In this document: piece by piece, positions 1 to 64,000 of the stretch
Numbering within the stretch: the stretch's first letter is position 1
Layout: every line of letters begins with the position of its first letter
Assembly (NCBI GenBank): GCA_022819945.1
Contig: JAJEGI010000015.1
Span: 11,807-75,806, forward strand
Source of the DNA: Candidatus Poribacteria bacterium
GTDB lineage: Bacteria > Poribacteria > WGA-4E > WGA-3G
Direction: 5' to 3'
Length of the DNA stretch: 64,000 nucleotides
The notes under the pieces: generated by a model
What the model saw: the letters and a program-made list of their open reading frames with translations, nothing else
The model's database searches: none
What the model was told of the DNA's origin: nothing
Position numbers and translations under genes: made by a program

Positions 1-587
1 CCCGCAGCTTCTGTCAATTCCTGCATAAAGGCAACAGTCTGGGCAGCACGCGTGCTATCTCCCACTTCAACGCCTGCAGCTTTAGTAGCATATTCTAATA
101 ACTCGTCCATCAGAATAAGCACGGGTTTTCGCTGTTTTGAAAGCAGTTCACAGAGTGCATCACGGCCTGGGGAAGTCCCTCGGTTAAAGCGATCCATTTT
201 GCCCGTCAACTGTTTTTCCAGCATGCCCCAGAGCGTTTCTTTTTCAGCATCTATCGCTGCTCCATCAATTACTACCCGTTGCGCATTCCACTTACTTGCT
301 TTGTGGTACATTGCAATCTGTGCGTGCGTTTTACCACCTCCAAACGGGGTCTGAATTTGGATGACTGGATCCCCTCCAAGTCCCTTTAACCGTCTTTCAA
401 CAACAGAAAGCAATCTCGTGAGGCCCTCAGTTTCATGCGTGTTTTCAAAAAATTGCGTGGGATCCTTATATTCATCAGAAGCGTTACCTTTAAACACTTC
501 ACCCAGTTTCGCAGCAAATATTTCAGGCGTGTGTTTGCCTCCCAATATATCACCGTGGGGAACGGCAACCTCGTAGAAAGGTAGCAT
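1..587 (-). CDS. DUF499-family P-loop ATPase, paralogue a (N-terminal ~195 aa; gene continues beyond window start)
   Basis: Manual reverse-complement translation from ATG at 587..585 gives MLPFYEVAVPHGDILGGKHTPEIFAAKLGEVFKGNASDEYKDPTQFFENTHETEGLTRLLSVVERRLKGLGGDPVIQIQTPFGGGKTHAQIAMYHK... with no stop to position 1. It is ~70-75% identical to the N-terminus of the 858-aa protein at 6565..9141, including the GGGKT P-loop. The ORF track did not list it because it has no in-window stop. Confidence 0.8.
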   Translation of the reverse strand, partial: MLPFYEVAVPHGDILGGKHTPEIFAAKLGEVFKGNASDEYKDPTQFFENTHETEGLTRLLSVVERRLKGLGGDPVIQIQTPFGGGKTHAQIAMYHKASKWNAQRVVIDGAAIDAEKETLWGMLEKQLTGKMDRFNRGTSPGRDALCELLSKQRKPVLILMDELLEYATKAAGVEVGDSTRAAQTVAFMQELTEAA

Positions 588-620
588 TTACTAATCTCCT
601 TGTAGTCTGAATCAAAAATC

Positions 621-3371
621 TCAGAAGAGATCCAATTGCTTTACTGTCTCTTCCTCTTTCTTCTTTTTTTCTAGCTCATCTATATTTTCTTTAACACGTT
701 CCAAACCGTTACCGTGTAAAAAACCTTCTAATAACCTTTTCTCTTTGTGTCCGGGAGGCAACGTTTCGGAAATAGCTTGTGCGACACGATGGAATGCATC
801 ATTCAATTGGTAACCTTCCCTCTCAAAAACGCCAAGGATTTCTTCATGCCGTGGATCCTCTGCCCACAGTAACAACACATAATGCAGAACGTCAATCAAT
901 TCACTTGCACCTTTGAGTTCGTTTGTTGTTCTGTCATGTGGCCCGAGGACGCGGATAAATTGCTTCTCTTTCTGGATAAAACTGCGTCCGCCCCACCCTT
1001 GGGCAAGGTCAATCCCGCAGGACTGTGCTAATTTCCGAGCGTCATCAAAAGGCACACGTTTTGTCCCGTATTCCCATCGCCAGATAACATAAAAGCGCGT
1101 GAGAGAAGTAATTTTCCCCTCTTCAAAACCATTTCGTAAAATCTTTTTCACAGCGTAATTGGTTACCATTTTTTGCACATCGGTGAGAAGACTGTCTGCT
1201 CGTATTATGTTCGCGTGACGATCCATTACCTTCTTGTATTTGCCAAATATCTCAATTGCTGAACCAATACCAGCTATGAAAAAGTCCGTCCCACTCAAAC
1301 CTTCAGTCCAAAGGCTATCAAGTTTTTCCTTGAGATGGGTTTCCATTTCCGTTTTTACGTCACTATAGAAACCTGTTTCTTTGCGCTCCATTTTCCGAGC
1401 GACAATATAGATAGAAGAAGCAAGGACAGCCGATTCTTGGGCACGGAGACGTGAGGTCATTTCTGTATGAAGAGGCCACGCGCCCGTCATTATGAGGCCG
1501 GAATCAAGCAAAGAATTAATCAATGTTTCCCATCCTGCTGTAGATTTATGGGCGTAGACAATGACGGCAATTCCGTTCGGTTTCAATACACGATAGATTT
1601 CTTGAAAAGAGTCTCTTAGTTTTTCTTCAAAGAACCGCTTGCCTTCCGCGAAGCCACCTGGACCATGTGAATAGGCAACGATCTCGTTATTCTTCGGTGT
1701 CAACGGTGTAGAAAAGAGATCGGGATCAACACTCCCAAGCGTTCGCTTCAGCCAAACATAAAAGAAATCTGAGAGATATGAATAGGGAACGTTGTCGTAA
1801 TATGGTGGATCAGTGAAAACAGCATCAAAAAAATTATCGTGATGCGGGAGGTTAGTGGCTGAGGAATGGGTAACATCAGCGGATTTTGAACTGGATTGTG
1901 AACAGTGTTCAATTACCTTAAAAAAATATTTGCAGCCACTCTCAAAACTTCCAGCCGAACCACTAAATGGATTTACTTCGGCATAATCCCAAATCATTGG
2001 CAGAGCCTGCCTTGAGTACAGATGTGCAACTCCTTCTGAACCGTTTAACCAGCGGACAAGCATATTGCTAACTGCCGCTGTCATGTCAAGTGCTAATGCT
2101 AAATAGCTCACAACTGCCTTGGCGTATTCTATATCAGTTTCCTTCACTACTATCTGTTGATATGCTTCCCTTACCTTCTCTACGAACGTAACCAACATCA
2201 ATTTCTGCCTTGCGTTAAAGAGATCGCCCCAGGTGTTCATTCCATAGTTTTGAACGGAAAATGCTCTTTCAGCTCCCCTTCCTTTTCCTTCTGGAGTAGG
2301 TTCATCTGGCACCGCCTCAATACCCCATTCCAACGTTAACTTCTCCTGCTTCTCTGCAAGAAATGTCTTAGCCCGCTCAAAGACAACCTCGTCGTCAACC
2401 GTAGCCACGCGATAACGCTTACCTCGCACACCCGGCTTGTACGTTACAACGGCAACCATCCGCTCACCTGCTTTTCCCTCCTGAAAAAGTTGCTTAGTCT
2501 GCTTTGAAGTTACCGTCCCACCGCAGGTTGGATTAGGACACACCGCGACAGCTTTTGAGACCGTGCCTTTCGTCGGATCAAAACCGTTGGGTATCGGTCC
2601 GTAGTCATCGCCAACAATCTTAAACTCAACATGCTCGTTCTTAACATCCGGATAAAGGGCAATTTTTTTCTCCTTTTTCCTCTGCTCCGTTTTCTCTTTC
2701 TTTACCAGCCAGAATTGTTTCATCAGGGGAATCTCCATACCACATAATGGATTCTGACATGGAATCGTTCGCGCCCAAATCCACCCAACGACACGCGAAC
2801 CATCTGCTTCTTCTTCATAAAAATCTTTTAGTTCCGCCTTCACTTCCTCAAGCACCCACGTGCTCCATTTTTTCACATCTTCCAGCAAGCGATTTCTGAA
2901 ACTCCTCTTAGAGACAGAACCGTACGTCTGTGGGTATTCTAACGTGCATTTCTGGATCAGGACCGAGACAGGGTTGAGATCACTAGAATAAGTTTTACAA
3001 CCAAGCCGAAGTGTCTCTAGTGGAATCGCCCCACCACCTCCAAAAGGATCCAACACTTTCGGGGGTTCACCCTCGTTAGCTGTAAGGATTTCTTCTCGTG
3101 CCCTTTCAATCAAATGCGCGTTCAAAAGATTTTCCCACTTTGAAAGTTTAATGATAAAATCACGCCTTTGATTCCTTTCTAAATAACCCTTCTTCGGTGC
3201 CTGTGTCAGTGCTGCATAAGCAGTAGCGCGTGAAGAGGCAAGCGGCCGCCGAGCCCACCAGACGTGAAGCGTGGAGATATGTCCATGTCGTATGTACTTA
3301 TCACGGATAGATTCCTCGGAAACCTCTTTAACAGGGAACGATTCTTCAATAAGACGTTTATCTTCTTGCAT
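621..3371 (-). CDS. DUF1156-family DNA methyltransferase (N6-adenine/N4-cytosine gamma-class motifs), paralogue a, 916 aa
   Basis: N-terminal 'HISTLHVWWARRPL' signature; SAM-binding motif I-like 'LDPFGGGGAIPLETLRLG'; catalytic motif IV 'FTDPPYYDNVPY'. ~70% aa identity to the 9813..12476 protein. 33-nt gap to the downstream DUF499-a start. Confidence 0.85.
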   Translation of the reverse strand: MQEDKRLIEESFPVKEVSEESIRDKYIRHGHISTLHVWWARRPLASSRATAYAALTQAPKKGYLERNQRRDFIIKLSKWENLLNAHLIERAREEILTANEGEPPKVLDPFGGGGAIPLETLRLGCKTYSSDLNPVSVLIQKCTLEYPQTYGSVSKRSFRNRLLEDVKKWSTWVLEEVKAELKDFYEEEADGSRVVGWIWARTIPCQNPLCGMEIPLMKQFWLVKKEKTEQRKKEKKIALYPDVKNEHVEFKIVGDDYGPIPNGFDPTKGTVSKAVAVCPNPTCGGTVTSKQTKQLFQEGKAGERMVAVVTYKPGVRGKRYRVATVDDEVVFERAKTFLAEKQEKLTLEWGIEAVPDEPTPEGKGRGAERAFSVQNYGMNTWGDLFNARQKLMLVTFVEKVREAYQQIVVKETDIEYAKAVVSYLALALDMTAAVSNMLVRWLNGSEGVAHLYSRQALPMIWDYAEVNPFSGSAGSFESGCKYFFKVIEHCSQSSSKSADVTHSSATNLPHHDNFFDAVFTDPPYYDNVPYSYLSDFFYVWLKRTLGSVDPDLFSTPLTPKNNEIVAYSHGPGGFAEGKRFFEEKLRDSFQEIYRVLKPNGIAVIVYAHKSTAGWETLINSLLDSGLIMTGAWPLHTEMTSRLRAQESAVLASSIYIVARKMERKETGFYSDVKTEMETHLKEKLDSLWTEGLSGTDFFIAGIGSAIEIFGKYKKVMDRHANIIRADSLLTDVQKMVTNYAVKKILRNGFEEGKITSLTRFYVIWRWEYGTKRVPFDDARKLAQSCGIDLAQGWGGRSFIQKEKQFIRVLGPHDRTTNELKGASELIDVLHYVLLLWAEDPRHEEILGVFEREGYQLNDAFHRVAQAISETLPPGHKEKRLLEGFLHGNGLERVKENIDELEKKKKEEETVKQLDLF

Positions 3372-3394
3372 ATTAAATCCTTCTCGCTATATTT

Positions 3395-3676
3395 TCAACA
3401 ACCTACTAACTGAACAAGCAAAAACACACCTATACTCAAAATACAAAAAACGCCCGCAAAAAGTAACCAGATGGGCCCCACTCCCTTCCAATTTACGCGC
3501 GTATTTGCTTTTTTCCCAGCGCGTGGTGAGGAAAGCATGCGCTGTTCATATCTCTGTAGTGCCGCTTTTGCTCTTGAATCTTGTGTCCTTCTAAGCCATT
3601 TTATTGTCTGATGCTTTGCATAACTTTTATCAGACCAGGATTCACTGTCTACCACATAAATAAGAAGTTGAATCAC
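3395..3676 (-). CDS. hypothetical small protein with C-terminal transmembrane helix
   Basis: 93-aa ORF immediately upstream (24-nt gap) of MTase-a; hydrophobic C-terminus 'GPIWLLFAGVFCILSIGVFLLVQLVGC'; no recognisable family. Confidence 0.3.
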   Translation of the reverse strand: MIQLLIYVVDSESWSDKSYAKHQTIKWLRRTQDSRAKAALQRYEQRMLSSPRAGKKANTRVNWKGVGPIWLLFAGVFCILSIGVFLLVQLVGC

Positions 3677-3779
3677 TGCCTCAAATGAGCCCTGATATTT
3701 GTCAACGGAATTAGTCGTTTTGGACTTGCAAAAAGTTGTTAAAAAAGTGCCGTGAACCCTTATATTTAGTGGGTTTTTC

Positions 3780-4870
3780 GCTTGATTAATTAACGCAATT
3801 TATGGTAAAATATCAGTAGTAAAATAGGGGATTGTCAGTCCCCTATCCGAACCAAAAGCGAGTTGCTTTTTTCAGGTTCTACAACTGCTTGGTATTTTAC
3901 CAGAAACCGTCAGAAAAAAGCAACTCCTAATTTCATAGGAGTATCTGATGGACTTGATCAAGATCATGGAGATGTTCCCGGATCAAGAGGCGTGTATTGC
4001 TTATTTAGAGCGTCTACGATGGCAAGGATCACCAGAATGTCCGCATTGTGAGTCCACACACGTCAAACAACGCAACGAAAGCGATACAGGGCGAATTGGA
4101 CGCTATAACTGTCATGGGTGTCGCTCAACGTTCAAAGTAACGTCCGGCACGATCTTTCACGGCACAAAGATACCGCTTCAGAAGTGGTTTGTTGCGATCG
4201 GACTCATGGCAAACGCAAAGAAAAGTCTCTCAAGTTGCCAACTCGCTCGTGACTTAGGACTCAAGCAGAAAGCGGTTTGGCGGATGATGATGGCAATCCG
4301 TGCCGAGATGAGCAAGGATAACGTGCTACTACAGGGAATTGTAGAGGCAGATGAGACGTACATCGGGGGGAAACGCAAGAAAGACTACGATAAGGAAGCG
4401 GGTGAGCCTCGTAAGCGTGGACGTGGAACGGTGAAAGATGCCGTGATCGGGGCTATTGAGCGCGGTGGAAAGGTCGTCGCGAAGTTGATCCCCGACATCA
4501 CCGGTAAGACGATCCTTGAGTTTATCAAGCGGTTCGTCAAGACCGAAGACTCCGAACTCTATACTGACCAGTATCGTGGATACAACGAAGTCGGTAAAGA
4601 GATGGCACATGAGACCATGAATCGGAGTGAGAAATGGGAAGCCGATGGGATACATACCAACACAATGGAAGGCTTTTGGTCATTTGTAAAGCGTGCATGG
4701 TATGGATCGCATCATCACTATTCAACAGGATACACGCCCCTGTATCTCGCAGAGGCGTGCTATAAGTATAACTACAGAGAAACTAACATGTTTGATAAGT
4801 TTCTCAGGGAGCTGTGGGAATGAGTAAAGAAGAATTAATTGACCAAAAACTTAAGGAAATACTGTATCAA
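3780..4870 (+). mobile_element. IS1595-family insertion sequence (boundaries approximate; terminal inverted repeats not resolved)
   Basis: Contains a single IS1595-type transposase gene between the two DUF1156/DUF499 modules. Only a weak 'caattaatt'-type match between the flanks; exact ends need comparison with an empty site. Confidence 0.4.
3948..4823 (+). CDS. IS1595-family (ISXO2-like) DDE transposase, 291 aa
   Basis: N-terminal Zn-ribbon 'CPHCES...RYNCHGCRSTF' followed by a DDE_Tnp_IS1595-like core ('ADETYIGGKRK', 'YTDQYRGY', 'HTNTMEGFWSFVKR'). Confidence 0.85.
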   Translation: MDLIKIMEMFPDQEACIAYLERLRWQGSPECPHCESTHVKQRNESDTGRIGRYNCHGCRSTFKVTSGTIFHGTKIPLQKWFVAIGLMANAKKSLSSCQLARDLGLKQKAVWRMMMAIRAEMSKDNVLLQGIVEADETYIGGKRKKDYDKEAGEPRKRGRGTVKDAVIGAIERGGKVVAKLIPDITGKTILEFIKRFVKTEDSELYTDQYRGYNEVGKEMAHETMNRSEKWEADGIHTNTMEGFWSFVKRAWYGSHHHYSTGYTPLYLAEACYKYNYRETNMFDKFLRELWE

Positions 4871-4916
4871 ATCTTCCGTCTGTTTGTTGATTTCATCGAC
4901 GATGAACGCAAATACG

Positions 4917-5147
4917 CTAAAAAAACACAGCCTTGAGAGATTTCATCAAATCGTTTACGTCTTTTATCGTTTTCGTGTATCTGACAATCTCGTGAAGGGG
5001 TAAACGATGTTTTGACACGTCCTCACGGAATGTATCAAGGGTATTTTTCAGCGTTTCAATTTCTTCTTCAAAAGATTCGATCACTTGTTTTCGATCTGTG
5101 TTCATCTGTTCGTCCTTATAGGTTGGAGGGGACCGAAGTCCCCTCAC
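4917..5147 (-). CDS. hypothetical protein (76 aa, doubtful)
   Basis: ORF only; N-terminus is encoded by a GC hairpin (GAGGGGAccgaagTCCCCTC at 5119..5140) that may instead be a structural element. Confidence 0.2.
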   Translation of the reverse strand: MRGLRSPPTYKDEQMNTDRKQVIESFEEEIETLKNTLDTFREDVSKHRLPLHEIVRYTKTIKDVNDLMKSLKAVFF

Positions 5148-5154
5148 AGTTGGG

Positions 5155-5577
5155 TTATTGGGTATAGAATAGCTCAGGATAGAAGTTTAACACTATCCAA
5201 ACAGAAACGGCTGTCCCACCGAGACATCCGGCAGATGTATGGATAAGTCGTTTAATCCTAACCTCTTTCTTGTATGTGTCTGTGTAAGCATCAACATAGG
5301 CAGGTGTTTTGCCGATCAAACGATTTACTGGCGGTGTTGGTGGAATAACTTGAGCCGTTATTGCAATAACACCGCCAATAAGACAACCAAGTGCTGCGGA
5401 TGCACAGAAAGTTCCGGCTAACCAGCCGTAAGGTTCTTGTACGTCGCGTTTGGCATCAGCAATTGCTTGTGCAACATCATTTGTCTGCTGAGCAAGCACA
5501 ACACAAGGCATGCCGAAAATCAGCACTGCCATAACAAGTGCAAACAGTCTAAAAGTCATCACGAATCCTCTGGTCAA
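5155..5577 (-). CDS. hypothetical membrane protein (signal/TM helix plus two further hydrophobic segments)
   Basis: 140 aa; 'FRLFALVMAVLIFGMPCVVLA' N-terminal hydrophobic segment, internal 'GCLIGGVIAITAQVI' and C-terminal 'GGTAVSVWIVLNFY'. Confidence 0.4.
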   Translation of the reverse strand: MTRGFVMTFRLFALVMAVLIFGMPCVVLAQQTNDVAQAIADAKRDVQEPYGWLAGTFCASAALGCLIGGVIAITAQVIPPTPPVNRLIGKTPAYVDAYTDTYKKEVRIKRLIHTSAGCLGGTAVSVWIVLNFYPELFYTQ

Positions 5578-5779
5578 AAGACCAAAGTTCTGATATTAGA
5601 ATGAGTTATTGAGTTTACATCACTTTGACACACAACATCACTTTCCGATGTCACTCGGTTTGATGGTAGAGACCGCCCCAAGCGGAGCGGGTGACATTCT
5701 CTACCAAGTGATGTTCTGAATATTATACAATTTTTTGTATTTTTTGTCAATTTTTAAAATTTCTACAAGTCATAAACGA

Positions 5780-6442
5780 CTAATTCCGATTAAATTTGTT
5801 GTTTCCACCAATCCTTGGAGGTTTATGGAATTCAGCGAACGGTCCAATTCCGGCTTTTGTTGCGACTGCCTCGCCATTAATGTAGAGGAAAGCCTCATCC
5901 TCAAAATTCCAAGTCACCGCTACGTGCATCCACACATCTTTTTTAACGAAATCAGGTGCTGGAACAGACATCAGAGCATCTATATCAAGCGCACTTTCTA
6001 TCAAGAAAACGAACTCGTTCTCACGTTCTCCTGCCCGGGTGCCTTTGCCAATAGAGAAGGAGAGGGCAGCCGTACTCGCATCAAATAACCGATAGGTGCC
6101 TTCACCTGCACCGTCCCAATACGGCTTAAACCAGAACCCAATCGTGCCAGGGTTCTGCATCAGGTAATCGAATTCAATGAACTGCTCCTTGTTATCACCG
6201 AGTTCGATCCCCATTCCATATACACCCTCTTTACTCGGCACGCGCTTTGCTCCGCCCATAATCACGCCATCATTTCCGTTACCACTGGCATCTACAGCAA
6301 CATTCGCGTCTTTTCCTTTGAAGGAGAACCAGACTTCGGGTTCTAAGGTATGTCCGGTATGGGAAAACATTATCAAGCCGATCAAGAGTATCAAACTTAG
6401 CGTTAACGGACTGTCAATAGATTGGATTGTTCGGTTAAACAC
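5780..6442 (-). CDS. secreted LamG/concanavalin-A-like lectin-fold protein
   Basis: 220 aa, N-terminal signal-like hydrophobic stretch; sequence resembles LamG-type jelly-roll domains ('IGFWFKPYWDG', 'WMHVAVTWNFEDEAFLYINGE'). Confidence 0.45.
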   Translation of the reverse strand: MFNRTIQSIDSPLTLSLILLIGLIMFSHTGHTLEPEVWFSFKGKDANVAVDASGNGNDGVIMGGAKRVPSKEGVYGMGIELGDNKEQFIEFDYLMQNPGTIGFWFKPYWDGAGEGTYRLFDASTAALSFSIGKGTRAGERENEFVFLIESALDIDALMSVPAPDFVKKDVWMHVAVTWNFEDEAFLYINGEAVATKAGIGPFAEFHKPPRIGGNNKFNRN

Positions 6443-6564
6443 AGCGTCCTCCTTTTTAATGGAGATATACCTACTATTAAAATTGATTGAACACTCTAAT
6501 AGATAAAAAACTTGTCAAGTATGAGCACTGTTTGATTCTGGATGGCGCGGAAATTCAGTTATCT

Positions 6565-9141
6565 TTATTCATCTAAATCAATACCTAACTGGGCAAACGC
6601 CTCTTTGATTTTATCCTCGTAATCCTGTTCTGACATTTCTCCGTGGGTTGCTCTTAATTCAATCTGGAGGTTATCAAAATTCAACTGAAGCAGATTCATT
6701 ACCCCCATGAGTCCAGCCACCTTTCCCTTTGGTACAGTGAATTGCAAGTGAATCTCTTTACGTCCGCTTGACTCCGGCGGGGGCGAATCACCATCTGATC
6801 CGTTACCATTATCTTTACCTTCTACAATATCTGGTGCGGGAGTCCCCCCCGGTGGATAAGTAACACCACTGCTTTTTTCTTCATTCCCCTCTTCTGATTC
6901 CTTTTGGGCGATACAGATGTCTTCTCGGATTATCACCTCACTTCCAACAAGGGTGATTGACGGTGGGTCCTCCTTGAAATACCGGCAAACAGGCCTTTCA
7001 TCTTCCAATTCACCTAATCCAAACAATCCCTGTTCCACCCCTTGGCGAATTCCAGATTCCCAAGCGTCCTGACCAATGACCCGAGCCTCTCCTGGGGTCT
7101 TTGCACTGGATTGAGAGAGTTGTTCGGTGGATACAGATTCATTTGTTTTAAGGTATCGCTCCTTAATCACCAATGGATGAATGCTTTCAAGAATCTCCCC
7201 ATCTGATTTCAGTTTGTCATAGACAACTTCGTCGAGTTTCTTCGTGTCGCCGTAGGTTGGAACACCTAAATCACCTTCCTTCAACCCTTCTTTGGTAGGA
7301 ATAAACAAGGTTCGATAATAGCGGCGCAGCATATCGTCTATTCCATCTTCAGCCTTTTTCCGCTCTGTCCGAACCTCCTTTGCTTGTTCATTAGTGAGCA
7401 CAAGCGTTTTATCGCCTTCAATAGTCTGATACGCAATAACCTTGCGGAGTTGATTGTAAAATCCACTTCTCTCTCGTCCAAGAGGAACAAGAAAGAGTAC
7501 TGTATTTCGGTTCGCCCTCGGTGTATTCCCCTTCATTTCCAATGTGTTTTTCATCAAAACATCGTCACGCGTTTTAAGGATCACCAGTTTCAGTTCCGTG
7601 TCATCGCGGATGCCTGAACCGTCCTTTTGCCAGATATAAGTATCGAGTCTCTTGCCTGAGAGGTTGCCTTTCAGCACCGTTTCCTCAAGTTCACCAACTT
7701 TGGAGTCGGTAATATTCTCCATCCGGGTTTGTAGCATACGATTTAGATTGGGTTGGTTAGCAAAATAAGTCCGTTCACCGTCGTGTTGAAGATAAAACAG
7801 TTTATTTCGCAATTGTTCATTGGCTTCAACAACGATGCTGGAGGGGTTTCCTGTTGTAGTGGCATTCCGTTTAATCTCTCGCAGATCTGCTCCTTTTTTC
7901 TCTGGATTCGGTTTACCTGAAAATGAGTACAGAAACACAGTCGTCGCGGAACGGCTACCGAATCTGAATCCCTTGTGGGCATCCCCAAGTCCGACATCGA
8001 CCTGTTTTGCGCCAGCAACATCACTCGTAATGTCGGAGGCAATGATGCTGTCATATTCTTGACCGGTGTGCTTTAGTAATTCCTGCCGAATTTCCTGAAT
8101 ACTGAGATCGAAATCCGCCAGCGTGATATAAGGGAGGGTTTTCTCTCTAAGGGAATAAAGTACGAGTGACAACAAACGCAATACTCCGCGCGTGCGTTGA
8201 AAATTTGGAAAGCTCCCCCACCGTTGATACAGCACATCAATCACTTCGGGCAGAAACGGATACGCGGTTTCAAATCGCCTTCGATATTCTGAAGGTTCCA
8301 TTCCGGGGGGCAGCATAGATTCACTAACGGCGTAATCCATGAAATCCTGAATTATTTTACCGGCGGCATCAGTATCAATTGACGAAAAAAGTCTACTTCT
8401 GATGACTTCACTAATCTCATGCTCTTGTACTGGTGTATAGATCCTCTCCACCCGTCCTGAAACATGACTAAATTGCTCAAATAGGCGTTGGGCTTGTTCA
8501 TCATAATGTTCCATGGTGCCTGATGGCAGTGTGATAACCAGTGCTACCTTTTCTAAAATACCAGCCGCCTCGGTCAGTTCTTGCATAAAGGCCGCGGTTT
8601 GGGCTGCAAGCGTGCTGTCCGCCACCCGAACACCAGCAGCTTTGGTTACATATTCCAATACTTCGTCCATCAGGATAAGCACAGGTTGTTTTTCCGACAG
8701 CAGCTCGTAGATGGCATCACGCCCTGGTGAAGTCAATCCATCAAAACGCTCTATCTTGCCGGTCAATTGCTTTTCCAACACGCCCCATAATGTATCATTG
8801 GCACCCATCGGTGTTCCGACAATCACCGCTTCTTGTGCCTTCCACTCACTCGCCTTGTGATACATCGCAATCAACGCATGGGTTTTACCACCACCGAAAG
8901 GTGTTTGTAGTTGAATGACAGGATCGCCGCTTTGTCCCTTAAGCCTCCGTTCAATAATTGAAAGCAGATGCTTGAGCCCCGCAGTTTCGTGGGTTTTCTG
9001 GGAAAACTGCGTAGGATCTCTGTATTCATCCGGTGCTGTCCCTCTGAAGACCTCCCACAAGTCTGCGGCGAATACATCCAGTGTGAGTCTGCCCTCCAAT
9101 ATATCAGGGTGCGCCACAGCGATTGCGTGAAATGGCATCAT
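6565..9141 (-). CDS. DUF499-family P-loop ATPase, paralogue b, 858 aa
   Basis: 'MMPFHAIAVAHPDIL' N-terminus, P-loop 'TPFGGGKTHA', 'LILMDEV' Walker-B-like; start ATG overlaps the HepT stop (ATGA). Confidence 0.85.
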   Translation of the reverse strand: MMPFHAIAVAHPDILEGRLTLDVFAADLWEVFRGTAPDEYRDPTQFSQKTHETAGLKHLLSIIERRLKGQSGDPVIQLQTPFGGGKTHALIAMYHKASEWKAQEAVIVGTPMGANDTLWGVLEKQLTGKIERFDGLTSPGRDAIYELLSEKQPVLILMDEVLEYVTKAAGVRVADSTLAAQTAAFMQELTEAAGILEKVALVITLPSGTMEHYDEQAQRLFEQFSHVSGRVERIYTPVQEHEISEVIRSRLFSSIDTDAAGKIIQDFMDYAVSESMLPPGMEPSEYRRRFETAYPFLPEVIDVLYQRWGSFPNFQRTRGVLRLLSLVLYSLREKTLPYITLADFDLSIQEIRQELLKHTGQEYDSIIASDITSDVAGAKQVDVGLGDAHKGFRFGSRSATTVFLYSFSGKPNPEKKGADLREIKRNATTTGNPSSIVVEANEQLRNKLFYLQHDGERTYFANQPNLNRMLQTRMENITDSKVGELEETVLKGNLSGKRLDTYIWQKDGSGIRDDTELKLVILKTRDDVLMKNTLEMKGNTPRANRNTVLFLVPLGRERSGFYNQLRKVIAYQTIEGDKTLVLTNEQAKEVRTERKKAEDGIDDMLRRYYRTLFIPTKEGLKEGDLGVPTYGDTKKLDEVVYDKLKSDGEILESIHPLVIKERYLKTNESVSTEQLSQSSAKTPGEARVIGQDAWESGIRQGVEQGLFGLGELEDERPVCRYFKEDPPSITLVGSEVIIREDICIAQKESEEGNEEKSSGVTYPPGGTPAPDIVEGKDNGNGSDGDSPPPESSGRKEIHLQFTVPKGKVAGLMGVMNLLQLNFDNLQIELRATHGEMSEQDYEDKIKEAFAQLGIDLDE

Positions 9142-9482
9142 TCGCTTCTCTCCTTAAGGATTTGTTGAATTTGCGTTTTCAGCGGCGGAAGCTTGGCCTG
9201 TAACGCATCCCAAACCACATCCATGTTAATATTAAAGTATACATGGATCACTCTATTTCTGAACCCCGCAATATTATGCCATGGAACGCTTGGATACTTC
9301 TCTCGGATGGAATCGGGTATCTTCTTGACAGCTTCACCAATAATTCCAAGGTTTCGGATAACAGCGTCAACCCGCATCTGATCCGCCTCAAACGCACTGC
9401 GAGTCATACCTTCAACGTATGATGCGATACGGTCAGCTGCCTCCACTATGTCTTGGAGGTATAGGTTATAGTTCCGTGACAT
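9138..9482 (-). CDS. hepT: HepT-like (DUF86/HEPN) RNase toxin
   Basis: 114 aa; HEPN Rx4-6H motif region 'FRNRVIHVY'; follows the nucleotidyltransferase gene with a 17-nt overlap, the typical MntA-HepT arrangement. Confidence 0.75.
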   Translation of the reverse strand: MSRNYNLYLQDIVEAADRIASYVEGMTRSAFEADQMRVDAVIRNLGIIGEAVKKIPDSIREKYPSVPWHNIAGFRNRVIHVYFNINMDVVWDALQAKLPPLKTQIQQILKERSE

Positions 9483-9810
9483 ACTCTACCTCTTTTTCAA
9501 TATAAGGTTTGTAACCCGGTTTGATGGATGTGGGGGTCACAAGGTCAATGTCCTTCTTAAACAGATCTTCCAGAAAAACAGCCAACCCCATGTAATCGTC
9601 AAAAGTCAATCTTTCGAGTTCAACGAGAAAATCAATGTCGCTTGCGGCAGTTGCCGTCCCTCGCACGTAAGATCCGAACAAGCCGATCCGTTTAACCCCG
9701 TATTTCCGCAGGGTTTTTCGATTGTCCACAAGGGTCTGCTTGATAAACGCCTTGCTAAGAATTTTTTGATCTTCCAAACTTAAATCCTCCACTAAGGCAC
9801 TTTCTAACAC
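9466..9810 (-). CDS. mntA: MntA-like minimal nucleotidyltransferase antitoxin
   Basis: 114 aa; 'GLFGSYVRGTATAASDIDFLVEL' = GS...DxD polymerase-beta-type nucleotidyltransferase motif. Confidence 0.75.
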   Translation of the reverse strand: MLESALVEDLSLEDQKILSKAFIKQTLVDNRKTLRKYGVKRIGLFGSYVRGTATAASDIDFLVELERLTFDDYMGLAVFLEDLFKKDIDLVTPTSIKPGYKPYIEKEVEYVTEL

Positions 9811-9812
9811 GT

Positions 9813-12476
9813 CTAAAAGAGTTGTCCTTGTCGTATGTCCTCTCTGACCTTTTCACGTCCGGCAAGGAAACCGTCCAGTAGTTTTTTCTCTCTATTTTCA
9901 ATCGGTAGTGTTTCAGAAATGGCTTGCGCGACCCGATAGAACGCCTCGCTGTCTCCATAGCTGCTGTCCCTAAGCACGCGAAGCATTTCATCACGTTGTC
10001 CCTTTTCCCACAGTAATAGGGCCTTGTGCAGGATGTCTATTAACTCTTTAGTATTAGAAAGATCATCAAGCACTCGCGTTTGCGGTCCGAGGACTCGAAT
10101 AAATTGCTTCTCTTTCTTGATAAAACTGCTCCCACCCCACTCTTGTGCAAGGTCAACCCCACAGGATTGTGCTAACTTTCGCGCTTCATCAAACGGGACG
10201 CGCGCTTCGCGATATTCCCATCTCCAGAGGACATAGAAGCGAGTAAGATCGGAAATTTCACCGGCGAACCCGTTGTGCAAAATTTGTCTCACGGCGTAAT
10301 CGGTGGCGATCTCCCGCACATCGTCAAGCAGGCGATCGGCGCGAATTACCTCTCCTTCAAAATCAATAACCTTCTCGTATTTACCGAAAACCTCAATAGC
10401 AGAACCAATAGCGGCAATAAAGAAATCCGCGCCGCTTAGACCTTCCTCCCAAAGACGGTGGAGCTTAGCGTTGAGATGCGTTGTTATTTCTTCTTTAACT
10501 TCATTGTAGAAACCTGTCGGTTGACGTTCCATTTTCCGGGCAACAATATAGATGGAGGAAGCAAGAGCTGCGGATTCATTAGCCGTAAGTCGTGTAACCA
10601 TTTCGGTACGTAGAGGCCAAGCACCTGTCATAATGAGACCAGAATCCAGCAAAGAGTTAATCAAAGTTTCCCATCCTTCTGTGGACTTGTGGGCATAGAC
10701 AATAATAGTCACGCCGTTAGGATTTAACACACGATAGATTTCCTGAAAGGATTGCTTGAGATTTTCCTCAAAGAAGCCCTTGTCTTTGTGTGCATATCTC
10801 CTCGAATCCCACCCCGCCATTTCTGTAATTTCCTGATTTTTCGGAGCAAGAGGGGTCGAAAAAAGTTCTGGGTACAAATCACCAACTGTTCTTTTAAGCC
10901 AAACATAGAAAAAATCGGATAAATCCGCGTATGGAACGCTATTGTAATATGGTGGATCGGTAAAGACCGCATCAAAGAATTCATCAGGATACGCAATATC
11001 AGTAGCAGAAAAGTGAGAGATCACGGCATTTTGTGGGAAAAGCGTTGAACTTAACTGTGAAATAATTTCGGTAGCAATTTCAACTTGACTTAACCAATTT
11101 CCTGTTAAAGTGCCATACGGGTTTTGCTCTGAATAATCAAAAACCATTGGGAGTGCTTGCCTCCCAAAAACATTGAAACTTCTTTCTCCTAAAGGTTCCC
11201 ACCAACAGGAAGTCGAATTATAACTTGAATGCCGGCTTAATATTAGAGCCAAGTAACTCACCACTGCCTTCGCATACTCTACATCAACGTCTTCTGCTAC
11301 TAATTTTTGATATACCGCTTTCACTTTCTCCACAAATGTAATCAACGCTAACTTTTGTCTTGCATTAAAGAGATCTCCCCAAGTATTTATTCCGTAAATA
11401 GCAACATTAAATACTCCACTCATTAAAGGGAGCTCTTCATCAGGTACCGGATTCATACCCCACTCCAACGTCAACTGTTCCTGTTTTTCTGCAAGGCACG
11501 CTTTTGCAGACTTAAAAACAACAAAATCAGCCTCCGTTGCCACGCGATAGTGCTTATCCCTCGTCCCCGGCTTTTGCATGACAACAGCAACCATTCGTTG
11601 TCCTGCTTTCCCTTGTTGAAATAGTTTTCGTGTTGTTTTCGCCTCTATCGGTCTACCACAGATAGGACAAACTGCCACAGCACGTGAGATGCTGCCTATC
11701 TTCGGGTCAAAATCATTAGGTATCCGTTCGTACCCGTCACCAACAATCTTGAACTTGATATTCTTGTCTTGAGGATAAGGGTAAAGTGCAACCTTCTTTC
11801 GTGTCTTGTTTGCCAGCCAGAATTGTTTCATCAGCGGAATTTCTGCCCCACATGAAGGGTTTTGGCACGGAATTGTTCTTGCCCAAATATAACCTACTGG
11901 AATTGAACCATCTTTCTCCTCACGATAAAATTTGCCTAATTCTTTCTTCGCTTCTACAAGGACCCAGTTTCCCCATTTTTTAACATCTTCCGATAAAGTT
12001 ATTTCCGTTGTTGCGCTAAGTGAACTACCGTACTTTTGCGGGTATTCCAATGTACATTTCTGAATTAGAACAGCTACAGGATTGAGATCGTTGGAATAAG
12101 TTTCGCACCCAAGCCGAAGTGTCTCCAGAGGAATTGCACCGCCTCCACCAAAAGGATCCAGAACCTTCGGTGGGATACCGTCGTTCGCTTCAAGGATCTC
12201 CCTCTGTGCTTTTTTAAGCAGATGGGGATTTAGAGAATTTTCCCATTTTGAAAGGTTTATAATAAACTCTCGTTTCCGACTCCATTCATCAGTATCTTGT
12301 GAAGGTGGTACAAGGGCAGCATAGGCGGTTGCACGTGATGCAGCAAGCGGACGTCGCGCCCACCAGATATGGAGCGTAGAGATATGTCCACGCCGTATGT
12401 TTTTCTCATGGACGGATTCAGCGGAAACTTCTTTGACAGGAAAGGTTTCTTCAATGAGGCGTTTGTCTTCGTTCAT
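9813..12476 (-). CDS. DUF1156-family DNA methyltransferase, paralogue b (888 aa from the Met aligned with paralogue a; the ORF-track start at 12578 is probably an upstream in-frame extension)
   Basis: 'MNEDKRLIEETFPV' aligns with the paralogue-a N-terminus; 'HIWWARRPL', 'LDPFGGGGAIPLETLRLG', 'FTDPPYYNSVPY' motifs. 3-nt gap to the mntA start. Confidence 0.85.
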   Translation of the reverse strand: MNEDKRLIEETFPVKEVSAESVHEKNIRRGHISTLHIWWARRPLAASRATAYAALVPPSQDTDEWSRKREFIINLSKWENSLNPHLLKKAQREILEANDGIPPKVLDPFGGGGAIPLETLRLGCETYSNDLNPVAVLIQKCTLEYPQKYGSSLSATTEITLSEDVKKWGNWVLVEAKKELGKFYREEKDGSIPVGYIWARTIPCQNPSCGAEIPLMKQFWLANKTRKKVALYPYPQDKNIKFKIVGDGYERIPNDFDPKIGSISRAVAVCPICGRPIEAKTTRKLFQQGKAGQRMVAVVMQKPGTRDKHYRVATEADFVVFKSAKACLAEKQEQLTLEWGMNPVPDEELPLMSGVFNVAIYGINTWGDLFNARQKLALITFVEKVKAVYQKLVAEDVDVEYAKAVVSYLALILSRHSSYNSTSCWWEPLGERSFNVFGRQALPMVFDYSEQNPYGTLTGNWLSQVEIATEIISQLSSTLFPQNAVISHFSATDIAYPDEFFDAVFTDPPYYNSVPYADLSDFFYVWLKRTVGDLYPELFSTPLAPKNQEITEMAGWDSRRYAHKDKGFFEENLKQSFQEIYRVLNPNGVTIIVYAHKSTEGWETLINSLLDSGLIMTGAWPLRTEMVTRLTANESAALASSIYIVARKMERQPTGFYNEVKEEITTHLNAKLHRLWEEGLSGADFFIAAIGSAIEVFGKYEKVIDFEGEVIRADRLLDDVREIATDYAVRQILHNGFAGEISDLTRFYVLWRWEYREARVPFDEARKLAQSCGVDLAQEWGGSSFIKKEKQFIRVLGPQTRVLDDLSNTKELIDILHKALLLWEKGQRDEMLRVLRDSSYGDSEAFYRVAQAISETLPIENREKKLLDGFLAGREKVREDIRQGQLF

Positions 12477-12706
12477 GCAGTATCCTTTTTGTGAAGGTTT
12501 GGTCGTTTTTTCGACTCCCCTATTCAAAACTATAGGTTTGTGACGTGGCAATACAACTGAGGATTTATAGCATATCAAAGATGTATGAAGATTTCAATGC
12601 AATTGTCGGAGAACGCATATAATGTTGCATCCTTGACGTGCGATAAATCGCACTACTACGAACCGATAAGCGCGTTATTCCAAGACTGTTTTTATCAAGG
12701 CCTGGT

Positions 12707-14716
12707 TTATGTTTCACCAAAAGCCTCGCGAATTTTTTGGAAAAGTCTGATGGTCTTCTCCTTCGTCTCACCGGGTAGCTCGCTGGCATCTTGCATATTG
12801 CTAAGTTTGTTTCGCAATCGCTTTGCTATCGATCCCTTATTTGCCGTTATATCCTTTTCTTCCAGAAAACTCTCAATTCTTTTCCAAAGCACACCCTCAC
12901 CTTGCAACGTAAAGTCATCTACGCCAGCATGCGCAAGTTCTCTACTATAAGTTTCCTTAATAATTGCTTTCATAAAGTCTTCAGTAAAAATATCTTCAAG
13001 TTCAAAATCACCACTGGCACCTATAGCATCGCCTAGCAAAATGGCTTCAGTGTGAGATTCTGTATACTGCGTAAGCCACTTCTTAACCAATTTATCTTTA
13101 GCGCGTCGCCCCTCATCGTCAGAATCAAACAAAGCAACTACGTTAAGACGCTGACCAATCATAAGAGTAGCAACATGAACGGCTTCAGAAGCACTTGTTC
13201 CTGGTGTGATGCGGACATCTTCTGGCAGGCCTTCCTCTTCAATTCGTTTTAACCAATTTGACAATCCTGCTAGAATATAGTAGTCATGAACGCCCTCCAC
13301 AACAAGATTGCGATCAGCGATCAGAAGACTCTGTGAGGCATCCATCCCTAACGCTGCTTGAAGCACAAACTTTGCTTCTGGTGGGCTTTCGACAAGGTCT
13401 GTTGTTACAACGATGCCGTTATCTGTTTCCTTTAGCACTCGAATTCGGTCTGGATGATTCAAATCAATCATGAAGGGAAGATGTGTTGTATAGAGAAGTA
13501 TATTTCCCTTAGCATAGTATTCAAGCCGATCAAGTAAGTCTTTCTGTGCTTCTGGATGAAGGTGGAGTCCGGGTTCATCCAAAAGAACAACACAACCTTC
13601 AAACGTCCCTTCACTTTCGTGCATGAACATGAGGTCAAATGAGAAAAACCATTGAAATCCTTTGGATCTCTCCTCCAATTCAATGAGGGCTTCATCAAGA
13701 TCATCCTTTAGAAAAGTAAAGAAATCCTGATTATCAACATCATATTCAACTTCATAATTGCGTTGACGAAATCGATCTGAGATTAAGTTTGTTAGAGTGC
13801 TCCCACCGTCAGCAAGATCAAATTGTCGTTGCTTACGGGTTTCTGCATCGCCCTGTCCAAGCTGAATCAAGTTATTTAGATCAAGCCCTGATAAGTTAAG
13901 GATTGTGAGAAAGGTCTTGTCTTCTTCCGTCAAACGATTGTTATTTTGACGAGATTGAATCTCATCAAGTTGTGCAGCCCCGCTAAATGCTTTATAATCG
14001 TCCATGTAGATAAATGTGGGCAAATGATCAGTAATATATTCATGAATTTTTGATTGAATAGAGGGTAATGGTTCAAGCGTATGAACAAGCTGTGCAAGAC
14101 CTGCAATGTACGCGCTGATAAAGTTGTTCTCAATTTGCTGTGGGGGTTCCGATGGCGATAGGACCTCTTGCAACAACATTTGGTGCTTTTGAGCTAATCC
14201 TCTTAAATCGGTGAATCGACCTTCATGTGCAAAACGTCTCACTTCTTTGAGGCATTCATCAGCACGTTGTTTGAATGGAACCCCAAAATCACTTTGAACC
14301 TGTGGTAGAACACTACAAGCATTATTAACATCGTTAGGATCTGGTTTATCCGAGAAAATCTCATCCTCAAAGTCTATAACTAATTGCCCTGCATAATTCC
14401 GGGACACTTCTATGGTATCAGGGAATATCGCATTCTCAGCAATCTGGGTGAGTTCGGATTTTTCTTGATCTGAAAGTCGAAACTTTGCCCGGCAAACCTC
14501 TTGCTCTTCGCTTTGTTCTTGCCGTCGGCCGCGTGGCCATTCCTTCCTCATAACATAAGGCTCGGGGGTGTAAGGATTAAGCTTATGAAGTGCTTTCAGA
14601 AGGGAGGTTTTTCCCGATTCATTTTTGCCAACGAGTACCGTTAGTGGATTCACTTCGACCCATCCAGAGTCAAGGATCCCTTTGTACATAGTAACACGAA
14701 AAGAAATCAAGTCCAT
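12707..14716 (-). CDS. OLD-family ATP-dependent endonuclease (ABC ATPase + Toprim), 669 aa
   Basis: Walker A 'LVGKNESGKTSLLKAL'; 'VVLLDEPGLHLHPEAQ' ABC signature/Walker B typical of AAA_21/OLD; C-terminal Toprim 'LVVEGVHDYYIL' and 'LFDSDDEGR'. Confidence 0.8.
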   Translation of the reverse strand: MDLISFRVTMYKGILDSGWVEVNPLTVLVGKNESGKTSLLKALHKLNPYTPEPYVMRKEWPRGRRQEQSEEQEVCRAKFRLSDQEKSELTQIAENAIFPDTIEVSRNYAGQLVIDFEDEIFSDKPDPNDVNNACSVLPQVQSDFGVPFKQRADECLKEVRRFAHEGRFTDLRGLAQKHQMLLQEVLSPSEPPQQIENNFISAYIAGLAQLVHTLEPLPSIQSKIHEYITDHLPTFIYMDDYKAFSGAAQLDEIQSRQNNNRLTEEDKTFLTILNLSGLDLNNLIQLGQGDAETRKQRQFDLADGGSTLTNLISDRFRQRNYEVEYDVDNQDFFTFLKDDLDEALIELEERSKGFQWFFSFDLMFMHESEGTFEGCVVLLDEPGLHLHPEAQKDLLDRLEYYAKGNILLYTTHLPFMIDLNHPDRIRVLKETDNGIVVTTDLVESPPEAKFVLQAALGMDASQSLLIADRNLVVEGVHDYYILAGLSNWLKRIEEEGLPEDVRITPGTSASEAVHVATLMIGQRLNVVALFDSDDEGRRAKDKLVKKWLTQYTESHTEAILLGDAIGASGDFELEDIFTEDFMKAIIKETYSRELAHAGVDDFTLQGEGVLWKRIESFLEEKDITANKGSIAKRLRNKLSNMQDASELPGETKEKTIRLFQKIREAFGET

Positions 14717-14774
14717 AGTAAAGTACGAAACCTCTTAAATTGATTGGTATTGTCTTGACACATCCTATATGATG

Positions 14775-17700
14775 TCACAGTATATTGCTTTCCCCAGAAT
14801 ACTTTACACTTTTTTCCCGAATTTCATTCAAAGAAATCTGATACCGAACTGCTTCAATCTTTTCCTCCGGTTGTGTATGTTCAGCTGGATTCTGAATGAT
14901 ATGGAGTTCAGGCTTCTGGGTTGCAGCATTGAGAACAACATAGAGGAAATAGTCAGATTGAAACTGCTGTGCTTTGAACCACTCGTTTTGTGTCAGAACC
15001 ACCGAACCATATCCAGCCCGGGCTTTGACTTCAATATAGCGTTTGACACCTGTCGAGTCGGTTGAACGGACATCAAAACCGAGATTTTCAGCAGCGACAT
15101 CTTCAGGAACACGCCCGTGTTCACACTCGTAACGCATTGTTACTTCCATACCAATCTGCTCAATTTGCGGGTCGCTTTTCATTGCTGTGTCGGTAACTGA
15201 ACTCGGAATTACTCGAATTGCAGAAACAAAATTGGGCGTACTCATTGTGAGAAGACGTTCTTGAGCGATAGTTTCCTCCAATTTTTTTAAAGCATCCTCA
15301 TAACCCTGTTTCTGTTCCTCTTTGTTACGTATAATCCGATCAACCTTATCGCCTGCATCTCGGCGGGTATAGAGATGAATTAGATCGCTATCCAGCTCAA
15401 GGCAGAGATGCTCAAGCGAAGTGCGTCCGTATTTCTCTTTAATTTCTGTCTGCCGTTTGCGTTCAACCTCAAGTTCAGCTTTGTAACCTTCAAGTCCAGG
15501 CATCAATTTTGCCATGACAAGTCCTTTCAAGGTTTCAATATCTTCTGATAGGACTTGCTGTGTGCTTTCTGCTATATCCCAAATTATCTTCGGATCTATG
15601 GGTTCAACTGTTACTGTATCAGGTTGCACGTAGAAGGCAAACAGACGCACGCCAGCAATCTGACCTAAACCGTCGCGGATCTCACCCTCATAGAACAGAA
15701 TCACACCATCCATTTTCCCATCCGGGTCTTCAAAGACTGCTCCCTGTTTTAGACAATCAGAAAGTTCGCTTCCAACCCATTGGAGAACAGCTTCAAATAG
15801 CGGGTGACCAAAAGAGATGAATTCCGCATCGGGGTTTTTAAAGGCAAGTTCTTTATCGAAAGTGGCTTTCGGATAGGTTTTCAATATAGAACCGTGTTTC
15901 CGTTTAAATTCCACCACTTCAGCAATTCGTCGGATCTGGATCGGGATCCTTTCAATCGTAAGAAACTTATCTCTACGGTCATGCAATCTACCTTTGAGCT
16001 CAGCAAAGGCTTTTCGGAAAAAGGCTTCGGTATATTCTGGGATGAGTCGCTGTTCGCGGGCGCGCTCTGCCATTTCGCGAATGCGGGTGTAATCAATATA
16101 ATGGGTTGCGAGGCTTTCCGCCAAGTTCTCTTTGACCTGCGTAATGTATGCCTCATCTACCTCAATGTCAATTTCTGCAAGAATTTCATCAATTCCTTTT
16201 GCAGAAGCTGCTGCTTGCAATAAAAGTTGAGAGAGATTCACACCATAGAGTACTTCGTTCAGGACATCAAAAACCTTATCGCTACCTAAAGCGGTTTGGA
16301 TCTCTCTAATCTTCTTGAAAAGGGCAGTCAATACCATCCCTTCTCGTGTATCTTCGGCCACAAGGTTTACCACGAAGCACTCTTTAGTTTGTCCATACCG
16401 ATGGATACGTCCCATCCGTTGCTCCAAGCGATTAGGGTTCCAAGGCAAGTCATAATTAATCATAAGGTGACAGAACTGAAGGTTAATTCCCTCGCCAGCG
16501 GCTTCGGTAGCGATTAAAATCCGCGTTCGATTTTTGAATTCGTTTTCAGCTGCAATCCGTTCCTCAAGTTTCATGCCCCCGTGAATAACCGTAACGGTAT
16601 AACCCCAGGCCTCCATTTTATCCTGAAGGTATGACAACGTATCCCGAGATTCCGTGAAAATGAGAATTTTTTCACCAGAGAAATCGGCCTCAAGATCGTC
16701 AAGCGTTTTTCTCAACTCCCGCACCTTAATTTCGGCTTCGCTTGTAATAATCTCCTGTGCTGCTTCTGAGAGTGCTTCAAGGGTTTCGATTTCACGTCTG
16801 AGTTCTTCCCGATTCTCTGCCACGGAAAGTGTTTCCCAAATTTCTTCCTCTTTCCATCTGTCCTCTTCACTCAAATCATCAATTGTTTCAAAATCAATCG
16901 TGCCAATAGAAGCCTTCCTTTCTACTACACCCTCTAACAATTCCTGAAGACGAGCTTTTCGACGCATAAGTGAGTTGCGTAACGCATAAGTGCTGGATGC
17001 CAACCGCCTCTGTAAAATTACAAGTGCGAACGCTACATTATTCTTTTTATCTTTTGTCAAGGCCTTATTGTACTGGGTATTGACATAATCAGAGAGTTCG
17101 TTGTAGAGCTCTTTCTCTTTTGGTGAGTCAACGCCGAGATCAAATGAGAGTGTATCAACGTGTCGAGGGAGAAACAACGGTTTGCCTTCAAAATCTTTCA
17201 AATCTTCCTTGACACGTCGAAGGAAAAGCGGATTATCTCTTGCTGTAATAGATTCACTCAGCATCTGGCTTGTTGCAAAAAAACCTGGCTCAAGAAGATC
17301 TAAGAATAATCTGAAATTCTCGGGATCGCCTTTGTGTGGTGTGGCAGTAAGAAACAAGAGATGGGTTGAAATTCTGGAGAGCGTTTCTCCCAATTCATAC
17401 CGACTGGTTTTTTTCAACTTATTTCCGTACTGGTAAGCTGCCATTTTGTGTGCTTCGTCCACAATGACCAGATCCCACTGAGACGATTCAATCAAGGCTT
17501 TAATATCATCTCGTTTGGCAAAATCAACGGACGTAATTAAATGTGATTCACGTGTCCAAACGTTTTCACCCGGTTGCGCTAAGAGAACTGCCCGATCCAT
17601 TATAAGAAAACTTTCCTCAAACCGCTCTTTCAGTTCCCTCCGCCACTGGTCCTTAAGATGTCCTGGGACGACAATCAGTACGCGGCTAATGAGATGCCTA

Positions 17701-18125
17701 AGTTTGAGCTCCTTAATGATAAGTCCCGCCATAATCGTTTTCCCCGCACCCGGATCATCAGCAATAAGAAAACGGATTCGCGGTAATTTGAGAACATGTC
17801 CGTAGACGGCATCTACTTGATGTGGCAAGGGATCTACCTTAGAAGCGTTTACAGCAAAAAGTGAATCGTAGCGTGCAGCATATCGGTATCGCAGTGCTTC
17901 AAGACTGAGAAAAACGTGGCGTGCCTCTGCCGTAAAATTCGGCGTGAGTTTTAGCGATTCTAATGCATTTACTTCGTCTTTATGGAGAAGTTGGTCGATA
18001 TGTGTTCGCGAATTGATGGTAGACCCGATTAGTTGGACATATTCGCCAATTTCTTTGAGAAGATCAATTTTTACAAGCTCGGGCCATCGGTCAGACTTTA
18101 TAGTGTCCCCACTTTTTATATTCAT
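14775..18125 (-). CDS. SNF2-family DEAH helicase with C-terminal DUF3883 (NO VEIN-C/REase-like) domain, 1116 aa
   Basis: Motif I 'DDPGAGKT', motif II 'VIVDEAHK', helicase-C motifs ('ATEAAGEGINLQ', 'YDLPWNP', 'QRMGRIHRYGQ'); last ~110 aa ('YIEVKARAGYGSVVLTQNEW...YFLYVV') resemble DUF3883. Confidence 0.85.
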   Translation of the reverse strand: MNIKSGDTIKSDRWPELVKIDLLKEIGEYVQLIGSTINSRTHIDQLLHKDEVNALESLKLTPNFTAEARHVFLSLEALRYRYAARYDSLFAVNASKVDPLPHQVDAVYGHVLKLPRIRFLIADDPGAGKTIMAGLIIKELKLRHLISRVLIVVPGHLKDQWRRELKERFEESFLIMDRAVLLAQPGENVWTRESHLITSVDFAKRDDIKALIESSQWDLVIVDEAHKMAAYQYGNKLKKTSRYELGETLSRISTHLLFLTATPHKGDPENFRLFLDLLEPGFFATSQMLSESITARDNPLFLRRVKEDLKDFEGKPLFLPRHVDTLSFDLGVDSPKEKELYNELSDYVNTQYNKALTKDKKNNVAFALVILQRRLASSTYALRNSLMRRKARLQELLEGVVERKASIGTIDFETIDDLSEEDRWKEEEIWETLSVAENREELRREIETLEALSEAAQEIITSEAEIKVRELRKTLDDLEADFSGEKILIFTESRDTLSYLQDKMEAWGYTVTVIHGGMKLEERIAAENEFKNRTRILIATEAAGEGINLQFCHLMINYDLPWNPNRLEQRMGRIHRYGQTKECFVVNLVAEDTREGMVLTALFKKIREIQTALGSDKVFDVLNEVLYGVNLSQLLLQAAASAKGIDEILAEIDIEVDEAYITQVKENLAESLATHYIDYTRIREMAERAREQRLIPEYTEAFFRKAFAELKGRLHDRRDKFLTIERIPIQIRRIAEVVEFKRKHGSILKTYPKATFDKELAFKNPDAEFISFGHPLFEAVLQWVGSELSDCLKQGAVFEDPDGKMDGVILFYEGEIRDGLGQIAGVRLFAFYVQPDTVTVEPIDPKIIWDIAESTQQVLSEDIETLKGLVMAKLMPGLEGYKAELEVERKRQTEIKEKYGRTSLEHLCLELDSDLIHLYTRRDAGDKVDRIIRNKEEQKQGYEDALKKLEETIAQERLLTMSTPNFVSAIRVIPSSVTDTAMKSDPQIEQIGMEVTMRYECEHGRVPEDVAAENLGFDVRSTDSTGVKRYIEVKARAGYGSVVLTQNEWFKAQQFQSDYFLYVVLNAATQKPELHIIQNPAEHTQPEEKIEAVRYQISLNEIREKSVKYSGESNIL

Positions 18126-18262
18126 ACGTATTTGTTCCTTACATAACTTCCTTAGTCCAGTTTTGATTCAGATACCTTTAACATTGTAAATTACCTTGAA
18201 ATTTAAAGCAATTCTTTATACTATATCTTGCAAGGAAACGATACCTCTATTCCGCATGAGGC

Positions 18263-19078
18263 ATGGACATGACACCGAAACAGAAATACCTCTTTGACCT
18301 ACGTGGCTACCTGCATTTAGAGAACGTCCTGACACCAGTAGAACTTAGGAATACACAAGCAGCGATTGAACGGCTTGTGCAAGCATCGCCAGATGAATTA
18401 CCGCCTGGGATTCGTCGCGGAGGTGAGGGGTTTTCAAACGGATTCTCAGCGGATAAATCACTTGAAGCATTGACACTGCACCCTACCACATGGCCCATCA
18501 TCAAGGAGTTGACCTTTAATAAACCGCGTTTCAATCGTGGGTCGCTTGTTGTCAATACACACGAACGACAGGAGATGACACCGCTCCATTGTGCGGGTGA
18601 GGGGTTCCGCTGGACGCGACGGTATGATGTCAAAAACGATCGGATCTTCACGAACGACATCGTTGTTTTCTTCTATTTCACGGATGTCTATCCGGGGGAC
18701 GGCGGTTTGATCGTTTTGCCGGGTTCGCATAAACGCAATTTTAAGCGTCCGAAAAACTTGTTTTTCCCTGAACCTGACAATCCAGAGGCTCCGCTCCATC
18801 CGGCTATCGTCAATGTGACACCGAAAGCCGGAGATGTTGTGATTATCACCGAGATGTTGACACACGGTGTGTTGGTATGGAAACCGCAAGACCGCGATCG
18901 GCGATTCCTGATTTTGCGGTATAAGACGCAGTTCTTTCAGGATGATCGCGGTATCCGAGAACTCTTTCCCCCAGAAGTGATGGAACGACTCTCTCCAGAG
19001 ACAAAAGCGTTGGCGGCTTACGCAGCCGAGTGGGAAGAGAAGGAACTTGTCAAACAGGACAATGTAACGTTGACGTAA
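18263..19078 (+). CDS. phytanoyl-CoA dioxygenase (PhyH)-family Fe(II)/2OG oxygenase
   Basis: 271 aa; PhyH-like N-terminus ('FDLRGYLHLENVL') and double-stranded beta-helix motifs ('LPGSHK'). Confidence 0.65.
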   Translation: MDMTPKQKYLFDLRGYLHLENVLTPVELRNTQAAIERLVQASPDELPPGIRRGGEGFSNGFSADKSLEALTLHPTTWPIIKELTFNKPRFNRGSLVVNTHERQEMTPLHCAGEGFRWTRRYDVKNDRIFTNDIVVFFYFTDVYPGDGGLIVLPGSHKRNFKRPKNLFFPEPDNPEAPLHPAIVNVTPKAGDVVIITEMLTHGVLVWKPQDRDRRFLILRYKTQFFQDDRGIRELFPPEVMERLSPETKALAAYAAEWEEKELVKQDNVTLT

Positions 19079-19094
19079 TCAGGTTAATACTGCA

Positions 19095-19502
19095 ATGGAA
19101 ATCGTTAAAGCAGAACTGCGTGATGTCAAAAGACTTGCTGAACTTAACAAGAACCTCATTGAGGACGAGCGGCATCCTAACCCGATGAACATAGCGGAAC
19201 TCACTGAACGGATGGAAGAATGGTTGGTAACCGACTATATCTGTTATCTGGCGAAGGAGAACGGAGATATCGTCGCGTATTGCCTATACAGAGATGATGG
19301 CGGTCACTACTATATGCGGCAATTGTATGTGGACAGAGCGCATCGGCGAAAAGGCATCGCTACGCAGTTGCTTGACTGGCTATACGAAAATGTATGGACA
19401 GATAAGAAAGTCAGATTGGATGTACTTGCTCACAATGAAGATGCCGTTGCTTTTTACAAGCGTTACGGCTTCAGGATCGGTGTCTATAGGATGGAAAAAT
19501 GA
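19095..19502 (+). CDS. GNAT-family N-acetyltransferase
   Basis: 135 aa; 'HRRKGIATQLL' acetyl-CoA-binding motif A. Confidence 0.7.
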   Translation: MEIVKAELRDVKRLAELNKNLIEDERHPNPMNIAELTERMEEWLVTDYICYLAKENGDIVAYCLYRDDGGHYYMRQLYVDRAHRRKGIATQLLDWLYENVWTDKKVRLDVLAHNEDAVAFYKRYGFRIGVYRMEK

Positions 19503-19522
19503 AAAGTGTGAGGAAATGAACG

Positions 19523-20437
19523 ATGAAACATGATGAAGTAAATCGCACCTTTGACTGTGAGCCCACGCTTACGGATTCACAGGTGCTGCAGTATTGCCGA
19601 GATGGATACCTACAACTCCAAGGCGTTGTCCCCGATGAGATTAACCAACGGACGTGTGATTATCTCAACGGTGACTTACCGATAAATCCGTGCTTTATGC
19701 CACCCGGTATGACGCACGCCGATTTAGAACGCATGCGGGATACGCATGAACCGAGTTCCATTATGTTAGAGGATTGGTATATTGAGCATGTGCTACTCAA
19801 TCGTGAACTCGCCGGAGCATTGCGCTCACTGCTTGGTAAGAACGTTGGGTTACCCGTGCTGGTGAGCAACCATCGTGTTGAGTGCCCGATGCCTGCGCAG
19901 GGGTGGCATCACGATGCCGATCATGTCTTTGGCCCCGAAACCAATTTCGTTGAGGTTTTTTATTTCCCACAGGATACACCGTTGGAAATGGGCCCGACGG
20001 AACTTCTACCCGGTTCGCATATCCGCTCCACGAGTCGGGATATAGCTGAGAAAGGCGTTTCAAGCGATGGACCTGCGGGTTCTTTTGTTATCCATTCGCA
20101 AAGTATCCTCCATCGTCGGGGTGAATCCACTGCGGAAGGATTGCGCCACATGCTGAAATATAGCTACTGGCGGACCGTCCCACCGACACGGGATTGGAAA
20201 GAAGAACCGGAATTTGATTTCCAGTCTGCGGAATATGGCGGACACGGTGTCGCGAGATATGTGGCGCACATGTTCTATTGGCTGTGTGGCAGAGGTGACG
20301 AATTCCGTTTGATCGGCGGACAAGCCTGGCCCTGGTCGAGCGTGAACCAAATCGGACCTTCTTACGGCTTTGAACACAAAGAAGGGTATCTCCCGAACTG
20401 GCGGAAGAACAACCCAGACGATTACGCAGTGCCGTAG
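19523..20437 (+). CDS. PhyH-family dioxygenase paralogue
   Basis: 304 aa; 'GYLQLQGVVP', 'LPGSHIR' motifs. Confidence 0.6.
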   Translation: MKHDEVNRTFDCEPTLTDSQVLQYCRDGYLQLQGVVPDEINQRTCDYLNGDLPINPCFMPPGMTHADLERMRDTHEPSSIMLEDWYIEHVLLNRELAGALRSLLGKNVGLPVLVSNHRVECPMPAQGWHHDADHVFGPETNFVEVFYFPQDTPLEMGPTELLPGSHIRSTSRDIAEKGVSSDGPAGSFVIHSQSILHRRGESTAEGLRHMLKYSYWRTVPPTRDWKEEPEFDFQSAEYGGHGVARYVAHMFYWLCGRGDEFRLIGGQAWPWSSVNQIGPSYGFEHKEGYLPNWRKNNPDDYAVP

Positions 20438-20445
20438 GAAACACC

Positions 20446-22095
20446 CTATTCCTCCGAAATAACAAGCACCTGATTCGTTTCAAGGTTCTGTAGGGTTTGG
20501 ACGCTGCCGCAGAGCCATCGCACTGTTAGCGTATCAACCTGCGTCGCGTCCGCTAACCCAAAATGTAGACGGAGGTCGTTCTGACTGATATATCCCGAAC
20601 CGCTTTTGACCTCACGAATCTGTGTCAAGCTGCCTGAAACAACGGTTACCCGGGCACCAATCGCATCACGATTACAGTGCGTGCCGATGAGTTTGATACG
20701 CAACCATCGTGCCGTGCTATCACTGTCGTTCCGTAAAACAGTCGGTGCGCCTTTGAGGTTAGAGATAACAATATCGACATCGCCATCGTTATCTATATCG
20801 CCGAATGCAGTGCCACGACTCACCTTCTGTCCTGCTATTGCCGCATCAGGCTGCTCCGAAAAATTGATACCGCGGTTGCTCAAAAAAAGTTGATTCGGTT
20901 GTGCGTACGTTCCAATCGGATCAATCTCAGCGACGTTATCGTCCAAGTGTCCGTTAGCAACGAACAGATCCAGCCAACCGTCATTGTTAAAATCGATGAA
21001 ATCGACCCCCCACGCCAAATAACGGAGACTCTTCTCGCCGATGCCTCTGGCGAAACTCACCTCGTCGAAAAATCCGCGCTGGTCATTGTGATAGAGACTA
21101 TTCGTCTGATCCTGAAAGTTTGTAATCACGATATCAAGGTAGCTGTCGTTGTCGAAATCACCGAGGTTCGCACCCATCCCGCTATAGGCGCGTCCCTCCT
21201 CACTGAGTGCTACACCTGCGAAAAGCGCGGCCTCCGTCATCTTAATAGTCGTATCGCTATCATTTCGGTAGAGGAAATTTGGGGTGGTATCGTTCGCAAC
21301 GAAGATGTCCATATCGCCATCGTTATCTATATCACCGCAGACAACACCTAACCCTTTTCCATTTGCGCCGCTGATACCGGATTTCGCCGTTATATCCGTA
21401 AAAGTGCCATCACCGTTGTTCCGGTAGAGGACATCCTCAACACCTTGTAGTGTCTCCGGCGTGCAATATGTCCGAACGCCCTGCCGAGTACATTCTGGAT
21501 TTGTTGCTGGATCGAATTGAACGTAGTTGACGACATAGAGATCCAAGTAACCGTTGGCATCAAGGTCTACAAATGCACAACCGCTGCTAAACCGATTTCC
21601 ACCGACTCCGGCGGACTCGGTAATATCTGTAAAAGTGCCGTCGCCGTTGTTTCGATAGAGGACATTCGTTCCGTAGTTTGTCACATAGAGGTCGGTAAAA
21701 CCGTCGTTATTGTAATCCCCGACACAGCATCCCAATCCGTAGCCTGTATCACCGACGGACGCTTCCACTGTTACATCGGTAAAGGTGTCTCCATCGTTGC
21801 GGTAGAGGCGGTTTGTCGGTAGGGTCGGTGAGGTGCGTCCGGGTAAATTGCTTCCGTTGACAAGGTAGATATCTAAATCGTTGTCATTGTCAAAATCGAA
21901 GAGGGCAACGCCACTGCCGATAGGTTCAATAAAGTATTTCTGTCCACTCTCACCATTGGTGTGCCGAAATTGGATACCCAACTGCGTTGTCACATCGGTG
22001 AACCGTATTCCGCCTGCTTGTGAAAAGGCAGGCTGCGGCACAGCGTAAAGGATAAAGACAGTCAGAAATAGTCTGGTTAATTTTTTGTAACGCAT
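20446..22095 (-). CDS. secreted FG-GAP/VCBS-repeat protein (CRTAC1/ASPIC-UnbV-like)
   Basis: 549 aa with signal peptide; repeated 'DxDNDGxxDI' beta-propeller motifs and 'YRNNGDGTFTD' repeats. Confidence 0.65.
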   Translation of the reverse strand: MRYKKLTRLFLTVFILYAVPQPAFSQAGGIRFTDVTTQLGIQFRHTNGESGQKYFIEPIGSGVALFDFDNDNDLDIYLVNGSNLPGRTSPTLPTNRLYRNDGDTFTDVTVEASVGDTGYGLGCCVGDYNNDGFTDLYVTNYGTNVLYRNNGDGTFTDITESAGVGGNRFSSGCAFVDLDANGYLDLYVVNYVQFDPATNPECTRQGVRTYCTPETLQGVEDVLYRNNGDGTFTDITAKSGISGANGKGLGVVCGDIDNDGDMDIFVANDTTPNFLYRNDSDTTIKMTEAALFAGVALSEEGRAYSGMGANLGDFDNDSYLDIVITNFQDQTNSLYHNDQRGFFDEVSFARGIGEKSLRYLAWGVDFIDFNNDGWLDLFVANGHLDDNVAEIDPIGTYAQPNQLFLSNRGINFSEQPDAAIAGQKVSRGTAFGDIDNDGDVDIVISNLKGAPTVLRNDSDSTARWLRIKLIGTHCNRDAIGARVTVVSGSLTQIREVKSGSGYISQNDLRLHFGLADATQVDTLTVRWLCGSVQTLQNLETNQVLVISEE

Positions 22096-22159
22096 CGTCT
22101 GTGTATGTGCTATAATGGTTATTAGTTATCTGACGACTTATAAAAAAGGAGAAATTCTA

Positions 22160-23131
22160 ATGGCTAATAATCTACGTTTTGGCGTTGTCGGTTTGGGTAT
22201 GGGTATGAACCGTTCCGGTGTAATTCACAGCACAGACGGTGCGGAGCTCGTCGCTGTGGCAGATCTTGTCGAAGATCGGCGCAAGGCAGCTGAGGAACGC
22301 TTCGGCTGCGAAAGCCACGACGATGCGCTTGAGATGTTCGATCGCGACGATATCGATGTCGCAATGATTATGACCCCAAGCGGTCTGCACGGCAAATTTG
22401 GAGAGGAAGCGGCACGCCGCGGTAAACACGTTATTACCACCAAACCGATGGATGTTAGTGTCGAAAATTGTAACTCCCTCATTAAAACATGCGAAGACAA
22501 CGATGTCAAGCTGCTTGTTGATTTTGGTGAACGCTACGGTACGCATAATCGCCGAATCCAGCAGGTACTCGAAACAGGTGAGCTTGGTAGACCGCTGCTG
22601 TGCGAACTCCGTATGAAATGGAAGCGTCCAGATAGTTACTACGTCGGTTGGCACGGCACATGGGAACTCGACGGTGGTGGCTCCATCATGAACCAAGGCG
22701 TGCATTATATCGATCTCATGCTCTGGTTTATGGGTCCCGTCAAACGGGTCATCGGTGCCCATTTTGATGTCTACGATCATGAAAATTGTGAAACTGAGGA
22801 TATGACCTCGGCGATCCTCGAATTTGAGAACGGCGCGTTGGGCCACGTCCTGACAACGACAACATTCCCCGGCAGCAGCGTTTCGATGATCCACATCCAC
22901 GGCGAAAAAGGCATCGTCGGTCTCGGACCCGAGATGTGGTCATTCGTTGATGACGATGAGCCGGAAATTAAGTTGCCGCCTTATCCGGGTAATGTGATTG
23001 AAGACGCACTCCGTGTTATCAACGATGGCGCGTCACCGGCAGTCGACGGCTATGAGGGCAGACGTTCTGTCGCACTCAACATGGCTATCTATGAATGCGC
23101 CCGCACTGGCAAATCCGTTGAATTATCATAA
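22160..23131 (+). CDS. Gfo/Idh/MocA-family NAD(P)-dependent oxidoreductase
   Basis: Start moved to ATG 22160 (AAGGAG RBS at 22146..22151); 'LRFGVVGLGMG' Rossmann motif. Confidence 0.8.
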   Translation: MANNLRFGVVGLGMGMNRSGVIHSTDGAELVAVADLVEDRRKAAEERFGCESHDDALEMFDRDDIDVAMIMTPSGLHGKFGEEAARRGKHVITTKPMDVSVENCNSLIKTCEDNDVKLLVDFGERYGTHNRRIQQVLETGELGRPLLCELRMKWKRPDSYYVGWHGTWELDGGGSIMNQGVHYIDLMLWFMGPVKRVIGAHFDVYDHENCETEDMTSAILEFENGALGHVLTTTTFPGSSVSMIHIHGEKGIVGLGPEMWSFVDDDEPEIKLPPYPGNVIEDALRVINDGASPAVDGYEGRRSVALNMAIYECARTGKSVELS

Positions 23132-23488
23132 TAGATAGTTTTCAGTTTTGACCAAGAACTCACGCCTTAGCAAAATTATCTGTAGGCGAGTTCTTGGTCA
23201 AGATTGTCGGTTAAGAGAGGCTTTTGATAAGGATCTCCGTATCGATAACCGACAACCGTTTAAAACTGAATGCCCCTGACTACATCGAACCAACCTGTTT
23301 TTAGTAGGAAAAGCCAATAACTCTATTTGCAATCCAGCCAAAAACTGGGTATAATATTTATCGGCAAACCAGAGATTTATTTGATAGATACTTAAAAAAA
23401 CAGCCCCTCGCGAAACCGTACCGAATGTAACAGGAAACCATTTTTTCACATCGTGAAAAAATGAGCGGAGAGGCCCATATTTAAAAAG

Positions 23489-24844
23489 ATGAAAACTGCG
23501 AAACTGATTACGATGGGATGTAAGGCGAACCAATACGATACGCAATCTATGCGTGAGACACTCCAGCGCAACGGATATACACTCGTTGACGAGGGAGTGT
23601 CGGGGCAGCAGGCAGACCTCTATCTCATCAATACATGCACCGTAACGAACGTCGCCGACCAGAAAGCACGTCAAGCGATTCGGAGAGCGATTCGACAGCA
23701 CCCGAACGCAAAAGTGCTTGTCACGGGCTGCTATGCTGAAAGCGACCGCGAGGCGATCGAAAAGATACCGGGTGTAACGTTCGTTTTCGGTAACCGAGAA
23801 AAGGCGGATTTTCAGGACTATTTGGACGTATTAAACGCCGAAACGCCATCACTTTCGGAAGAGGTGTTTCATTCGCCGAATCCGCTTCTTTCCATAGAAC
23901 CCGTACAACACGATGCTATCCGTGAGCACGCACGTTTTAGCAGAGGCGTTAGCGATGCTGGCAAACGTACCCGCGCGCTCATCAAGGTACAAGACGGTTG
24001 CAGTGCCTTCTGTACCTACTGTATTATCCCCTACGTCCGCGGTCGAATGACAAGTCGTCCGCTCGACGACATCGCCGATGAAGCACATCGTATCGCTGAC
24101 AGCGGTATCAAAGAGGTCGTCATCACTGGTGTGCATCTGGGTGCCTACGGTATGGATACCGGTAGAGACAAAGACATCGCCGACATTTTAGAGCACATCC
24201 ACGACATTGAAGGCATCGAACGGATCCGTTTCAGTTCGATTGAACCGATGTACTTTCCTGATGCGCTTGGTGAACGGATGGCGGCACTGCCGAAATGTAT
24301 GCCTCACTTTCATTTGCCACTCCAAGCCGGTTCGGATGCGGTGTTACGGCGGATGCGTCGGCGTTATACCACGTCACAATTTGCGCATCTCGTAGAGAAT
24401 TTACGACGCGTCTTCGGCGACGATGTTGGGATTACGACCGATATTATGGTAGGATTCCCCGGAGAAACGGATGCCCACTTTGAAGCATCGTGCCGATTCG
24501 TTGAAGAGATCGGTTTCAGTCAACTGCATGTATTCCGCTATTCTCCGCGTAAAGGCACCCCTGCAGCGACCTACCCGGATCCGGTGTCGCCACACATCTC
24601 TGCTGCCCGGAGCCAAGCAATGATCGCGCTCGGCGAACGTCTCAATACAGCGTTTCGACAACGGATGCTTGGGAAACAGAAAGAGGTTCTCATCGAAGCG
24701 AGCAGAGAAGGCGAAAATGACCACCTCGCCGGTTTCACGGACAATTACCTCCGCGTCCTCGTTGATGCGCCAGAGAGTGCGATCAATCAGATTCAGCGCG
24801 TCACTTTGGGTGCGTTAGAAGGGGATTGTATCGCTGCTGCCTAA
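23489..24844 (+). CDS. MiaB-like radical-SAM tRNA methylthiotransferase (MtaB-type)
   Basis: 451 aa; MTTase N-domain ('ITMGCKANQYDTQ', 'INTCTVT'), radical SAM 'CSAFCTYC', TRAM-like C-terminus. Confidence 0.8.
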   Translation: MKTAKLITMGCKANQYDTQSMRETLQRNGYTLVDEGVSGQQADLYLINTCTVTNVADQKARQAIRRAIRQHPNAKVLVTGCYAESDREAIEKIPGVTFVFGNREKADFQDYLDVLNAETPSLSEEVFHSPNPLLSIEPVQHDAIREHARFSRGVSDAGKRTRALIKVQDGCSAFCTYCIIPYVRGRMTSRPLDDIADEAHRIADSGIKEVVITGVHLGAYGMDTGRDKDIADILEHIHDIEGIERIRFSSIEPMYFPDALGERMAALPKCMPHFHLPLQAGSDAVLRRMRRRYTTSQFAHLVENLRRVFGDDVGITTDIMVGFPGETDAHFEASCRFVEEIGFSQLHVFRYSPRKGTPAATYPDPVSPHISAARSQAMIALGERLNTAFRQRMLGKQKEVLIEASREGENDHLAGFTDNYLRVLVDAPESAINQIQRVTLGALEGDCIAAA

Positions 24845-27534
24845 CCTTCAGATCCCTCCGCTTTTGCTTTCAGATCATAGAGAATATTTACCGCATCTAA
24901 GGGAGTCACCTGCGTGAGTTCCAAACGTCGGATTTCTTCGACGAGTGGGTGTGTCTTCGGTGTAAAGAGTGCCATCTGGAGCGAATCGCTTTGCATTGTT
25001 TTTCGAGAGACGCGGCGACGGGGTTTCGGCATTGTCGGGTGTGTTTTCGGTGGTTCTCCTGTCGCACCGTCCGCCTCAACGCTGAGATTGTGTTGTTCCA
25101 GTACCTCAAGTATCTGTTGTGCGCGTGTAATCACGGCTTGGGGTAACCCAGCGAGCCGTGCGACGTGGATGCCGTAACTCTGGTCTGCGCCGCCCGGAAC
25201 AACTTTTCGGAGGAATGTCACCTTTTGACCATCTTCATGAACAGCGACGTTGTAGTTCTTCGCGCGTTTATATTTACTGGCGAGTTCCACTAATTCGTGA
25301 TAGTGCGTGGCAAAGAGCGTTTTCGCACCCATCCGTTTCTCATCTAAGAGATACTCTGAAACCGCCCATGCGATACTGAGTCCATCAAATGTGCTGGTGC
25401 CGCGCCCGACTTCGTCAAAAATGACGAGACTGTTGCGTGTGGCGTTGTTGAGGATATTCGCCGTTTCGTTCATCTCGACGAGGAACGTACTCTGTCCCAT
25501 TACGAGGTTGTCTGAAGCACCGACGCGTGTGAAAATCCGATCCACTAATCCGATCTTTGCAGCGGAAGCAGGCACGAAACACCCAATCTGTGCCATTAAA
25601 ACGATGAGTGCCGTTTGACGGAGATAGGTGCTTTTACCGCTCATATTCGGTCCCGTGATGATATGTAATTGCTCGTCATCACAGTTGAGTAGCGTATCGT
25701 TGGGAACAAATCCCTCTTGCGTAAATAGCTGCTCAACGACCGGATGCCTGCCGTCCCGGATAACGATCTCGTCTACGGATGCGACAGTCGGTTTCACGTA
25801 GTTGTATTTCGATGCGATGTATGCAAAATTGGCGAGAACATCAATCATTGCGAGCGCGGCTGCGATTTTCTGGACGGTTTCCGTGAACTTCGATACTTCA
25901 TCGCGGATTTGGCAGAAAAGCTCGTATTCCAAGGTCTGGATCCGATCTTCGGCGTTCAGTACCTTCGCCTCTTGCTCCTTGAGTTCAGGTGTGATGAACC
26001 GTTCAGAATTCCGAAGCGTCTGTTTACGGATATAATCTTCGGGGACCATGTCGAGATTCGGTTTCGTCACGTCGATGTAGTAGCCGAAGACCTGATTGAA
26101 TCCGATCTTCAAGGATTGGATACCGCTGCGTTTGCGTTCCGCTGCTTCCATAGCGGCGATCCAGTCCTTTCCTTCTCCCACAATCTGCCGAAGTTCGTCG
26201 AGTTCCTCGTTATAGCCGTCACAGATTACACCCCCTTCGCGAATCGTTACAGGTGGGTTCGGATGGATACCGTTTTCAATTAGTTCGACTAACGCGGGTA
26301 GCGGATCTAAGGTCCCATCAAGGGATACCAACAGTGGACTGCTGCAGTTTTGGAGCTGCGCTTTGACATTGGGAATCAGGCACAATGAGTCCTTGAGCGA
26401 ATGCAGGTCGCGTCCGTTGACGGAACCGAGACTGATCCGCGAAATGAGTCGCTCAATATCGTACATCTGTCCGAGTGCCTCGCGAAGTTCCTCTTGTAGA
26501 CTAATCTGGGTTTTGAGTTCGTCAACCGCGCTAAGCCGCTGTTCAATTTCTTTTTCATCGAGCAAAGGTTGCAAGAGGCATTGGCGTATCCTTCTACCTC
26601 CCATTGATGTTACCGTCTGATCGAGGACTTCGAGGAGCGTGCCTTTTGTGGAACCGTCGCGAATGGAGGTTGTGAGTTCAAGGTTGCGCTGCGTATCGGC
26701 ATCCAGTACCATAAAATCCGAGAGCGTGTAGGTGTGCAGCGAGACGATGTGTTCGACTTCCTGTTTCTGGGTCTCGTTTAGGTAGTAGATGAGCGCGCCG
26801 GCAGCAGCGATTGCAGTGGGCAGGTGTTCGCACCCGAATCCGTCGAGTGAAATCGTTTGGAAATGCTGGAGGAGTTCCGTTCGAGCGGTGTCGAACTCAA
26901 ACCGCCAGTCGGGCAGATAATTGAGCGTCGCTTTGAGTTCGGTCTTGAGGCGGTCAGACATCTCCGCATCTTCAAAGGATTCGGAAAAGAGACACTCTTT
27001 TGGCGAAAAACGGTGTATCTCTGCCCAGAGGCGTGAAGGATCCGTGAGTTCGGTTACCAGAAACTCGCCTGTAGAGAGATCCGCCACAGCGACACCGTAG
27101 ACATCTTTGTTGGGATAAATGGAAATGAGGTAATTGTTCTGTTTATGCTCAAGCACTTTCGGGTCGGTCACGGTGCCGGGTGTAACGATCCGGACAACAT
27201 CGCGTTTGACGAGCCGGTTTTCATCGCGTGCGAGTTTCGCGTCCTCGGTCTGCTCCAGAATAGCGACTTTGTGTCCGGCTTTGACGAGTTTGTAGAGATA
27301 GGAATCGAGTGCGTGGTGTGGGATGCCTGCCATCGGTGGCGGTGGGGATTTCTGGTTTTTATGGCTTCTTGTTGTCAAGGCGATCTCAAGGAGGCGTGCG
27401 ATTAACTCGGCATCCTCAAAGAAGGCTTCATAGAAATCACCGACTCGGCACAGGAGAATAGCATCTTCGTGCTGTTTTTTAACCTGTTTGTAGAGTTCCA
27501 TCATCGACAGGTCTGACTGTTTTGAACGTGGCAT
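24841..27534 (-). CDS. mutS: DNA mismatch repair protein MutS
   Basis: 897 aa; 'MMELYKQVK', mismatch-binding 'GDFYEAFFEDA', Walker A 'ITGPNMSGKST', 'DEVGRGTSTFDGL'. Confidence 0.9.
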   Translation of the reverse strand: MPRSKQSDLSMMELYKQVKKQHEDAILLCRVGDFYEAFFEDAELIARLLEIALTTRSHKNQKSPPPPMAGIPHHALDSYLYKLVKAGHKVAILEQTEDAKLARDENRLVKRDVVRIVTPGTVTDPKVLEHKQNNYLISIYPNKDVYGVAVADLSTGEFLVTELTDPSRLWAEIHRFSPKECLFSESFEDAEMSDRLKTELKATLNYLPDWRFEFDTARTELLQHFQTISLDGFGCEHLPTAIAAAGALIYYLNETQKQEVEHIVSLHTYTLSDFMVLDADTQRNLELTTSIRDGSTKGTLLEVLDQTVTSMGGRRIRQCLLQPLLDEKEIEQRLSAVDELKTQISLQEELREALGQMYDIERLISRISLGSVNGRDLHSLKDSLCLIPNVKAQLQNCSSPLLVSLDGTLDPLPALVELIENGIHPNPPVTIREGGVICDGYNEELDELRQIVGEGKDWIAAMEAAERKRSGIQSLKIGFNQVFGYYIDVTKPNLDMVPEDYIRKQTLRNSERFITPELKEQEAKVLNAEDRIQTLEYELFCQIRDEVSKFTETVQKIAAALAMIDVLANFAYIASKYNYVKPTVASVDEIVIRDGRHPVVEQLFTQEGFVPNDTLLNCDDEQLHIITGPNMSGKSTYLRQTALIVLMAQIGCFVPASAAKIGLVDRIFTRVGASDNLVMGQSTFLVEMNETANILNNATRNSLVIFDEVGRGTSTFDGLSIAWAVSEYLLDEKRMGAKTLFATHYHELVELASKYKRAKNYNVAVHEDGQKVTFLRKVVPGGADQSYGIHVARLAGLPQAVITRAQQILEVLEQHNLSVEADGATGEPPKTHPTMPKPRRRVSRKTMQSDSLQMALFTPKTHPLVEEIRRLELTQVTPLDAVNILYDLKAKAEGSEG

Positions 27535-27702
27535 AGAGTTTTCCTTGATATGATTGGCGTGGTTGTCTTTTATCGAAAGGTTAACTTCTAATACCGTAGC
27601 ACATTTTGAACTTTATGTCAAACCTTTTCGGTTCGTTGGTTCGTTCTTCTGTAGGATTCTAACTGCGAAGCACTCCTGATCGCGATTTCTTGACTTGAGA
27701 CA

Positions 27703-28077
27703 CTACATTTTCTTTATGTTTTCTGTATTGCGTACTGTCGTTTTTGACAACTTCTGCGTCACAAGTGCATAAAGGCTCATTCCGGATTTTGCCGCTTCGT
27801 CTGCCAAAGCGTGATAAAGTTTTGCATCAACAGAGATGTTGAATGGTCCCTGGTATCCGTTCCGTGAAGGTGCTTTTGGAATGGGTTCATCGTCTTCTTG
27901 ATAACACTCTTTCATCAACTCCCATGCTGTTTTTAATTCATTCAACGCCTCGGCAGGTGTCGGTCCGAAAGCCGAAACGTTAGGGAGTTCCACGAGATGC
28001 GCGAGATAATCACCGTCCTCATCAAAAAATACGTTCACCATGAAGCCATCAAAATCGTCGTGGTTATTCTTCTCCAT
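27703..28077 (-). CDS. hicB: HicB-family antitoxin (start placed at internal Met 28077; the ORF-track start 28155 would give a 92-nt overlap with hicA)
   Basis: HicB-like N-domain ('FDGFMVNVFFDEDGDYLAHLVELPNVSAFGPTPAEAL') and C-terminal DNA-binding tail. Confidence 0.6.
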   Translation of the reverse strand: MEKNNHDDFDGFMVNVFFDEDGDYLAHLVELPNVSAFGPTPAEALNELKTAWELMKECYQEDDEPIPKAPSRNGYQGPFNISVDAKLYHALADEAAKSGMSLYALVTQKLSKTTVRNTENIKKM

Positions 28078-28312
28078 CTGTTCTCTCCTGATTATATTGT
28101 TTAAGAAACTGTCGAACTTGGTATCCTTTCGCCATAGAGCGATCTGGTTGGACAATGAGCCTATATCCGTTAGGTGAATACCAAGCCCGATGGCTACCGC
28201 GTTGACGACGTTGTGTCCACCCGCATTGACGCATCAGGCGTTCAAACTCTCTAAATTGCAATCCATTTGGATTTCGCCTCGCTTTATCAAACAAGGTGTC
28301 TCGTCGGTTCAT
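28064..28312 (-). CDS. hicA: HicA-family mRNA interferase toxin
   Basis: 82 aa; YcfA/HicA-like 'GWTQRRQRGSHRAW...PNGYRLIVQP'. Confidence 0.7.
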   Translation of the reverse strand: MNRRDTLFDKARRNPNGLQFREFERLMRQCGWTQRRQRGSHRAWYSPNGYRLIVQPDRSMAKGYQVRQFLKQYNQERTDGEE

Positions 28313-28466
28313 GCTGTAATTTTAACCAGTTACGAAACAGAAATCAAGTGTATTTCTGGCTTGCAAGGCTTATGATTTCATCAGACCGGCGAGGTGTTTT
28401 TGCTTGGGTGTTGCCTCAGGAAACCTTGCCAGTGATGGGGACGGATCTATTGTAGTGAAAGTCAGA

Positions 28467-29087
28467 TTACTGCATCGGTGAGAAAGGTGCGGGCAGCAAG
28501 AGTTTGCTTTCTTGTGTGATGGGTCTGACGGAACCTTTGGGGGGCCAGACACTCTTCTCTCGTGTCTCTGTCCGGATTCGGGCACGTTCTTCAAAACTCT
28601 TGTATGCCCATATATGGATGAAATTATTGATACCGCCGTATTCCGAGTACCAACAGCCTGCCAACGGTGAGAACTTCACGCGTTCGGGGATCGCCGCACC
28701 CCACGCCTCCAGCACTTGCGGCATGCCTTCTGCGGGATAGGTGTACAGACGCATTTCATAGAGCGGTCCGATGTCTTTTTCGCCTAAGGGTTCCATAAAG
28801 GGAGCTGGCAGATAAATCTCGGAGACCATTGATACGATGAGATCGCTTGTATCGGGGGGCCATACTGGATTGGGTTCGGCTTCTGCAGCGCGTCGGATTT
28901 CTGCCCGCTGTTCGAGGCTCTCGTAGGGCCAAATGGCGACCATTTGATTTAATGGTCCCACTTCGGTGTACCAATGTCCACCGAGTTTTGAGAGTGCTTG
29001 GCGAGCTGGTAACTTTTCGCCGAAGCGTTTCCAGTATTCTTGGAGTTGACCGAGTTTCAAGTTGTAGGTTCTTATCTCATGGATCAT
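28467..29087 (-). CDS. NIPSNAP-family protein (tandem NIPSNAP domains)
   Basis: 206 aa; two repeats of the NIPSNAP pattern ('MIHEIRTYNLK...' / 'LYEMRLYTY...'). Confidence 0.55.
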   Translation of the reverse strand: MIHEIRTYNLKLGQLQEYWKRFGEKLPARQALSKLGGHWYTEVGPLNQMVAIWPYESLEQRAEIRRAAEAEPNPVWPPDTSDLIVSMVSEIYLPAPFMEPLGEKDIGPLYEMRLYTYPAEGMPQVLEAWGAAIPERVKFSPLAGCWYSEYGGINNFIHIWAYKSFEERARIRTETREKSVWPPKGSVRPITQESKLLLPAPFSPMQ

Positions 29088-29112
29088 GCTATCTCTCCTG
29101 TGTTTTGAGGTG

Positions 29113-29616
29113 TTATTGATTTAGCATCAAACGAATATCGTTTTCACAGATGAACTCAACTGTGACACCATTTTGACGGAGTGCTTCGCGATAGGTCCAC
29201 CATGCACTATCTACCGCTTGCAGAATGGGAGGTTTTTCGGCGTGTGCAAGTGCCACAGCGATGAATTTTCTGTCATCCGGATCAAAATCTGCTAACGCTG
29301 GGTCTGTTGGGAACTCTTGAAAATCAGTTTCTGAATCATCAATAGGCATAATGGAAACCAAGTCGCATTGTTGCGGGTTTGCCCAATTTATCTCTACCCA
29401 CTTAAGGAATGCATCCCCTACACCCGGAAAACCGTCTGAATGCAACTTATTCCGGTATTCTCCGATAATTCGCCGCTGGTCATCTAACACTAATTTTACG
29501 TTACCTGCGGTAATCTGCATCAGTCTGTCAATACAAGTCTCTACGCAATCTTCAGAGGCTTGGTCTGCTTTTCCATTGGCAACTAACGGGACATTTGTAT
29601 CTACAATAACTTTCAT
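29113..29616 (-). CDS. PIN-like nuclease domain protein
   Basis: 167 aa; 'MKVIVDTNV' first acidic residue, further conserved acidic positions, 'DRKFIAVALA' near the C-terminus; 4-nt overlap with the upstream ATPase gene. Confidence 0.45.
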   Translation of the reverse strand: MKVIVDTNVPLVANGKADQASEDCVETCIDRLMQITAGNVKLVLDDQRRIIGEYRNKLHSDGFPGVGDAFLKWVEINWANPQQCDLVSIMPIDDSETDFQEFPTDPALADFDPDDRKFIAVALAHAEKPPILQAVDSAWWTYREALRQNGVTVEFICENDIRLMLNQ

Positions 29617-30884
29617 ACTTTGCTGGCTTTCTTACGTTTCATCTCCGCTTTAGTTTTTGCTGCCAAGTCGCCCATCTCATCGCCGAAGAAGTTTTGTGGC
29701 CAATTCGTGATGTTTCCGTAGTCATCTACATTGAGCCTCTCAATTTCAGAGACCCCCTCTTTTATTTCGCAAAAATAGAAGGCGGTGTCGTCTGCCGAAA
29801 TCTCTTCCTCAGCGATGCGCCGCATTAATCGTATCAGTAGATGCTCACTGTGGCTCTCAAGGATAATCTGTAACTGTCGCTCTTTTACGACTTCAATGAG
29901 CATATCCGCTAATTCTGACTGCACTTTGGGGTGGAGGTGTGCTTCAGGTTGTTCAAGGATGAGGATGCTTCCTTCAGGTACATAATAGCATAGAACTAAT
30001 ACCGGTAGGACCTGCGAAACGCCAAAACCAACATCGGTGAGTCGGACTTCGGGACCATCCTTGTATTTACGGACGAGGAATTCGTACGCCGTTTCCGAGC
30101 CAGAGATAGGATTGAGGCGATAGGAGTCAATCAAATCCAACCGCTGCAGCCATTTGGGGATTTGCTTTTCAGTAGGACGGAGTTGAATTCGTCCGGAAAA
30201 GAGCGCGGTGACCATATCTTCGCCATGCTGACCAACCCCTGCGGAATGCTTACCTTGCCATGTGTAATTCCGACGCGGATATTCACGGAGGGGCCCGAGA
30301 TAGCGGATGCTACGGAATAGGTTTTCAAAACGGGTTTGGAGTGGCGAGAAAAGTTCCCGAATACGAAGCGGGGCATCGTGAATCCCATAACACCGGAATG
30401 GAGGTTCAATATAATCCTCGTGTCTATGAGGAATAGAAACCGTACAAGGGGCACCTGGGCCAGCCCAACTGACATGGAAATTTCGTTCATTAACTGTATA
30501 ACCGAATCCCATTCCAGTAACCGAATTCTCCACGTTCCTGATGCTGAGATCAAAGGAGAGAACATCCACTTCATCCATATCCGATATGCTTAATTTTTCA
30601 GAAAATTTCCATGACACTGAGATTTGGAGCCAAGGATCCCGCCTGTGACCGTGGATAAGATCGTCAAAGCTCCCCAAGTTGACAAGGGAATTGTTATCAC
30701 CGAAATCAATTATCTCATTCCAATTAGGCGGACGCTCCACGGTCTGCTTTAGCATGAGTAGCGTTTGCAGGAGACTCGTTTTGCCAGAACTGTTCGCGCC
30801 GAAGAATCCGGTTAAGGGTGCTATCTGCAGCTTACTTGTATCTTTCCATGATTTGAAATTTTGCGCTCTGAGTTCGGTGATCAT
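29613..30884 (-). CDS. AAA_21/AAA_15-type ABC ATPase (OLD-like ATPase domain without Toprim)
   Basis: 423 aa; Walker A 'GANSSGKTSLLQTL', 'ILILEQPEAHLHPKVQ' signature. Confidence 0.7.
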   Translation of the reverse strand: MITELRAQNFKSWKDTSKLQIAPLTGFFGANSSGKTSLLQTLLMLKQTVERPPNWNEIIDFGDNNSLVNLGSFDDLIHGHRRDPWLQISVSWKFSEKLSISDMDEVDVLSFDLSIRNVENSVTGMGFGYTVNERNFHVSWAGPGAPCTVSIPHRHEDYIEPPFRCYGIHDAPLRIRELFSPLQTRFENLFRSIRYLGPLREYPRRNYTWQGKHSAGVGQHGEDMVTALFSGRIQLRPTEKQIPKWLQRLDLIDSYRLNPISGSETAYEFLVRKYKDGPEVRLTDVGFGVSQVLPVLVLCYYVPEGSILILEQPEAHLHPKVQSELADMLIEVVKERQLQIILESHSEHLLIRLMRRIAEEEISADDTAFYFCEIKEGVSEIERLNVDDYGNITNWPQNFFGDEMGDLAAKTKAEMKRKKASKV

Positions 30885-30932
30885 GATGTGTAACTGCCTC
30901 TTTAACAGAGAAAGATAGAAATAGTCTCAATT

Positions 30933-32195
30933 TTACGCTTTAGCCTTAGTTGCGAAGATTATACTGATTGTGAGTTCGTTACCGGCAGCGTCAGCGACTT
31001 TACCTTTGATAACGTAAATGGTATTGCCGCGAATTTCTTTGCCTTTGACTAGTTCAAGTATTCCTTTATTACCTTCAACTTTGCCAATCCAACCGGCATC
31101 AGCACCACCTTCGGTTTGAAGTTCAATGCTTCCCACCACTGCTTCGTTGAATACAATTTCAATGATACCTCTGTGGTTGATTGCTTCGGGATCAACGTCG
31201 CTATCAGCATCTTTAACAGTTCCACCAATAACTCTCGGAGTCACGGCATCTGGTGTAACGATTGCATAAGCAAGTGTTTGACTATCACCATCCCATTCAA
31301 CCGATAGCGAGAGAAATCCGAGAGGGAAAGGGCCTGCGATTGTCCGTGATGTGCCAGCACCGGAGACAGAGCCTACACTTACCGTTACATTGCCTGGGTC
31401 GCTATCAAAATGAATAACAATTGAAGCATTCGCGCTAAGTCTACTGCCACTTGGTGGGATTGCAAAAACAAATGCTACATTTCTTGTGCCAACGACTAAA
31501 CGAACCCCAACTTCAGGTTTGTCCTCTTTATCAGCAGCATCAAGGTTTTGGGCAACCAGCACTAAGTCTAAAATATTGACCTTCCCATCTTTGTTGACAT
31601 CTGCGCGCGGATTTGCTGGAATATCTTCTGCATTGAGGTTGCTTGCAACCAACGTCAAATCGAGGATATTCACTTTCCCATCCTCATTGACATCCCAATC
31701 TGTTGGCAATTCAGTTGCCACAATATGTCCATTTCTTGCTGTAACTGCTAACGGCATCGCCGCACTATCGGAAAGAATCACATCCATTAGTTTAATGGTA
31801 GAATCTTTCGCAGCAATCACCTCAAAAGTTAATGTGGCAAGTGTGCCTTCGCTAGCAGGGACAACTTCTGCTCCGGATGTTGCTGTCATATAAACGGTGT
31901 TTTCAGTGACTATCGGAGGTATCGTAAAAGCATCTGCAGGCAAATAATCTGCATTTCCCCCTTCAATATAGCGGAGTGCAATCGGATCAAAACCTACAGT
32001 CAATTCATACCCTGAAACATTTTTCGCACCTACAATTTGAATATTCAGGTGCATCTGCTCACCGACAGCAATTGATTCAGTCTGTGTCGATGACACATAA
32101 ACGAGAGCCTGTCCGTAACTTCCGACAGTAAAACCCAAAAACATGAAAACAGTTGTAATGGAAAAAAGCAGTTTCATCTCAGGTAATTTTCCCAA
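30933..32195 (-). CDS. secreted cohesin-domain + dockerin-repeat protein with C-terminal Ig-like domain
   Basis: 420 aa; signal peptide (an alternative start at MKLLFS, 32177, is more likely); cohesin-like block; dockerin calcium-binding repeats 'DVNEDGKVNILDL' and 'DVNKDGKVNILDL'. Confidence 0.6.
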   Translation of the reverse strand: MGKLPEMKLLFSITTVFMFLGFTVGSYGQALVYVSSTQTESIAVGEQMHLNIQIVGAKNVSGYELTVGFDPIALRYIEGGNADYLPADAFTIPPIVTENTVYMTATSGAEVVPASEGTLATLTFEVIAAKDSTIKLMDVILSDSAAMPLAVTARNGHIVATELPTDWDVNEDGKVNILDLTLVASNLNAEDIPANPRADVNKDGKVNILDLVLVAQNLDAADKEDKPEVGVRLVVGTRNVAFVFAIPPSGSRLSANASIVIHFDSDPGNVTVSVGSVSGAGTSRTIAGPFPLGFLSLSVEWDGDSQTLAYAIVTPDAVTPRVIGGTVKDADSDVDPEAINHRGIIEIVFNEAVVGSIELQTEGGADAGWIGKVEGNKGILELVKGKEIRGNTIYVIKGKVADAAGNELTISIIFATKAKA

Positions 32196-32199
32196 CAGT

Positions 32200-32700
32200 T
32201 TGTGTCTTTACAGATGCCGTCTCTACGGGACTAAAGAAGGTAGTGAGGCTGTATTTCTAAACATATCGCCCCTACGGGACTCAAAAAGAAAAATGAATTG
32301 AATTGTTGACCTCGTTTTCCATACAAATACTAAAGAAATATCCAAGGAAATAAATCTTACAGGACTCAATAGGTTTGTTGTGTGTGAAGTTTTCTTCTCC
32401 GTATATCCAGTCCGGTGCAATGTTTGGACTTACCATAGGTATCAATTTAGTGACTGTTTCATGGTATTTTGTAACACCGATATAAACATGCCGCCCCTAC
32501 GGGGCTTGGGTTTTTGCTTGAAAACGCTGCTATAAACATGCCATCCCTACGGGACTCAAGAAGGTTCTGAAGTATTCAAGTTTTCTGTATAAAACCCGGT
32601 TCGGTTAGGAAACCGAACCTACCGGACCTGGTGAACGAGGCGGTTATTTTTTCTCAAATTGACGCTTATGGTGCAATATTTGGACTTACATGTTGAGTTT
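32200..32700. repeat. two tandem copies of a ~250-bp intergenic repeated element (core 'CATGCC(G/A)(C/T)CCCTACGGGACTCAAGAAGG', hairpin GGTTCGGTTAGGAAACCGAACC, 'GGTGCAAT(G/A)TTTGGACTTAC')
   Basis: Direct comparison of 32200..32440 with 32470..32700 and with 33262..33410. Confidence 0.6.
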
Positions 32701-32735
32701 CACCTTTGCTCTGTTTTGTTAAGTTTGCTAAATCC

Positions 32736-33161
32736 TCACTTCAAGGTTCTTTTTTTACTTTCTACCTCTATAAGATGGCTAAGCTCATACGCATTCCAAA
32801 TTAATTTTTTATAATCACCAGTTTCTTTGGATTCTAACGCTGATTTAGCTTCCTCTAAACAGTCAACAACTTGTGGAAATAATTCTAACAGTTTCCCCGA
32901 ATTATCTGAATTAAGTGGCTTTACTAACTCTTTTATAGCTTCAATCGTTTCATTAATTTCTGCGATTTTGTCCGAACGCTCCGGCGAATCAATTGATTTG
33001 TCCAGTTCATAAACCGCTCTGCGAACTTTTTCAGATATTTCGATAACCAATGAATTCATAGTGATTCTTTCCTTTGACATGATAGCATCATATCGGACTT
33101 CTGTTAAGCTTAGCGAATAGATTTGTCTGAGCGCAACGCCACTTTTCTTCTCCAACTTCAA
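32736..33161 (-). CDS. hypothetical helical protein
   Basis: 141-aa ORF with a coiled-coil-like composition; preceded by a repeat element copy. Confidence 0.3.
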   Translation of the reverse strand: MKLEKKSGVALRQIYSLSLTEVRYDAIMSKERITMNSLVIEISEKVRRAVYELDKSIDSPERSDKIAEINETIEAIKELVKPLNSDNSGKLLELFPQVVDCLEEAKSALESKETGDYKKLIWNAYELSHLIEVESKKRTLK

Positions 33162-33261
33162 TGAAAAGTATATCCGCCCTGTTTACTTCATCTACCGTAT
33201 ACGCACCGAGATATAAAGTCGATAGGTGTCAATTTTGGAGTTTTTCGCCTTATTTCGTCGC

Positions 33262-33410
33262 AGCTCTTCTACAGATGCCGCCCTTACGGGACTTAGGTCT
33301 GTGAGGTCCCGTTTTTCTATACAGATACCATCCCTACGGGATTCAAGAGGTGTTTGAACGCTTCAAGGTTTCTGTGTAAAACTCGGTGCGGTTACAAACC
33401 GCATCTACCA
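33262..33410. repeat. third copy of the intergenic repeat element (contains hairpin CGGTGCGGTTACAAACCGCATC)
   Basis: Aligns with 32480..32630 over ~130 bp. Confidence 0.55.
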
Positions 33411-33664
33411 ATTGGAGGAAGAAAACAAGGTGTGGTTATAAACTACACCCATAGGGATTAGAGTTATGGCACACGGAGTGTGCCTATTACTTTTCACCTT
33501 GCTTGCGGATTTCGACCAACTCTTCCAGAATACGCCTGTGAAGACGATGTAATTCAAGCCCTATTCCGATGCCGATGGCAGCGAAAACTCCCACTCCGAG
33601 AATAATCTTTGTTTTTAAGGACATGTGCTATTCCTCTGTTGGATCTATGGTGAGGGTGTTTTCG

Positions 33665-34909
33665 CTAAAAGTTTTCGATGATCGCTGCGCCGAATTCGGA
33701 GGTGCGGACCTTTGTCGCGCCTTCCATGAGACGCTCCAGGTCGTAGGTGACCCGCTTTTGGAGGATGGTTTTCTCAAGTCCGTTGATAATCAGGTCAGCG
33801 GCTTCCTGCCAACCGATGTGTTCCAGCATCATCACCGCGGAGAGGATGAGTGAGCCTGGATTGACAACGTCTTGGTCGGTGTATTTTGGCGCGGTGCCGT
33901 GTGTCGCTTCAAAGAGGGCGACTTCGTCGCTGAGGTTACCACCGGGTGCCATGCCGATACCGCCCACTTGCGCTGCCGCTGCGTCGGAGAGATAGTCGCC
34001 GTTTAGGTTCGGCGTGACAAGGACATCGTACTCGTCAGTTCGCGTTAAGATCTGCTGGAGCATGCTGTCGGCGATTCGGTCATTAATGATAATCTTGCCT
34101 TCAGGGCACTTACCGTCATAATCGCTATAGAGTTCGTCTTCCGTAATGGTTTGCTCGGCGAATTCCTCTTTGGCGAGTTCATAGCCCCAGGCACTGAACG
34201 CGCCTTCGGTAAACTTCATGATGTTACCTTTATGGACAAAAGTGACACTACGTCTATCGTGGTCGATTGCGTACTGGATCGCCATGCGTGCTAAGCGTTT
34301 CGTGGCGAAAATGCTGATCGGTTTTATGCCGACACCCGAATCTTCGCGGATTTCTACACCCATTTCGGAGCGGAGGAGTTCAATAACCTTTTTCACTTCG
34401 GGGGTGCCTTGTTCCCATTCAATACCGGCGTAGACATCCTCAGTATTCTCACGGAAGATAACGACATCCATCTTTTCGGGATGTGTGACGGGGGCAGGTA
34501 CACCTTGGAAATAACGGACGGGACGGACACAAGCATAGAGTTCAAGTACTTGACGCAAGGTCACGTTTAAACTCCGAAACCCACCGCCGACAGGGGTCGT
34601 CAGGGGTCCCTTTAAAGCGACACGGAAGTATTCGATTGCATCGAAAGTATCTTGTGGCAGCCATTCGTTGTACTTTGCCATGGCGTTTTCGCCAGCGTAG
34701 ACATCAAACCAGACGATCCGTTTTTCGCCGTTGTAAGCCGTTTGGACAGCTGTATCAACGACGCGGCGCGCCACTTTCATGATGTCTCGTCCGATACCGT
34801 CCCCTTCAATGACGGGGATAATCGGTTCATTCGGTACGGTGAGTTGCCCGTCAACGAATCCTATTCTTTCACCCTCTTTTGGTACTGTTAATTGCTCAAA
34901 TTCAATCAC
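33665..34909 (-). CDS. icd: NADP-dependent isocitrate dehydrogenase (homodimeric Icd type)
   Basis: 414 aa; '[14 protein letters not shown]', 'SLNVTLRQ', 'HGTAPKY', '[13 protein letters not shown]' Icd signatures. Confidence 0.9.
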
Positions 34910-35121
34910 TGGTTTTCCTTTCTACAAGCCATCTGAATAATAGGTTATAATATACCACTTAGAGCGGAATGTGTGCAAGGAAAATCTCGCAATATTTCAA
35001 GACACTCCCCAAAATGATAGGTGTTTTGTAAAATTTTCTGTCTACTGAAAAGCATGGGGAGACGCGCTGCCTAAGCGTGCCTCCCCATTTTTTTACGTTG
35101 CGCTTTGTTTATCAACGTGCC

Positions 35122-38100
35122 CTACTTCAAAATCACCATTTTCCGCAGGAATGAGAGATTATCCGCCTGCAATTGATAGAGGTAGATCCCACTGGCAACA
35201 CGTTCACCGACAGCATTTCTACCATCCCAATAGGCGGCGCGGCCCTTGCCGGTGTAGTAGCCTTCTCGTTGATGACCGAGATCGAGTTGGCGGACGACAG
35301 TGCCACGTGTATTATAAATCACGATACGTACATGTGCATCGGTCTCCAACTCATAGGGAATCCAAGTTTCAGGGTTGAACGGGTTCGGATAGTTGGCAAG
35401 GAGTTGCGTCTTCGCGGGACTGGCGGATGCGAGAAGGCGCCGGAGATACACCAGCGTCCGCAACGCCTCGGGTGACCGATCATTTGTTGCCTCCAGCAAC
35501 TCAATCTGCTCCCGGATGTTGTCTATCTGTACAGCGGTAAACTTCATGACAATACCTGAGGGTGCCCCAGCCGTCTCTTCAAAATTCGCAAAAATGAGTA
35601 GGAGGTCAAGGAAGTCTACACTGCCATCGGCGTTGAGATCGTATTGGAGGTTATTCGTCCCCAGTGCACCCGCGACCAAAACAGCGTCCACGTTGCCGAT
35701 CGTGCCGTCTCCGTCAACATCGTATTTGGATTGCGCAGCGGTTGTTGCGGGTGGTGTTGTCTCGGTTGCAGTTGCGCCACTGATTGCGATAGCCCCCGGT
35801 GCCATCAAGCCGGTGACAACATCTTGGATATTACTGCCATCCAAGTTAGCACGCTGGATGCCGTTCCGATCGGTCCAATAGACTTTACGCCCCGCAGCAT
35901 CGATAGCGATATCTTGGGGCGAATCCAATTTGACGATGAAGTTCCCCTCGAAGTTAGACCCGTCAACGTTGAACCGCTGTACGTTACCACGAGAGTTCGT
36001 CACATACAACTTGCCTTTTGACGCATCAACCGTGATACCGTAGGGCACGTTGTTTAGCTCCCGAACCGACTCAACGTTTGAACCATCCAGATCGGCACGA
36101 CGAACGCTGCCGGTATGCTTACCCGTCTGCTCGGTCCAATAGACTTTACCGTCCGCAGCATCGACAGCGATCCCTCCGGGAGATTCCAAATTGACGACAA
36201 CATTAGGTTGGAACTTCTCGCCATTCAGATCCATCCGCTGCACTTTACCCCAAGCGTTGGTTAGATACAACTTGTTATTTGACGTATCAAGTGCGATCCC
36301 ACGGGGGACGCTTGTCAGTTCTTTAACTAATTGGACGTTTGTGCCGTTGAGGTTCGCCCGCCGGATACGCCCTGTTCTATTGCTGGTCTGTTCTGTCCAG
36401 TAGACTTTGCCACCGTAGACATCGACGGCGATCCCCGTGATATTTTGGGCAGTTGGTGCGATGCCTTCAACTTCCGTTGCTGTGAGACGTTGGAGCGCGC
36501 CAGCCTGTGAATACCAATATATCGGTGGTCGCAGGGGTGCAGCAATTAACACTTCAGCTGGCGCAGCACTCAAGACGAGACTAACGGGCGACCGTAAACC
36601 TGTGACAACATCTTCGATATTACAGCTATCCAAATCAGCGCGTCGGATGCTGCTCCGCTCGGTCCAATAAACGCTCTTCGCAGCGACATCAACGGCGATG
36701 CCCTGTGGCGAATTCAGGTTGACGATCAGGTCGGGTTGGAAGCTTGTCCCGTCAAGGTTCATACGTTGCACTTTACCCTGATCGTTGGTTAGATACAACT
36801 TGCCTTTTGAAGTATCGAGGGCAATACTGCGGGGGACACCCGTTAGTTTCCTAATCAATTGGACGTTTGTGCCGTTGAGGTTCGCCCGCCGGATACGCCC
36901 CCTTTTATTGCTCGTCCGCTCTGTCCAGTAGACTTTACCGCCCGCAGCATCGACAGCGACACCCCTTGGCGCGTCCAAGTCGACGATAAGATCAGGTTGG
37001 AAGCCTGTCCCGTCAAGGTTCATCCGCTGCATTTTACCGTCAGCGTTGGTTAGATACAACTTGTTACTTGACGTATCAAGTGCGATCCCACGGGGGACGC
37101 TTGTCAGTTCTTTAACTAACTGGACGTTTGTGCCGTTGAGGTTCGCCCGCCGGATACGCCCCCTTTTATTGCTCGTCCGCTCCGTCCAGTAGACGTTGCC
37201 AGCACGGGCATCAACGGCGATATCAATGATATTTTGGGCAGTTGGTGCGATGCCTTCAACTTCCGTTGCTGTGAGACGTTGGAGCGCGCCAGCCTGTGAA
37301 CGCCAATATATGGGTGGTCGCAGGGGTGCAGCAATTAACACCTCAACTGCCGGAGGGCTCAAGACGAGACTGACGGGCGACCCTAAACCTGTCGCGACAT
37401 TCTGGATGTTTGTGCCGTTGGGGTTCGCCCGCCGGATACGATCTCCTTCTGTCCAGTAGACTTTACCGTCCGCAGCATCAACAGCGACACTCATTGGCGC
37501 ATTGGAATTAACAATGAAGTTGGGTTCAAAGTCGGTTCCGTTGACGTTGAGTCGTTGCACTTTACCCATAGAACTTGCCAAGTAGAGTTTATGCGTATGC
37601 GTATCAATAGCAAGCCCGTGGACGACATTTTGTAGTTCTATAACCAACTGGACGTTTGTGCCGTTGAGGTTTGCCCGCCGGATACGCCCCGAATTATCAC
37701 CGGTCTGTTCCGTCCAGTAGACTTTACCCCGTGCAGCATCGACAGCGACACCCCTTGGCGCGTCCAAGTTGACGATAAGATCAGGTTGGAAACCTGTCCC
37801 GTCAAGGTTCATCCGTTGCACTTTACCGTCAGCGTTGGTTAGATACAACTTGTTATTTGACGTATCAATGGCAAGCCCGCGGGGGGCACTTGTCAGTTCT
37901 TTAACTAATTGGATGTTTGTGCCGTTGAGGTTTGCCCGCTGGATACGTCCCGAACCATCACCCATCTGCTCTGTCCAGTAGATTTTACCATTAACTCTAT
38001 CCACAGCGACACTGGTTGCATTCTGGATGTCTGGTGCCAAGCGGTTTATATCGGTACCTGTCAGACTCTGGATCGCGCCGACATTGGCATCTACCCAATA

Positions 38101-41100
38101 CATTGGTGGTACCTGGGGTTCATCAGTGCCGGTGTCAGTCAGCGTGAAAATTTCACAGACATCGACTGCCCCCGTTCCGCCAATGCTCCGGGTCGTCGAG
38201 GTGCCCTCTGTGAAGACAGGTTCATCATCAGAATCAGGCGGCGTTGGCGGCGTTGGATCTGTTACCGTTTCATCTACATCTGTTTCATCTGAATCCGTTT
38301 CATCTGCATCTGTTTCATCTACATCCGTGATGTTGATGGTGACAGTAATACTCGCTGAAGCGCCGTTGCCATCGTAAGCCGTCACAGCTACGGAATAACT
38401 GCTTTTCGTCTCATAGTCCAAGGAGGCAGCCGTCCGCAGTTGAGCATTACTGCTGTCAATACCAAATGCTGCTGCATCGGTGCCACCGAGACTATAAGTT
38501 ATCGTATCCCCATCAGGGTCCGTCGCAGGGACAAGATCGCCTATATTGTTGCCGGATGGCGTGTTTTCCGCAACGCTCCGAGTCGTTGAGGCACCCTCTG
38601 TGAAGACAGGCGCGCCATTAGAAGCAGGCGGCGGGGCCGGCGGATCGGTTCCCGATTCATCCACATCCGTGATGTTGATGGTGACAGTAATACTCGCTGA
38701 AGCATCGGTGCCATCGTAAGCCGCCACAGCCACGGAATAACTGTTTTTCGTCTCATAGTCCAGGGAGGCAGAAGTCCGCAACTGACCGGTACTGCTGTCA
38801 ATACCAAATGCTGCTGCATCGGTGCCGCCGAGCGCATAAGTTATCGTATCATCATCAGGGTCCGTCGCAGAGACAGGATCGCCTATATTGTTGCCGGAAG
38901 CCGTGTTTTCGGCAATGCTCCGGCTCGTTGAGGTGCCATCTGTGAAGACAGGCGCGCCATTAGAGCCGGGTGGCGGTTGCGGCGGATTGCTTCCCGATTC
39001 ATCTACATCTGTGACGTTAATCGTGACAGTAATACTGTCTGAACCGCCGTTGCTATCGGAAACCGTCACAGCCACGGAATAACTGATTTTCGTCTCATAG
39101 TCGAGGGCAGCAGAAGTCCGCAACTGACCCGTGCTGGAAACGATCCGGAATGAGGCGGCATCCGTTCCACTCAGCCTATAAGTCAGTGTATCCCCATCAG
39201 GGTCTGTTGCGGAGACGCGAGACCCTATATTGCTGCCGGATGCCGTGTTTTCGGCAATGCTTCGACTCGTTGAGGTGCCCCCTGAAAATACAGGCGATTC
39301 ATTGACATCCGTGACGTTGATTGTGACAGTAATACTCGTTGAAGCACTGTTGCTATCGGTAGCCGTCACCTCCACGGTGTAACTATTTTTTCTTTCATAA
39401 TTGAGGGAAGCAGAAGTCTGGAGCTGACCGCTACTGCTGGTAATACCAAATGCTCCTGAATCCGTTCCACCAAGGCTATAAGTTATGGTATGACCCTCAT
39501 CGTCTGTTGCGGCGAAAGGGGTGCCTATATTGCTGCCGGCTGCGGTGTTTTCGGCAATGCTCAGGGTCGTCGAGGTGCCGTCTGAAAATACAGGCGCGTC
39601 ATTGGCATCCGTAACGTTGATTGTCACATCAATGTTAGCTGAAGCACCGTTGGGATCGATAGCAGCCACCTGCACGGCGTAACTATTTTTTGTTTCATAG
39701 TCGAGGGGTGCAGAAGTCTGGAGCTGACCGGTACTGCTGTCAATACCAAACAGTGCTGCGTCCGTCCCAAGGAGACTATATATTATCGTCTCATTATCAG
39801 CGTCTGTTGCGGCGACAGGCGTGCCTATATTGCTGCCGGCTGCGGTGTTCTCGGCAATGCTCCGGCTCGTCGAGGTCCCATCTGTGAAGACAGGCGATTG
39901 ATTCGTATTACCTCCCACACCATCCTTAATATTGATGGTAACAGAGATCGTATCTGTTAAATTAGTTGGATCGGTAGCAGTTACTGTGACATTCACAGAA
40001 GTTCTGTCGGGTGGAATATAGGAGACTCGCAACTGACCTGTGCTGCTAACCATTCCGAGCAGGATACTATCAGCACCGCTCATGATGTATGTTAGCGTAT
40101 GACCATCAGCGTCTGTTGCGGAAATAGGATCGCCTATAGCGTGGTTCCACGTGTCCGCTTCGCTTCTTAAAAGGCTCCGGACGGCTGATGTGCCCTCCGT
40201 AAAGACAGGCGGATTGTTGCCAGTGCCAGACTCCTCAACATCTGTGACATTGATCGTGACAGTGATTAGGTCTGTCCTGTCGGTGCGATCGGAAACACTC
40301 ACGAAAACTGTATAACTATTGGGTTGCGTTTCATAATCCATCGGTATCTTCGTTTTGAGTTGCCCGTTATTATCAATCCCAAATACCGTTGAAAGTGTGG
40401 CACGCCAAGGATTATTCGGATCATCCGGATCCGGCGCATCCACCCTGTACCTCAGTTCGTCCCCCTCAGGAAGATCAGGATCTGTTGCGGTTAGGGGAGC
40501 CCCTATATTCGTGCCTACGGGTTGATTTTCTGCGACACTCCGCGTAGCAGTGTCGCCCTCCGTGAACGTTGGGGGATTTTCGCCACCATCCAGGACATTG
40601 ATCGTGACAGTAATACTCGCTGAAGCGGCTTTACTGACATTGTCATACGCACTTACTGTAACGCTATAACTATTTTTCGTTTCATAATCTAATGCTGCCT
40701 CTGTTTTCAACTGACCGGTAGCAACATCAAGCGCAAAGGACGATGCATCCGTGCCAGTTAGGGCATATCTGAGCGTATCACCATTAGGATCTGTAGCCCC
40801 GACAGCAGAGCCAATATTAGTGCCGGCGAAACTATTTTCTACAATACTACGCGTCGTCGAATCCCCATCCGAAAATACAGGTGGAGTATTAAGTGGAATA
40901 CTTCCACGTGTGTATATGCTACAGGCACGCGAAAGATTAGTCCTGGGTACCTTGGCAGTTATGACATTCTCACCAACAATGGGTATTGCAATAACTTTCA
41001 TATAAGCAGTGGCTTTACCATCAGTACCTGTAGTTACATCAATAGTGGCTGTGTAGGTGCCATTCCTTGTAGCACTCACCTGTGTGTTGTTGGCGTTACC

Positions 41101-41292
41101 TGAGAAAAAATTTACGACTTCCCCTGGGATAGGTCTGCCCTTATCATCAATTATTAGAACAATTGCCTCCCTTATGGTGCCAACTACTCCATTCCTATCA
41201 CGTTCTACTTTTATCATACTGTATGCGGCTACGTCGTTTATACCAATTGCGAGGATCAAGAGACAACAAAACAAAAATAGTGGCCGTTTCAT
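35122..41292 (-). CDS. giant secreted adhesin: >=8 cadherin-like repeats, YWTD/LDL-receptor-class-B-type beta-propeller repeats, dockerin repeat, T9SS-type C-terminal sorting domain
   Basis: 2056 aa; signal peptide; repeated ~100-aa units 'PVFTDGTSTSRSIAENTA.GSNIG..V.ATD.D.DT.TY.L.GTD...F.I.S.TGQL.T...LDYE.K.SY'; repeated 'GKVYWTE' propeller blades; 'YDVDGDGTIGNVD'; C-terminal 'NYPNPFNPETWIPYEL...GIYLYQLQA'. Confidence 0.8.
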   Translation of the reverse strand: MKRPLFLFCCLLILAIGINDVAAYSMIKVERDRNGVVGTIREAIVLIIDDKGRPIPGEVVNFFSGNANNTQVSATRNGTYTATIDVTTGTDGKATAYMKVIAIPIVGENVITAKVPRTNLSRACSIYTRGSIPLNTPPVFSDGDSTTRSIVENSFAGTNIGSAVGATDPNGDTLRYALTGTDASSFALDVATGQLKTEAALDYETKNSYSVTVSAYDNVSKAASASITVTINVLDGGENPPTFTEGDTATRSVAENQPVGTNIGAPLTATDPDLPEGDELRYRVDAPDPDDPNNPWRATLSTVFGIDNNGQLKTKIPMDYETQPNSYTVFVSVSDRTDRTDLITVTINVTDVEESGTGNNPPVFTEGTSAVRSLLRSEADTWNHAIGDPISATDADGHTLTYIMSGADSILLGMVSSTGQLRVSYIPPDRTSVNVTVTATDPTNLTDTISVTINIKDGVGGNTNQSPVFTDGTSTSRSIAENTAAGSNIGTPVAATDADNETIIYSLLGTDAALFGIDSSTGQLQTSAPLDYETKNSYAVQVAAIDPNGASANIDVTINVTDANDAPVFSDGTSTTLSIAENTAAGSNIGTPFAATDDEGHTITYSLGGTDSGAFGITSSSGQLQTSASLNYERKNSYTVEVTATDSNSASTSITVTINVTDVNESPVFSGGTSTSRSIAENTASGSNIGSRVSATDPDGDTLTYRLSGTDAASFRIVSSTGQLRTSAALDYETKISYSVAVTVSDSNGGSDSITVTINVTDVDESGSNPPQPPPGSNGAPVFTDGTSTSRSIAENTASGNNIGDPVSATDPDDDTITYALGGTDAAAFGIDSSTGQLRTSASLDYETKNSYSVAVAAYDGTDASASITVTINITDVDESGTDPPAPPPASNGAPVFTEGASTTRSVAENTPSGNNIGDLVPATDPDGDTITYSLGGTDAAAFGIDSSNAQLRTAASLDYETKSSYSVAVTAYDGNGASASITVTINITDVDETDADETDSDETDVDETVTDPTPPTPPDSDDEPVFTEGTSTTRSIGGTGAVDVCEIFTLTDTGTDEPQVPPMYWVDANVGAIQSLTGTDINRLAPDIQNATSVAVDRVNGKIYWTEQMGDGSGRIQRANLNGTNIQLVKELTSAPRGLAIDTSNNKLYLTNADGKVQRMNLDGTGFQPDLIVNLDAPRGVAVDAARGKVYWTEQTGDNSGRIRRANLNGTNVQLVIELQNVVHGLAIDTHTHKLYLASSMGKVQRLNVNGTDFEPNFIVNSNAPMSVAVDAADGKVYWTEGDRIRRANPNGTNIQNVATGLGSPVSLVLSPPAVEVLIAAPLRPPIYWRSQAGALQRLTATEVEGIAPTAQNIIDIAVDARAGNVYWTERTSNKRGRIRRANLNGTNVQLVKELTSVPRGIALDTSSNKLYLTNADGKMQRMNLDGTGFQPDLIVDLDAPRGVAVDAAGGKVYWTERTSNKRGRIRRANLNGTNVQLIRKLTGVPRSIALDTSKGKLYLTNDQGKVQRMNLDGTSFQPDLIVNLNSPQGIAVDVAAKSVYWTERSSIRRADLDSCNIEDVVTGLRSPVSLVLSAAPAEVLIAAPLRPPIYWYSQAGALQRLTATEVEGIAPTAQNITGIAVDVYGGKVYWTEQTSNRTGRIRRANLNGTNVQLVKELTSVPRGIALDTSNNKLYLTNAWGKVQRMDLNGEKFQPNVVVNLESPGGIAVDAADGKVYWTEQTGKHTGSVRRADLDGSNVESVRELNNVPYGITVDASKGKLYVTNSRGNVQRFNVDGSNFEGNFIVKLDSPQDIAIDAAGRKVYWTDRNGIQRANLDGSNIQDVVTGLMAPGAIAISGATATETTPPATTAAQSKYDVDGDGTIGNVDAVLVAGALGTNNLQYDLNADGSVDFLDLLLIFANFEETAGAPSGIVMKFTAVQIDNIREQIELLEATNDRSPEALRTLVYLRRLLASASPAKTQLLANYPNPFNPETWIPYELETDAHVRIVIYNTRGTVVRQLDLGHQREGYYTGKGRAAYWDGRNAVGERVASGIYLYQLQADNLSFLRKMVILK

Positions 41293-41342
41293 GAGCTTTC
41301 CTCCCTACTTATAGTACTCCAAATGGATATGGACAAGATTTT

Positions 41343-41745
41343 AGTATATCGGGCGCGGATACCCCGCCCCTACGAGCATATATCCTTCCTTTTCGTGTAA
41401 ACAGAACATCGTATATCGGGCGCGGATACCCCGCCCCTACGAACATACATCCTTACTTTTCATCTCGACAGAACATCTTATATCGGGCAGGGAAACCCAG
41501 CCCCTACGAACATTTATCCTTACTTTTCATCTCGACAGAACATCTTATATCGGGCAGGGAAACCCAGCCCCTACGAACATTATCCTTACTTTTCATCTGG
41601 ACAGAACATCTTATATCGGGCAGGGAGACCCAGCCCCTACGAACATTATCCTTACTTTTCATCTGGACAGAACATCTTATATCGGGCAGGGAAACCCAGC
41701 CCTACGAACATTTATCCTCCTTTTTCGTGTAGACAGAACATTAGC
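41343..41745. repeat. tandem array, 6 units of ~61-62 bp, immediately upstream of the giant adhesin gene
   Basis: Units 'ATATCGGGC(A/G)(G/C)GGA(A/T)ACCCAGCCCCTACGAACAT(T)TATCCTTACTTTTCATCTCGACAGAACATCTT' with drift between copies; each has an imperfect inverted repeat (GGGCAGGG aaa CCCAGCCC). Confidence 0.75.
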
Positions 41746-43122
41746 AGTTTGTCCCGTTTAAACGGATAGGTTAGATTGACAGAATAGTTGGGTTTCACTA
41801 CGTTCAACCCAATCTACAATACATAAAAATAAGCATGACAGAACATTAGTAGTATTTCAACTTTGAACTTGAGGGGAGGTTTGTAGTGGTAAGATTTATC
41901 GCACATCAAGAACGGGCAATGAATTGCCCTACTACGAACCTAATTTACTCTAAAACTCAACATTGAAGCACTAATAGCATCGCACGGCTACGAACTGATT
42001 TGCTTATTATCACACGTCTTAGCGTTACCCGATTATAGTGGGGCCCAGCATTAATTCTACACCTGGGATTCGCGGGGTTACATGAAGATTAATTTATTAA
42101 TTCGGTAATTTTTGATCGAAGTCCGGTGCGGTTGCAAACCGTGAAGAAATCCGCAGAAACACCCAAGCAATACGCAGAAATACCCAAGCAAAAACCCTGC
42201 GGGGCCCGGGGAACATGGAATTACCGATTTATTTTCTTAAACTTCATCAAACCTCGCCAGCACCTGGGATTCGCGGGGTTACAAACCCCGACAGCGCGGA
42301 GGGTGTTTTGTGTTTGCTAAGTGTTCACGTATTTTCGGACTTTACTATAAATTCGTAATCTTCATGAGAGAGATGGTATATCTATAGAAAATGACGTGTT
42401 TACGTGATTGCACGCCAGTGGCGTGCTCTGTGCATAAAAAGGTAGCAACTTGCGTTAGAATGATAAAAATAGTTGTAGGGAAATATTTGGGATAGAAGAA
42501 GGATACAGCTGCGGTGTCTCTTTTCGATAGGCGATTCGGAAACGTCCGATGAGACCGTTCCTATAAGATATTGAGATGGAAGGTATTTATGATCAAGGTG
42601 TCGCATCTGTATCACGTAAGGCGTAGAAAGATTGTTGTGTTCCACAAGGGAATCTCTGGTAGACTTACAATAACAACTTGCGTTATAAATAGTCAATTCT
42701 TATCATAAACTTGCGTTATAAACAGATAATTCTTTTTATAATTAAAATTATGATTATAAATCCTATTATCTGGCTATATTATACACAATGTTCAAAATTA
42801 TACAATACTTTTTTATCAAAAAGGAAACAAATTTAATAAAAATTGCTAATTTTGCTTCAAAAGTGCGTAATATTTTTCTTAAGTGCCCTTATATGTCAAT
42901 TTAGCGAAGAGAATTTTGTGTAAAGTTTTTGGCCGGTTTTTTTGCGGTAAGATGAAGGTTGAAGTTTTTGGTGGGAAAATGAAGATTAAGAAAATAAATC
43001 GGTAATTCGGCGGGGATACAATCCCTGCCTGCGGAGGAGGACTTTTAGTTTGTGCTGCATAAACTACAAACTAAAAGTTTGTGCTACAATTTTATTTTCT
43101 TACCGTGTTCACTGAAATGTGG

Positions 43123-44679
43123 CTATCCGTCAAAGGCGTTTGCGCGTGCCAACCGTTTATGTAGTGCCACGACTTCGTTTGCGATTGTCATATCGTCAGT
43201 CGGGGTTGGGATGACCTCTGGGGCTGGTGGGATAACGGGTCGGATAATCTTCAACGGGAGTTGTTCGCGGGCATCCATCATCCAGCCGAAGCCTCGGAAG
43301 ATGTAGGTTAATAGCGTTCTGTCGCTTTCATAGATGTCCAATCCTTCTTGGACTGCCCATCCACCGAAATCGGTGTTGGGAGTTAGGCGCAAGGGTGGTT
43401 CGTTTTCACGTCCCGGGCGGACGAAACCTTCAATAAAAGCGAGTTGATAAATGCGTTGTACAATAGCCAACCGCTTTTTCTGTCTGTCGTTGAGTTGAAT
43501 GTCGCCGTTATCAACAGCCTCAAGAAAGGGATTGAAATAGATAGCGGGTCGAGGGTCTTGCTGGATTTCGTCAGCACGTCCGGCAGCCGCGATCTCTGGA
43601 TGTCCGAAAGTCGGTAGTGCGGATTGCATCCGTTCATAGATCGCTGCTTCGAGGGCATCGGCATCCAATGGTTCGATTTGATTGATAAACGTTGTCATAT
43701 CGTGGATAGCACCGAAATGTCGATCACCATCTAAAGCCATCTGTGCAGCAACAAAAAAGTCGGAGACCGCCCCCGTGTGCAAAGTCGCGAGATAGCGTGC
43801 GACGACGTTAGACCCTGCTGAACCGTGGTGTGTCTGTATAACGCCCATCCGTTCTAAGATATTCGCTTCGACAGGACTCGCTTCACGTCCCAAGAGAAGG
43901 CTATAGCACGTTTGGAAGGCGGTCTTTTCACTTTTTTGGTGTGCGTTTATCAGATCGGTTGCGCGCATCGCGAGGACTTGCGGATGAAGCGCGGTGTTCT
44001 CTCGGAGTTGATGCCGCATATACGCGGAAACTGTCCCTACAGCGACATTCTCCATGTGTGTTTCGATGAATTCGAGCAGGAGTGCCTCGGGTTCTCGTGT
44101 GCTGTTAATCCCTTTCTGATCTGGAATACTCAGTTTACGAAGTGTTGAGAAGTGTTGAATGGCGGCTTCGGGACCGGCTTCAGGGAAGGCTTTAACAAAT
44201 TCGGCGACCTGATTGATAAGGCGTTGCTCACTGGTTAGACTCTCTCTGCGAGTTGTAATAAATTCATAAAATTTCGTATCTATTAAATCCGACAGCACGG
44301 CTTCCTCATCAAGTCCACTGTCATTTGTTCCGGGTCGTCTGCCGAAAAGCCCAGCGAAGATAACAGCTGCGGGGCTGAGTTTATCTGCGACGATTTCACT
44401 TTCGGACACAATACCGCGGATCGCGAAACTGCGGATATTCAAAGTTATTTGTGTGCCGTCACAATCGACGACGGTTTTGTGGAGTACCGGATTCGCGAAA
44501 ACGGTCGTAGATTGGGGCATCGAACTGAAACCGTTGAGTACCGCTGCAATTTTATCCTCTCCTAACTCAGTTGCCCTATTCAAGGAATCTGTTACCGGTG
44601 TATGTGTCGAGGTTTCTGGCACCTCTGACAGGATTTCTCGGAGTGCGGCTTCCTGCTTTGCCTCCAAATTCTTGTTCAA
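43123..44679 (-). CDS. citrate-synthase-like family protein (divergent)
   Basis: 518 aa; 'IQTHHGSAGSNVVARY' and 'IFRGFGWMMDA' loosely resemble citrate-synthase His/Arg active-site regions. Assignment is tentative. Confidence 0.4.
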   Translation of the reverse strand: MNKNLEAKQEAALREILSEVPETSTHTPVTDSLNRATELGEDKIAAVLNGFSSMPQSTTVFANPVLHKTVVDCDGTQITLNIRSFAIRGIVSESEIVADKLSPAAVIFAGLFGRRPGTNDSGLDEEAVLSDLIDTKFYEFITTRRESLTSEQRLINQVAEFVKAFPEAGPEAAIQHFSTLRKLSIPDQKGINSTREPEALLLEFIETHMENVAVGTVSAYMRHQLRENTALHPQVLAMRATDLINAHQKSEKTAFQTCYSLLLGREASPVEANILERMGVIQTHHGSAGSNVVARYLATLHTGAVSDFFVAAQMALDGDRHFGAIHDMTTFINQIEPLDADALEAAIYERMQSALPTFGHPEIAAAGRADEIQQDPRPAIYFNPFLEAVDNGDIQLNDRQKKRLAIVQRIYQLAFIEGFVRPGRENEPPLRLTPNTDFGGWAVQEGLDIYESDRTLLTYIFRGFGWMMDAREQLPLKIIRPVIPPAPEVIPTPTDDMTIANEVVALHKRLARANAFDG

Positions 44680-45171
44680 AATGAGTTCTCCTTCGTTGGC
44701 TATTTAGAATAATAAGTTCCGTCTTGCAAGCTTCGCTAAAATTTTAACTCGTCCGGATCCGCACAATTACCTTTCAAGTGACAGGACAGTGAGGTGCTCC
44801 AGCTTCGGTTTAAAAAGTTTCTGACTGACCTATGTCATAACCTATAATATTTTATCAGAATTCCGACTAAAAGTCAAGATAAAATTGGAAAAAATCCAGA
44901 GACATTCAATTGTCAGTGTGAGTTAGAAAGTTGGAAGGGAACTTGAGAGGAAGGTTGGAAGGACGGAAGAATGGAAGGTTGAAAGAATGGAATGCTTCTG
45001 CGGAAAAATTTGACTTGCAGAAATGCGGATTTTGTAGTATCATTATTAACGAACATATTTGATTAAGGAACCTACACGCGTATCCATATTATAGCAGAAT
45101 TACAAACACACATCGGTTGTGCGCTGCGAGGTGCCTTATATTCTATTTTTACAGATAAGGAGTCTAACTAC

Positions 45172-45492
45172 ATGCGCAATGAAGCATTAGGAATGGTTGA
45201 AACACGCGGACTCGTCGGAGCAGTTGAAGCTGCCGACACTATGGTGAAAGCCGCAAACGTCAAATTAGTTGGGAAAGAACAGGTCGGTGGTGGTTTTGTC
45301 ACCGTCATGGTTCGCGGAGATGTTGGTGCGGTGCAAGCCGCGACAGATGCTGGGGCGGAAGCCGCGAAAGCGGTCGGTGAATTAGTGTCGGTACACGTCA
45401 TCCCTCGCCCACATTCAGATGTGGAGACTATTCTCGGCGGCAGCGGTGGGAGCAGCGCGAACGCGGAAGAACCGAAGAGTAGCAGCAAATAG
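45172..45492 (+). CDS. bacterial microcompartment shell protein, BMC-H (PduA/EutM/CcmK family)
   Basis: 106 aa; near-canonical '[31 protein letters not shown]...[19 protein letters not shown]...VHVIPRPH'. Confidence 0.9.
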
Positions 45493-45636
45493 ATCGGCTT
45501 TGTAGGGCGGGGATGACTTTCTCGCCTTTGCCCTACGCCGCTTTACCAGAGAACATGTTAGCATGACCACGGGTTTTGTATCTAAGGTGCCGCCTCGTGG
45601 TTTTACTACGTTCTCCTTGAGGTACTGGAGGGCTGA

Positions 45637-47064
45637 ATGGCACAAATTGACGAAAAACAGATTGAAGAAATTGTTTCTCAAGTCTTAAGAACGCTGCAAC
45701 AAAATGGGGAAGCGACAGCACACCCTACGCCGTCCGCTGGTACGAGTTCCGGCCGGTCAGGGGTCTTTTCAACAGCGGAAGCGGCGATTGCAGCCGCGAA
45801 AACGGCACAGGCAGCATTCGTTAAACTTGGGTTTGACAAAAGGCGCGAAATTATTGAAGCCATCAAAGAGGTCTCGCTTGCGAATGCGAAACGGCTCGCC
45901 GATTTGGCAGTGCAAGATACAAATATGGGCAATGCGGCGCACAAGGTGATGAAAAATGAAGGTGCTGTAACACTTTCACCTGGCGTTGAGGATCTTATCT
46001 CGGAATCGATATCTGGTGATGCTGGCACACTTCTCATTGAATATGTCCCCTTTGGTGTTATCAATTCAATCACACCCACCACGAACCCGACATCAACGGT
46101 AATCAACCACGCGATTATAATGCTATCGGCAGGCAACGCAGTCGTTTTCAGTCCGCATCCGAATGCGCGTGACTGCACGGAAGAGACGATGCACGTCATC
46201 AACGAAGCGATTGTTAAGGCGGGCGGTCCGGCGAATCTGCTCACCTCTGTTGAAAATGCGAGTCTACGAACAGCAAAAGAGATCATGGAGCATCCTGACA
46301 TCGCTATGCTTGTTGCCACTGGTGGAGCATCCGTCGTGAGAACAGCATTATCAAGCGGCAAAAAGACAATCGCCGCCGGTCCTGGCAATCCCCCCGCGAT
46401 TGTTGACGAAACCGCTGACGTTCAGCAAGCAGCAAAGCATGTCATCGCAGGCACCAGCTTCGATAACAACCTGCTCTGTATCGGTGAAAAGGCACTCTTT
46501 GTCATCGAATCCGTTGCGAATGAGACGGTGAGAGAACTCACACAGAATGGTGGTCATTTGTTGAACGCGAGCCAACGGGAGGCATTAGAGGCGGTTGTCA
46601 CAGAAAAAGGTGAATCAAACAAGGCATACATCGGCAAAGATGCGACGACTATCTTGAACGCTGCGGGTATTACTGCCCCGGCACAGACAGTCGCTATTGT
46701 TGTAGAAGTTCCGGCAGACCACGATTTTGTGGTCAATGAATACTTGATGCCGATTCTACCCGTCGTCCGATGCCGCGATTTCGACGAGGCGTTGGCAGGT
46801 GCAGTGAGAGCAGAAGGTGGACGCGGACATACCGCAGTGCTGCATACGAATAACACCAAACGGATCACACAATTCAACAAAACGATGGATTGCAGCGTTG
46901 TCGTTATTAATGCACCTTCTTACGCGTCCTGTGGACTTGAAGGCGAAGGCTTCTTAGCGATGACCATCGCAGGTCCGACAGGCGAAGGATATACCCGTCC
47001 ACGCACCTTTACACGTCAGCGACGATTAACGATTGCAAACAATTTGTCAGCACATACACTGTGA
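45637..47064 (+). CDS. CoA-acylating aldehyde dehydrogenase of the BMC-associated PduP/EutE type
   Basis: 475 aa; 'AAGPGNPPAIVDETAD' and catalytic 'NNLLCIGEKALFV' motif. Confidence 0.8.
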   Translation: MAQIDEKQIEEIVSQVLRTLQQNGEATAHPTPSAGTSSGRSGVFSTAEAAIAAAKTAQAAFVKLGFDKRREIIEAIKEVSLANAKRLADLAVQDTNMGNAAHKVMKNEGAVTLSPGVEDLISESISGDAGTLLIEYVPFGVINSITPTTNPTSTVINHAIIMLSAGNAVVFSPHPNARDCTEETMHVINEAIVKAGGPANLLTSVENASLRTAKEIMEHPDIAMLVATGGASVVRTALSSGKKTIAAGPGNPPAIVDETADVQQAAKHVIAGTSFDNNLLCIGEKALFVIESVANETVRELTQNGGHLLNASQREALEAVVTEKGESNKAYIGKDATTILNAAGITAPAQTVAIVVEVPADHDFVVNEYLMPILPVVRCRDFDEALAGAVRAEGGRGHTAVLHTNNTKRITQFNKTMDCSVVVINAPSYASCGLEGEGFLAMTIAGPTGEGYTRPRTFTRQRRLTIANNLSAHTL

Positions 47065-47125
47065 CGCAAGTAGACTATTTGCGACCGGTCGAGGTCGTTT
47101 AAAACTCTTCCCAAACCGGATGTAA

Positions 47126-49135
<2,010 letters not shown>

Positions 49136-49168
49136 CAGCACATCCATTGCAGCCCGCTTGTCCCTTTG

Positions 49169-49867
49169 TTATTCAGACGACTGGTAATATGCACAAGTCT
49201 CCCGCAAACGACATTCTTGACAGTTTGGCGTTTTCTTATGGCAGATTCCGGCACCGTGTCTAACGATTAACGCATGATACTCGTTGAAAAGATCAACATC
49301 ATGGGGGAGGTTGTCCATAAACAGGGCGCGGAGTTTGGCATAATTGTATCTCCCTTCAACCCATCCTAATCGCGAGAAGAGTCTATAGGTATAGGAATCA
49401 ACCACAAAACTCGGTTTACCCGCAGCGTAGAGGATAATTGTATCCGCCGTTTCGGGACCGACACCGTAGATAGAGAGCAGTTCTTCACGCAATTCGGGGA
49501 CATCCTGCTGAAACATCACGTGCATGGGACGCTTCGTGATATAATCCACAAACGCACGCACTTTCTGTGCTTTCATACGAAAATAACGCGAGGGTCGGAT
49601 TAATCGCTCCAAGGCGGCTTGGCTGATAGAGGCGATCTCTTCGGGTGTAAAGACACCAGCATTTTTGAGATTCTCCATCGCCTTTTCGACATTGCGCCAC
49701 GATGTGGCTTGTGTTAGAATTGCCCCGAGTGCTACTTCAAAGGGTGTATCTGCGGGCCACCATTTACGATGCCCGTGTTGCGCAAGCAATTGATTATAGA
49801 GCGAAAATAGCTTTTGGGTTATATTATCTTCATATAGAATTTGCATTCGTAGATAATCCTCTAACAA
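49169..49867 (-). CDS. endonuclease III-like HhH-GPD DNA glycosylase with [4Fe-4S] loop
   Basis: 232 aa; HhH 'LSIYGVGPETADTIILYA', C-terminal 'CHKKTPNCQECRLRETC' (C-x6-C-x2-C-x5-C). Confidence 0.75.
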   Translation of the reverse strand: MLEDYLRMQILYEDNITQKLFSLYNQLLAQHGHRKWWPADTPFEVALGAILTQATSWRNVEKAMENLKNAGVFTPEEIASISQAALERLIRPSRYFRMKAQKVRAFVDYITKRPMHVMFQQDVPELREELLSIYGVGPETADTIILYAAGKPSFVVDSYTYRLFSRLGWVEGRYNYAKLRALFMDNLPHDVDLFNEYHALIVRHGAGICHKKTPNCQECRLRETCAYYQSSE

Positions 49868-49879
49868 AAAGGGAGCATT

Positions 49880-50758
49880 ATGGATTTAAGTTTTAGCACC
49901 GGCGCGGGCAACGGCGGTTGGAGCCTTGCCGAATGCGCAGCGTGGGCAAAAGCGAACGGATTTGATGCAATCCGCCCGAATGCTAATGGTACTTTTGAAC
50001 CGAGTGCCATTATACAATCCGGCGGCGAAGCAGTCAAGGAAATTTTGGATGCCAACGGTATCTATCTCGCCGCTTTGACCTCTCACTGTAACCTTCTTGA
50101 CGACGACGCGGAAACACGGGAGCGTGCTCGTGATACACTGCTGCAGGCCATCGAAGCGACACATATCCTCGGTGCACCGGTGGTAGTGACGTATGCGGGA
50201 AGTCCCGTCAGTTGGCATTTCTATGGGCAATTCTCTTCGGAACCGGGGAACCCGGGTGATCGGTCAGTTGAACTCGTTGGGCGGTTCAAGGAGATGTGGA
50301 CACCTGTCGTCCGATTTGCGGAAGAGAAAGGCGTACAACTTGCGTTAGATTGTGCCGTACGGATGGGGAATATCGCCTGTAACCCCGAAATGTGGGAACG
50401 GATCCTTGATGCGATTCCGTCAGATTCGCTTGGTTTATCTTGTGATCCGTCGCATTGGCTCTGGATGGGGATTTTACCTGCTGAAGATGCGATCCGTATG
50501 TTCAAGGGCAAGTGGTATTATGCGGATGTGAAAGATTGCGAAATCAGCCCTCAGATGAAGTTCCGACAAGGGATTATCGGGAACTGGTGGTGGCAATATC
50601 GGGTACCGGGACGCGGACAACTGAATTGGGGAACGATCACTGGCGCGCTGCAGGAATCCGGTTATGACTATGTGTTGTGTGTTGAAAATGAGGATCGGGG
50701 TGCGCCCGGGTTAGATGGTTTCGCACTCGGTGGTAGGTATCTCCGTCAATTTCTATAA
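49880..50758 (+). CDS. sugar-phosphate isomerase/epimerase (xylose-isomerase-like TIM barrel)
   Basis: 292 aa; weak family-level resemblance only. Confidence 0.5.
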   Translation: MDLSFSTGAGNGGWSLAECAAWAKANGFDAIRPNANGTFEPSAIIQSGGEAVKEILDANGIYLAALTSHCNLLDDDAETRERARDTLLQAIEATHILGAPVVVTYAGSPVSWHFYGQFSSEPGNPGDRSVELVGRFKEMWTPVVRFAEEKGVQLALDCAVRMGNIACNPEMWERILDAIPSDSLGLSCDPSHWLWMGILPAEDAIRMFKGKWYYADVKDCEISPQMKFRQGIIGNWWWQYRVPGRGQLNWGTITGALQESGYDYVLCVENEDRGAPGLDGFALGGRYLRQFL

Positions 50759-50945
50759 GTGGCTGTCGGCAGTCAGCGATCAGCAATCAGAAGTATTACG
50801 CACCGCAGGCGGGGTTTTAAACCCCGCCTGCAAAGGGGAATGCGTAAGTACTATAGTTTTCAGTTGTCGGTTTTCAGTTTGAAATTGATTGGGATTTGTG
50901 GTAATCTACAAATATATTTATCCTAACTGAAAAGATACAAAAAAA

Positions 50946-52007
50946 ATGGAAAAGCAGTTACAACCGAAATCACATAGCATCGCGATTCTTGCGGAAGGTT
51001 CGTTTGGCATCCTTGAATCAAAAACGGCTACGGTCTTAGTCCGCTATCTCCCGGACAATGTTGTCGCAGTTATTGATAGTGCCAATGCTGGACGGGATGT
51101 CAGCGAGGTTATTGAGATTGGGGAAGGTATTCCGATTGTCCGTGATCTCGCTGAAGCAATGCAGTTCAATCCGACGATGCTTGCTATCGGTATTGCGCCA
51201 CCCGGCGGCGAGTTGCCACACCCGTGGCGCGCAATCCTCCACGAGGCGATACACAACGGTTTGCATATCATGAGCGGTCTTCATCAATTCCTAAGCGAAG
51301 ACGCAGAACTCTCCGAACTGGCAGCGGCACACGATGTGGTTTTATGGGATGCCCGAAAACCGCCTGCGGATCTACCCGTCGCGACATGCAAAGCCGATGG
51401 GGTTGATGCCACGGTTATCCTGACTGTCGGTTCAGATTGCCGCGTCGGGAAGATGTTATCTGGTATAGAGGTAACGCGCGCTGCGCGTGGTCGTGGTGTG
51501 AATGCTGAATTCTGCCCGACGGGACAAAATGGAATTATGGTTTGGGGGTGGGGTATTGCGATAGATGCCGTCGTCTCCGATTTTACTGCCGGTGCAGCAG
51601 AGCAGATTGTCCTGCAAGGCGCGAAAGATCACGAGTTGCTTATCGTCGAAGGACAAGGTTCACTGGTGCATCCTGGGTATTCAGGGGTAACGTTAAGTCT
51701 ACTGCACGGTAGTCTACCGGATGCGATGATATTCTGTCATCAGCCGTCACGGGATACGGTTGCGCGGTATACAGTGCCGTTACCGTCGTTAACTGAGATG
51801 ATTGCACATTACGAAACGTTGGCTGCGCCGATAAAACCGGCGAAAGTGATTGGACTGGCGTTGAATTGTTTTGATCTCTCTGAAGATGAGGCACAAGCGG
51901 CGATAAAAGCAGCAGAGGCGGAAACAGGGTTGCCAGCAACGGATGTCGTGCGGTTCGGTGCGGATAAACTCGTTGACGCCGTTCAAAAAGTGCATACTGA
52001 AAAATAG
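50946..52007 (+). CDS. DUF1611-family protein (Rossmann-like; DgcN-like)
   Basis: 353 aa; resemblance to the DUF1611 family by overall pattern ('IAILAEGSFG', 'GVNAEFCPTGQ'). Confidence 0.5.
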   Translation: MEKQLQPKSHSIAILAEGSFGILESKTATVLVRYLPDNVVAVIDSANAGRDVSEVIEIGEGIPIVRDLAEAMQFNPTMLAIGIAPPGGELPHPWRAILHEAIHNGLHIMSGLHQFLSEDAELSELAAAHDVVLWDARKPPADLPVATCKADGVDATVILTVGSDCRVGKMLSGIEVTRAARGRGVNAEFCPTGQNGIMVWGWGIAIDAVVSDFTAGAAEQIVLQGAKDHELLIVEGQGSLVHPGYSGVTLSLLHGSLPDAMIFCHQPSRDTVARYTVPLPSLTEMIAHYETLAAPIKPAKVIGLALNCFDLSEDEAQAAIKAAEAETGLPATDVVRFGADKLVDAVQKVHTEK

Positions 52008-52023
52008 CAAGGGAGTCTTTTCT

Positions 52024-52272
52024 ATGACGACCCGTCAATGGTCAGTAGAAACCAAGAGTCCTCATACTGTTCGAGTTGATCACTGGAATACGTGGTCCGG
52101 CAAGGTACATATCTATGTTGATGACGAATTAGTTTACGAAAGACCTCGTAAATTGTTCGATACAGGACTTGAGCATCGCTTCAAAGTTGATGATTTACCC
52201 TATATCGTCCGGATTTTCTATCGGGCATGGTCCTTTGAATATGAACTGTGGGTTGACGGTAAACTGCAATAA
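52024..52272 (+). CDS. hypothetical small protein
   Basis: 82 aa from ATG 52024 (the ORF-track start 51943 overlaps the preceding gene); no family recognised. Confidence 0.3.
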   Translation: MTTRQWSVETKSPHTVRVDHWNTWSGKVHIYVDDELVYERPRKLFDTGLEHRFKVDDLPYIVRIFYRAWSFEYELWVDGKLQ

Positions 52273-52331
52273 TTTATTTTTCAAAACGCAGCGAAGACCA
52301 TTTTGAAGTTAACAAAGGAGATGTAAAACCT

Positions 52332-53132
52332 ATGACTGATGAAGAAAAATTTCGATTTGACTTGAGCGGATTCCTTGTGCGTCCTGCGATCCTTGAACGC
52401 GATGAAGTGGACGCAATCGTTGATCAGATTGAGAAGATACACCACAACCCAGGATCTTTACCGCCAGAACACCGCGCTGTACCGGGTGGTCCGGCAAGTG
52501 TCCTGATTGACCATCCGAAGGTGCTTGATGTGTTGCATGAAATCATTGGACCCGATGTCCGATTGGAGAATTGCTCCTCTGTCTGGCGTGAAAAAGGGCA
52601 GGAACACGGTGGACTTCACGGGGGTGGACCACAGCAAGGTGATCCGATTTTCGGATACCGCGTCAACAACGGGCGGATTCACGCAGGAATGGTGCGGGTC
52701 GTTTTTGAACTCACAGATGTCACGAAAAAGGACGGTGCGACGCATTTTATAGCCGGTAGTCATAAGTCTAACTTCCCGATGCACGCTGATCACATGTCAT
52801 TAGAGGATGCGGAACGGAGTCCGTTCCTGATGTCGTATGATTGCCCGGCTGGCAGCGCCATCTTCTTTACGGAAAACCTCTGTCATGCGGGGCCTGTATG
52901 GCAACGAGAGGCACCGCGCGTGGCAGTCCTAAACGCTTATGCACATCTCGCAACGCACTGGCATCGGTTGAAGACCCCACCTGAAGTGCTCGCTGCCTTA
53001 CCGCGTGAGAAACAGGCATACTTCCGTGAACCGTGGGTTGCCGACTTTCGGACGAGTCCAGCAACAATTAACACGATTGAACGATTCATTAACAACGATG
53101 AACCGCCTGTTAACACCGATACCAAGCCGTGA
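52332..53132 (+). CDS. PhyH-family dioxygenase paralogue
   Basis: 266 aa; 'FDLSGFLVRPAIL', 'IAGSHKS'. Confidence 0.65.
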   Translation: MTDEEKFRFDLSGFLVRPAILERDEVDAIVDQIEKIHHNPGSLPPEHRAVPGGPASVLIDHPKVLDVLHEIIGPDVRLENCSSVWREKGQEHGGLHGGGPQQGDPIFGYRVNNGRIHAGMVRVVFELTDVTKKDGATHFIAGSHKSNFPMHADHMSLEDAERSPFLMSYDCPAGSAIFFTENLCHAGPVWQREAPRVAVLNAYAHLATHWHRLKTPPEVLAALPREKQAYFREPWVADFRTSPATINTIERFINNDEPPVNTDTKP

Positions 53133-53158
53133 ATTAAAGTGGCGAGGTTGAATAAAGA

Positions 53159-55027
53159 TTAAATCATTAATTCGGTATTATACGTAGTCTCAACGGTTGC
53201 GAGATCCCAGATAAGGATTGTGCCGTCTGCACTACCGCTGGCAAATGTTCTACCATCTGGACTGAATGCCAATGTGCAAACCCTATAATTCTTAATGATT
53301 GCACGCTGCTGGTTGGTGATAGGGTCCCATAATCGGATCGTGTTGTCCTCAGCGTCACCGCCGCTTATAAACGTGCGTCCATCTGGCGAAAATGCAACCG
53401 TCTCAACAGTATCGGTATGCCCGATAAGGGTAGCGATATGCTGACAACTGTTCATATCCCAGAGTCTGATGGTCCTATCAGAACTCCCACTGGCGAGGAT
53501 GCTACCATCTGGTGAAAACGCGAGTGTCTTAACAGCATCGGTATGTCCCGTAAGTACAGTGAGATAATGACCTGTAACAGCATTCCATAATCGAATTGTT
53601 CCATCTTCACCACCACTGGCGAGCGTTCTCCCATCTGAGGAAAATGCAACTGTTTTAACATCATCCGTATGGCCTGTTAAGACTGCTAATAGGTTTTCAG
53701 TATCAATATCCCACAATCGCACGATGTTGTCTTCACCGCCACTGGCGAGTATAGGACTGTTCGGCGCGAATGCCAATGCGGTAACTATATCCGTATGTTC
53801 CAATATCCCCGTCTCGGTGCCGGTATTTACATTCCACAAGAAAATCCTTTCATCTTGACTCGCGCTGGCGAGGATGGTGCCGTCTGGTGAAAAGGCAATA
53901 TCCTCAATCAGATATTCATGACCGTTGAAGGCTTGTGACTCAGTGCGGGTATATAGGTCCCACAATCGAAGTTTTTCGTCACGACTGCCGCTGGCGAGAA
54001 GGCTACCATCAGGAGAGAATGCTACGGAATTAATCCACTCGATATGTCCGTCAATAATCGCCATTTCTGCGCCAGTATCCGGATTCCAGAACCGAATCGT
54101 ATGATCCCGACTTGCACTGGCAAGCACTGCGCCATCCGGTGAAAAAGAGATAGCGGAAACAGCCTCTTTATGCGCTTTGAGGGTCGTCTGCTCGGTGCCT
54201 GTATCGGCGTTCCAGAGCCGAACGGTCTGGTCGCCACTCCCACTTGCGAGGCGGGTTCCGTCAGTCGAAAATTCCAAATTACCGACGACTCCGATGTTTG
54301 TAGCGAAGGTTGCCAAGTTCTCACCGGTGGTGGTATCCCACAAACGGAGCGTCTCATCCCGACTTCCGCTAACGAGATTCATACCATTCGGAGAAAATGC
54401 CAACGCCATAACGCCATGCGTATGTCCTGTGAGTGTGATGAGTTGTCTTCCAGTGTGGGCATCCCAGAGTTTGATGGTGAAGTCGTTACTGCCGCTGGCG
54501 AGCGTTGTGCCATCGGATGATAACGCCAGCGCATTGATCGGATACGCATGTCCAATAACATGAAAAAGAAGGCGACCTGTGTGAATGTTCCAAAATCGGA
54601 TTTGTCGGTCCAAACCTGCACTGATGAGCGTGTTACCATCCGGAGAGACGACGAATGCCCAGACCTCATTTTCGTTATCTCCAAGTGTCATGGTGGTGCG
54701 ACGCTGTCGGGTATGAACATCCCATAACGAAATTGTGCTATCCGAATTTCCTGTTACAAGGGTTGCGCCATCATGCGAGAAAGCGAGCGAGATGACCCCT
54801 TGATCCTGTGCATGTTTAAAGAGGGCGAGTTCAGTACGGGTGTGTGCATCATACAGCCAAACGCCGATATAAGTGGCAACGGCGAGACGTGTTCCATCTG
54901 GCGAATACTGGATATCGGTTATTGCGCCTTTGCCGAGACGCGCCGAGGCACCTGAAGGTAGCTGCCATTTTGTGTAAGGTTGCGGATTTTGTGTGTTCAT
55001 CGGTCTAAATCGCGAGTCTTTGGACAA
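53159..55027 (-). CDS. WD40-repeat protein (>=12 repeats, cytoplasmic)
   Basis: 622 aa; repeated 'SPDG..LASGS.D.TI.LWD' units; no signal peptide. Confidence 0.8.
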   Translation of the reverse strand: MSKDSRFRPMNTQNPQPYTKWQLPSGASARLGKGAITDIQYSPDGTRLAVATYIGVWLYDAHTRTELALFKHAQDQGVISLAFSHDGATLVTGNSDSTISLWDVHTRQRRTTMTLGDNENEVWAFVVSPDGNTLISAGLDRQIRFWNIHTGRLLFHVIGHAYPINALALSSDGTTLASGSNDFTIKLWDAHTGRQLITLTGHTHGVMALAFSPNGMNLVSGSRDETLRLWDTTTGENLATFATNIGVVGNLEFSTDGTRLASGSGDQTVRLWNADTGTEQTTLKAHKEAVSAISFSPDGAVLASASRDHTIRFWNPDTGAEMAIIDGHIEWINSVAFSPDGSLLASGSRDEKLRLWDLYTRTESQAFNGHEYLIEDIAFSPDGTILASASQDERIFLWNVNTGTETGILEHTDIVTALAFAPNSPILASGGEDNIVRLWDIDTENLLAVLTGHTDDVKTVAFSSDGRTLASGGEDGTIRLWNAVTGHYLTVLTGHTDAVKTLAFSPDGSILASGSSDRTIRLWDMNSCQHIATLIGHTDTVETVAFSPDGRTFISGGDAEDNTIRLWDPITNQQRAIIKNYRVCTLAFSPDGRTFASGSADGTILIWDLATVETTYNTELMI

Positions 55028-55284
55028 TTAATAGAGCAGGATCAAGTAATTTTATCTATTCCTTTTAACCCAATCCATCACATAAAAATTCATAAAAAAT
55101 TGTCCAAAGTTTAGTCTTCAGTTGTGTTAAAAACACCTTGCTTTTTCGCCCTGAATAAGGTATAATAACCGTGAATTATTTAGAATTGTAGATGGGTATC
55201 CAACACTACACCTTCTGACATAGATAGCATACTACATTGCCTATAAGAAACCGTAAATTCCTCGCGATTGCATGGAGAAACCCG

Positions 55285-58200
55285 ATGAATATTTTTCGCG
55301 ATTTAAATGAAAAACAGATAGAAGCGGTAACGCACAAAGATGGTCCTCTACTTGTCATCGCAGGTCCCGGTACTGGTAAAACGAAGGTTATTACACACCG
55401 CATTGAGCATCTGATCCGCGAACACAATATCAGACCTGAGCAGATTCTTGCGATTACGTTTACCAATAAAGCAGCGGAAGAGATGCAGGAACGCATCAAC
55501 ACCGAGATCGGCGAACCGCACGGATCCAGCGTTAAGGCTTGTACCTTCCATGCATTTTGTGTCAAAGTGCTAAGGAAACACGCGCTAAAGATCGGATTAA
55601 GCGAAAACTTCACCATCTTTGATCAGGAACTTCAAGACGAGATATTAACAGAAAGCACCCGTGAGTTGAACCTCAACGCTGACGACTATCCACCATGGTT
55701 GCTGCGAAACATTATCAGCGATGCTAAATGCACACTACAAAATCCAGTTGAAGCGGTCAATAACACGGATATTTACGACTCAGAGACGCTCGAAAATATC
55801 CGAAGTATATTGCAAACCTACCAGCATAAACTCGACAAATATGATGCCCTCGATTTTGATGACCTTCTGCTGAAAACCGTTGAACTGTTAGGCGTAGAAG
55901 AAGTCAAAGAAGCCTATCATCAGGAAATTTCCTACATTCTTGTTGACGAATTTCACGATGTGAACCGCGTACAGTACTATCTACTCCAACGGCTCTGTGC
56001 CGCACCGGCGCATAATCTCATGGTCGTCGCCGATGAAGATCAGTCTATCTATAGTTGGCGCGGGTCAAGCCCAGCGTATATTGACAATTTCAGAACAGAC
56101 TTCGACCCGCGAACCGTCGAGCTGGACGATCATTATAGGTGCAGCGAGAAAATCCTACGTGCCGCGGAAGAAGTCATCTCCAGAAATCCAGAGCGGCAGA
56201 AACAGCATACCCTCAGAACCCACAAAGATGCCGGACGCGACATTTTTCACTACACTTTTGACACACCGATAGCGGAAGCACTTGGTATCATCAGTGTTAT
56301 TGAGAATTTAGTAAAGCGTCGTAGCTATTCCTATCGCGATATTGCGGTCTTTTACCGGACCCATAGACTTGCTGATGTTTTGGCAGAGCAACTGCTACGT
56401 GCCGACATTAAATTCCAGCGGATTCTACCGACGAATTCCTTTGGCGAAGGACACAGCAAAGGGATCCTCGCGTATCTCCGTCTCATCCAGTGGCAGCTTC
56501 CACAAGACTTGGAACAGGCAATCAATTTTCCTGAGACCTGTATTGACGATTTGACATGGGTACGTCTCAAGTGGCTTGCACAGCGTGAACGTATCGAGTT
56601 TATAGAGCTTCTGAGAAATATTGAGGCATACCCTGAAGATGTCGGTCCGTTAACACGCCAAAATGTCCATCAATTTTGGACACAGCTTGAGAAATTATCG
56701 ACTGAACTTGAAGCCGAGAAGACTGATAAAATCATTCAGAAACTCTTTGATGTCTTAGAACTCTCTCGTTCTGCTTACCGTGCCGAAGAATTGGAAATTA
56801 TCGAAAAACGACCTGAATTGCCGAATCTTGTGACCGCGCGGGATGTTCTCTACAGTGCACTTAACCTTGACGAACCGATTCAGGTTACCGCCAGCTACGG
56901 CATCGACGAGTATTGTGCAGCGCACATTATCCACCAGACGCTTGAAATCTATCTGGATAAGCATGCGGAACTTCATTTTCTGCCGCTTGATGAAAAGAGA
57001 CCGCCGCAATTTGACAACGGCGTGCATCTACTTATTGGTGATTTTGAAGAACTTAGAGAAACAGGACGGGATGCGCGGACAATTCTCATCGGCGCAGCAG
57101 GGACAGCAGATAGCGATGTAACCCACCTCGAAACCGAAGACGTTCGGAGCATCGCGGCACTCAAATTTTGCCAACGTCTTATTAACCGTTTTGAGAGTCC
57201 AAATATGGCGGATATGGTTGTCTATGATTTGGAGACAACCGGTATCAATCCGAAAACGGCACAAATTGTTGAGATCGCCGCGCGCCGTCTCAATGCAATT
57301 GGAGATGATGTTGAAACCTATTACTGCTTAGTAAAACCGCCGGGTGGACACATTCCGCGTGCGGCCACACGCATTCACCAAATTGATGAAGAAACCGTCA
57401 AAGATGCCCCTGGGATTGAATTGGTCCTGCCTGAATTCTTTGGGTTTATTCAAGATCGGATTTTGATTGGACACAATGTAGCGGAATACGATAATCCAAT
57501 CCTTGCGCGCGACCTTCAAACATATTTGAAAACGGGGTTATCAGCACCGCATTACGATACCCTCACTACGGCGCGTAGGCTTTTCCCGCGACAGCGGTGT
57601 AGCATGGGTGCGCTTGCCGAAAAATTTGGGATTGAACATGGTCGCTTACACGGTGCCTTAGAGGATGTTCGCGTCAATCGAGAGATCTTCAAAGAACTCA
57701 TCAAAATCGATGCTTACAAACGCGAAATGAAATCCCTGACCGAACTGCTACCGCTCGTGGGGCTTGGTATCCTCGCCAAAACAGAGGCATCGCAGCAAGA
57801 AGCAGCAGATACAAGAGATACCTTAACCGAAACAGATGTATACCTTAATGCCGCGAAACGTTTTGCCCAGACACACAACACTGTGCTGCCGGATCGTCTA
57901 CCGCTTGAAGCAGCAGAAGCAGCAGAGGCGACAGCATATATGGAAGAATTACAAGATACGGTTGTCCCAGAATTCCGAGAAGATATTGAATGGCGGCAAC
58001 GCCGTATTCAGTTTATGAACGCAGTCATCCATTTTGAATCCGTGAATGACGAGCATCAACTCACCAACTTCTTGGACTATCAGAAGTTGCTCACCAATAT
58101 TGATGAACTCGACGATACAACTGAGCAACTGACCTTAATGACGTTACATGCAGCGAAAGGAACGGAATTCCCAGTCGTTATCATTCTCGGTATGGAAGAG

Positions 58201-58413
58201 GGAAGTTTTCCGATGTGGAAGCAGAATATTACAGAAGAAGAAATTGAAGAGGAGCGTCGCCTTTTTTATGTTGGCATGACCCGCGCGCAAAATCAACTCT
58301 ATCTGTCCTCCACAATCTATCGCACGGGTGATCGAGATCGCGCTGCATCCATGTTCGTTCGTGAGGTGCCATCTAATTATGTGATTAAATGGCCTCAGTC
58401 AAAACGGGGGTAA
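55285..58413 (+). CDS. UvrD/PcrA-family SF1 helicase with an embedded DnaQ-like DEDDh 3'-5' exonuclease domain
   Basis: Start at ATG 55285 (GGAG RBS). UvrD motifs 'VIAGPGTGKTKVITHRI', 'ILVDEFHDVN', 'NYRC'. Internal 'VVYDLETTGINP...IVEIAA...HNVAEYDNPIL...HGALEDV' is an exonuclease-epsilon signature. C-terminal 'LMTLHAAKGTEFPVVIILG' and 'RRLFYVGMTRA' are UvrD_C motifs. Confidence 0.8.
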   Translation: MNIFRDLNEKQIEAVTHKDGPLLVIAGPGTGKTKVITHRIEHLIREHNIRPEQILAITFTNKAAEEMQERINTEIGEPHGSSVKACTFHAFCVKVLRKHALKIGLSENFTIFDQELQDEILTESTRELNLNADDYPPWLLRNIISDAKCTLQNPVEAVNNTDIYDSETLENIRSILQTYQHKLDKYDALDFDDLLLKTVELLGVEEVKEAYHQEISYILVDEFHDVNRVQYYLLQRLCAAPAHNLMVVADEDQSIYSWRGSSPAYIDNFRTDFDPRTVELDDHYRCSEKILRAAEEVISRNPERQKQHTLRTHKDAGRDIFHYTFDTPIAEALGIISVIENLVKRRSYSYRDIAVFYRTHRLADVLAEQLLRADIKFQRILPTNSFGEGHSKGILAYLRLIQWQLPQDLEQAINFPETCIDDLTWVRLKWLAQRERIEFIELLRNIEAYPEDVGPLTRQNVHQFWTQLEKLSTELEAEKTDKIIQKLFDVLELSRSAYRAEELEIIEKRPELPNLVTARDVLYSALNLDEPIQVTASYGIDEYCAAHIIHQTLEIYLDKHAELHFLPLDEKRPPQFDNGVHLLIGDFEELRETGRDARTILIGAAGTADSDVTHLETEDVRSIAALKFCQRLINRFESPNMADMVVYDLETTGINPKTAQIVEIAARRLNAIGDDVETYYCLVKPPGGHIPRAATRIHQIDEETVKDAPGIELVLPEFFGFIQDRILIGHNVAEYDNPILARDLQTYLKTGLSAPHYDTLTTARRLFPRQRCSMGALAEKFGIEHGRLHGALEDVRVNREIFKELIKIDAYKREMKSLTELLPLVGLGILAKTEASQQEAADTRDTLTETDVYLNAAKRFAQTHNTVLPDRLPLEAAEAAEATAYMEELQDTVVPEFREDIEWRQRRIQFMNAVIHFESVNDEHQLTNFLDYQKLLTNIDELDDTTEQLTLMTLHAAKGTEFPVVIILGMEEGSFPMWKQNITEEEIEEERRLFYVGMTRAQNQLYLSSTIYRTGDRDRAASMFVREVPSNYVIKWPQSKRG

Positions 58414-58464
58414 GTGCCCTAACCTCAATTACAGAAAATTGAGACTGTAGATCGCGGTTAACGG

Positions 58465-60363
58465 TTATTGATCTGGACGGATCTTCTCCCAATCCCATAG
58501 CAGGATCGCGCCGCCAGCATTCCAACTGGCGAGTGTCTTGCCATCGGGTGAAAACGTAACTGCATTAACCTCTTCTGTATCATCTATAAGTGTTGTAAGG
58601 TGGGCAGCAGTGGCGACATCCCATAACTGTACTTTGCCAGCAGTACACCCACTTATCAGTGTTTCCCCATCAAGCGAGAATGCCAAGGTACGTATTGGAC
58701 GATGGTCACCTTCAGAAGTTGCTAACCTTCGGCGATGACCCACATCCCAGAGCAAAAATGCATCCCATCCACCGCTTGCGAATAGACTGCCATCCGATGA
58801 AAACGCGATTGCCCATACATCGCGTTTATCGCCAATAAAAGTGGATACCAATTCGCCATTAATCGTGTCCCACAAGTGGACTATGTTGTTCTGATCTACA
58901 CTTGCGAAGGTTGTACCATCTGGCGAAAACGCAACCATTTTGGATATCCCTCCACCAACTTTAAGGGTTCCCAATAATTCTCCGCTTCGGACATCCCACC
59001 ACCAGATTTTCTGAGGCAGCCCTGCACTTGCGAGTGTGGTGCCATCGGGAGAAAACGCTAATGTCGTGGGGGTTTTCATATCCTCGTGGCGAATCAACAA
59101 CGCTTTTTCTGTCTTCGTATCCCACAAATGGATTGCCCCGTTAGCGTTTCCATTAGCAAACATGGTGCCATCTCGTGAAAATGCCAAGGTCGTCGGAGTC
59201 CTCATACTTTCATGACGGATCGTTTCTGCCTTTTCTTTCTCAATATCCCACAGATGGATTGTATCATCGGCGTTTCCAGTGGCAAGCGTCCGACTGTCCG
59301 GCGAAAACGCCAACACAGTTCCAACGCTCCTATGTGCTATCGCAGGAAAATGTTGCTCGCCGTTAGTCGTATTCCAAAACCGGATTGTGCCGCTTTGCGT
59401 CACTGTCGTGAGCGTTTCGCCATCTGGGGAGAACGCCAGTGCATTCGCCCAACCTGGATGATCTGTCGGAAATATAGGAAATTTATTGGCACCAGTAACC
59501 AAATTCAACCACTCAACCGCATCTGTATCTCCGCCAATAGCGAGTTTCGTGCCGTCTGGTGAGAATGCTAACGCGTCAACCGACCAGTTATGTGAATGAT
59601 GCTCCTGCTGTACTTCACCGGTTTTTATGTCCCATACGAAAAGCGTTGGCCACTCGCTGCCACCACTGGCAATCATCTTTCCATCCGGTGAAAACGCCAA
59701 TTCAGTAATAAAAATTTCAGTATTAATATTTTTATGCTCAAGGAAAGTATACCAATGTTTACCCGTTTCTGGATTCCATAAACGGACCGTTCTGTCCGAA
59801 CTTCCGCTACCGAGTGTGTTACCATCCGGTGAAAACGCAACGATGTTGACAGCATCTGTATGTCCAGTGAGATGTCTACGCAGTTTACCTGTCTCTGTAT
59901 CCCAGATGCTGATTGTCCGATCACGGCTTCCGCTGGCGAGTGTTGCACCATCGGGTGAGAACACAACTGACAAAACGTGTTGTGTATGTATCGGCGGAAA
60001 ATGTCTAATTCTCCCTGTATCTAAACGCCGCAACCAAATTGTTCCTTCATCACTACCACAGGCAATTGTTTTACCATCCGGTGAGAAGGCAATCGCAGAA
60101 ACATCAAAAGGCGTTGCGGGTTCCAAGGCGGTTTCCGTACCAGTGGCAGCATCATAAAGCCAAATACCGACGCTACTTGCGACTGCGATTTGGGTCCGAT
60201 CTGGTGAGAAGGCCGTATCCGTTATCACACCTTTATTGATACCGAATCGTGCTTTGGCACCGAAAGGTAATGGCTGCTGTGCATCAATATTTTCATACCC
60301 TGTAATGAGCAGCAATAGACAGATGAATATGATGAAATGCTTACAATTTGTCACATTTTTCAA
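58465..60363 (-). CDS. secreted WD40-repeat protein
   Basis: 632 aa with signal peptide 'FIIFICLLLLITG'; >=12 'FSPDG..LASG..D.TI.LWD' repeats. Confidence 0.8.
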   Translation of the reverse strand: MKNVTNCKHFIIFICLLLLITGYENIDAQQPLPFGAKARFGINKGVITDTAFSPDRTQIAVASSVGIWLYDAATGTETALEPATPFDVSAIAFSPDGKTIACGSDEGTIWLRRLDTGRIRHFPPIHTQHVLSVVFSPDGATLASGSRDRTISIWDTETGKLRRHLTGHTDAVNIVAFSPDGNTLGSGSSDRTVRLWNPETGKHWYTFLEHKNINTEIFITELAFSPDGKMIASGGSEWPTLFVWDIKTGEVQQEHHSHNWSVDALAFSPDGTKLAIGGDTDAVEWLNLVTGANKFPIFPTDHPGWANALAFSPDGETLTTVTQSGTIRFWNTTNGEQHFPAIAHRSVGTVLAFSPDSRTLATGNADDTIHLWDIEKEKAETIRHESMRTPTTLAFSRDGTMFANGNANGAIHLWDTKTEKALLIRHEDMKTPTTLAFSPDGTTLASAGLPQKIWWWDVRSGELLGTLKVGGGISKMVAFSPDGTTFASVDQNNIVHLWDTINGELVSTFIGDKRDVWAIAFSSDGSLFASGGWDAFLLWDVGHRRRLATSEGDHRPIRTLAFSLDGETLISGCTAGKVQLWDVATAAHLTTLIDDTEEVNAVTFSPDGKTLASWNAGGAILLWDWEKIRPDQ

Positions 60364-60397
60364 CCTTGATTCATATCATAGTGTTAATTGATTCTTT

Positions 60398-63300
60398 CTA
60401 CTTCAAAATCAACATTTTCCGTGTCGATATGAACTCGCCTGCGGTTAATGTATAGAAATAGAGACCACTCGCTACAGGTTCACCGACGTTATTTCTGCCA
60501 TCCCAATAGGCGGCGCGGCTACGACTCTGATAGATCCCTGCAGGCAATTGCCCTAACACCAACGTCCGAACCAGCATTCCATTGACAGCATAAATCGTTA
60601 GGGTAACCTCGGCGGGTTCTGAGAGTTGGTAGGGTATCCATGTCTCTGGGTTAAACGGATTCGGATAGTTCGGTAGTAGTGCTGTCGCTTCAGGGATCAA
60701 GGCTGCCAAAAGCCGTTCGAGATTCGCGATACCTTGTTGGAAAACGAGCGATCCATCGTCTTCAGCGCGTGCCTGTTTTATCCACGCTTGAACTGTTGCT
60801 GGGTCTAATTCTTTTATGTCCTCTATTGTGACAGTGGCAGGTGCGGTTGCCGCTATTGATTCGCCGAGATGTTGGGCGACAAGGACAAGATCTAAGATGT
60901 TAATAATTCCATCGTCGTTTACATCAGATCTCGGATTAACGGACGGAGCACTTCCTAAGTTTTGTGCCACGAGAACTATATCTAAAATGTTTACTTGCCC
61001 ATCATTATTGACATCCCAGATGAGTCTGTCCTTCAATACAAGAGCGACCTCAAGGGGACCGGCAGGGATTGATTCCCCCGTGCCATCACCGAATCGAAAG
61101 TTAGTAAGCACCAATTGTGTCTTACCACCCGCTTTTGCTGCAAAGGTCACCGATAGCAGCAATCCTGTACCACTGACAGCATTTCCATTGAGTTTCGCTT
61201 CACTGAGACCTATAATGTTACCCGCCTGATTATCAATTGTTCCGTTCTGGAAGGAGGTTCCGCCACCCTCCGATGCCAGAAGATAGCCTTTGCGGGTCTC
61301 AATTGCTTCAAGGTGTAAAGGATCAAACACGATGTCAAACTGCCATGCTACTAAATCGGTGACATCTTCTGCGTAGAGGTCAATCGTAAATGTATCACCT
61401 GTAGAGATCTCAACATTGGGAAAGGCATATCCGATGCCAGCAAAAGGTAGCACGGTATACTCCGTATCCGCTTGAAATCCAAAAAAACCACTCCATCCGC
61501 CTGTACGGTTTTCAACAGCAACCAACATGGTATTTTTCCCCTGTTTTAGGGTGACTGCGAAAGAACCGCGGTAATCGGAGGCACTCCGCCCAACAATATC
61601 TTCACGCACAAGTTCGCCATTGATCCAAACCTTTACGCTGTCATCGCTTCCAACAAACATCTTTGTGTTCTGTTCTTGTGGAGCATCTAAGGTGATGAAG
61701 CCGTAAATGACGCGGTTGTTTCCGTTCCAGCCGAGAGAACCGGTCATATCGTTAAGGTTATTACCACCACTGCTGTCTATTTTGAGAGGTGTCCAGACAT
61801 AGTCCCCAATTGTATCTCCTGGTGACACACCGGTAGTTGCGATTTGCTGCTCTGTAACAGCACCCCCACTCGCTTTTGCCAACAGATCCGTGCTTTTGTC
61901 AAGTTGTTCATCCGGCACCAGTACCCATAACCACGGTCCTTGAATTTTCGGACCACCTTGGGATGGATCCAAGTTGACATCTTGATCATCGGGAGATGTA
62001 CTGGTCTGTCCTATATCACTGAAAATTCGTTCAACGAACGCCCTATATTCATCTTTGGCAGCGTCTACCCACGCAGGCAGTGCGCCTAATCGTCGCTCCA
62101 GTTGTGCCTCGTAAAGTGAATCTGGGGAGACGTGGGATCCAAATCCTTCGAAGTAGGCGTTGCGCGGAATAGAACCTCCCAATGTTTTGTAACCGATCAG
62201 GTTGGCTTGCGTGACCGCAAAACTGTATCCGCCGGGTGTCCACAGATTAAAGGTTCTACTGTCAACGACGTTGTTGTTCCAGCGTGTGTAACCATCAAGA
62301 TGGTGAGGCAAGTTGAATATTGCTCCGCCGCTCGCCTGATGGTTGATGCTGTTGTAATTATCGAATAGCGTATGGCGAGGCTGCGAACCGTGCGTATCAG
62401 GACCTCTCATCTGTTTCCCATCAATCTTCCAAACAACAGTTCCTGCCGAAGAGGAAGCCACGCTGATACCGTGCCACATCCCTTTGTCTGTATAGTCCGT
62501 TAAGAGACCGATAAAGCAGTATGTTGAGTAAGTGGCACTTCCGGGGATGTGCCCGTATCTGCCATCAAGTATAACTCCGAGTGCCGAGTTGCTGTAAGAA
62601 ACGTGGTGCCCAAACGCGTTGATGGTGTTTGAGAATCGACACCGGCGAATCCATGAATGGGCGGTATGCCAGAGCGTGATACCTCCCCGTCCCTCTTGAA
62701 CGAGATGCTCGTAAGGTTCCTGTAGGTTACCGTCTATGTGCAGGTCTTCAAAGCCGATACCCACCGTCATATCTCGCCAGTTGACGTTAAAACTTGAATT
62801 GAGATGCGTCAGCACCGGTGCCTTCACATAAACTCGGTTTCCGGCAATGCGGTCGATTTCATGAATTTCATACACGTTGATGCCATCTCGGATGTTTGTG
62901 TATGATTCGAGCATGTCCGACATCGTTCGGGAAGAGTGTTGACCCCAGTCGGTTCCGAGCAATCCGTCTGCTCGGATTTCAATGAATCTGCGGTTTCTCA
63001 GACGACTCACATCTTCGACATCGAAATGCCGTGTTCCCTTTGGGAAAGAACCTTTGACGCGCGTTGACGATCCTTGCCCGTTTGAACGCCAACGGGTTTT
63101 AAACAACCTCAGACCACTTGTTAGGACGTTGTGCATCTTGATGGTAGTTCCACCGTTGGAAGCACCTTCGGCACCGCTGCCGCGAACGATGACGTTGTCG
63201 CCTGATACGACGATCTGCTCCGCCGGTTCACTGTCAAGAAGGACGTCGTATAGTCCGGGCGGAAAGAACACAATACCACCGCCGGAAGAAGCAGCACTAA

Positions 63301-63580
63301 TGGCGGCTTTGATCCCGTCAGTGTCCGACTTCTCGTCATCCGGAACAGCACCGTAATCGGTCACATCGAAAATTGGCAAGGCAAAGGCATCGGGGATTGC
63401 TTCCTCGCTTTGTTTGTAACCTGCGTAGGAGTAGTCAATCAAATCAGGTGTTCCTGCGGGGACCGGCTCACCGATGAATTTCTTCCAAATGTTTGGCGTG
63501 AGTTGGGCTGATGCCAGCGGCAACAGAAATAGGAATAGGAACAACGATATGGCTGTTGCGTTTCTTATTTTGTTGATCAC
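60398..63580 (-). CDS. secreted right-handed beta-helix (pectate-lyase-superfamily) protein with PA14-like, cohesin and dockerin modules and T9SS-type C-terminal sorting domain
   Basis: 1060 aa; signal peptide; 'GDDSVKVWINGELV' PA14-like; cohesin block 'FTIDLYAEDVTDLVAWQFDIVFDP'; dockerin 'DVNNDGQVNILDIVLVAQNLG...DVNDDGIINILDLVLVAQHLG'; C-terminal 'NYPNPFNPETWIPYQL...GLYFYTLTAGEF'. Confidence 0.7.
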   Translation of the reverse strand: MINKIRNATAISLFLFLFLLPLASAQLTPNIWKKFIGEPVPAGTPDLIDYSYAGYKQSEEAIPDAFALPIFDVTDYGAVPDDEKSDTDGIKAAISAASSGGGIVFFPPGLYDVLLDSEPAEQIVVSGDNVIVRGSGAEGASNGGTTIKMHNVLTSGLRLFKTRWRSNGQGSSTRVKGSFPKGTRHFDVEDVSRLRNRRFIEIRADGLLGTDWGQHSSRTMSDMLESYTNIRDGINVYEIHEIDRIAGNRVYVKAPVLTHLNSSFNVNWRDMTVGIGFEDLHIDGNLQEPYEHLVQEGRGGITLWHTAHSWIRRCRFSNTINAFGHHVSYSNSALGVILDGRYGHIPGSATYSTYCFIGLLTDYTDKGMWHGISVASSSAGTVVWKIDGKQMRGPDTHGSQPRHTLFDNYNSINHQASGGAIFNLPHHLDGYTRWNNNVVDSRTFNLWTPGGYSFAVTQANLIGYKTLGGSIPRNAYFEGFGSHVSPDSLYEAQLERRLGALPAWVDAAKDEYRAFVERIFSDIGQTSTSPDDQDVNLDPSQGGPKIQGPWLWVLVPDEQLDKSTDLLAKASGGAVTEQQIATTGVSPGDTIGDYVWTPLKIDSSGGNNLNDMTGSLGWNGNNRVIYGFITLDAPQEQNTKMFVGSDDSVKVWINGELVREDIVGRSASDYRGSFAVTLKQGKNTMLVAVENRTGGWSGFFGFQADTEYTVLPFAGIGYAFPNVEISTGDTFTIDLYAEDVTDLVAWQFDIVFDPLHLEAIETRKGYLLASEGGGTSFQNGTIDNQAGNIIGLSEAKLNGNAVSGTGLLLSVTFAAKAGGKTQLVLTNFRFGDGTGESIPAGPLEVALVLKDRLIWDVNNDGQVNILDIVLVAQNLGSAPSVNPRSDVNDDGIINILDLVLVAQHLGESIAATAPATVTIEDIKELDPATVQAWIKQARAEDDGSLVFQQGIANLERLLAALIPEATALLPNYPNPFNPETWIPYQLSEPAEVTLTIYAVNGMLVRTLVLGQLPAGIYQSRSRAAYWDGRNNVGEPVASGLYFYTLTAGEFISTRKMLILK

Positions 63581-64000
63581 AGTTTGTTTGTTTCCGTTTC
63601 TTGCGACAAGTAAGATAAAAGCACAGAGTGCAACCGGTAATGTAAAGTCAATATGTATAAAATATTTTTATTTTTTCTAACCCAAGCTACTACTAACAAG
63701 ATTTTAGACCAATAACTCCTGTGTTTCACTGAAAAATGTCGATTATCCAAGCATTTTGTAGCGTCCACTTTTAGTTTGCGGCATTTTCGGGCACAAACTG
63801 GAAAGTTTGTGCTACAGGTGGCAACTTACGTTATTATAATTATGACTTGATATGTAAAACTATATGAGAATTTAGCTTATAAGTCAAATTAAACCTAAAA
63901 GTGTTTGATTTGAGGCTGGTTGATAAGTCAATGCCTTGATTCGTAAATATACATTATCGCACTGGTTATATGAAAAAGACACCTTGAAAAAATAGGTTAG

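Follow-up and report, generated by a model that had tools for sequence, protein, structure and literature searches.

A stretch of DNA from a Candidatus Poribacteria bacterium (the window, 64,000 nucleotides in length) carries six minus-strand genes that encode a helicase, an OLD nuclease, a DUF1156 methyltransferase, an MntA/HepT pair and a DUF499 ATPase. The question raised by this locus is whether the six genes form a defence system of an undescribed type, as a sequence-only reading had proposed, or a known system into which other genes have been inserted. The Hma system, defined by Payne 2021 (PMC8565338) and included in PADLOC, has been re-described as a Type-1 BREX-related (BR), DUF499-centred system (NAR 2026, PMC12839542). 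The locus is very probably an Hma (Type-1 BREX-related) system with two embedded passenger modules, the OLD nuclease and MntA/HepT.

The core genes are those of Hma

The six genes were located in the open reading frame listing at the positions and on the strand previously given:

14775-18125, minus strand: hmaA, 1116 aa, helicase of the Snf2 family, NOV_C/DUF3883 PD-(D/E)xK nuclease at the C-terminus
12707-14716, minus strand: OLD-like nuclease, 669 aa, AAA_15/AAA_21 (Pfam)
12477-12706, minus strand: OLD-hmaB intergenic spacer, 230 nt
9813-12476, minus strand: hmaB1, DUF1156 N6-adenine DNA methyltransferase, motifs I and IV set apart by a large insert
9466-9810, minus strand: mntA, minimal nucleotidyltransferase antitoxin of the embedded MntA/HepT pair
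9138-9482, minus strand: hepT, HEPN RNase toxin
6565-9141, minus strand: hmaC1, DUF499 STAND/ORC-like AAA+ ATPase, BrxC-related

The hmaB1 open reading frame spans 9813-12578 on the minus strand, and the ATG at 12476, the start chosen in the earlier reading, is most likely the true one. Profile searches of Pfam and PADLOC upheld all of its domain calls, with the OLD/Toprim assignment coming from PDB sequences, a fold match and invariant residues. HmaA matched Helicase_C (1e-27), SNF2-rel_dom (3e-14), ResIII and, at residues 988-1077, NOV_C (formerly DUF3883; 5e-22), and matched PADLOC HmaA over its full length (2.9e-206). HmaB1 matched DUF1156 (3e-21) and PADLOC HmaB (3e-126), and HmaC1 matched DUF499 (4.5e-35) and PADLOC HmaC (1.2e-118). 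The same three proteins thus occur in the same order as in Hma, each with a full-length PADLOC match, and the same two insertion hot-spots are present. No structural difference was found in the core; specific to this locus are a helicase-less hmaB2-hmaC2 pair and an IS1595 element. The description of the helicase, methyltransferase and ATPase as an uncharacterised triad therefore has to be given up, since they match a PADLOC system and the antiphage activity of HmaA is published.

Catalytic motifs are intact throughout the hma, OLD and toxin-antitoxin proteins. Among 60 HmaA homologues the motor motifs GAGKT (127-131), DEAH (223-226) and QRMGRIHRYGQ are at least 95% conserved, as are the nuclease residues D1018, E1032-V-K1034 and E1048. 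In the Hma/Type-1 BR system, hmaA encodes the main effector of restriction. The Walker A (FGGGKTH, 82-88) and Walker B (DE, 159-160) motifs of HmaC1 are conserved in 51 homologues. HmaB1 carries DPFGGGG (107-113) and DPPY (507-510), both of which are kept in an alignment of the two HmaB paralogues. An insert of approximately 390 aa, taken to be the target-recognition region, parts motif I from motif IV; this alpha-like order makes the earlier label of a gamma-class methyltransferase doubtful.

BrxC, PglXI and BrxHII of Type 3 BREX resemble the BrxC-like DUF499 ATPase, N6-methyltransferase and Snf2 helicase of the locus, and HmaA also scores against the class 1 DISARM and BREX models DrmD (4.7e-154), BrxHI (2.5e-115) and BrxHII (6.4e-111) in PADLOC. 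Unlike in Type 3 BREX and class 1 DISARM, the effector of the locus is a fused PD-(D/E)xK domain, and profile searches found no genes for PglZ, BrxA/B/F, DrmA/B or a PLD nuclease in the locus.

An OLD nuclease lies between hmaA and hmaB

The OLD-like protein matched PADLOC Old (1e-16) and GajA (3e-15) over residues 369-665, while no Toprim match was obtained in the Pfam search. A search of PDB sequences retrieved 6P74 at 2.9e-7 through the Toprim 'VVEG' strand, and the AlphaFold model (pLDDT 86.5) gave the same structure, Thermus scotoductus OLD, as its best fold match (E 1.9e-12). Invariant among 36 homologues are the Walker A motif (30-37), D380/E381, E474, D531-x-D533 and E574/D575. As in HEC-04 and the class 1 OLD proteins (P2 Old, BpOLD), a single polypeptide combines an N-terminal ABC ATPase with a C-terminal Toprim domain and an E/DxD metal site, is embedded between hma genes and has no partner helicase. 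In contrast to these proteins, it matches only generic models (Old, GajA and AriA, at best about 1e-16); HEC-04 was not among the PADLOC matches listed for the locus (the best 25 of 106). Against the OLD structures that have been solved it reaches about 14% identity, and so represents a divergent OLD-family lineage. The architecture and the GajA match over the Toprim region recall Gabija, but there is no adjacent UvrD-like GajB and the neighbours are hmaA and hmaB.

An MntA/HepT pair lies between hmaB and hmaC

MntA matched NTP_transf_2 (8.7e-16) and Polbeta (1.6e-11) in Pfam and the PADLOC candidate PDC-S09 (3.7e-31), and carries the motif GSYVRGTATAASDID. HepT matched HepT-like (1.4e-30, Pfam) and has the motif RNRVIH(VY) at residues 75-82. 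The pair shares with type VII (HEPN/MNT) toxin-antitoxin systems an antitoxin gene that comes first, overlapping genes, the GSX10DXD motif of MNT and the Rx4H(xY) motif of the HEPN toxin. It differs from them in lying inside a defence operon, coupled to hmaB and hmaC, and in the PDC-S09 assignment of its MNT.

The six genes are tightly packed

The sequence-only reading had described a defence locus of co-directional modules with short gaps or overlaps, and this description was accurate. Intervals of 58 nt (hmaA-OLD), 230 nt (OLD-hmaB) and 2 nt (hmaB-mntA) are followed by overlaps of 17 nt (mntA/hepT) and 4 nt (hepT/hmaC, ATGA), and hmaB, mntA, hepT and hmaC are translationally coupled. The OLD-hmaB spacer, 85% identical in the related locus L004, contains a 7-bp hairpin (GTGCGAT..ATCGCAC) and, at 12597-12569, a promoter-like TTGAAA-17-TATGCT, so that hmaB-mntA-hepT-hmaC could have a promoter of their own inside the operon; neither the promoter scan as a whole nor the terminator scan rose above shuffled background. 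OLD and mntA-hepT are probably co-transcribed with the hma genes.

That site, and the autonomy of the modules elsewhere, would fit a chance defence-island neighbourhood, with no shared regulation or function beyond proximity. This is the least probable of the explanations considered. The inserts lie among the core genes of a single system and share their strand, spaced by 2 nt or overlapping, and the flanks are housekeeping and accessory genes (PhyH, GNAT, FG-GAP, EF-G, rpoB) rather than a defence island. Payne 2024 (bioRxiv 10.1101/2024.01.29.577857) is devoted to defence genes embedded among hma genes: 62.7% of Hma loci had such genes, 96.7% of them in the orientation of hma. ABC-ATPase/TOPRIM and HEPN modules were prominent there, and an ATPase-TOPRIM candidate, HEC-04, was validated. 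Both junctions were also frequently occupied in the loci compared here.

Passenger modules vary among related loci

Comparison of 80 HmaB-related loci (labelled L001 etc.) revealed both synteny and variability of the cassettes. The hmaA-hmaB junction was occupied in 44 of 71 loci (62%), mostly by ABC ATPases (15 AAA_15/AAA_21 ORFs), and the hmaB-hmaC junction in 32 of 58 (55%), mostly by MNT/HEPN pairs (13 MNT, 7 HepT-like and 3 HEPN ORFs). Approximately 25 loci had a bare hmaABC with overlapping genes. At least seven loci kept the complete six-gene arrangement (the window, L003, L004, L005, L083, L092 and, partly, L071); they come from named Poribacteria genomes or from related contigs of metagenomes. 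Nucleotide identity to L004 was mosaic: 94% in hmaA, 91% in hmaC, 78% in OLD, and within hmaB1 96% in the flanks and 73-78% in the central insert region, its most divergent part.

The earlier proposal was of one integrated, methylation-discriminated machine, distinct from Hma, in which OLD and HepT are obligate effectors under HmaC. In its favour are the co-directional genes with start/stop overlaps from hmaB through hmaC, the identical gene order in L003, L004, L005, L083 and L092, and the recurrence of RNase-type modules at the 5' end of hmaC, as MNT/HEPN or as Schlafen/AlbA_2 fused to HmaC (L046, L057 and L065); HEPN-DUF499 fusions have also been reported (PMC12839542). The variability of the cassettes argues against it. 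In the close relative L006 OLD is missing as a clean indel, with window positions 14795-12512 replaced by 347 bp, and both inserts are missing from L074 and L020. Four contexts outside Hma (L084/85, L086-88, L093 at 70%, and L094) have a solitary OLD homologue, 64-70% identical, with no GajB alongside. The MNT/HEPN pair is found upstream of hmaA, between hmaA and hmaB or between hmaB and hmaC, and hepT is truncated in L092 and absent beside a solo MNT in L011, L014 and L071, with hma intact. In the published case HmaA alone suffices for defence (PMC11232893). Such a machine is therefore unlikely. Nor is the type of system undescribed: Hma, the embedding of genes within it, and TOPRIM/OLD and HEPN(-MNT) 'backup effectors' catalogued inside Type-1 BR loci are all published (PMC8565338; bioRxiv 10.1101/2024.01.29.577857; PMC12839542). 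As to the independence of the OLD and toxin-antitoxin genes, which the reading had set against its own proposal, OLD does stand alone elsewhere, but at least seven loci keep the six-gene order together. Because of this shared order and the coupling from hmaB to hmaC, it is conceivable that the inserts are to some degree functionally wired to the core.

A second hmaB-hmaC pair and an IS1595 element lie downstream

The interval 1-18125 also holds features that were absent from the earlier reading, namely hmaB2, the start of hmaC2 and an IS1595 element:

5780-6442, minus strand: Laminin_G_3 (concanavalin-like) gene (Laminin_G_3, 2.6e-9)
3706-5788: IS1595-family element, 2.1 kb, with 32-nt terminal inverted repeats
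4917-5147 and 5155-5577, minus strand: small passenger ORFs of the element
3948-4823, plus strand: IS1595 transposase (DDE_Tnp_IS1595, 1.1e-36, and Zn ribbon)
621-3371, minus strand: hmaB2, full-length divergent DUF1156 methyltransferase
1-587, minus strand: hmaC2, second DUF499 ATPase gene, truncated by the window edge to its 5' part

The Laminin_G_3 gene, which had no PADLOC match and also comes after hmaC in L005 and L092, is a conserved downstream neighbour outside the system. HmaB2 matched DUF1156 (1.1e-19, Pfam) and PADLOC HmaB (3.2e-128); it is 62-64% identical to HmaB1 at the amino acid level (tblastn, alignment) and only 74% identical to its nearest database homologue. The hmaC2 start lies 33 nt past the hmaB2 stop, and its product is 69% identical to HmaC1 residues 1-193 (tblastn). 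On scaffold L001 hmaC2 is full length (854 aa, DUF499) and is followed by EF-G and rpoB. The pair has no helicase of its own and lies downstream of the Laminin_G_3 gene and the element; it represents either an additional specificity module or what is left of another system.

The inverted repeats of the element, at 3706-3737 and 5757-5788, are 84% complementary. It separates the two hma modules, and two contigs from metagenomes, L001 and L002, break off within it. Its position, together with the helicase-less pair, the truncated hepT genes of relatives and what may be a frameshift in the hmaC of L071, could indicate a decaying locus, a graveyard of inactivated Hma systems. Such decay is very unlikely: the eight hma, OLD and toxin-antitoxin frames all have their full length (hmaC2 reaching the window edge) and keep the conserved catalytic motifs, hmaC2 is intact on L001, and the element lies between the Laminin_G_3 gene and a 93-aa ORF upstream of hmaB2, interrupting no hma gene.

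Proposed function of the locus

As an Hma system with passengers, the locus may act in two layers. HmaB would methylate adenines within a motif that its large variable insert determines, and it is plausible that this methylation marks self DNA; the only published test, carried out with HmaB and T4, was negative (PMC11232893). HmaC, the predicted scanning or recognition component, would scan or recognise DNA and license the effector. HmaA would translocate on DNA by its Snf2 motor and nick or cut it through its C-terminal PD-(D/E)xK domain. Such activity has been demonstrated for the Halomonas homologue, and HmaA alone confers defence against T4 via this C-terminal nickase (Liu 2024, PMC11232893).

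The OLD protein in the hmaA-hmaB hot-spot is a self-contained module in which one gene joins an ABC-ATPase sensor to a Toprim nuclease. P2 Old, Gabija and PARIS suggest by analogy that it may respond to aberrant DNA or anti-restriction proteins by cleaving tRNA or DNA. In the hmaB-hmaC hot-spot, the HEPN RNase HepT would be kept inactive through MNT-mediated AMPylation. Together, OLD and MntA/HepT probably provide a second, abortive layer in a backup role, and are probably modular and exchangeable rather than obligate subunits. Because this Hma copy, most likely on a Poribacteria chromosome, carries two of its commonest passengers, the locus adds one more instance of an arrangement already known and is not a new kind of system.

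A six-gene locus around a helicase, a methylase and an ATPase

Six consecutive minus-strand open reading frames were found across window positions 6565-18125, at the coordinates that the sequence-only reading had proposed, and Pfam and PADLOC profile searches upheld all six of its domain assignments. The genes are listed below in minus-strand order.

Features of the six-gene locus
14775-18125, minus strand: hmaA, helicase (Helicase_C 1e-27, SNF2-rel_dom 3e-14, ResIII; PADLOC HmaA 2.9e-206, full-length)
Residues 988-1077 of HmaA, C-terminal: NOV_C nuclease domain, formerly DUF3883 (5e-22; PD-(D/E)xK)
12707-14716, minus strand: OLD candidate, 669 aa, ABC-type ATPase (AAA_15/AAA_21)
9813-12476, minus strand: hmaB1, methyltransferase with N-terminal DUF1156 (3e-21; PADLOC HmaB 3.3e-126, full-length)
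9466-9810, minus strand: mntA, minimal nucleotidyltransferase (NTP_transf_2 9e-16)
9138-9482, minus strand: hepT, HEPN RNase (HepT-like 1e-30)
6565-9141, minus strand: hmaC1, DUF499 ATPase (4.5e-35; PADLOC HmaC 1.2e-118, full-length)

The motifs of HmaA were intact (GAGKT, DEAH, D1018, E1032-V-K1034 and E1048), Walker A and Walker B were conserved in HmaC, and HmaB carries DPFGGGG and DPPY. HmaB had been labelled a gamma-class methyltransferase; the methyltransferase assignment stood, but the gamma class is doubtful, as motif I and motif IV lie about 390 residues apart in an alpha-like order. MntA has the motif GSYVRGTATAASDID and HepT the motif RNRVIH. The pair shows the features of a type VII toxin-antitoxin system: a GSX10DXD nucleotidyltransferase, an Rx4-6H HEPN protein, antitoxin-toxin gene order and overlapping genes.

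The gene order is hmaA-[OLD]-hmaB-[mntA-hepT]-hmaC, and the A-B-C order was also found in about 60 related loci. Spacers of 58 nt (hmaA-OLD), 230 nt (OLD-hmaB) and 2 nt (hmaB-mntA) separate the upstream genes, while mntA and hepT overlap by 17 nt and hepT and hmaC by 4 nt. A single operon, as earlier proposed, is putative: consensus scans of 1-18600 were at background level both for promoter-like sites (34 against 28.8±5.4 expected) and for terminator-like sites (20 against 16.9±3.1 expected). The OLD-hmaB spacer holds one promoter-like site and one hairpin, in a scan that was at background level overall. An Rfam scan of the whole window returned no RNA families.

The core triad corresponds to a published defence system

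The description of the triad as uncharacterised proved out of date, since all three core proteins gave full-length PADLOC matches to HmaA, HmaB and HmaC and Hma has been published. The helicase, methylase and ATPase system was proposed from 1,638 instances in 26 phyla, often accompanied by Septu (Payne et al. 2021, PMC8565338). The HmaA of Halomonas meridiana alone guards E. coli against T4, and this defence requires the NOV_C domain, which acts as a Mn2+-dependent nickase; the same study found inserts in 66.5% of hma loci (Liu et al. 2024, PMC11232893). The triad was re-described in 2026 as "Type-1 DUF499-centred BREX-related systems" (Type-1 BR) in 2,446 taxa, with the neighbourhood traced to Anantharaman 2013 and a proposal that assigns self-marking to the methyltransferase, scanning to the DUF499 ATPase and restriction to the helicase-nuclease (NAR, PMC12839542). 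The earlier statement that no mechanism had been defined thus holds for methylation-based discrimination but not for HmaA, whose defence and nickase activities are published; the activity data in print concern HmaA of Halomonas only. A test of HmaB was negative, as phage from HmaB-expressing cells gained no protection (PMC11232893).

Two other systems were considered. BREX (types 1-6) was rejected, as no locus ORF scanned matched PglZ. DISARM was rejected because the only likeness was the similarity of HmaA to DrmD (4.7e-154, below the HmaA score) and no DrmB or DrmC genes were present. All defining features of Hma / Type-1 BR that can be checked in sequence are present in the window locus: a Snf2 helicase with a C-terminal NOV_C domain, a DUF1156 N6-adenine methyltransferase and a DUF499 AAA+ (STAND/ORC-like) ATPase, their genes following one another on a single strand in A-B-C order. 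Judged by its sequence, the locus is a further member of Hma / Type-1 BR, carrying an OLD-family nuclease and MntA/HepT.

The gene between hmaA and hmaB encodes an OLD-family protein

The best PADLOC models for the OLD candidate were Old (1e-16), AriA and GajA, the GajA match spanning residues 369-665. No match to a Pfam Toprim domain was obtained, and this region was therefore examined separately by phmmer, AlphaFold, Foldseek and residue conservation. A phmmer search of PDB sequences returned the Thermus scotoductus OLD protein 6P74 (2.9e-7), with an alignment that passes the Toprim "VVEG" strand. An AlphaFold model built from 36 homologues had a mean pLDDT of 86.5, and in Foldseek searches of the PDB its top match was again 6P74, over the full length (E 1.9e-12), with PtuA and GajA next. 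Across the 36 homologues, the ATPase motifs were invariant (Walker A GKNESGKT at 30-37; LLDEPGLHLHP at 378-388, including Walker B D380/E381), as were the Toprim residues E474, D531-S-D533 and E574/D575. The wider set of OLD homologues numbers 3253. The protein thus combines an N-terminal ABC ATPase with a C-terminal Toprim domain containing the catalytic Glu and DxD, as in the OLD family.

Gabija was rejected, as the neighbours of the gene are hmaA (Snf2) and hmaB and there is no UvrD-like GajB; nor was a UvrD gene seen beside stand-alone OLD homologues in the four contexts viewed. PARIS was rejected because a single protein of 669 aa contains both ATPase and Toprim here, whereas AriA and AriB are separate genes. 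The model for HEC-04, an embedded fused ATPase-TOPRIM protein, was absent from the best 25 of 106 PADLOC matches; the architecture and embedded position are the same as those of HEC-04.

Both inserts are of the commonest type at their junction

Embedded genes have been reported in 931 of 1,485 Hma systems (62.7%); 96.7% of them are co-oriented with the host system, ABC ATPases are the commonest family, and embedded HEC-04 and HEC-08 (HEPN) each defend alone (Payne et al. 2024, bioRxiv 10.1101/2024.01.29.577857). TOPRIM/OLD and HEPN(-MNT) modules within BREX/BR loci have been termed "backup effectors" (PMC12839542). For a census of the junctions, an HmaB alignment was scanned against 185,579 species genomes, giving 80 loci onto which the window proteins were mapped; the nearest, in Candidatus Poribacteria MAGs, were 83-84% identical in this HmaB scan. 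Inserts were present at the hmaA|hmaB junction in 44 of 71 loci and at the hmaB|hmaC junction in 32 of 58, and about 25 loci were bare hmaABC with overlapping genes. By Pfam, the 67 insert ORFs at hmaA|hmaB included 15 AAA_15/AAA_21, 6 MNT, 5 PIN, 3 HepT-like, 2 HEPN, 3 XisH, 3 XisI, 3 Fic and 2 Schlafen proteins, and the 49 at hmaB|hmaC included 13 MNT, 7 HepT-like, 3 HEPN and 3 AAA_21. The window therefore has the modal insert type at both junctions.

The inserts turn over as cassettes and are also inherited together

Related database loci and contigs, designated by L numbers and in several cases assembled from long reads, were compared for the presence and position of each insert. In L006, whose HmaA is 88% identical, mntA-hepT is present and OLD is missing, 347 bp replacing window positions 14795-12512 in a nucleotide comparison. 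Both inserts are missing from L074 (HmaA 84%) and L020, and L008, L010, L011 and L014 carry inserts other than those of the window. MNT/HEPN genes occur upstream of hmaA (a pair in L011; an MNT homologue alone detected in L016), between hmaA and hmaB (L015, L019 and L067; MNT only in L044) and, as pairs, between hmaB and hmaC. OLD homologues of 64-70% identity were found in four contexts lacking an Hma locus: adjoining a resolvase fragment (L084/85), a Type ISP enzyme (L086-88) or an RRXRR protein (L094), and amid unrelated genes (L093, 70% identity).

On the other hand, L003, L004, L005 and L092 also have the full hmaA-OLD-hmaB-mntA-hepT-hmaC order, as does L083, where XisI is present in addition; L071 has part of it. 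L004, L005 and L092 share a syntenic chromosomal site, with PhyH/GNAT/FG-GAP genes on one side and a LamG-like gene on the other. Within the lineage, the composite must therefore have been passed on as one block for some time. The view that the OLD and toxin-antitoxin genes are independently inserted neighbours, which bears on the earlier proposal of one multi-effector system, is borne out in that the cassettes come and go and OLD homologues stand alone elsewhere; against it, the six-gene order has been kept together in several loci.

Identity to L004, the closest relative, was mosaic at the nucleotide level. It was 94% for hmaA, 95% for mntA, 92% for hepT and 91% for hmaC, falling to 82-84% at the hmaC C-terminal end. 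OLD was 78% identical overall and 69-82% locally (window 13200-14400), and the central insert region of hmaB was 73-78% identical (window 10800-11700), each between flanks of about 95%. This pattern fits cassette or allele exchange, or else diversifying selection on what would be the sensing and specificity parts.

Among the relatives, L092 hepT was called as a 42-aa ORF, yet its homology runs on in frame; L011, L014 and L071 have a solo MNT gene beside hmaC with HepT undetectable. Loss of the toxin with the antitoxin kept may be recurrent among them.

In L083, a second copy of the last ~31 codons of hmaA lies at 8840-8932, between the inserted XisI and the embedded OLD gene and immediately before the latter. 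This hints at cassette exchange via recombination that uses the 3' end of hmaA as its anchor.

In L046, L057 and L065, the DUF499 ATPase has an N-terminal Schlafen/AlbA_2 domain (~1e-20). Published accounts have a HEPN fusion at the hmaC N-terminus; such a fusion was rejected for the clade of the window, where the N-terminal fusions are of the Schlafen/AlbA_2 type. Several kinds of RNase-type module are therefore drawn to the hmaB|hmaC junction.

A second methyltransferase-ATPase pair and an IS1595-family element

The sequence-only reading treated 1-18125 as one defence region and did not mention a second hma pair and an insertion element within it.

Features near the start of the window
621-3371, same strand as the Hma operon and downstream of it: hmaB2, second DUF1156 methyltransferase (HmaB 3e-128), 62-64% identical to hmaB1
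From 33 nt past the hmaB2 stop, exiting the window start: hmaC2, DUF499, first 193 aa 69% identical to hmaC1
3706-5788: IS1595-family element, 2,083 bp, with 32-nt terminal inverted repeats
3948-4823, plus strand: IS1595 transposase
Within the element: two passenger ORFs (76 aa; 140 aa), TM segments being predicted in one of them

Full-length hmaC2 (854 aa) was found on the metagenome scaffold L001 (3172-5736), where EF-G, peptidase S58, DUF4416 and rpoB genes come after it; the region is therefore chromosomal. This EF-G/rpoB flank was not found downstream in L003-L006 within the range covered. Between the two hma modules lie a LamG-like gene, a 93-aa ORF and the IS1595-family element, and tblastn (1e-3) detected no hmaA fragment there. 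No close HmaB2 orthologue was found.

The pair may be what is left of a second system, or it may supply a second specificity and share hmaA; the nearest database homologue of HmaB2, on a 3.8 kb contig, is only 74% identical. Multi-specificity Type I R-M loci offer an analogue for one HmaA with two specificity modules. It is improbable, in our estimate, that one HmaA serves two intact methyltransferase-ATPase modules with OLD and MntA/HepT also wired to the core, for example such that both may fire when Hma is inhibited; the two-module and wiring ideas are drawn from gene arrangement. The tandem, helicase-less hmaB2-hmaC2 pair is the sole feature of the locus for which no published precedent was found.

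The right end of the IS1595-family element contains a perfect sigma-70 consensus (TTGACA-17-TATAAT, 5750-5722, minus strand), a predicted promoter facing the passenger ORFs. Metagenome assemblies break within the element, and blastn of the IS region gave no match to plasmids.

Solitary methyltransferases and other genes

Solitary full-length DUF1156 (HmaB-like) methyltransferases, several per genome and with no hmaA or hmaC nearby, were observed in Poribacteria (L007, L009, L012, L089, L090 and L091), one 3.98 Mb contig holding four copies. They occupy syntenic housekeeping sites; examples are NFACT-HSDR_N-DUF1156-GroEL, a site behind an ECF sigma factor and one in the vicinity of SAM synthetase and AdoHcy hydrolase. 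This suggests orphan epigenetic methyltransferases derived from Hma.

At 29613-30884 (minus strand), some 11 kb away from Hma, lies a gene for an AAA_15/AAA_21 ATPase of 423 aa that has DUF3696 at its C-terminus, possibly another ABC-ATPase defence gene. In a UvrD-like helicase at 55237-58413 (plus strand), residues 661-818 form an inserted RNase_T exonuclease domain (2.4e-25); around the gene lie others for WD40, cadherin/LDL-repeat and cohesin/dockerin proteins, as would be expected in Poribacteria.

Proposed mechanism and implications

Under the published Hma / Type-1 BR model, which is adopted here for the core, methylation by HmaB would mark self, HmaC would scan and then license, and HmaA would translocate and nick, as shown for its homologue. 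OLD and MntA/HepT would form two autonomous second-line modules, co-expressed from inside the operon. In characterised type VII homologues, MntA AMPylates HepT, and HepT cleaves RNA. The nearest functional precedents for OLD are P2 Old, GajA and AriAB; in P2 Old, the ABC sensor opens a Toprim tRNase upon ssDNA hairpins or aberrant DNA (bioRxiv 10.64898/2026.07.10.737580).

The locus opens no new class of immunity and would not surprise a specialist. It adds a well-preserved, apparently intact Hma, with two of the commonest embedded cassettes, to an uncultured group, the best matches being Candidatus Poribacteria. Cassette turnover at hmaA|hmaB and hmaB|hmaC can be followed at nucleotide resolution in the clean OLD indel of L006, in the hmaA 3' duplication of L083 and in the mosaic way in which OLD and the methyltransferase insert have diverged. 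The locus is also an experimental candidate for methylation-based discrimination by HmaB/HmaC, for synergy between the inserts and Hma, and for the function of a helicase-less hmaBC pair.

Follow-up and report, generated by a model that had tools for sequence, protein, structure and literature searches.

A canonical and a broken, helicase-free DUF499-centred BREX-related system from Poribacteria, probably joined by recombination or mis-assembly through an IS1595-family element

The Hma system (Payne et al. 2021) corresponds to the Type-1 DUF499-centred BREX-related (BR) system of a recent classification (NAR 2026, PMC12839542). Its helicase HmaA belongs to the SNF2 family and in most cases carries, fused at the C-terminus, a PD-(D/E)xK/NOV_C nuclease domain. 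Additional genes embedded in Hma loci are a published pattern (bioRxiv 10.1101/2024.01.29.577857); the system, its embedded genes and HmaA-dependent defence have been described (PMC8565338; bioRxiv 10.1101/2024.01.29.577857; PMC11232893; PMC12839542), and anti-phage activity and self-methylation have been published for Hma members other than those discussed here (PMC11232893). PMC12839542 likens the DUF499 protein to BrxC and HmaA to BrxHII of Type 3 BREX, and the DUF1156 methylase to PglXI, with a target-recognition insert after core strand 2; it also gives as the mark of Type-2 BR systems a stand-alone DUF3780 gene, found in 98% of members.

The 64-kb window analysed here, the whole of one stretch of Poribacteria DNA, carries two DUF1156–DUF499 modules side by side, designated a and b (Table 1). 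The minus-strand ORFs of an earlier note on this DNA were all recovered at the same positions, and Pfam and PADLOC place both methylases in DUF1156/HmaB and both ATPases in DUF499/HmaC. They do not form one system with two specificity modules; modules a and b are separate systems. The reading that we consider probable is a joint one, in which two members of the DUF499-centred BREX-related (Hma/Type-1 BR) group, the canonical module b and the broken, helicase-free module a, have been joined secondarily through an insertion sequence (IS). Module a would be what remains of a rare helicase-free three-gene cassette, T5orf172 → DUF1156 → DUF499, with its nuclease gene split, and its adjacency to module b would have arisen by recombination between two IS copies or by a join made during assembly across an IS present in several copies.

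Table 1 Features of the two modules and of the element between them (window positions)
Feature	Position	Strand	Evidence
HmaC_a, first 195 codons of DUF499 AAA+ ATPase, continuing past window start	1..587	-	Pfam DUF499; PADLOC HmaC 1.9e-45
HmaB_a, DUF1156 N6-adenine methyltransferase, 916 aa, intact	621..3371	-	Pfam DUF1156 1.1e-19; PADLOC HmaB 3.2e-128
HmaB_a hypervariable cassette, aa 401-500, putative target-recognition element before DPPY (aa 521-524)	1872..2171	-	column entropy
T5orf172-gene 3' remnant, aa 142-244 and stop, third gene of module a cassette	3395..3705	-	L091 comparison
IS1595-family element, 2,083 bp	3706..5788	.	inverted repeats, transposase
IS inverted repeats, 32 nt, 84% complementary	3706-3737 and 5757-5788		
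IS transposase	3948..4823	+	Pfam DDE_Tnp_IS1595 1.1e-36 and Zn_ribbon_IS1595
IS passenger ORFs, two, small	4917..5147 and 5155..5577	-	
LamG (Laminin_G_3) gene, 3'-truncated by IS	5789..6442	-	Pfam Laminin_G_3
HmaC_b, DUF499 AAA+ ATPase, 858 aa	6565..9141	-	Pfam DUF499 4.5e-35; PADLOC HmaC 1e-118
HepT-like RNase toxin (predicted), embedded in module b	9138..9482	-	Pfam HepT-like 1.4e-30
MNT nucleotidyltransferase antitoxin, within module b	9466..9810	-	Pfam NTP_transf_2 8.7e-16; PADLOC PDC-S09 3.7e-31
HmaB_b, DUF1156 N6-adenine methyltransferase, 887 aa	9813..12476	-	Pfam DUF1156 3e-21; PADLOC HmaB 3e-126
HmaB_b hypervariable cassette, approximately aa 390-495	10992..11309	-	sliding identity a vs b 26-40%
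OLD-like ABC ATPase(-TOPRIM), between HmaA and HmaB	12707..14716	-	Pfam AAA_15, AAA_21; PADLOC Old 1e-16, GajA 3e-15
HmaA, SNF2 helicase and C-terminal NOV_C nuclease-like domain, 1116 aa	14775..18125	-	PADLOC HmaA 2.9e-206

Judged from its sequence, module b (6565..18125) is a complete canonical Hma/Type-1 BR system. Like described Hma loci, it has the three core genes on one strand in the canonical order A-B-C, together with embedded genes, here a toxin-antitoxin pair and an OLD-like ABC ATPase with a putative TOPRIM part, and its HmaA shows the usual architecture (Pfam SNF2-rel_dom, Helicase_C and NOV_C, the last at 5.3e-22). As the earlier note had it, the MNT and HepT genes lie between the methylase and the ATPase, and the OLD-like gene and HmaA upstream (Pfam, PADLOC); the MNT and HepT genes are adjacent with a 17-nt overlap, as in an MNT-HepT toxin-antitoxin pair. 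In OLD-family nucleases an ABC ATPase is fused to a TOPRIM nuclease domain; the PADLOC Old match covers residues 376-579 of the OLD-like protein, orthologues of which occupy the equivalent position in five other loci (L008, L023, L029, L073 and L086). HmaB_b is taken to start with an ATG at 12476 (a TTG at 12578 opens the longest ORF), and its alignment with homologues begins at MNEDKRLIEE. HmaC_b is 86-92% identical to its counterparts in L008, L023 and L029, and the module b locus is syntenic with L008, L029 and L010, at none of which a second module is present.

Module a shares HmaB and HmaC with the Hma system but has no SNF2-family helicase (HmaA) in its locus. Its methylase and ATPase genes are separated by 33 nt, as had been noted before, and HmaB_a carries the FGGGG and DPPY motifs, with a dN/dS of 0.13 against the relative on contig L091. 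The earlier note had named a degenerate module with a frameshifted ATPase as the finding that would speak against it; the complete HmaC_a gene, recovered on contig L001 (3172..5736; Pfam DUF499 4.4e-34), is instead an uninterrupted ORF of 854 aa, with the Walker motifs, A (GGGKTH) and B (LILMDE), visible in the alignment and a dN/dS of 0.16 against a 96%-identical relative. Nor do further partners of module a lie beyond the window start, as had been suggested: HmaC_a is followed on L001 by genes for EF-G, peptidase S58, DUF4416 and rpoB, and no helicase was found in these 7.4 kb downstream, while on the upstream side of the module the T5orf172 remnant borders directly on the IS. The PglZ phosphatase, a mark of Type-3 BR and BREX systems, was found neither among the ORFs of 1..22095 nor on L001, and DUF3780 had no match in the ORFs scanned in or beside either module. 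From Type 3 BREX the systems here differ in that PglZ, BrxA, BrxB and BrxL are absent and a nuclease domain is present; a weak PADLOC match to PglXI was seen.

The likely partner of module a is upstream, different in kind and broken in this genome. At this place the earlier note had recorded a 93-aa membrane ORF (3395..3676), whose hydrophobic tail is indeed present, but which is no free-standing gene, lying inside the remnant of a T5orf172 gene. Window 3388..3705 has 94% DNA identity to L091 6491..6808, and the 103 codons of the remnant encode a sequence 92% identical to aa 142-244 of its T5orf172 counterpart in L091, so that a gene of ~244 aa is cut by the IS at codon 141/142 (window 3705/3706); its N-terminal domain (aa 2-88) is absent from the entire window. 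In L085, L091, L092 and L093, the gene is intact and lies upstream of the methylase. Unlike Hma, module a and these relatives have, instead of a helicase, a ~240-aa T5orf172-domain protein encoded upstream. The order T5orf172-HmaB-HmaC on a single strand is common to them, with gaps of 23-57 nt between the first two genes in L085, L092, L093 and the window, and is kept in L091 with a 385-bp insert, while HmaC of these relatives ranges from 96% down to 70% identity to module a. No helicase occurs near the triad in the available flanks of L085, L091, L092 and L093, the triad being known from five contigs, apparently of one phylum, two of them too short to exclude one nearby, and elsewhere in these genomes a helicase may exist; upstream in L091 (6 kb) and L093 (3.4 kb) there are only T5orf172, alcohol-dehydrogenase (ADH) and HtrA genes.

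In L091, where it measures about 6.8 kb, and in L093 the cassette sits exactly between ADH and EF-G genes, and in three other Poribacteria contigs ADH is directly followed by EF-G, representing the empty site. From such genome comparison, the module a cassette is an independent insertion unit, evidently gained and lost as one. Purifying selection acts on all three of its genes (dN/dS 0.12-0.13 for HmaB, 0.15-0.16 for HmaC and 0.28-0.36 for T5orf172). Of 35 GTDB-representative loci flanked by 6 kb or more on both sides, 32 had HmaA-B-C and three HmaB alone; HmaB-C without HmaA was seen in none of them, nor was the T5orf172 gene of the triad. The C-terminal half of the T5orf172 protein has four representatives among 1.84 billion proteins. 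T5orf172 is counted among the nuclease domains of N6A restriction-modification (R-M) systems (PMC4738411), and the protein, which has a hydrophobic tail, is putatively a small nuclease. In the accessible parts of the PADLOC definition and of the BR classification the helicase-less form with T5orf172 does not appear, and T5orf172 and GIY-YIG had no match in PMC12839542.

It might be argued that T5orf172 has nothing to do with its neighbours, being a defence system of one gene or part of a mobile element, and that the HmaB-HmaC pair without helicase is itself modification-only, regulatory or what is left of a complete Hma system in decay. PADLOC matches the N-terminal domain of T5orf172 to PDC-S57, a single-gene candidate (5.7e-31), defence genes do accumulate in Hma loci (bioRxiv 10.1101/2024.01.29.577857), the components are separable in that HmaA alone can defend (PMC11232893), and T5orf172 evolves faster than its neighbours. 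We nevertheless hold this explanation to be unlikely, because the three genes come and go jointly at one site, keep their order, strand and short gaps over the whole range of HmaC divergence, and are alike under purifying selection, and because the C-terminal half of T5orf172 is almost confined to triad loci. A bolder proposal, which we put forward only tentatively, is that T5orf172-DUF1156-DUF499 forms an autonomous helicase-free R-M-like BR subtype, in which a small, possibly membrane-tethered GIY-YIG-type nuclease would replace the SNF2 helicase-nuclease; Poribacteria would besides have a network of multiple specificities, with a ~100-aa recognition cassette exchanged among helicase-type, triad-type and orphan DUF1156 methylases.

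The two modules are more distant from each other than the ~70-75% protein identity of the earlier note implied, the methylases being 62% (BLASTP) or 64% (MAFFT) identical and the ATPases 69% for the part inside the window (195 residues) and 59% over full length, with the rest taken from L001. That they are old paralogues and not a recent duplicate is borne out by the saturation of dS between them. Orthologues of module b in other Poribacteria are 83-92% identical, and module a stands at the base of the clade in an NJ tree, the branching of which was read without support values. Alignment of the two methylases, proposed earlier as a way to find their most divergent region, brought out a discrete 100-aa cassette before DPPY. 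Residues 401-500 have the highest column entropy in the family (53 homologues), and the cassette is 35% identical between HmaB_a and HmaB_b, as against 68% for the remainder. Cassette types conflict with backbone relatedness (L006 and L072, for instance, are 46% identical in the cassette and 92% in the backbone) and are swapped among Poribacteria paralogues; dS is higher within the cassette, and every genome examined has at least two types. The cassette is a putative target-recognition element, so regarded only from its place within the insert that separates motifs I and IV; an AlphaFold model made for this question was poor (pLDDT 64.8).

The presence of more than one methylase with different variable regions per genome recalls Type I R-M systems, and the exchange of cassettes resembles that of HsdS target-recognition domains. 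The modules differ from those systems, however, in having no separate specificity subunit, and the lineage of module a has a putative nuclease of its own. The specificity diversification suggested by the earlier note stands in part: two methylases with different, swappable cassettes point to it indirectly, but the sharing of a helicase is unsupported. In one of the two alternatives of that note, a single helicase/OLD pair would serve both modules, with module a as a second specificity module using HmaA (perhaps also OLD) of module b in trans, as several HsdMS use one HsdR. Intact HmaB_a and HmaC_a under purifying selection and the different cassette types of the two methylases would accord with it, and three Poribacteria genomes do combine one complete Hma system with one to three helicase-less HmaB paralogues, which have alternative cassettes and are under purifying selection (dN/dS 0.23-0.26). 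Yet the lineage of module a forms a cassette complete in itself, which has a T5orf172 gene in place of a helicase and is gained and lost whole. Furthermore, an a/b protein identity of 59-64% does not imply cross-assembly with HmaA_b, a tandem second module occurs in none of the 35 well-flanked loci, and the two modules meet at an IS junction with one truncated gene on each side. We therefore regard helicase sharing as quite improbable, and keep to two separate systems.

The earlier note had placed both modules in the same island; they do lie side by side in the window, but the sole link between them is the 2,083-bp element. This is assigned to the IS1595 family by its transposase with N-terminal zinc ribbon (DDE_Tnp_IS1595) and its terminal inverted repeats, and it is multi-copy in the assembly graph. 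An 8-bp target-site duplication is the norm in this family. The present copy deviates in having two passenger ORFs and no such duplication, its flanks being TTTGTCAA and ATTAAATT; the missing duplication fits a hybrid copy produced by recombination, or a mis-join. On the module b side, the stop codon of the LamG ORF lies within the IS inverted repeat; its L029 orthologue (83% identity) extends about 52 aa further at the C-terminal end, and the missing part was not found in the window. An assembly made independently from the same population has the flanks on two different scaffolds, each ending 53-54 nt inside the IS, and among the contigs of a sister sample from the same project the element stands alone, at 2,083 bp and 100% identity (L084). 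With the T5orf172 and LamG genes both truncated by one IS, no target duplication and the IS on a contig of its own elsewhere, the adjacency is attributable to IS recombination or a mis-join.

That it is purely an assembly artefact, different loci or co-occurring Poribacteria strains having been joined via a collapsed multi-copy IS, is a substantial possibility, which we put somewhat below even. The real genome would then have a simple IS insertion in T5orf172, with the 5' half of that gene on the other side. Such a mis-join would explain why, in two short-read assemblies made independently, the sequence stops at the ends of the IS, why the flanks without duplication are halves of two unrelated genes, and why in the relatives of module b the LamG gene is followed by sulfatase and ADH genes, not by EF-G. 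On the other hand, the assembly of the window crosses a 67-bp x 6 tandem repeat inside which the scaffold of the other assembly ends, suggesting better data, possibly long reads; an identical junction is expected from recombination between two IS copies; and the two sides are alike in tetranucleotide composition, which does not tell different Poribacteria apart either. The artefact concerns the adjacency only and is compatible with two separate systems.

With modules a and b taken as separate systems, the methylase of each would mark host DNA at sites read by the swappable ~100-aa cassette before DPPY, and the DUF499 ATPase would scaffold or scan; unmarked DNA would be attacked by a nuclease, namely HmaA in module b and the T5orf172 protein in module a. 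Module a, its nuclease gene being split, would most likely be a modification-only pair with a specificity unlike that of module b.

For annotation, the locus is a warning that IS junctions can create apparent 'two-module islands' and that small ORFs beside them can be gene remnants. The discrete cassette, in paralogues at least 90% identical elsewhere, is a concrete and testable candidate for the target-recognition element, and methylation motifs can be counted against cassette types on existing HiFi Poribacteria assemblies. An issue in the mechanism of the widespread Hma/BR systems is whether the DUF499 ATPase and the DUF1156 methylase need the SNF2 helicase. A natural lineage in which this pair moves as a three-gene unit with a small T5orf172 protein, under purifying selection and without a helicase, would mark it as a portable core for recognition and modification, to which different effectors can be coupled.

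The two DUF1156–DUF499 modules at the start of the window are most likely two independent systems, module b, a standard Hma system, and module a, a copy of a rare T5orf172–methylase–ATPase cassette that lacks a helicase and has here been disrupted by an IS. They were most likely brought together, or seemingly so, by an IS1595-family element. All of their genes, assigned by Pfam and PADLOC, lie on the minus strand. The earlier note's observation of two modules is real, but its details need correction: the methylase–ATPase gap in module a is indeed 33 nt and the modules are related, but the protein identity of ~70–75% given there is too high, the methylases sharing 62% (BLASTP) or 64% (MAFFT) and the ATPases 69% within the window part and 59% at full length. 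The dN/dS between the modules is uninformative because dS is saturated. Sequence searches of the PDB with HmaB and HmaC of module a gave zero matches, and neither Rfam families nor tRNA genes were detected in the window. The G+C content of both modules (window 621..18125; 388..5736 of contig L001, described below) is 0.44–0.45, lower than that of the flanks (0.47–0.49), and their tetranucleotide profiles correlate with each other at r 0.92 and with neighbouring chromosome segments at only 0.63–0.74.

Genes of modules a and b in the window
Feature	Position	Strand	Assignment
HmaA, SNF2 helicase with C-terminal NOV_C domain	14775..18125	-	PADLOC HmaA 2.9e-206
OLD/GajA-like ABC ATPase	12707..14716	-	PADLOC Old 1e-16
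HmaB of module b, DUF1156 methylase	9813..12476	-	PADLOC HmaB 3e-126
MNT	9466..9810	-	Pfam NTP_transf_2 8.7e-16
HepT	9138..9482	-	Pfam HepT-like 1.4e-30
HmaC of module b, DUF499 ATPase	6565..9141	-	PADLOC HmaC 1e-118
HmaB of module a (second HmaB)	621..3371	-	PADLOC HmaB 3e-128
HmaC of module a (second HmaC), codons 1–195 only	1..587	-	PADLOC HmaC 1.9e-45

Taken alone, module b is an ordinary member of the Hma family, the three-gene HmaA-B-C system that Payne et al. described in 2021 (PMC8565338) and for which the name Type-1 DUF499-centred BREX-related (BR) system was later introduced (PMC12839542). Embedded genes occur in 62.7% of Hma loci (bioRxiv 10.1101/2024.01.29.577857; embedding also in PMC11232893), and those found among the hma genes include ABC-ATPase/TOPRIM proteins and toxin-antitoxin pairs (bioRxiv 10.1101/2024.01.29.577857; PMC11232893). 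The embedded-gene survey took only loci containing each hma gene once (bioRxiv 10.1101/2024.01.29.577857), so that duplicated hma components dropped out of it. A complete Hma system on a HiFi Poribacteria contig (L086) has an additional embedded XisI-family gene (7218..7550), flanked by HmaA and the OLD-like gene. A term search of the accessible text of the BR classification paper (PMC12839542) returned no mention of T5orf172 or GIY-YIG. The MANTIS preprint (10.64898/2026.09.23.753747) describes a BREX-related dual-ATPase system; its text names DUF499 two times, and Hma, T5orf172, DUF1156, DUF3780, and SNF2 are all absent from the term counts of that text.

Module a can be followed past the window start on L001 (ENA ERZ23491379, scaffold_35, 292 kb), which encodes the exact HmaB protein of this module, matches window 1..3758 at 100% identity, and extends beyond position 1. 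There the ATPase gene encodes a whole DUF499 protein of 854 aa, intact rather than degenerate and frameshifted as the earlier note had considered, and is followed by EF-G, peptidase S58, DUF4416, and rpoB, without a helicase, which refutes the suggestion that module a has partners of its own in that direction. Searches with this ATPase found relatives at 96%, 77%, and 70% identity, and the closest relative of the methylase is 74% identical. On the contigs of these ATPase relatives (L091, L092, and L093), a ~240-aa T5orf172/MUG113-domain protein is followed by a DUF1156 methylase and a DUF499 ATPase, and L085, the contig of the methylase relative, which stops just past the methylase, contains the first two genes; all lie on one strand and without a helicase, L085 and L092 being too short to tell much of their flanks. 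The supposed 93-aa membrane gene next to module a corresponds to residues 142–244 of this T5orf172 protein, cut at the IS boundary; window 3388..3705 and the 3′ portion of the L091 T5orf172 gene share 94% identity. An origin of the same ORF as an HmaA remnant was ruled out, since it has no HmaA similarity and matches the T5orf172 gene.

The triad is a discrete accessory cassette, since in three other Poribacteria contigs with the neighbourhood DUF1232, HtrA, ADH, EF-G, S58, DUF4416, and rpoB (assigned to the phylum by the source annotations given for the ADH cluster and by genome scan titles) the ADH–EF-G gap is only 22 bp, and in L091 and L093 the three genes (~6.8 kb in L091) are placed exactly between ADH and EF-G. 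Between L091 and the window genome the triad is 96–97% identical and the adjoining EF-G start only 88%, which hints at exchange of the triad between lineages. All three triad genes are under purifying selection; dN/dS, including the window copies versus L091, is 0.12–0.13 for HmaB, 0.15–0.16 for HmaC, and 0.28–0.36 for T5orf172. Very few proteins share the specific C-terminal half of T5orf172 (4 representatives in a set of 1.84 billion), and the 35 GTDB-representative loci with at least 6 kb of flank on each side include neither this T5orf172 gene nor any HmaB-HmaC pair that lacks HmaA. A metagenome scan with the T5orf172 alignment returned 80 loci with generic domains, none with an HmaB or HmaC neighbour except the distant, differently arranged L136, and is of no use for estimating the spread of the triad. 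In L091, an additional 385-bp insert (6809..7192) separates the T5orf172 gene from the methylase; it is absent in the window, L085, L092, and L093 and could be a small mobile element.

The two modules are separated in the window by the IS (3706..5788), in which imperfect 32-nt inverted repeats (3706–3737 and 5757–5788) flank an IS1595-family transposase gene (3948..4823). Its two small passenger ORFs, 4917..5147 and 5155..5577 (minus strand), encode products of 76 aa and 140 aa, the latter with hydrophobic segments; neither matches a Pfam family. The side-by-side placement of the modules is secondary, as follows from four observations. First, the module a and module b scaffolds of an independent assembly each end 53–54 nt within the IS, as is characteristic of a repeat that has several distinct flanks; a stand-alone contig of a sister-sample assembly from the same project (L084) consists of exactly the 2,083-bp element at 100% identity. 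Second, a gene is truncated on each side, T5orf172 toward module a and LamG toward module b (the L029 orthologue is ~52 residues longer), and neither missing half is present in the window (the counterparts are 6067..6490 of L091 for T5orf172 and 16685..16846 of L029 for LamG). Third, no target-site duplication surrounds the element; beside the lost gene halves, at IS ends, 8-bp duplicates TTTGTCAA and ATTAAATT would be expected. Fourth, related Poribacteria share the gene order around module b, with PhyH-GNAT-PhyH upstream and LamG, sulfatase, and ADH downstream, and have no second module there. The adjacency is then due either to recombination between two IS copies or to a join made in assembly across a collapsed IS; against the latter, the window's assembly crosses a tandem repeat (six units of 67 bp) at which the other scaffold stops, which somewhat favours its being the better data. 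Tetranucleotide and G+C composition of the two IS sides did not discriminate, as all Poribacteria segments correlate at 0.8–0.9, and cluster and contig look-ups for the source genome's own contig joining ADH to the T5orf172 remnant gave only empty-site genomes.

The tandem array (41345..41741, 91% matches), inside which scaffold_987 of the independent assembly stops at ~41570, lies within a 1.8-kb gene-poor stretch. Elsewhere in the window, 35122..41292 (minus strand) encodes a secreted protein of 2,056 aa that combines seven cadherin domains with LDL-receptor class B (YWTD) and NHL repeats, a dockerin, and a T9SS sorting tail and belongs to the eukaryote-like repeat proteins typical of Poribacteria. 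A bacterial microcompartment locus apparently begins at 45172..47064 (plus strand), where an aldehyde dehydrogenase follows a BMC-domain shell protein.

Among 53 homologues, the most variable methylase stretch comprises aa 401–500 of HmaB of module a, directly preceding the DPPY motif within the large insert between motifs I and IV. In this stretch the two modules share 35% identity, as against 68% elsewhere, and within-genome paralogues of other Poribacteria (e.g., L006/L072 and L007/L015) are 39–46% identical inside it and 88–93% outside. Its types follow neither the relatedness of the backbones nor the kind of system, the module b type occurring in the triad member L093 and the module a type in the complete systems L072 and L086. 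The higher dS inside than outside (0.83 vs 0.23; 1.6 vs 0.43) indicates exchange of an older segment, not fast evolution alone. From its position, we regard the stretch as a putative target-recognition element; an AlphaFold2 model of the methylase (53 sequences, mean pLDDT 64.8) was too poor to place it structurally, and Foldseek against the PDB with this model gave only generic SAM-methyltransferase matches over ~80–95 residues. The differing, exchanged segments lend indirect support to the specificity diversification proposed earlier, but the accompanying idea that one helicase serves both modules found no positive support.

DUF1156 methylases also occur outside Hma systems. In each of two complete or near-complete Poribacteria genomes, one full Hma is accompanied by two or three HmaB genes that lack a helicase and sit at housekeeping loci, some of them kept in both; dN/dS of these orphans is 0.23–0.26. 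On contig s22.ptg000023l of the HiFi Poribacteria assembly ERZ19489113, for example, a complete Hma occurs with three orphan HmaB genes, and types I and II of the variable segment are represented. A third genome contains one orphan HmaB and one complete Hma ~37 kb apart. At the NFACT/GroEL locus, the orphan methylase is preceded by a protein with an HSDR_N nuclease-like domain (L006 8523..9869, with an HTH; L088 9000..10001, the stop of which overlaps the methylase start), and the two may constitute a minimal nuclease–methylase pair that draws on this methylase family. A 1080-aa JGI protein (P0101), in which a DUF1156 methylase is fused to DUF559 and MTES_1575 endonuclease-like domains, represents another route coupling this family to a small nuclease.

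By analogy with what is known of such families, methylation would serve self-marking of host DNA, the DUF499 ATPase would act as a scaffold or scanner, and the nuclease would be the effector; the disrupted module a is probably now modification-only. The parts worth following are the helicase-free triad and the swappable methylase segment.

Follow-up and report, generated by a model that had tools for sequence, protein, structure and literature searches.

A HepT/MntA toxin-antitoxin gene pair lies between the methyltransferase and ATPase genes of an Hma defence operon in the window, a 64,000-nucleotide stretch of a Candidatus Poribacteria contig (JAJEGI010000015.1). This pair is probably an autonomous type VII toxin-antitoxin cassette that is embedded in the operon, most likely co-transcribed with it, and not needed by Hma. 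In related genomes the cassette is kept without Hma and, conversely, Hma exists without the cassette. The locus thus offers a clean example of defence systems nesting inside defence systems, and it does so in Poribacteria, a group of poorly studied sponge symbionts.

Its gene content identifies the host operon as an Hma (Type-1 BREX-related, DUF499-centred) defence system with a predicted anti-phage role, and all of its genes are co-oriented on the minus strand (Table 1). The Pfam domains of HmaA are Helicase_C, SNF2-rel_dom and NOV_C, and anti-phage activity of an HmaA helicase-nuclease is reported in PMC11232893. The likely start of hmaB-b is ATG 12476; the open reading frame reaches TTG 12578, and the alignment with the second methylase of the window begins at residue 35. 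HmaC-b has the canonical form, in which no HEPN domain is fused to the N-terminus. An OLD-like ATPase gene between hmaA and hmaB forms a second embedded cassette, which is absent from two of the other Hma loci compared (L007 and L093). Elsewhere in the window, module a encodes true paralogues of the methylase (62% identical) and of the DUF499 protein (69% identical over the N-termini). As the initial annotation had stated, module a lacks a toxin-antitoxin insert, with only a 33-nt gap separating the hmaB-a stop (623..621) from the hmaC-a ATG (587). No hmaA gene for module a was found in 3300..6600.

Table 1. Features of the Hma operon, its embedded cassettes and the paralogous module a, in window coordinates
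Feature	Position	Strand	Remarks
hmaC-a, 5' part of paralogous DUF499 gene	1..587	-	paralogue; cut by window end
hmaB-a, module a methylase	621..3371	-	paralogue; followed by gap without toxin-antitoxin pair
hmaC-b, DUF499 AAA+ ATPase, 858 aa	6565..9141	-	PF04465; PADLOC HmaC E = 1e-118
hepT, HEPN (DUF86) RNase toxin (predicted), 114 aa	9138..9482	-	PF01934; RX4HXY
mntA, MNT antitoxin/adenylyltransferase (predicted), 103 aa	9466..9777	-	PF01909, PF18765; conserved TTG start
spacer from hmaB-b stop to mntA start, 35 nt	9778..9812	-	Shine-Dalgarno GGAGGA 9790..9785
hmaB-b, DUF1156 N6-adenine methyltransferase	9813..12476	-	PF06634; PADLOC HmaB E = 3e-126
OLD/GajA-like ABC ATPase, 669 aa	12707..14716	-	AAA_15/AAA_21; PADLOC Old, AriA and GajA matches
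hmaA, SNF2 helicase with C-terminal NOV_C/DUF3883 nuclease-type domain, 1116 aa	14775..18125	-	PADLOC HmaA E = 3e-206
promoter-like block TTGCTT, 17 nt, TACAAT, upstream of hmaA	18183..18211	-	conserved in alignment

Coordinates read from the sequence give the minus-strand order hmaB-b (DUF1156 methylase), mntA, hepT and hmaC-b (DUF499 ATPase) and, together with the Pfam matches, they bear out the proposed placement of the pair between the methylase and ATPase genes. They equally confirm the two gene overlaps first described for this locus. The hepT frame, from ATG 9482 to TGA 9140..9138, overlaps that of mntA, the antitoxin gene upstream on the same strand, by 17 nt (9466..9482), whilst the hmaC-b ATG (9141..9139) shares the sequence ATGA (9141..9138) with the hepT stop, a 4-nt overlap. 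The ribosome-binding site of hmaC, AAGGAG, is situated inside the last codons of hepT. Both overlaps are kept in the orthologous loci examined (L005, L006, L007, L011, L084 and L086). Three near-identical metagenome contigs share the gene arrangement exactly, and other Poribacteria genomes conserve it as well. In base composition, the pair resembles the neighbouring genes and therefore gives no sign of a recent foreign origin.

The upstream junction is of a different kind. Coupling of mntA to the methylase gene, by a start just after the methylase stop, had also been claimed, but this depends on a GTG start that is not conserved. The longest mntA reading frame (114 aa) runs from this GTG (9810) to TAA 9468..9466, with 2 nt separating the GTG from the hmaB-b stop (TAG, 9815..9813). 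Comparison of related loci places the conserved start instead at the in-frame TTG 9777, 7 nt after GGAGGA. The equivalent position is ATG in L085 and L086 and GTG in L084, L087 and L088, and gene callers predict an MntA of 103 aa in L002, L004, L005 and L084-L088. L004 and L005 either lack the upstream GTG or have it in another frame, and the N-terminal extension is broken by a TAG in L085. Because this start position and its Shine-Dalgarno sequence are conserved, whereas the upstream GTG frame is not, a 35-nt spacer that supplies a separate ribosome-binding site for mntA most likely follows hmaB, rather than a coupled junction of 2-3 nt.

MntA matches PF01909 (E = 9e-16), PF18765, the PADLOC family PDC-S09 models (E = 4e-31) and, in the PDB, the minimal nucleotidyltransferase 1WOT. 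Its GSX10DXD motif (GS-YVRGTATAAS-DID) is kept in all orthologues, including the solitary ones. HepT matches PF01934 (E = 1.4e-30) over profile positions 2-120 of 120, and its RX4HXY motif reads R75-N-R-V-I-H80-V-Y82, with the R, H and Y invariant in 22 homologues. A search of PDB sequences with the single HepT sequence returned no match, nor did HepT match any PADLOC model. A profile of 22 sequences was needed to reach the HepT of Shewanella oneidensis (5YEP/6M6U; E about 1e-9), in which the motif R-x4-H-D-Y104 aligns with that of the window and Y104 with Y82. Both type VII motifs, that of HepT (RX4HXY) and that of MntA (GSX10DXD), were defined together with the AMPylation mechanism in PMC7641770. 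Judged by them, the pair is a genuine, intact HepT/MntA type VII toxin-antitoxin system, in agreement with the initial annotation, since HepT has its acceptor Tyr82 and MntA its GSX10DXD. Loss of the catalytic motif from hepT had been named as grounds for abandoning this identification; R75-x4-H80 is intact, so the identification is not refuted on that count.

Several features are shared with the characterised pairs of S. oneidensis (SO_3166/SO_3165; 5YEP, 6M6U) and Thermococcus cleftensis, which combine the same PF01934 and PF01909 families. In these, too, mntA precedes and overlaps hepT, both proteins are small (here 114 aa for HepT and 103 aa for MntA), the RX4HXY motif is present with the equivalent of Tyr82 at the AMPylated Y104, and MntA carries GSX10DXD. 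The solved proteins are, however, of low sequence identity to those of the window and were matched by profile only. Unlike the characterised pairs, which are free-standing, the pair of the window lies within a defence operon, has no recognisable promoter to itself, and provides through its 3' end the translation-initiation region of the gene that follows. Both genes are under purifying selection, which is equal in embedded and solitary copies (dN/dS 0.05-0.18 for MntA and 0.08-0.30 for HepT). Other genomes do have decayed copies at this chromosomal site (L090 and L092), as would be expected of a hitch-hiker, an inactive remnant of an old insertion without present function. It is nevertheless extremely unlikely that the pair of the window is such a remnant, given that both of its reading frames are intact, all catalytic motifs are present and dN/dS lies well below 1.

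By analogy with the characterised family, HepT would be a HEPN RNase that is rendered harmless by MntA, which would move AMP units from ATP onto Tyr82, beside the RX4H active site. If MntA or the ATP supply were to fail, through gene loss or infection, unmodified HepT would be expected to cleave RNA and arrest the cell. At the hmaB-hmaC junction the cassette would make use of the transcription of the operon, and the 3' end of hepT would in turn provide hmaC with its ribosome-binding site and overlapping start. The presence of the cassette can be regarded as a case of the collection of co-oriented accessory cassettes by Hma, BREX and type I R-M operons, and any contribution that it makes to defence would constitute an independent second layer. 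A role of the pair as an abortive-infection back-up is possible and is the same as the hypothesis already published for such genes (bioRxiv 10.1101/2024.01.29.577857; PMC12839542).

Co-transcription of the pair with the Hma operon is the most likely arrangement, judged from the packing of the genes and from deletion derivatives in related genomes. A consensus scan of 5500..18400 found no coding-strand promoter-like or terminator-like site between hmaB and hmaC. The lack of a minus-strand promoter-like site just upstream of mntA is a weak negative, as the scan performed no better on this region than on shuffled sequence (26 sites versus 20.5 +/- 4.4). The conserved block upstream of hmaA has a -35 hexamer too weak to be listed by the same scan. 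In L084, L085 and L087 this block is fused directly upstream of mntA, and L084 and L085 cease to be homologous to the window at 18183 and 18178, respectively, just past the -10 hexamer. The block is a putative promoter.

The deletion derivatives belong to a natural series at one Poribacteria chromosomal site, which is bordered by PhyH-GNAT-PhyH genes on one side and by ADH on the other. This site is occupied by the full operon (L005, L006 and L086), by the toxin-antitoxin pair plus hmaC (L084), by the pair alone (L085, L087 and L088), by MntA with a truncated HepT (L092), by an MNT remnant only (L090), by nothing (L091), or by Hma without either the pair or the OLD-like gene (L093). Solitary copies of the pair comprise L085, L087, L088 and L089. 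Loci that keep only the toxin-antitoxin genes bear scars: a 3'-terminal piece of hmaB in L085, and the first 10-30 nt of hmaC in L087, L088 and L012. That solitary pairs represent the ancestral state, around which Hma was later assembled, was considered and rejected, since the solitary loci keep these hmaB 3'-end and hmaC 5'-end pieces. The hmaA-old-hmaB segment was lost in at least three junction types (L084/L087, L085 and L088) and hmaC at least three times, with each hmaC deletion reaching right up to the pair. Where the pair itself has degenerated, HepT was truncated or lost first and MntA remained (L092, L090, L012, L015 and L072). In these genomes, the pair persists or decays independently of the surrounding operon. 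The embedded pair outlives the Hma genes on both sides and then decays toxin-first. The series provides comparative evidence for the autonomy of embedded pairs, and it bears on how predictions of function made from 'guilt-by-embedding' are to be read.

The same series also bears on addiction. Toxin-antitoxin pairs are classically addictive, and the initial annotation had suggested that the pair might stabilise the island in this manner. On this reading, loss of the region would kill the cell, and the pair would thereby shield the neighbouring hma genes from deletion. The toxin-first order of decay would fit such a role, as would the promoter-like block that precedes mntA in every surviving deletion derivative. 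However, the neighbouring genes have been left unprotected, with both hmaA-old-hmaB and hmaC repeatedly deleted up to the pair, and the locus is chromosomal rather than on a plasmid. The natural variants L084, L085, L087 and L088 contradict the suggestion, and addiction as an island stabiliser is largely refuted by the series; we consider it very improbable. Since the neighbours have been deleted right up to the pair, any addiction would protect the pair itself and not the island, and the addictiveness of such pairs in general may be understood in the same way.

Examination of other DUF1156/DUF499 loci, which had been proposed as a check, gave a positive result, with MNT/HEPN genes recurring inside the Hma loci of several phyla. 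MNT and/or HEPN genes are present in 18 of 50 complete Hma loci, and all are co-oriented with the operon. When the 3 MNT/HEPN matches beside the 50 surveyed loci are counted with the 30 inside them, all 33 share the strand of the hma genes. The density of MNT genes is ~57-fold higher inside Hma operons than in their flanks (20 in 81 kb versus 2 in 458 kb), a ratio uncorrected for the relatedness of the loci, which were drawn with a skew towards relatives of the methylase of the window and are not phylogenetically independent. By this enrichment the arrangement exceeds chance. Embedded pairs were found in Hma loci of Poribacteria, Halobacteriota (L014), Spirochaetales (L023), Actinomycetota (L082) and others, where they occupy the hmaB-hmaC junction in some cases and the hmaA-hmaB junction in others. 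That Hma systems carry embedded cassettes has already been published, and the present pair is one more example of this habit. Embedded genes were described in 62.7% of 1,485 Hma systems and, across Hma, BREX, DISARM and type I R-M, 96.7% of them are co-oriented with the host (bioRxiv 10.1101/2024.01.29.577857). An apparent preference of MNT/HEPN genes for the B-C junction, and of ABC ATPases for the A-B junction, was not robust after related Poribacteria loci were collapsed.

PrrC, whose gene is nested in the EcoprrI type Ic R-M operon, likewise encodes an RNase of the HEPN superfamily within a restriction-like system and is the paradigm of a second-line abortive response. It is an ABC-ATPase-HEPN fusion, kept silent by its physical binding to the R-M complex, and to our knowledge it occurs almost only embedded. 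On this model, HepT might serve as an integrated back-up effector, the RNase arm of Hma, restrained by MntA and/or by Hma, particularly HmaC. A phage that disabled Hma would then release HepT and trigger abortive infection, and the pair would represent the split-gene counterpart of the HEPN/Schlafen domains that are fused to the DUF499 N-terminus elsewhere. This proposal is in keeping with the position of hepT, which directly precedes hmaC, overlaps it by a conserved 4 nt and contains its ribosome-binding site. It also agrees with the strong enrichment of MNT/HEPN genes inside Hma loci relative to flanks and with the behaviour of mntA-hepT-hmaC as a unit in L084 and L011. Three sampled HmaC proteins carry an N-terminal Schlafen/AlbA_2 domain, and HEPN domains are fused at the same position in 1,370 of 2,446 taxa with Type-1 BR systems (PMC12839542; such fusions are also described in PMC3710099). 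The pair resembles these fusions in that a HEPN module is directly 5' of the DUF499 ATPase, but here the HEPN protein is encoded by a separate gene, belongs to the DUF86 family and has its own enzymatic antitoxin, with DUF499 unfused. The fused HEPN domains are of a different family, Swt1/Abi2 (PMC3710099), so that the fusion and the gene pair are analogous rather than homologous. Moreover, MntA is a self-sufficient enzymatic antitoxin in characterised systems (PMC7641770). In contrast to PrrC, HepT has its own antitoxin, and related genomes retain it in the absence of the host system. A PrrC-type effector would be (almost) always accompanied by its host system, whereas here intact pairs remain under purifying selection without an adjacent Hma gene (L085, L087 and L088), Hma without the pair is found at the same site (L093) and in module a, and in L016, L020 and L068 the same kind of pair is located at the hmaA-hmaB junction, away from hmaC. 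Taken together, an integrated effector role seems unlikely, and an autonomous cassette is preferred.

The initial annotation went further in suggesting that the pair may be wired to the state of the ATPase. In one such scheme mntA, hepT and hmaC would form a functional unit in which the DUF499 ATPase, through its nucleotide- or target-sensing state, governs AMPylation of HepT by MntA. The ATGA overlap, the movement of the three genes as a block (L011 and L084) and the MNT/HEPN enrichment are compatible with such a unit. If it existed, Hma would possess a switchable RNase arm secured by an enzymatic catch, and control by the ATPase would account for the frequent fusion of RNase modules to that protein, or their placement just upstream of it. 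However, the suggestion found no direct support, as the pair is under selection without an adjacent Hma, and Hma occurs without the pair (L093 and module a); we regard such a unit as decidedly improbable.

An additional HEPN domain inside HmaC itself was considered around a conserved R352-x5-H358 motif (R in 47 and H in 51 of 54 sequences) and was not upheld. Comparison of the HmaC and HepT profiles with hhalign gave no match, and the single-chain AlphaFold model of HmaC-b is of low confidence (mean pLDDT 57.6, with residues 289-454 below 50). An internal HEPN is not claimed, because in the literature the HEPN of DUF499 proteins is N-terminal and belongs to a subset with the fusion, and HmaC-b carries no such fusion.

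Two further observations concern the relationship of the pair to Hma. The conserved hepT/hmaC ATGA, coupled with the apparent movement of mntA-hepT-hmaC as a unit, could mean a functional link to HmaC, which would speak against autonomy. In addition, Poribacteria genomes contain several Hma loci, and a solitary pair could therefore act with an Hma encoded elsewhere.

Among embedded cassettes, the closest parallels are those of Payne et al. (bioRxiv 10.1101/2024.01.29.577857), which likewise lie between core hma genes in the same orientation and have relatives outside Hma; MntA matches one of their candidate families, PDC-S09. The HEPN candidate tested in that study, HEC-08, is a DUF3644 HEPN with zinc fingers, in contrast to the DUF86/MNT pair described here. 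Back-up suicidal effectors of BREX/Type-1 BR loci similarly comprise HEPN RNases, some with an MNT partner, within the core locus, together with OLD-ABC proteins (PMC12839542). The OLD-like ABC ATPase cassette that shares the operon with the pair belongs to the commonest embedded class of the Payne et al. set.

All genes of the operon (hmaA, a 669-aa ATPase gene, hmaB-b, mntA, hepT and hmaC-b) lie on the minus strand of the window, from 18125 down to 6565. The triad of helicase (hmaA), DUF1156 methylase (hmaB) and DUF499 ATPase (hmaC) owes the name Hma to Payne et al. (PMC8565338); a 2026 study describes it anew as a Type-1 BREX-related (BR) system with DUF499 at its centre (PMC12839542). Two cassettes are embedded in this operon, an OLD-like ATPase gene at the hmaA-hmaB junction and the mntA-hepT antitoxin-toxin pair at the hmaB-hmaC junction. 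Embedded genes have been reported in 931 of 1,485 Hma systems (62.7%), most commonly ABC ATPases, and across Hma, BREX, DISARM and type I R-M systems 96.7% of embedded genes share the orientation of their host (Payne et al., bioRxiv 10.1101/2024.01.29.577857). Likewise, HEPN RNases (some with MNT), Schlafen, PIN and OLD-ABC proteins inside BREX/BR loci have been termed 'backup suicidal effectors' (PMC12839542). Embedded cassettes, including HEPN/MNT genes in Hma/BR loci, are already in the literature and, set against these published genes, the window operon therefore carries two textbook examples. The OLD-like cassette is kept in the closest Poribacteria orthologues and is missing from Hma loci L007 and L093 (L-numbers denote loci fetched from other genomes for comparison).

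Features of the Hma region in the window
Feature	Coordinates	Strand	Assignment
hmaA	14775..18125	-	SNF2 helicase, Helicase_C, C-terminal NOV_C/DUF3883 (Pfam); PADLOC HmaA, E = 3e-206
OLD/GajA/AriA-like ABC ATPase, 669 aa	12707..14716	-	AAA_15/AAA_21 (Pfam), PADLOC
hmaB-b	9813..12476	-	DUF1156 methyltransferase (Pfam); PADLOC HmaB, E = 3e-126
hmaC-b	6565..9141	-	DUF499 ATPase (Pfam); PADLOC HmaC, E = 1e-118
Laminin_G_3 ORF	5780..6442		between modules b and a
140-aa membrane-like ORF	5155..5577		unannotated; between modules b and a
76-aa ORF	4917..5147		small, unannotated; between modules b and a
IS1595-family transposase	3948..4823	+	between modules b and a
hmaB-a	621..3371	-	62% identical to module b counterpart
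hmaC-a	1..587	-	69% identical to module b counterpart

No hmaA is detectable between modules b and a (3372..6564), so module a, the paralogous copy that lacks the pair, may be incomplete or share the helicase. A perfect 12/12 sigma-70 consensus, TTGACA-17-TATAAT (5750..5722, minus strand), sits shortly past the Laminin_G_3 ORF and ahead of the 140-aa ORF. Between the OLD-like gene and the likely hmaB-b start (ATG 12476) is a 230-nt non-coding gap (12477..12706, minus strand); a promoter-like site inside it, TTGAAA-17-TATGCT with a TG extension (12597..12569, minus strand), might serve hmaB-mntA-hepT-hmaC as an internal promoter.

The pair, which the initial annotation had named HepT/MntA, is a structurally intact type VII toxin-antitoxin pair. 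HepT matches PF01934 across the entire profile (E = 1.4e-30) and MntA matches PF01909 (Pfam). The Rx4-6H motif on which the identification had been made to depend is present as part of a full RX4HXY signature (R75-NRVI-H80-V-Y82), the tyrosine of which is the one that MntA poly-AMPylates in Shewanella oneidensis and Thermococcus cleftensis (PMC7641770). All 22 aligned homologues share R75, H80 and Y82, and the profile of this alignment matches the S. oneidensis HepT structures 5YEP and 6M6U (E about 1e-9) and aligns Y82 with Y104 of that protein. MntA possesses an exact GSX10DXD motif (GS-X10-DID) and matches PDC-S09 (E = 4e-31), a PADLOC candidate family of Payne et al. (bioRxiv 10.1101/2024.01.29.577857). 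Both embedded and solitary copies are under purifying selection, with pairwise dN/dS values against orthologues of 0.05-0.18 for mntA and 0.08-0.30 for hepT. The biochemical mechanism would presumably be that of the characterised pairs to which it is homologous.

The pair is tightly packed and co-oriented in the operon. The junctions described initially are borne out by the coordinates, with a 17-nt overlap between mntA (stop 9468..9466) and hepT (ATG 9482), an ATGA (9141..9138) common to the hepT stop TGA and the hmaC-b ATG, and a 33-nt gap between the hmaB-a stop and the hmaC-a start in module a. However, the start of mntA had been placed at GTG 9810, just after the hmaB-b stop TAG (9815..9813), and this codon is not the conserved start. 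The conserved start falls at the in-frame TTG 9777 (ATG in L085 and L086; GTG in L084, L087 and L088), with GGAGGA 7 nt before it. In L004 and L005 the upstream extension lies in another reading frame, in L085 a stop codon breaks it, and gene callers give mntA 103 aa in most contigs. The position of this start points to 35 nt of spacer between hmaB and mntA, containing a ribosome-binding site of its own; overlaps are confined to the mntA/hepT and hepT/hmaC junctions, and the hmaC ribosome-binding site (AAGGAG) sits in the final codons of hepT.

Such pairs recur in other Hma loci, a check that the initial annotation had called for. The two methylase paralogues of the window were used as queries to fetch 80 Hma loci from species-representative genomes, the closest being from Candidatus Poribacteria, which places the source of the window in that lineage; the 50 with hmaA, hmaB and hmaC in order were examined by iterated HMM searches for MNT and HepT genes. 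MNT and/or HEPN genes lie inside the operon in 18 of these 50, although the sample is skewed to relatives of the query and its loci are not phylogenetically independent, so that these figures express recurrence and not rates. The non-core DNA inside the operons (81 kb) contains 20 MNT and 10 DUF86 HepT genes, as against two MNT hits and one HepT hit in 458 kb of flanks, all three immediately ahead of hmaA; without exception the hits are on the hma strand. Pfam gives a consistent picture: the 59 ORFs of the hmaB-hmaC gaps include 12 NTP_transf_2, six HepT-like and three HEPN (PF05168) proteins, and the 82 of the hmaA-hmaB gaps are dominated by ABC ATPases (15), with five MNT, three HepT, PIN, Fic and XisH/XisI. 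Complete pairs occupy the hmaB-hmaC junction in Poribacteria (L004-L007, L011), a Halobacteriota archaeon (L014, PF05168-type HEPN), a spirochaete (L023) and an actinomycete (L082), and the hmaA-hmaB junction in L016, L020 and L068; mntA is retained without hepT in L012, L015 and L072. Separate Hma methylase loci number two or three in single Poribacteria genomes, as in OY282383.1 (L008, L010, L075) and OZ240244.1 (L013, L015); in several of these loci (L008, L010, L013) no hmaA or hmaC is detectable within 10 kb.

At one chromosomal site, flanked by PhyH-GNAT-PhyH on one side and ADH/sulfatase on the other, the presence or absence of the pair is independent of the hma genes. The site was located both from loci of close HepT homologues and from neighbours of PhyH-gene homologues, the latter look-up being independent of the pair and so avoiding selection for it; many states were seen by both. 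The full hmaA-old-hmaB-mntA-hepT-hmaC arrangement (window, L005, L006, L086) is accompanied by mntA-hepT-hmaC only (L084), mntA-hepT only (L085, L087, L088), mntA with a 61-aa hepT fragment (L092), an 84-aa MNT remnant (L090), an empty site (L091) and hmaA-hmaB-hmaC with neither cassette (L093, identical to L021). The pair thus decays toxin first. The solitary pairs are derived rather than ancestral, because the final hmaB codons (..QG.LF stop) remain upstream of mntA in L085 and the first 10-30 nt of hmaC remain past the hepT stop in L087, L088 and L012. L084/L087, L085 and L088 have different upstream junctions, and downstream junctions vary too, so the hma genes were lost on several independent occasions. 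A conserved block upstream of hmaA (TTGCTT, 17 nt, TACAAT; 18211..18183) lies directly before mntA in L084, L085 and L087, and homology of L084 and L085 to the window ends at 18183 and 18178, just past the -10 hexamer. The pair always stands behind this promoter-like block in surviving derivatives; this, the 35-nt spacer and the finding of no promoter-like or terminator-like site between hmaB and hmaC suggest co-transcription with the operon. This deletion series is potential material for studying the turnover of embedded cassettes and their host systems.

The solitary copies retain all motifs and a low dN/dS. The proposal that the pair stabilises the island is contradicted, since hma genes were lost repeatedly beside a surviving pair, and its addictiveness would preserve the pair itself and not the island; of the original interpretation, identity and recurrence stand. 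Alleles also appear to have been exchanged between Poribacteria lineages at this site, as L088 is 94% (PhyH) and 89% (GNAT) identical to the window in the flank (18263..19502) and only 66% in its solitary HepT, whose dN/dS is about 0.15. Between hmaB and mntA, L011 (12745-13679) holds an older hepT 3' end (..LSKEKSE stop) and ~55 older hmaC codons, 88.6% identical to the full downstream copy, followed by a complete mntA-hepT-hmaC. This recombination scar suggests that mntA-hepT-hmaC passes from one Hma locus to another as a unit.

Payne et al. weigh PrrC-like back-up, selfish hitch-hiking and co-regulation for embedded genes (bioRxiv 10.1101/2024.01.29.577857), possibilities also raised in the initial annotation. 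That the pair is a back-up effector is unlikely, and functional wiring to Hma is not favoured, given the independent presence and absence of the two at one site; nevertheless, several Hma loci occur per Poribacteria genome and a solitary pair might cooperate with Hma in trans. In favour of the back-up reading, the hepT/hmaC ATGA overlap is conserved, and hepT occupies the exact place where HEPN or Schlafen domains fuse to DUF499 in other systems. The HEPN fusion to the DUF499 N-terminus, which Anantharaman et al. were the first to describe (PMC3710099), is found in 1,370 of the 2,446 taxa that have Type-1 BR systems (PMC12839542). Three surveyed DUF499 ATPases carry an N-terminal Schlafen/AlbA_2 domain (L066:4425-7898, L047:13394-16537, L058:8141-11248), and RNase-type modules are therefore also fused where hepT is a separate gene. 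Within the DUF499 core, HmaC-b residues 352-358 form a conserved R-x-E-L-x-K-H motif (R-x5-H; R in 47 and H in 51 of 54 sequences); this motif is not claimed as HEPN, as profile comparison with HepT found nothing and the structure model of the region is of low confidence. Elsewhere in the window, and unrelated to the pair, a Pfam scan identified two large WD40 beta-propeller proteins (53159..55027 and 58465..60363, minus strand) on either side of a UvrD-helicase/RNase_T-exonuclease fusion gene (55237..58413, plus strand).

Follow-up and report, generated by a model that had tools for sequence, protein, structure and literature searches.

The window, by which we mean the whole 64,000-nucleotide stretch of Candidatus Poribacteria DNA that was analysed, very probably carries a chromosomal HEC-03-type anti-phage defence system composed of an ATPase of the OLD/NsnB kind and a coupled PIN-like nuclease. 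Judged by sequence, the cassette belongs to HEC-03, a system that has already been described and tested, as a distant member from a sponge symbiont, and is not new; the main use of the finding is annotation, the window pair being one further instance of a catalogued defence system. The first-pass annotation had proposed a two-gene cassette in which genes for a 423-aa ATPase and a 167-aa protein overlap by 4 nt, and both open reading frames are found as described, on the minus strand, with the following features:

29613..30884, minus: HEC-03-type ABC ATPase gene, 423 aa (ORF, Pfam, PADLOC, BLASTP)
30774..30800, minus: Walker A/P-loop, aa 29-37, GANSSGKTS (alignment)
30315..30614, minus: hypervariable Insert region, aa ~91-190, proposed phage-sensing surface (column identity)
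30012..30035, minus: ABC signature-like motif, aa 284-291, DVGFGVSQ (alignment)
29928..29966, minus: Walker B block, aa 307-319, ILILEQPEAHLHP (alignment)
29847..29858, minus: H-loop, aa 343-346, ESHS (E343, H345 and S346 invariant)
29661..29801, minus: C-terminal DUF3696 tail, aa 362-408, proposed PIN docking element (Pfam, 8e-13)
29613-29616, minus: ATGA stop/start overlap, 4 nt, gtATGAaa (read from the sequence)
29113..29616, minus: PIN-like nuclease gene, 167 aa, proposed effector (PADLOC, BLASTP, AF2, Foldseek, alignment)
29599-29601, minus: candidate catalytic D6 (conservation)
29482-29484, minus: candidate catalytic D45 (conservation)
29458-29460, minus: candidate catalytic E53 (conservation)
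29272-29274, minus: candidate catalytic D115 (conservation)
29209-29211, minus: candidate catalytic D136 (conservation)
29100..33493, no strand: segment variable relative to the empty icd-NIPSNAP site (orf141, cohesin/dockerin gene, ATPase gene, PIN gene)

Both reading frames are real and not chance frames because each matches an identical database protein (977 and 380 bits) and their homologues number in the thousands; RefSeq names the ATPase a "DUF3696 domain-containing protein" and the PIN partner a "hypothetical protein". The ATGA overlap indicates probable translational coupling of the two genes. Co-conservation of the pair, a check that could have spoken against the cassette, is complete: the ATPase and PIN genes are adjacent in 80/80 related loci from Poribacteria, Planctomycetota, Chloroflexota and Gemmatimonadota, and in every one of them the ATPase stop and the PIN start are no more than a few bases apart. 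The cassette is carried by dozens of Poribacteria species, often at more than one locus; multiple loci occur within several genomes, and additional ATPase copies within some loci.

The ATPase and its PIN-like partner

By its Pfam matches (AAA_15, 3e-26; AAA_21, 7e-24; DUF3696, 8e-13) and its motifs, the larger protein is an OLD/AAA_15/AAA_21-type ABC ATPase that has no nuclease domain. A Toprim domain was sought in both cassette proteins with Pfam and PADLOC and none was found, which bears out the earlier description of a Toprim-free ATPase; the C-terminus is DUF3696 instead. The motif EQPEAHLHP is likewise present (aa 311-319), whereas the Walker A motif had been misread as GxxGxGKT: the residues are G29-A-N-S-S-G-K-T, i.e. 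GxxxxGKT, and G29, G34 and K35 are invariant in 88/89 aligned ATPases (the one exception has a gap there). In the same alignment G286 and Q291 of the signature-like motif are invariant (89/89) and G288 is kept in 88/89, while in Walker B E311 is found in 89/89 and Q312 in 87/89. The Walker B block aligns to VIIEEPEMYLHP of Thermus OLD (6P74), which places Gln312 at the position of the second Walker B Glu of OLD.

The Insert region departs from this conservation, with column identities of 0.24-0.53 vs 0.8-0.9 in the ATPase cores. Even in relatives occupying the same locus the Insert is only 0.32-0.58 identical to that of the window ATPase despite a C-core identity of 0.93-0.97, and between tandem ATPase paralogues Insert identity falls to 18-32%. 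The AF2 model of the ATPase, built on a 35-sequence alignment of 77-100% identity, is poor (pLDDT 52, pTM 0.47). Similarity to solved structures is limited to the nucleotide-binding motifs, with no structure of a close relative in the PDB, and all NCBIfam matches of the ATPase lie far below threshold; the small protein matches no NCBIfam model.

The designation of the downstream protein as PIN-like holds. AF2 models the 167 residues with confidence (pLDDT 94.9, pTM 0.90) in the topology b-a-a-b-a-a-b-a-b-a-b, i.e. as a Rossmann-like alpha/beta/alpha fold around a central parallel sheet of PIN topology, and the top Foldseek matches in the PDB are HARP/PRORP RNase P, PAE0151, the SMG6 PIN domain and a Mycobacterium tuberculosis VapC, all of them weak (best E 0.015, TM 0.4-0.58). 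Pfam PIN_3 stays below its cutoff of 27 bits (14.9 bits, E 0.05); it is the sole recurrent Pfam match in the family, being found in 30/119 representatives at E <=0.1 (best 1.7e-4). PIN nucleases have four conserved acidic active-site residues, D-E-D-D, according to PMC12065111. In the window protein D6 lies at the end of b1, D45 and E53 in b2 and the following helix, D115 at a helix N-terminus and D136 after b4, and these five residues are kept in 97-100% of 138 diverse representatives (36-60% identity). The model and the conservation thus support the prediction that the 167-aa protein is a PIN-like nuclease whose acidic active-site residues are all in place, its PIN scores being weak. An insertion of ~25 residues occupies aa 88-112.

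Searches of PDB sequences with the 167-aa protein alone and with a 119-sequence family profile found no PIN protein, and the PDB sequence matches obtained (DDB1, a de novo TIM barrel, NAA40) were dismissed as spurious. Against viral structures Foldseek gave weak matches throughout, a few of them PIN-like; no homologue of the PIN protein was detected in cultured phage genomes and no family in PHROGs. An apparent ATPase-PIN fusion of 479 aa (P0334) was not counted as a Rosetta-stone case, its linker and N-terminus having the look of a frameshifted translation.

Relation to HEC-03 and to other ATPase-nuclease systems

PADLOC assigns both proteins to HEC-03. The ATPase matches the HEC-03B model PDLC04148 at E 1.8e-119 (398 bits), the best of 134 matches, followed by NsnB (220 bits, 1.4e-65, aa 1-407), and the sole match of the PIN protein is the HEC-03A model PDLC04147 (E 5.8e-34, aa 1-159 on positions 1-153 of the 159-position profile). 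The models are those of PADLOC-DB v2. BLASTP against the experimentally tested pair WP_025259138.1 and WP_025259137.1 of Pseudomonas cichorii ATCC 10857 gives 38% identity over 396 aa for the ATPase (E 4e-82) and 32% over 154 aa for the PIN protein (E 1e-25). HEC-03 stands for Hma-embedded candidate 03; according to the preprint, the P. cichorii pair guards Escherichia coli against phages with both genes being needed, and the system is toxic upon induction (Payne et al., bioRxiv 10.1101/2024.01.29.577857). The idea of an ATPase acting with a separate nuclease in defence was right. The PIN partner is indeed a variant on this theme; its novelty was overestimated because an ATPase + PIN variant had already been catalogued and validated as HEC-03.

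The two systems share the ATPase-then-PIN order, co-oriented and overlapping genes (by 14 nt in P. cichorii, 4 nt in the window), the DUF3696 tail, a Glu-Gln Walker B (MEQPEIHLHP in P. cichorii) and the conserved PIN residues. They differ in host (Gammaproteobacteria vs Poribacteria) and in sequence, identity being only 38% and 32%; the P. cichorii ATPase has ~461 aa vs 423 aa in the window, where the Insert region is shorter, the first acidic PIN residue is Glu there and Asp here, and the window copy lies outside Hma. As to nomenclature, the ATPase is "HEC-03B" in PADLOC-DB and "HEC-03A" in Payne et al.

Among other systems with related components is Menshen (NsnABC), reportedly described by Millman et al. 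in 2022. The window ATPase resembles NsnB from end to end, DUF3696 included, the catalytic Glu of Walker B is replaced in both (EN in NsnB, EQ in the window), and in both systems the partner protein starts with a PIN-fold domain. According to the Menshen paper, the PIN-like domain of NsnC is predicted to be gripped by two NsnB DUF3696 tails, and NsnC itself consists of an inactive PIN N-domain lacking the acidic residues (inPIN) and a C-terminal toxin (PMC12065111). In contrast, the window encodes a bare, single-domain PIN protein of 167 aa that has the acidic residues and would itself be the effector. No gene for NsnA (ParB-DUF262) is present in the window, no DUF262-like neighbour recurs across the 80 loci, and PADLOC reports no NsnC match for the 167-aa protein.

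PARIS, OLD and Septu share with the window ATPase the OLD-type ABC ATPase clade (AriA, 4e-28; Thermus OLD 6P74, E 4e-12; PtuA, ~3e-5), and PtuA also has a Gln following the Walker B acid (LIDQIELHLHP). In PARIS (AriA/AriB), in Septu and retron I-A (PtuA/PtuB) and in Gabija/OLD a nuclease is likewise under ATPase control; the nuclease is a Toprim in PARIS, as the partner AriB, and in OLD and GajA, where it is fused, and the HNH protein PtuB in Septu, vs a PIN protein here. The similarity to AriA is confined to the ATPase, and neither Pfam nor PADLOC finds an HNH match in the PIN-like partner. Like VapBC, the cassette encodes a small, probably toxic PIN protein that resembles VapC, its N-terminus carrying a DTN motif and its acidic set being of the D-E-D-D style. 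It differs in that a large ABC ATPase takes the upstream place of a VapB-type antitoxin and in that the PIN protein, with its insertion, falls below the Pfam PIN thresholds; the neighbours of the PIN gene are the ABC ATPase and a NIPSNAP gene, with no VapB-type DNA-binding antitoxin. Membership in Menshen, PARIS, Septu, OLD/Gabija and VapBC was rejected because in each case a defining component is absent.

Genomic setting and alternative explanations

The gene upstream of the ATPase encodes a cohesin/dockerin protein, the NIPSNAP gene (28467..29087) lies downstream of the PIN gene, and the cassette is tightly packed among housekeeping genes on the same strand. Homology to the related contig L082 stops at ~33494 and restarts at ~29099; in this contig and in a second one (L083), both otherwise syntenic, the icd-NIPSNAP site is empty and the cassette boundaries are clean, and relatives without the cohesin insert carry the two-gene cassette alone at this site. 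The first-pass annotation had placed the pair in an islet next to HicAB. HicA/HicB (27703..28312) are indeed nearby; NIPSNAP separates them from the PIN gene and, by comparison of these contigs, the ATPase-PIN cassette forms a clean indel by itself, and HicAB varies independently as an insert beyond NIPSNAP. An Hma system lies ~11 kb away with housekeeping genes between, and the window copy is not inside any defence system. A scan for promoters and terminators around the cassette gave sites no more numerous than in shuffled sequence.

The setting raises the question whether the pair is a housekeeping RNA-processing pair kept at the icd-mutS locus and playing no role in phage conflict. The cassette occupies the same position between icd and NIPSNAP/MutS in ~22 Poribacteria species, a fixed housekeeping locus where mobile defence genes would less typically sit. 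This counts against the defence reading, as does the location outside defence systems, and the tight packing with same-strand genes would fit a housekeeping pair. Against a housekeeping role, related contigs of equal flank similarity have an empty site, and sequence change in the cassette is much faster than in the flanking genes (identities of 68-82% for the ATPase and 60-90% for the PIN protein vs 90-99% for icd, NIPSNAP and MutS), the Insert being hypervariable. Moreover, genomes with several loci and loci with extra ATPase copies do not fit such a role, other copies adjoin type I RM genes (36/80 loci, on both sides in 20) or reside on 12 plasmids, most of which are conjugative or mobilizable, and on 3 viral contigs of IMG/VR, and the P. 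cichorii homologue is a validated defence system. We therefore regard a housekeeping pair as highly improbable, and we give just as little credence to a degenerate Menshen system persisting, after loss of the NsnA sensor, as a perhaps non-working NsnB-NsnC remnant. The full-length NsnB match with DUF3696 and the PIN-like start of NsnC would fit such a remnant, but the HEC-03 model scores far above NsnB, neither the window nor the 80 loci offer an NsnA candidate, and the small protein, which lacks a C-terminal effector domain, retains the very acidic residues that are missing from inPIN. A two-gene form that is kept across phyla and, in the case of P. cichorii, functions in E. coli does not look like decay.

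A plain toxin-antitoxin (addiction) module, in which a VapC-like PIN toxin is held by an ATPase that merely acts as antitoxin and stabilises the locus, is unlikely, if less so than the two preceding explanations. It would account for the resemblance to VapC-type toxins, the TA-like translational coupling, the toxicity of P. cichorii HEC-03 on induction, the nearby HicAB pair and the occurrence on plasmids. Yet the tested homologue confers phage protection that depends on both genes, no VapB resembles an ABC ATPase of 423 aa that carries a hypervariable Insert, and the frequent embedding in type I RM loci together with tandem, sensor-like paralogues points to immunity. TA-like control is in any case compatible with defence, and the two are not mutually exclusive.

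A proposed model for PIN control by the DUF3696 tail

For the HEC-03-type defence system that we favour, we suggest the following scheme: (i) ATPase oligomers would grip the PIN protein by means of their DUF3696 tails and hold it inactive, by analogy with NsnB-NsnC, (ii) the variable Insert would sense a phage-derived cue, (iii) a nucleotide-dependent rearrangement would free or activate the PIN protein, and (iv) the activated PIN protein would cut RNA and thereby stop the infected cell or the phage, the docking, the cue, the RNA target and the abortive outcome all being conjectural. Because the catalytic Glu is replaced by a conserved Gln, ATP binding may matter more than fast hydrolysis for PIN activation.

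Variation in the DUF3696 tail tracks that in the PIN partner (Spearman 0.84; partial r 0.65 when core identity is controlled for) vs a partial r of about 0 for the other ATPase regions. This covariation, together with the clamp predicted for NsnB-NsnC, is the basis on which the tail is proposed as docking element for the PIN protein; part of it could reflect linkage, as the tail is encoded beside the PIN gene.

The NsnB-like ATPase with DUF3696, the tail-PIN covariation, the hypervariable Insert and the Gln in place of the catalytic Glu go beyond the published description of HEC-03. As mechanistic leads for HEC-03 they point to DUF3696 as a possible dock for the PIN protein, to the Insert as the region that may set specificity and to the Walker B Glu-Gln as a putative, naturally hydrolysis-impaired site, and the Poribacteria clade, which is distant and well sampled, is usable for comparative work. 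The findings also suggest that HEC-03 and Menshen are connected in evolution, a link that is absent from the passages searched in the HEC-03 preprint and the Menshen paper. In a bolder version, which we put forward tentatively and consider somewhat more apt to fail than to hold, HEC-03 would be a minimal two-gene core of the Menshen lineage with a DUF3696-docked active PIN protein, with the Insert as a built-in sensor that replaces NsnA and with sensor arrays in Poribacteria. The arrays in question consist of 2-3 divergent ATPase paralogues before one PIN gene and lie within type I RM operons.

Assignment of the gene pair to HEC-03

The two-gene cassette proposed in the first-pass annotation is present in the window: both minus-strand ORFs were found at the coordinates claimed, with the ATPase stop and the small-protein start overlapping (gtATGAaa), and they are tightly packed with their neighbours, all on the same strand:

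33665..34909, minus, icd
32736..33161, minus, 141-aa ORF
30933..32195, minus, cohesin/dockerin protein gene
29613..30884, minus, ATPase gene (423 aa)
29113..29616, minus, small protein gene (167 aa)
28467..29087, minus, NIPSNAP
28064..28312, minus, HicA
27703..28155, minus, HicB-like
24841..27534, minus, MutS

In PADLOC-DB, HEC-03 is the best match of the ATPase (PDLC04148, E 1.8e-119), followed by NsnB of the Menshen system (1.4e-65), PDC-M55A (4e-59) and AriA (4e-28), and it is the only match of the small protein (PDLC04147, E 5.8e-34). HEC-03 is described by Payne et al. as one "Hma-embedded candidate" composed of an ABC ATPase and a VapC-like PIN protein; in the E. coli experiments presented there, at least two phages formed plaques orders of magnitude less efficiently in its presence, defence needed both genes and induction was toxic (bioRxiv 10.1101/2024.01.29.577857). 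Compared directly with the tested pair, which originates from Pseudomonas cichorii ATCC 10857, the ATPase shares 38% identity (E 4e-82) and the small protein 32% (E 1e-25); the two pairs agree in gene order, and in both the genes overlap. Because all sequence and synteny criteria point to this system, the cassette is, on those grounds, a member of HEC-03, and specifically a new, distant member of a kind already known. The earlier reading of the pair as a variant on the ATPase-plus-nuclease theme is supported as an interpretation, but the variant is not new, having already been catalogued and validated as HEC-03. Component names are swapped between sources: in the preprint's text the ATPase is HEC-03A and the PIN protein HEC-03B, and the reverse holds in PADLOC-DB, where model HEC-03A (PDLC04147) is a 159-position PIN and HEC-03B (PDLC04148) a 458-position ATPase.

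We regard the logic of an ATPase controlling a nuclease as common to the cassette and to all of Menshen, PARIS, OLD, Gabija, Septu and VapBC. Menshen was rejected for the cassette, which has neither NsnA nor an NsnC-type effector fusion, as were PARIS, OLD and Gabija for want of a Toprim, Septu for want of an HNH and VapBC for want of a VapB.

The two proteins and clues to mechanism

Sequence evidence alone argues weakly for a PIN identity of the small protein: its Pfam PIN_3 match reaches 14.9 bits where the cutoff is 27, no NCBIfam model matched and sequence searches of the PDB returned nothing meaningful. PIN_3 is the sole Pfam family matched repeatedly across diverse family representatives (30 of 119). 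The AlphaFold2 model, built with 32 homologues, is confident (pLDDT 94.9, pTM 0.90) and follows the expected PIN order, b1-a-a-b2-a-a-b3-(insert 88-112)-a-b4-a-b5. When the model was compared with the PDB by Foldseek, every one of the top matches was a PIN-like nuclease (HARP/PRORP RNase P, PAE0151, SMG6 and M. tuberculosis VapC), with modest scores (E 0.015 or higher, TM 0.4-0.58). D6, within a VapC-like "DTN" motif, D45, E53, D115 and D136 are 97-100% conserved among 138 representatives of 36-60% identity, and these acidic residues occupy the D-E-D-D positions expected of PIN RNases as set out in the Menshen work (PMC12065111). The model, the structural matches, the recurrent PIN_3 matches and the acidic set together support the PIN-nuclease reading, and we conclude that the small protein is a divergent PIN protein, probably catalytically competent.

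The Walker A motif of the ATPase is GANSSGKTS (aa 29-37) and conforms to GxxxxGKT, not to GxxGxGKT as first annotated. This motif, the signature-like motif DVGFGVSQ (aa 284-291), Walker B (ILILEQPEAHLHP, aa 307-319) and the H-loop (ESHS, aa 343-346) are virtually invariant across the 89 relatives in the alignment. The Pfam search detected AAA_15, AAA_21 and a C-terminal DUF3696 and, as had been claimed, no Toprim. No solved structure of a close relative was found in the PDB, where the best match is confined to the nucleotide-binding motifs. Gln312 stands where Thermus OLD has its second Walker B glutamate ("ILEQPE" versus "IIEEPE"); at this position NsnB has EN, according to the Menshen paper (PMC12065111), and retron PtuA has DQ. 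The glutamine is kept in 87 of the 89 relatives and is also found in the tested HEC-03 ATPase. E-to-Q mutants of ABC proteins offer an analogy for ATP binding with slow hydrolysis, and by this analogy the conserved Gln312 suggests an ATP-binding switch that would hydrolyse slowly.

The ATPase is NsnB-like over its entire length, DUF3696 included, and in the AlphaFold 3 models presented for Menshen two NsnB DUF3696 tails are predicted to clamp the inactive NsnC PIN domain (PMC12065111). Over 84 pairs, pairwise PIN identity correlates far more closely with identity of the DUF3696 tail (Spearman 0.84) than with identity in the other regions compared: 0.67 for N-core and C-core alike, 0.60 for the middle and 0.47 for the Insert (aa ~91-190). 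Once core identity is controlled for, DUF3696 retains a partial correlation of 0.65, and the values for Insert and middle are ~0. Among same-locus relatives, those whose PIN is divergent (0.61-0.67) also have a divergent tail (0.74-0.84), and their C-core is conserved (0.93-0.95). Such covariation is consistent with a docking interface; part of it may also stem from linkage, since the tail-coding sequence adjoins the PIN gene.

The Insert is hypervariable even in close relatives (identity 0.32-0.58), and tandem ATPase paralogues differ mainly there (18-32% identity versus 74-85% in the cores), as would be expected of a target-recognition surface. Two to three such paralogues precede a single PIN gene inside a type I RM operon in several Poribacteria genomes (locus L032, 2021-6489; also L043, L049, L060, L064 and L022); in L022 the numbers are four ATPase copies to two PIN genes. 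These arrays suggest several sensors feeding one common effector. On a plausible reading, HEC-03 would be the Menshen lineage's minimal core, in which the PIN is active, DUF3696 would act in docking and the arrays in Poribacteria would be multi-sensor.

Co-conservation, contexts and turnover

The PIN family comprises 1,223 representatives at 50% identity. In 80 genome loci, all fetched by PIN homology, an ATPase homologue lies directly upstream of the PIN gene on the same strand in 80 of 80, which bears out the co-conservation of the pair. Most loci are from Poribacteria and the remainder from Planctomycetota, Chloroflexota and Gemmatimonadota, and their contexts form three groups: (A) the window's lineage (~22 species), with the order icd - (± 141-aa ORF and cohesin gene) - ATPase - PIN - NIPSNAP - (± HicAB) - MutS; (B) 36 of the 80 loci, where type I RM genes neighbour the pair in the co-oriented order hsdM - ATPase (x1-3) - PIN - ... 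- hsdS - hsdR, with RM genes on both sides in 20 of the 36; and (C) other phyla, with no neighbours in common. Embedding of the kind seen in group B is the pattern described as leading to the discovery of HEC-03 (bioRxiv 10.1101/2024.01.29.577857).

The family is unusually expanded in Poribacteria, several chromosomes carrying at least two separate ATPase-PIN loci (OZ242036.1, L026 and L040; OZ241983.1, L029 and L044; OZ244821.1, L010 and L070; CBDBMC010000001.1, L035 and L052). One database protein, P0334 (479 aa), looks like a PIN domain fused to the C-terminal half of an ATPase of the HEC-03 type; it is probably a frameshift or gene-calling artefact rather than a true fusion, because its linker and N-terminus resemble out-of-frame translation.

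Within group A, flanking proteins are 90-99% identical to those of the window, whereas identity is 68-82% for the ATPase and 60-90% for the PIN protein, and thus the cassette either evolves or is swapped far more rapidly than the DNA around it. Because all 80 loci had been chosen via PIN, metagenomes were searched with NIPSNAP. Two metagenome contigs (L082 and L083; icd 93% and NIPSNAP 91% identical) have no cassette and an icd-NIPSNAP spacing of ~360 bp; homology to occupied loci ends ~25 bp before the ATPase start and restarts ~11 bp after the PIN stop. With such sharp-edged empty sites, the two-gene unit is a clean case of presence/absence polymorphism. Twelve plasmids, 10 of which are conjugative or mobilizable, carry homologous pairs whose genes are annotated there as "DUF3696 domain-containing protein" and "hypothetical protein"; pairs are also found on three IMG/VR contigs and are absent from cultured phage genomes.

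Other elements at the locus vary as well. The cohesin/dockerin protein (420 aa) and the 141-aa ORF form a lower-GC insert (0.39-0.45; window 30933-33161) between icd and the ATPase that is present in some relatives (L006, L010, L015 and L062) and missing from most, and it is therefore a second independently variable element. The HicA/HicB-like pair (27703-28312, between NIPSNAP and MutS) is also variable: no HicAB-like gene was found from NIPSNAP to MutS in L001, L008 and L046, and in other relatives the copy is divergent or displaced. Directly upstream of icd lies a very large ORF of 2,056 aa (35122-41292, minus strand).

Other defence genes in the window

The Hma defence system, in which HEC-03 is described as first found embedded (bioRxiv 10.1101/2024.01.29.577857), is present in complete form at 621-18125 on the minus strand:

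14775-18125, minus, HmaA helicase (E 2.9e-206)
9813-12578, minus, HmaB DUF1156 methylase
6565-9141, minus, HmaC DUF499 ATPase
621-3371, minus, second HmaB-like methylase

The HEC-03-like pair lies outside it, ~11 kb away, past PhyH genes, MutS and others. Between hmaA and hmaB is a 669-aa OLD/GajA-like AAA_15/AAA_21 ATPase (12707-14716, minus strand; PADLOC matches to Old, 1e-16, and GajA, 3e-15). Since the GajA match extends to aa 665, this protein probably carries a C-terminal Toprim; as an ABC-ATPase defence gene it would be the second in the window. Between HmaC and the second HmaB-like methylase sits an IS1595-family transposase (3948-4823, plus strand; DDE_Tnp_IS1595, 1e-36), which adjoins a 220-aa Laminin_G_3 protein (5780-6442) and could have interrupted or duplicated a portion of the Hma locus.
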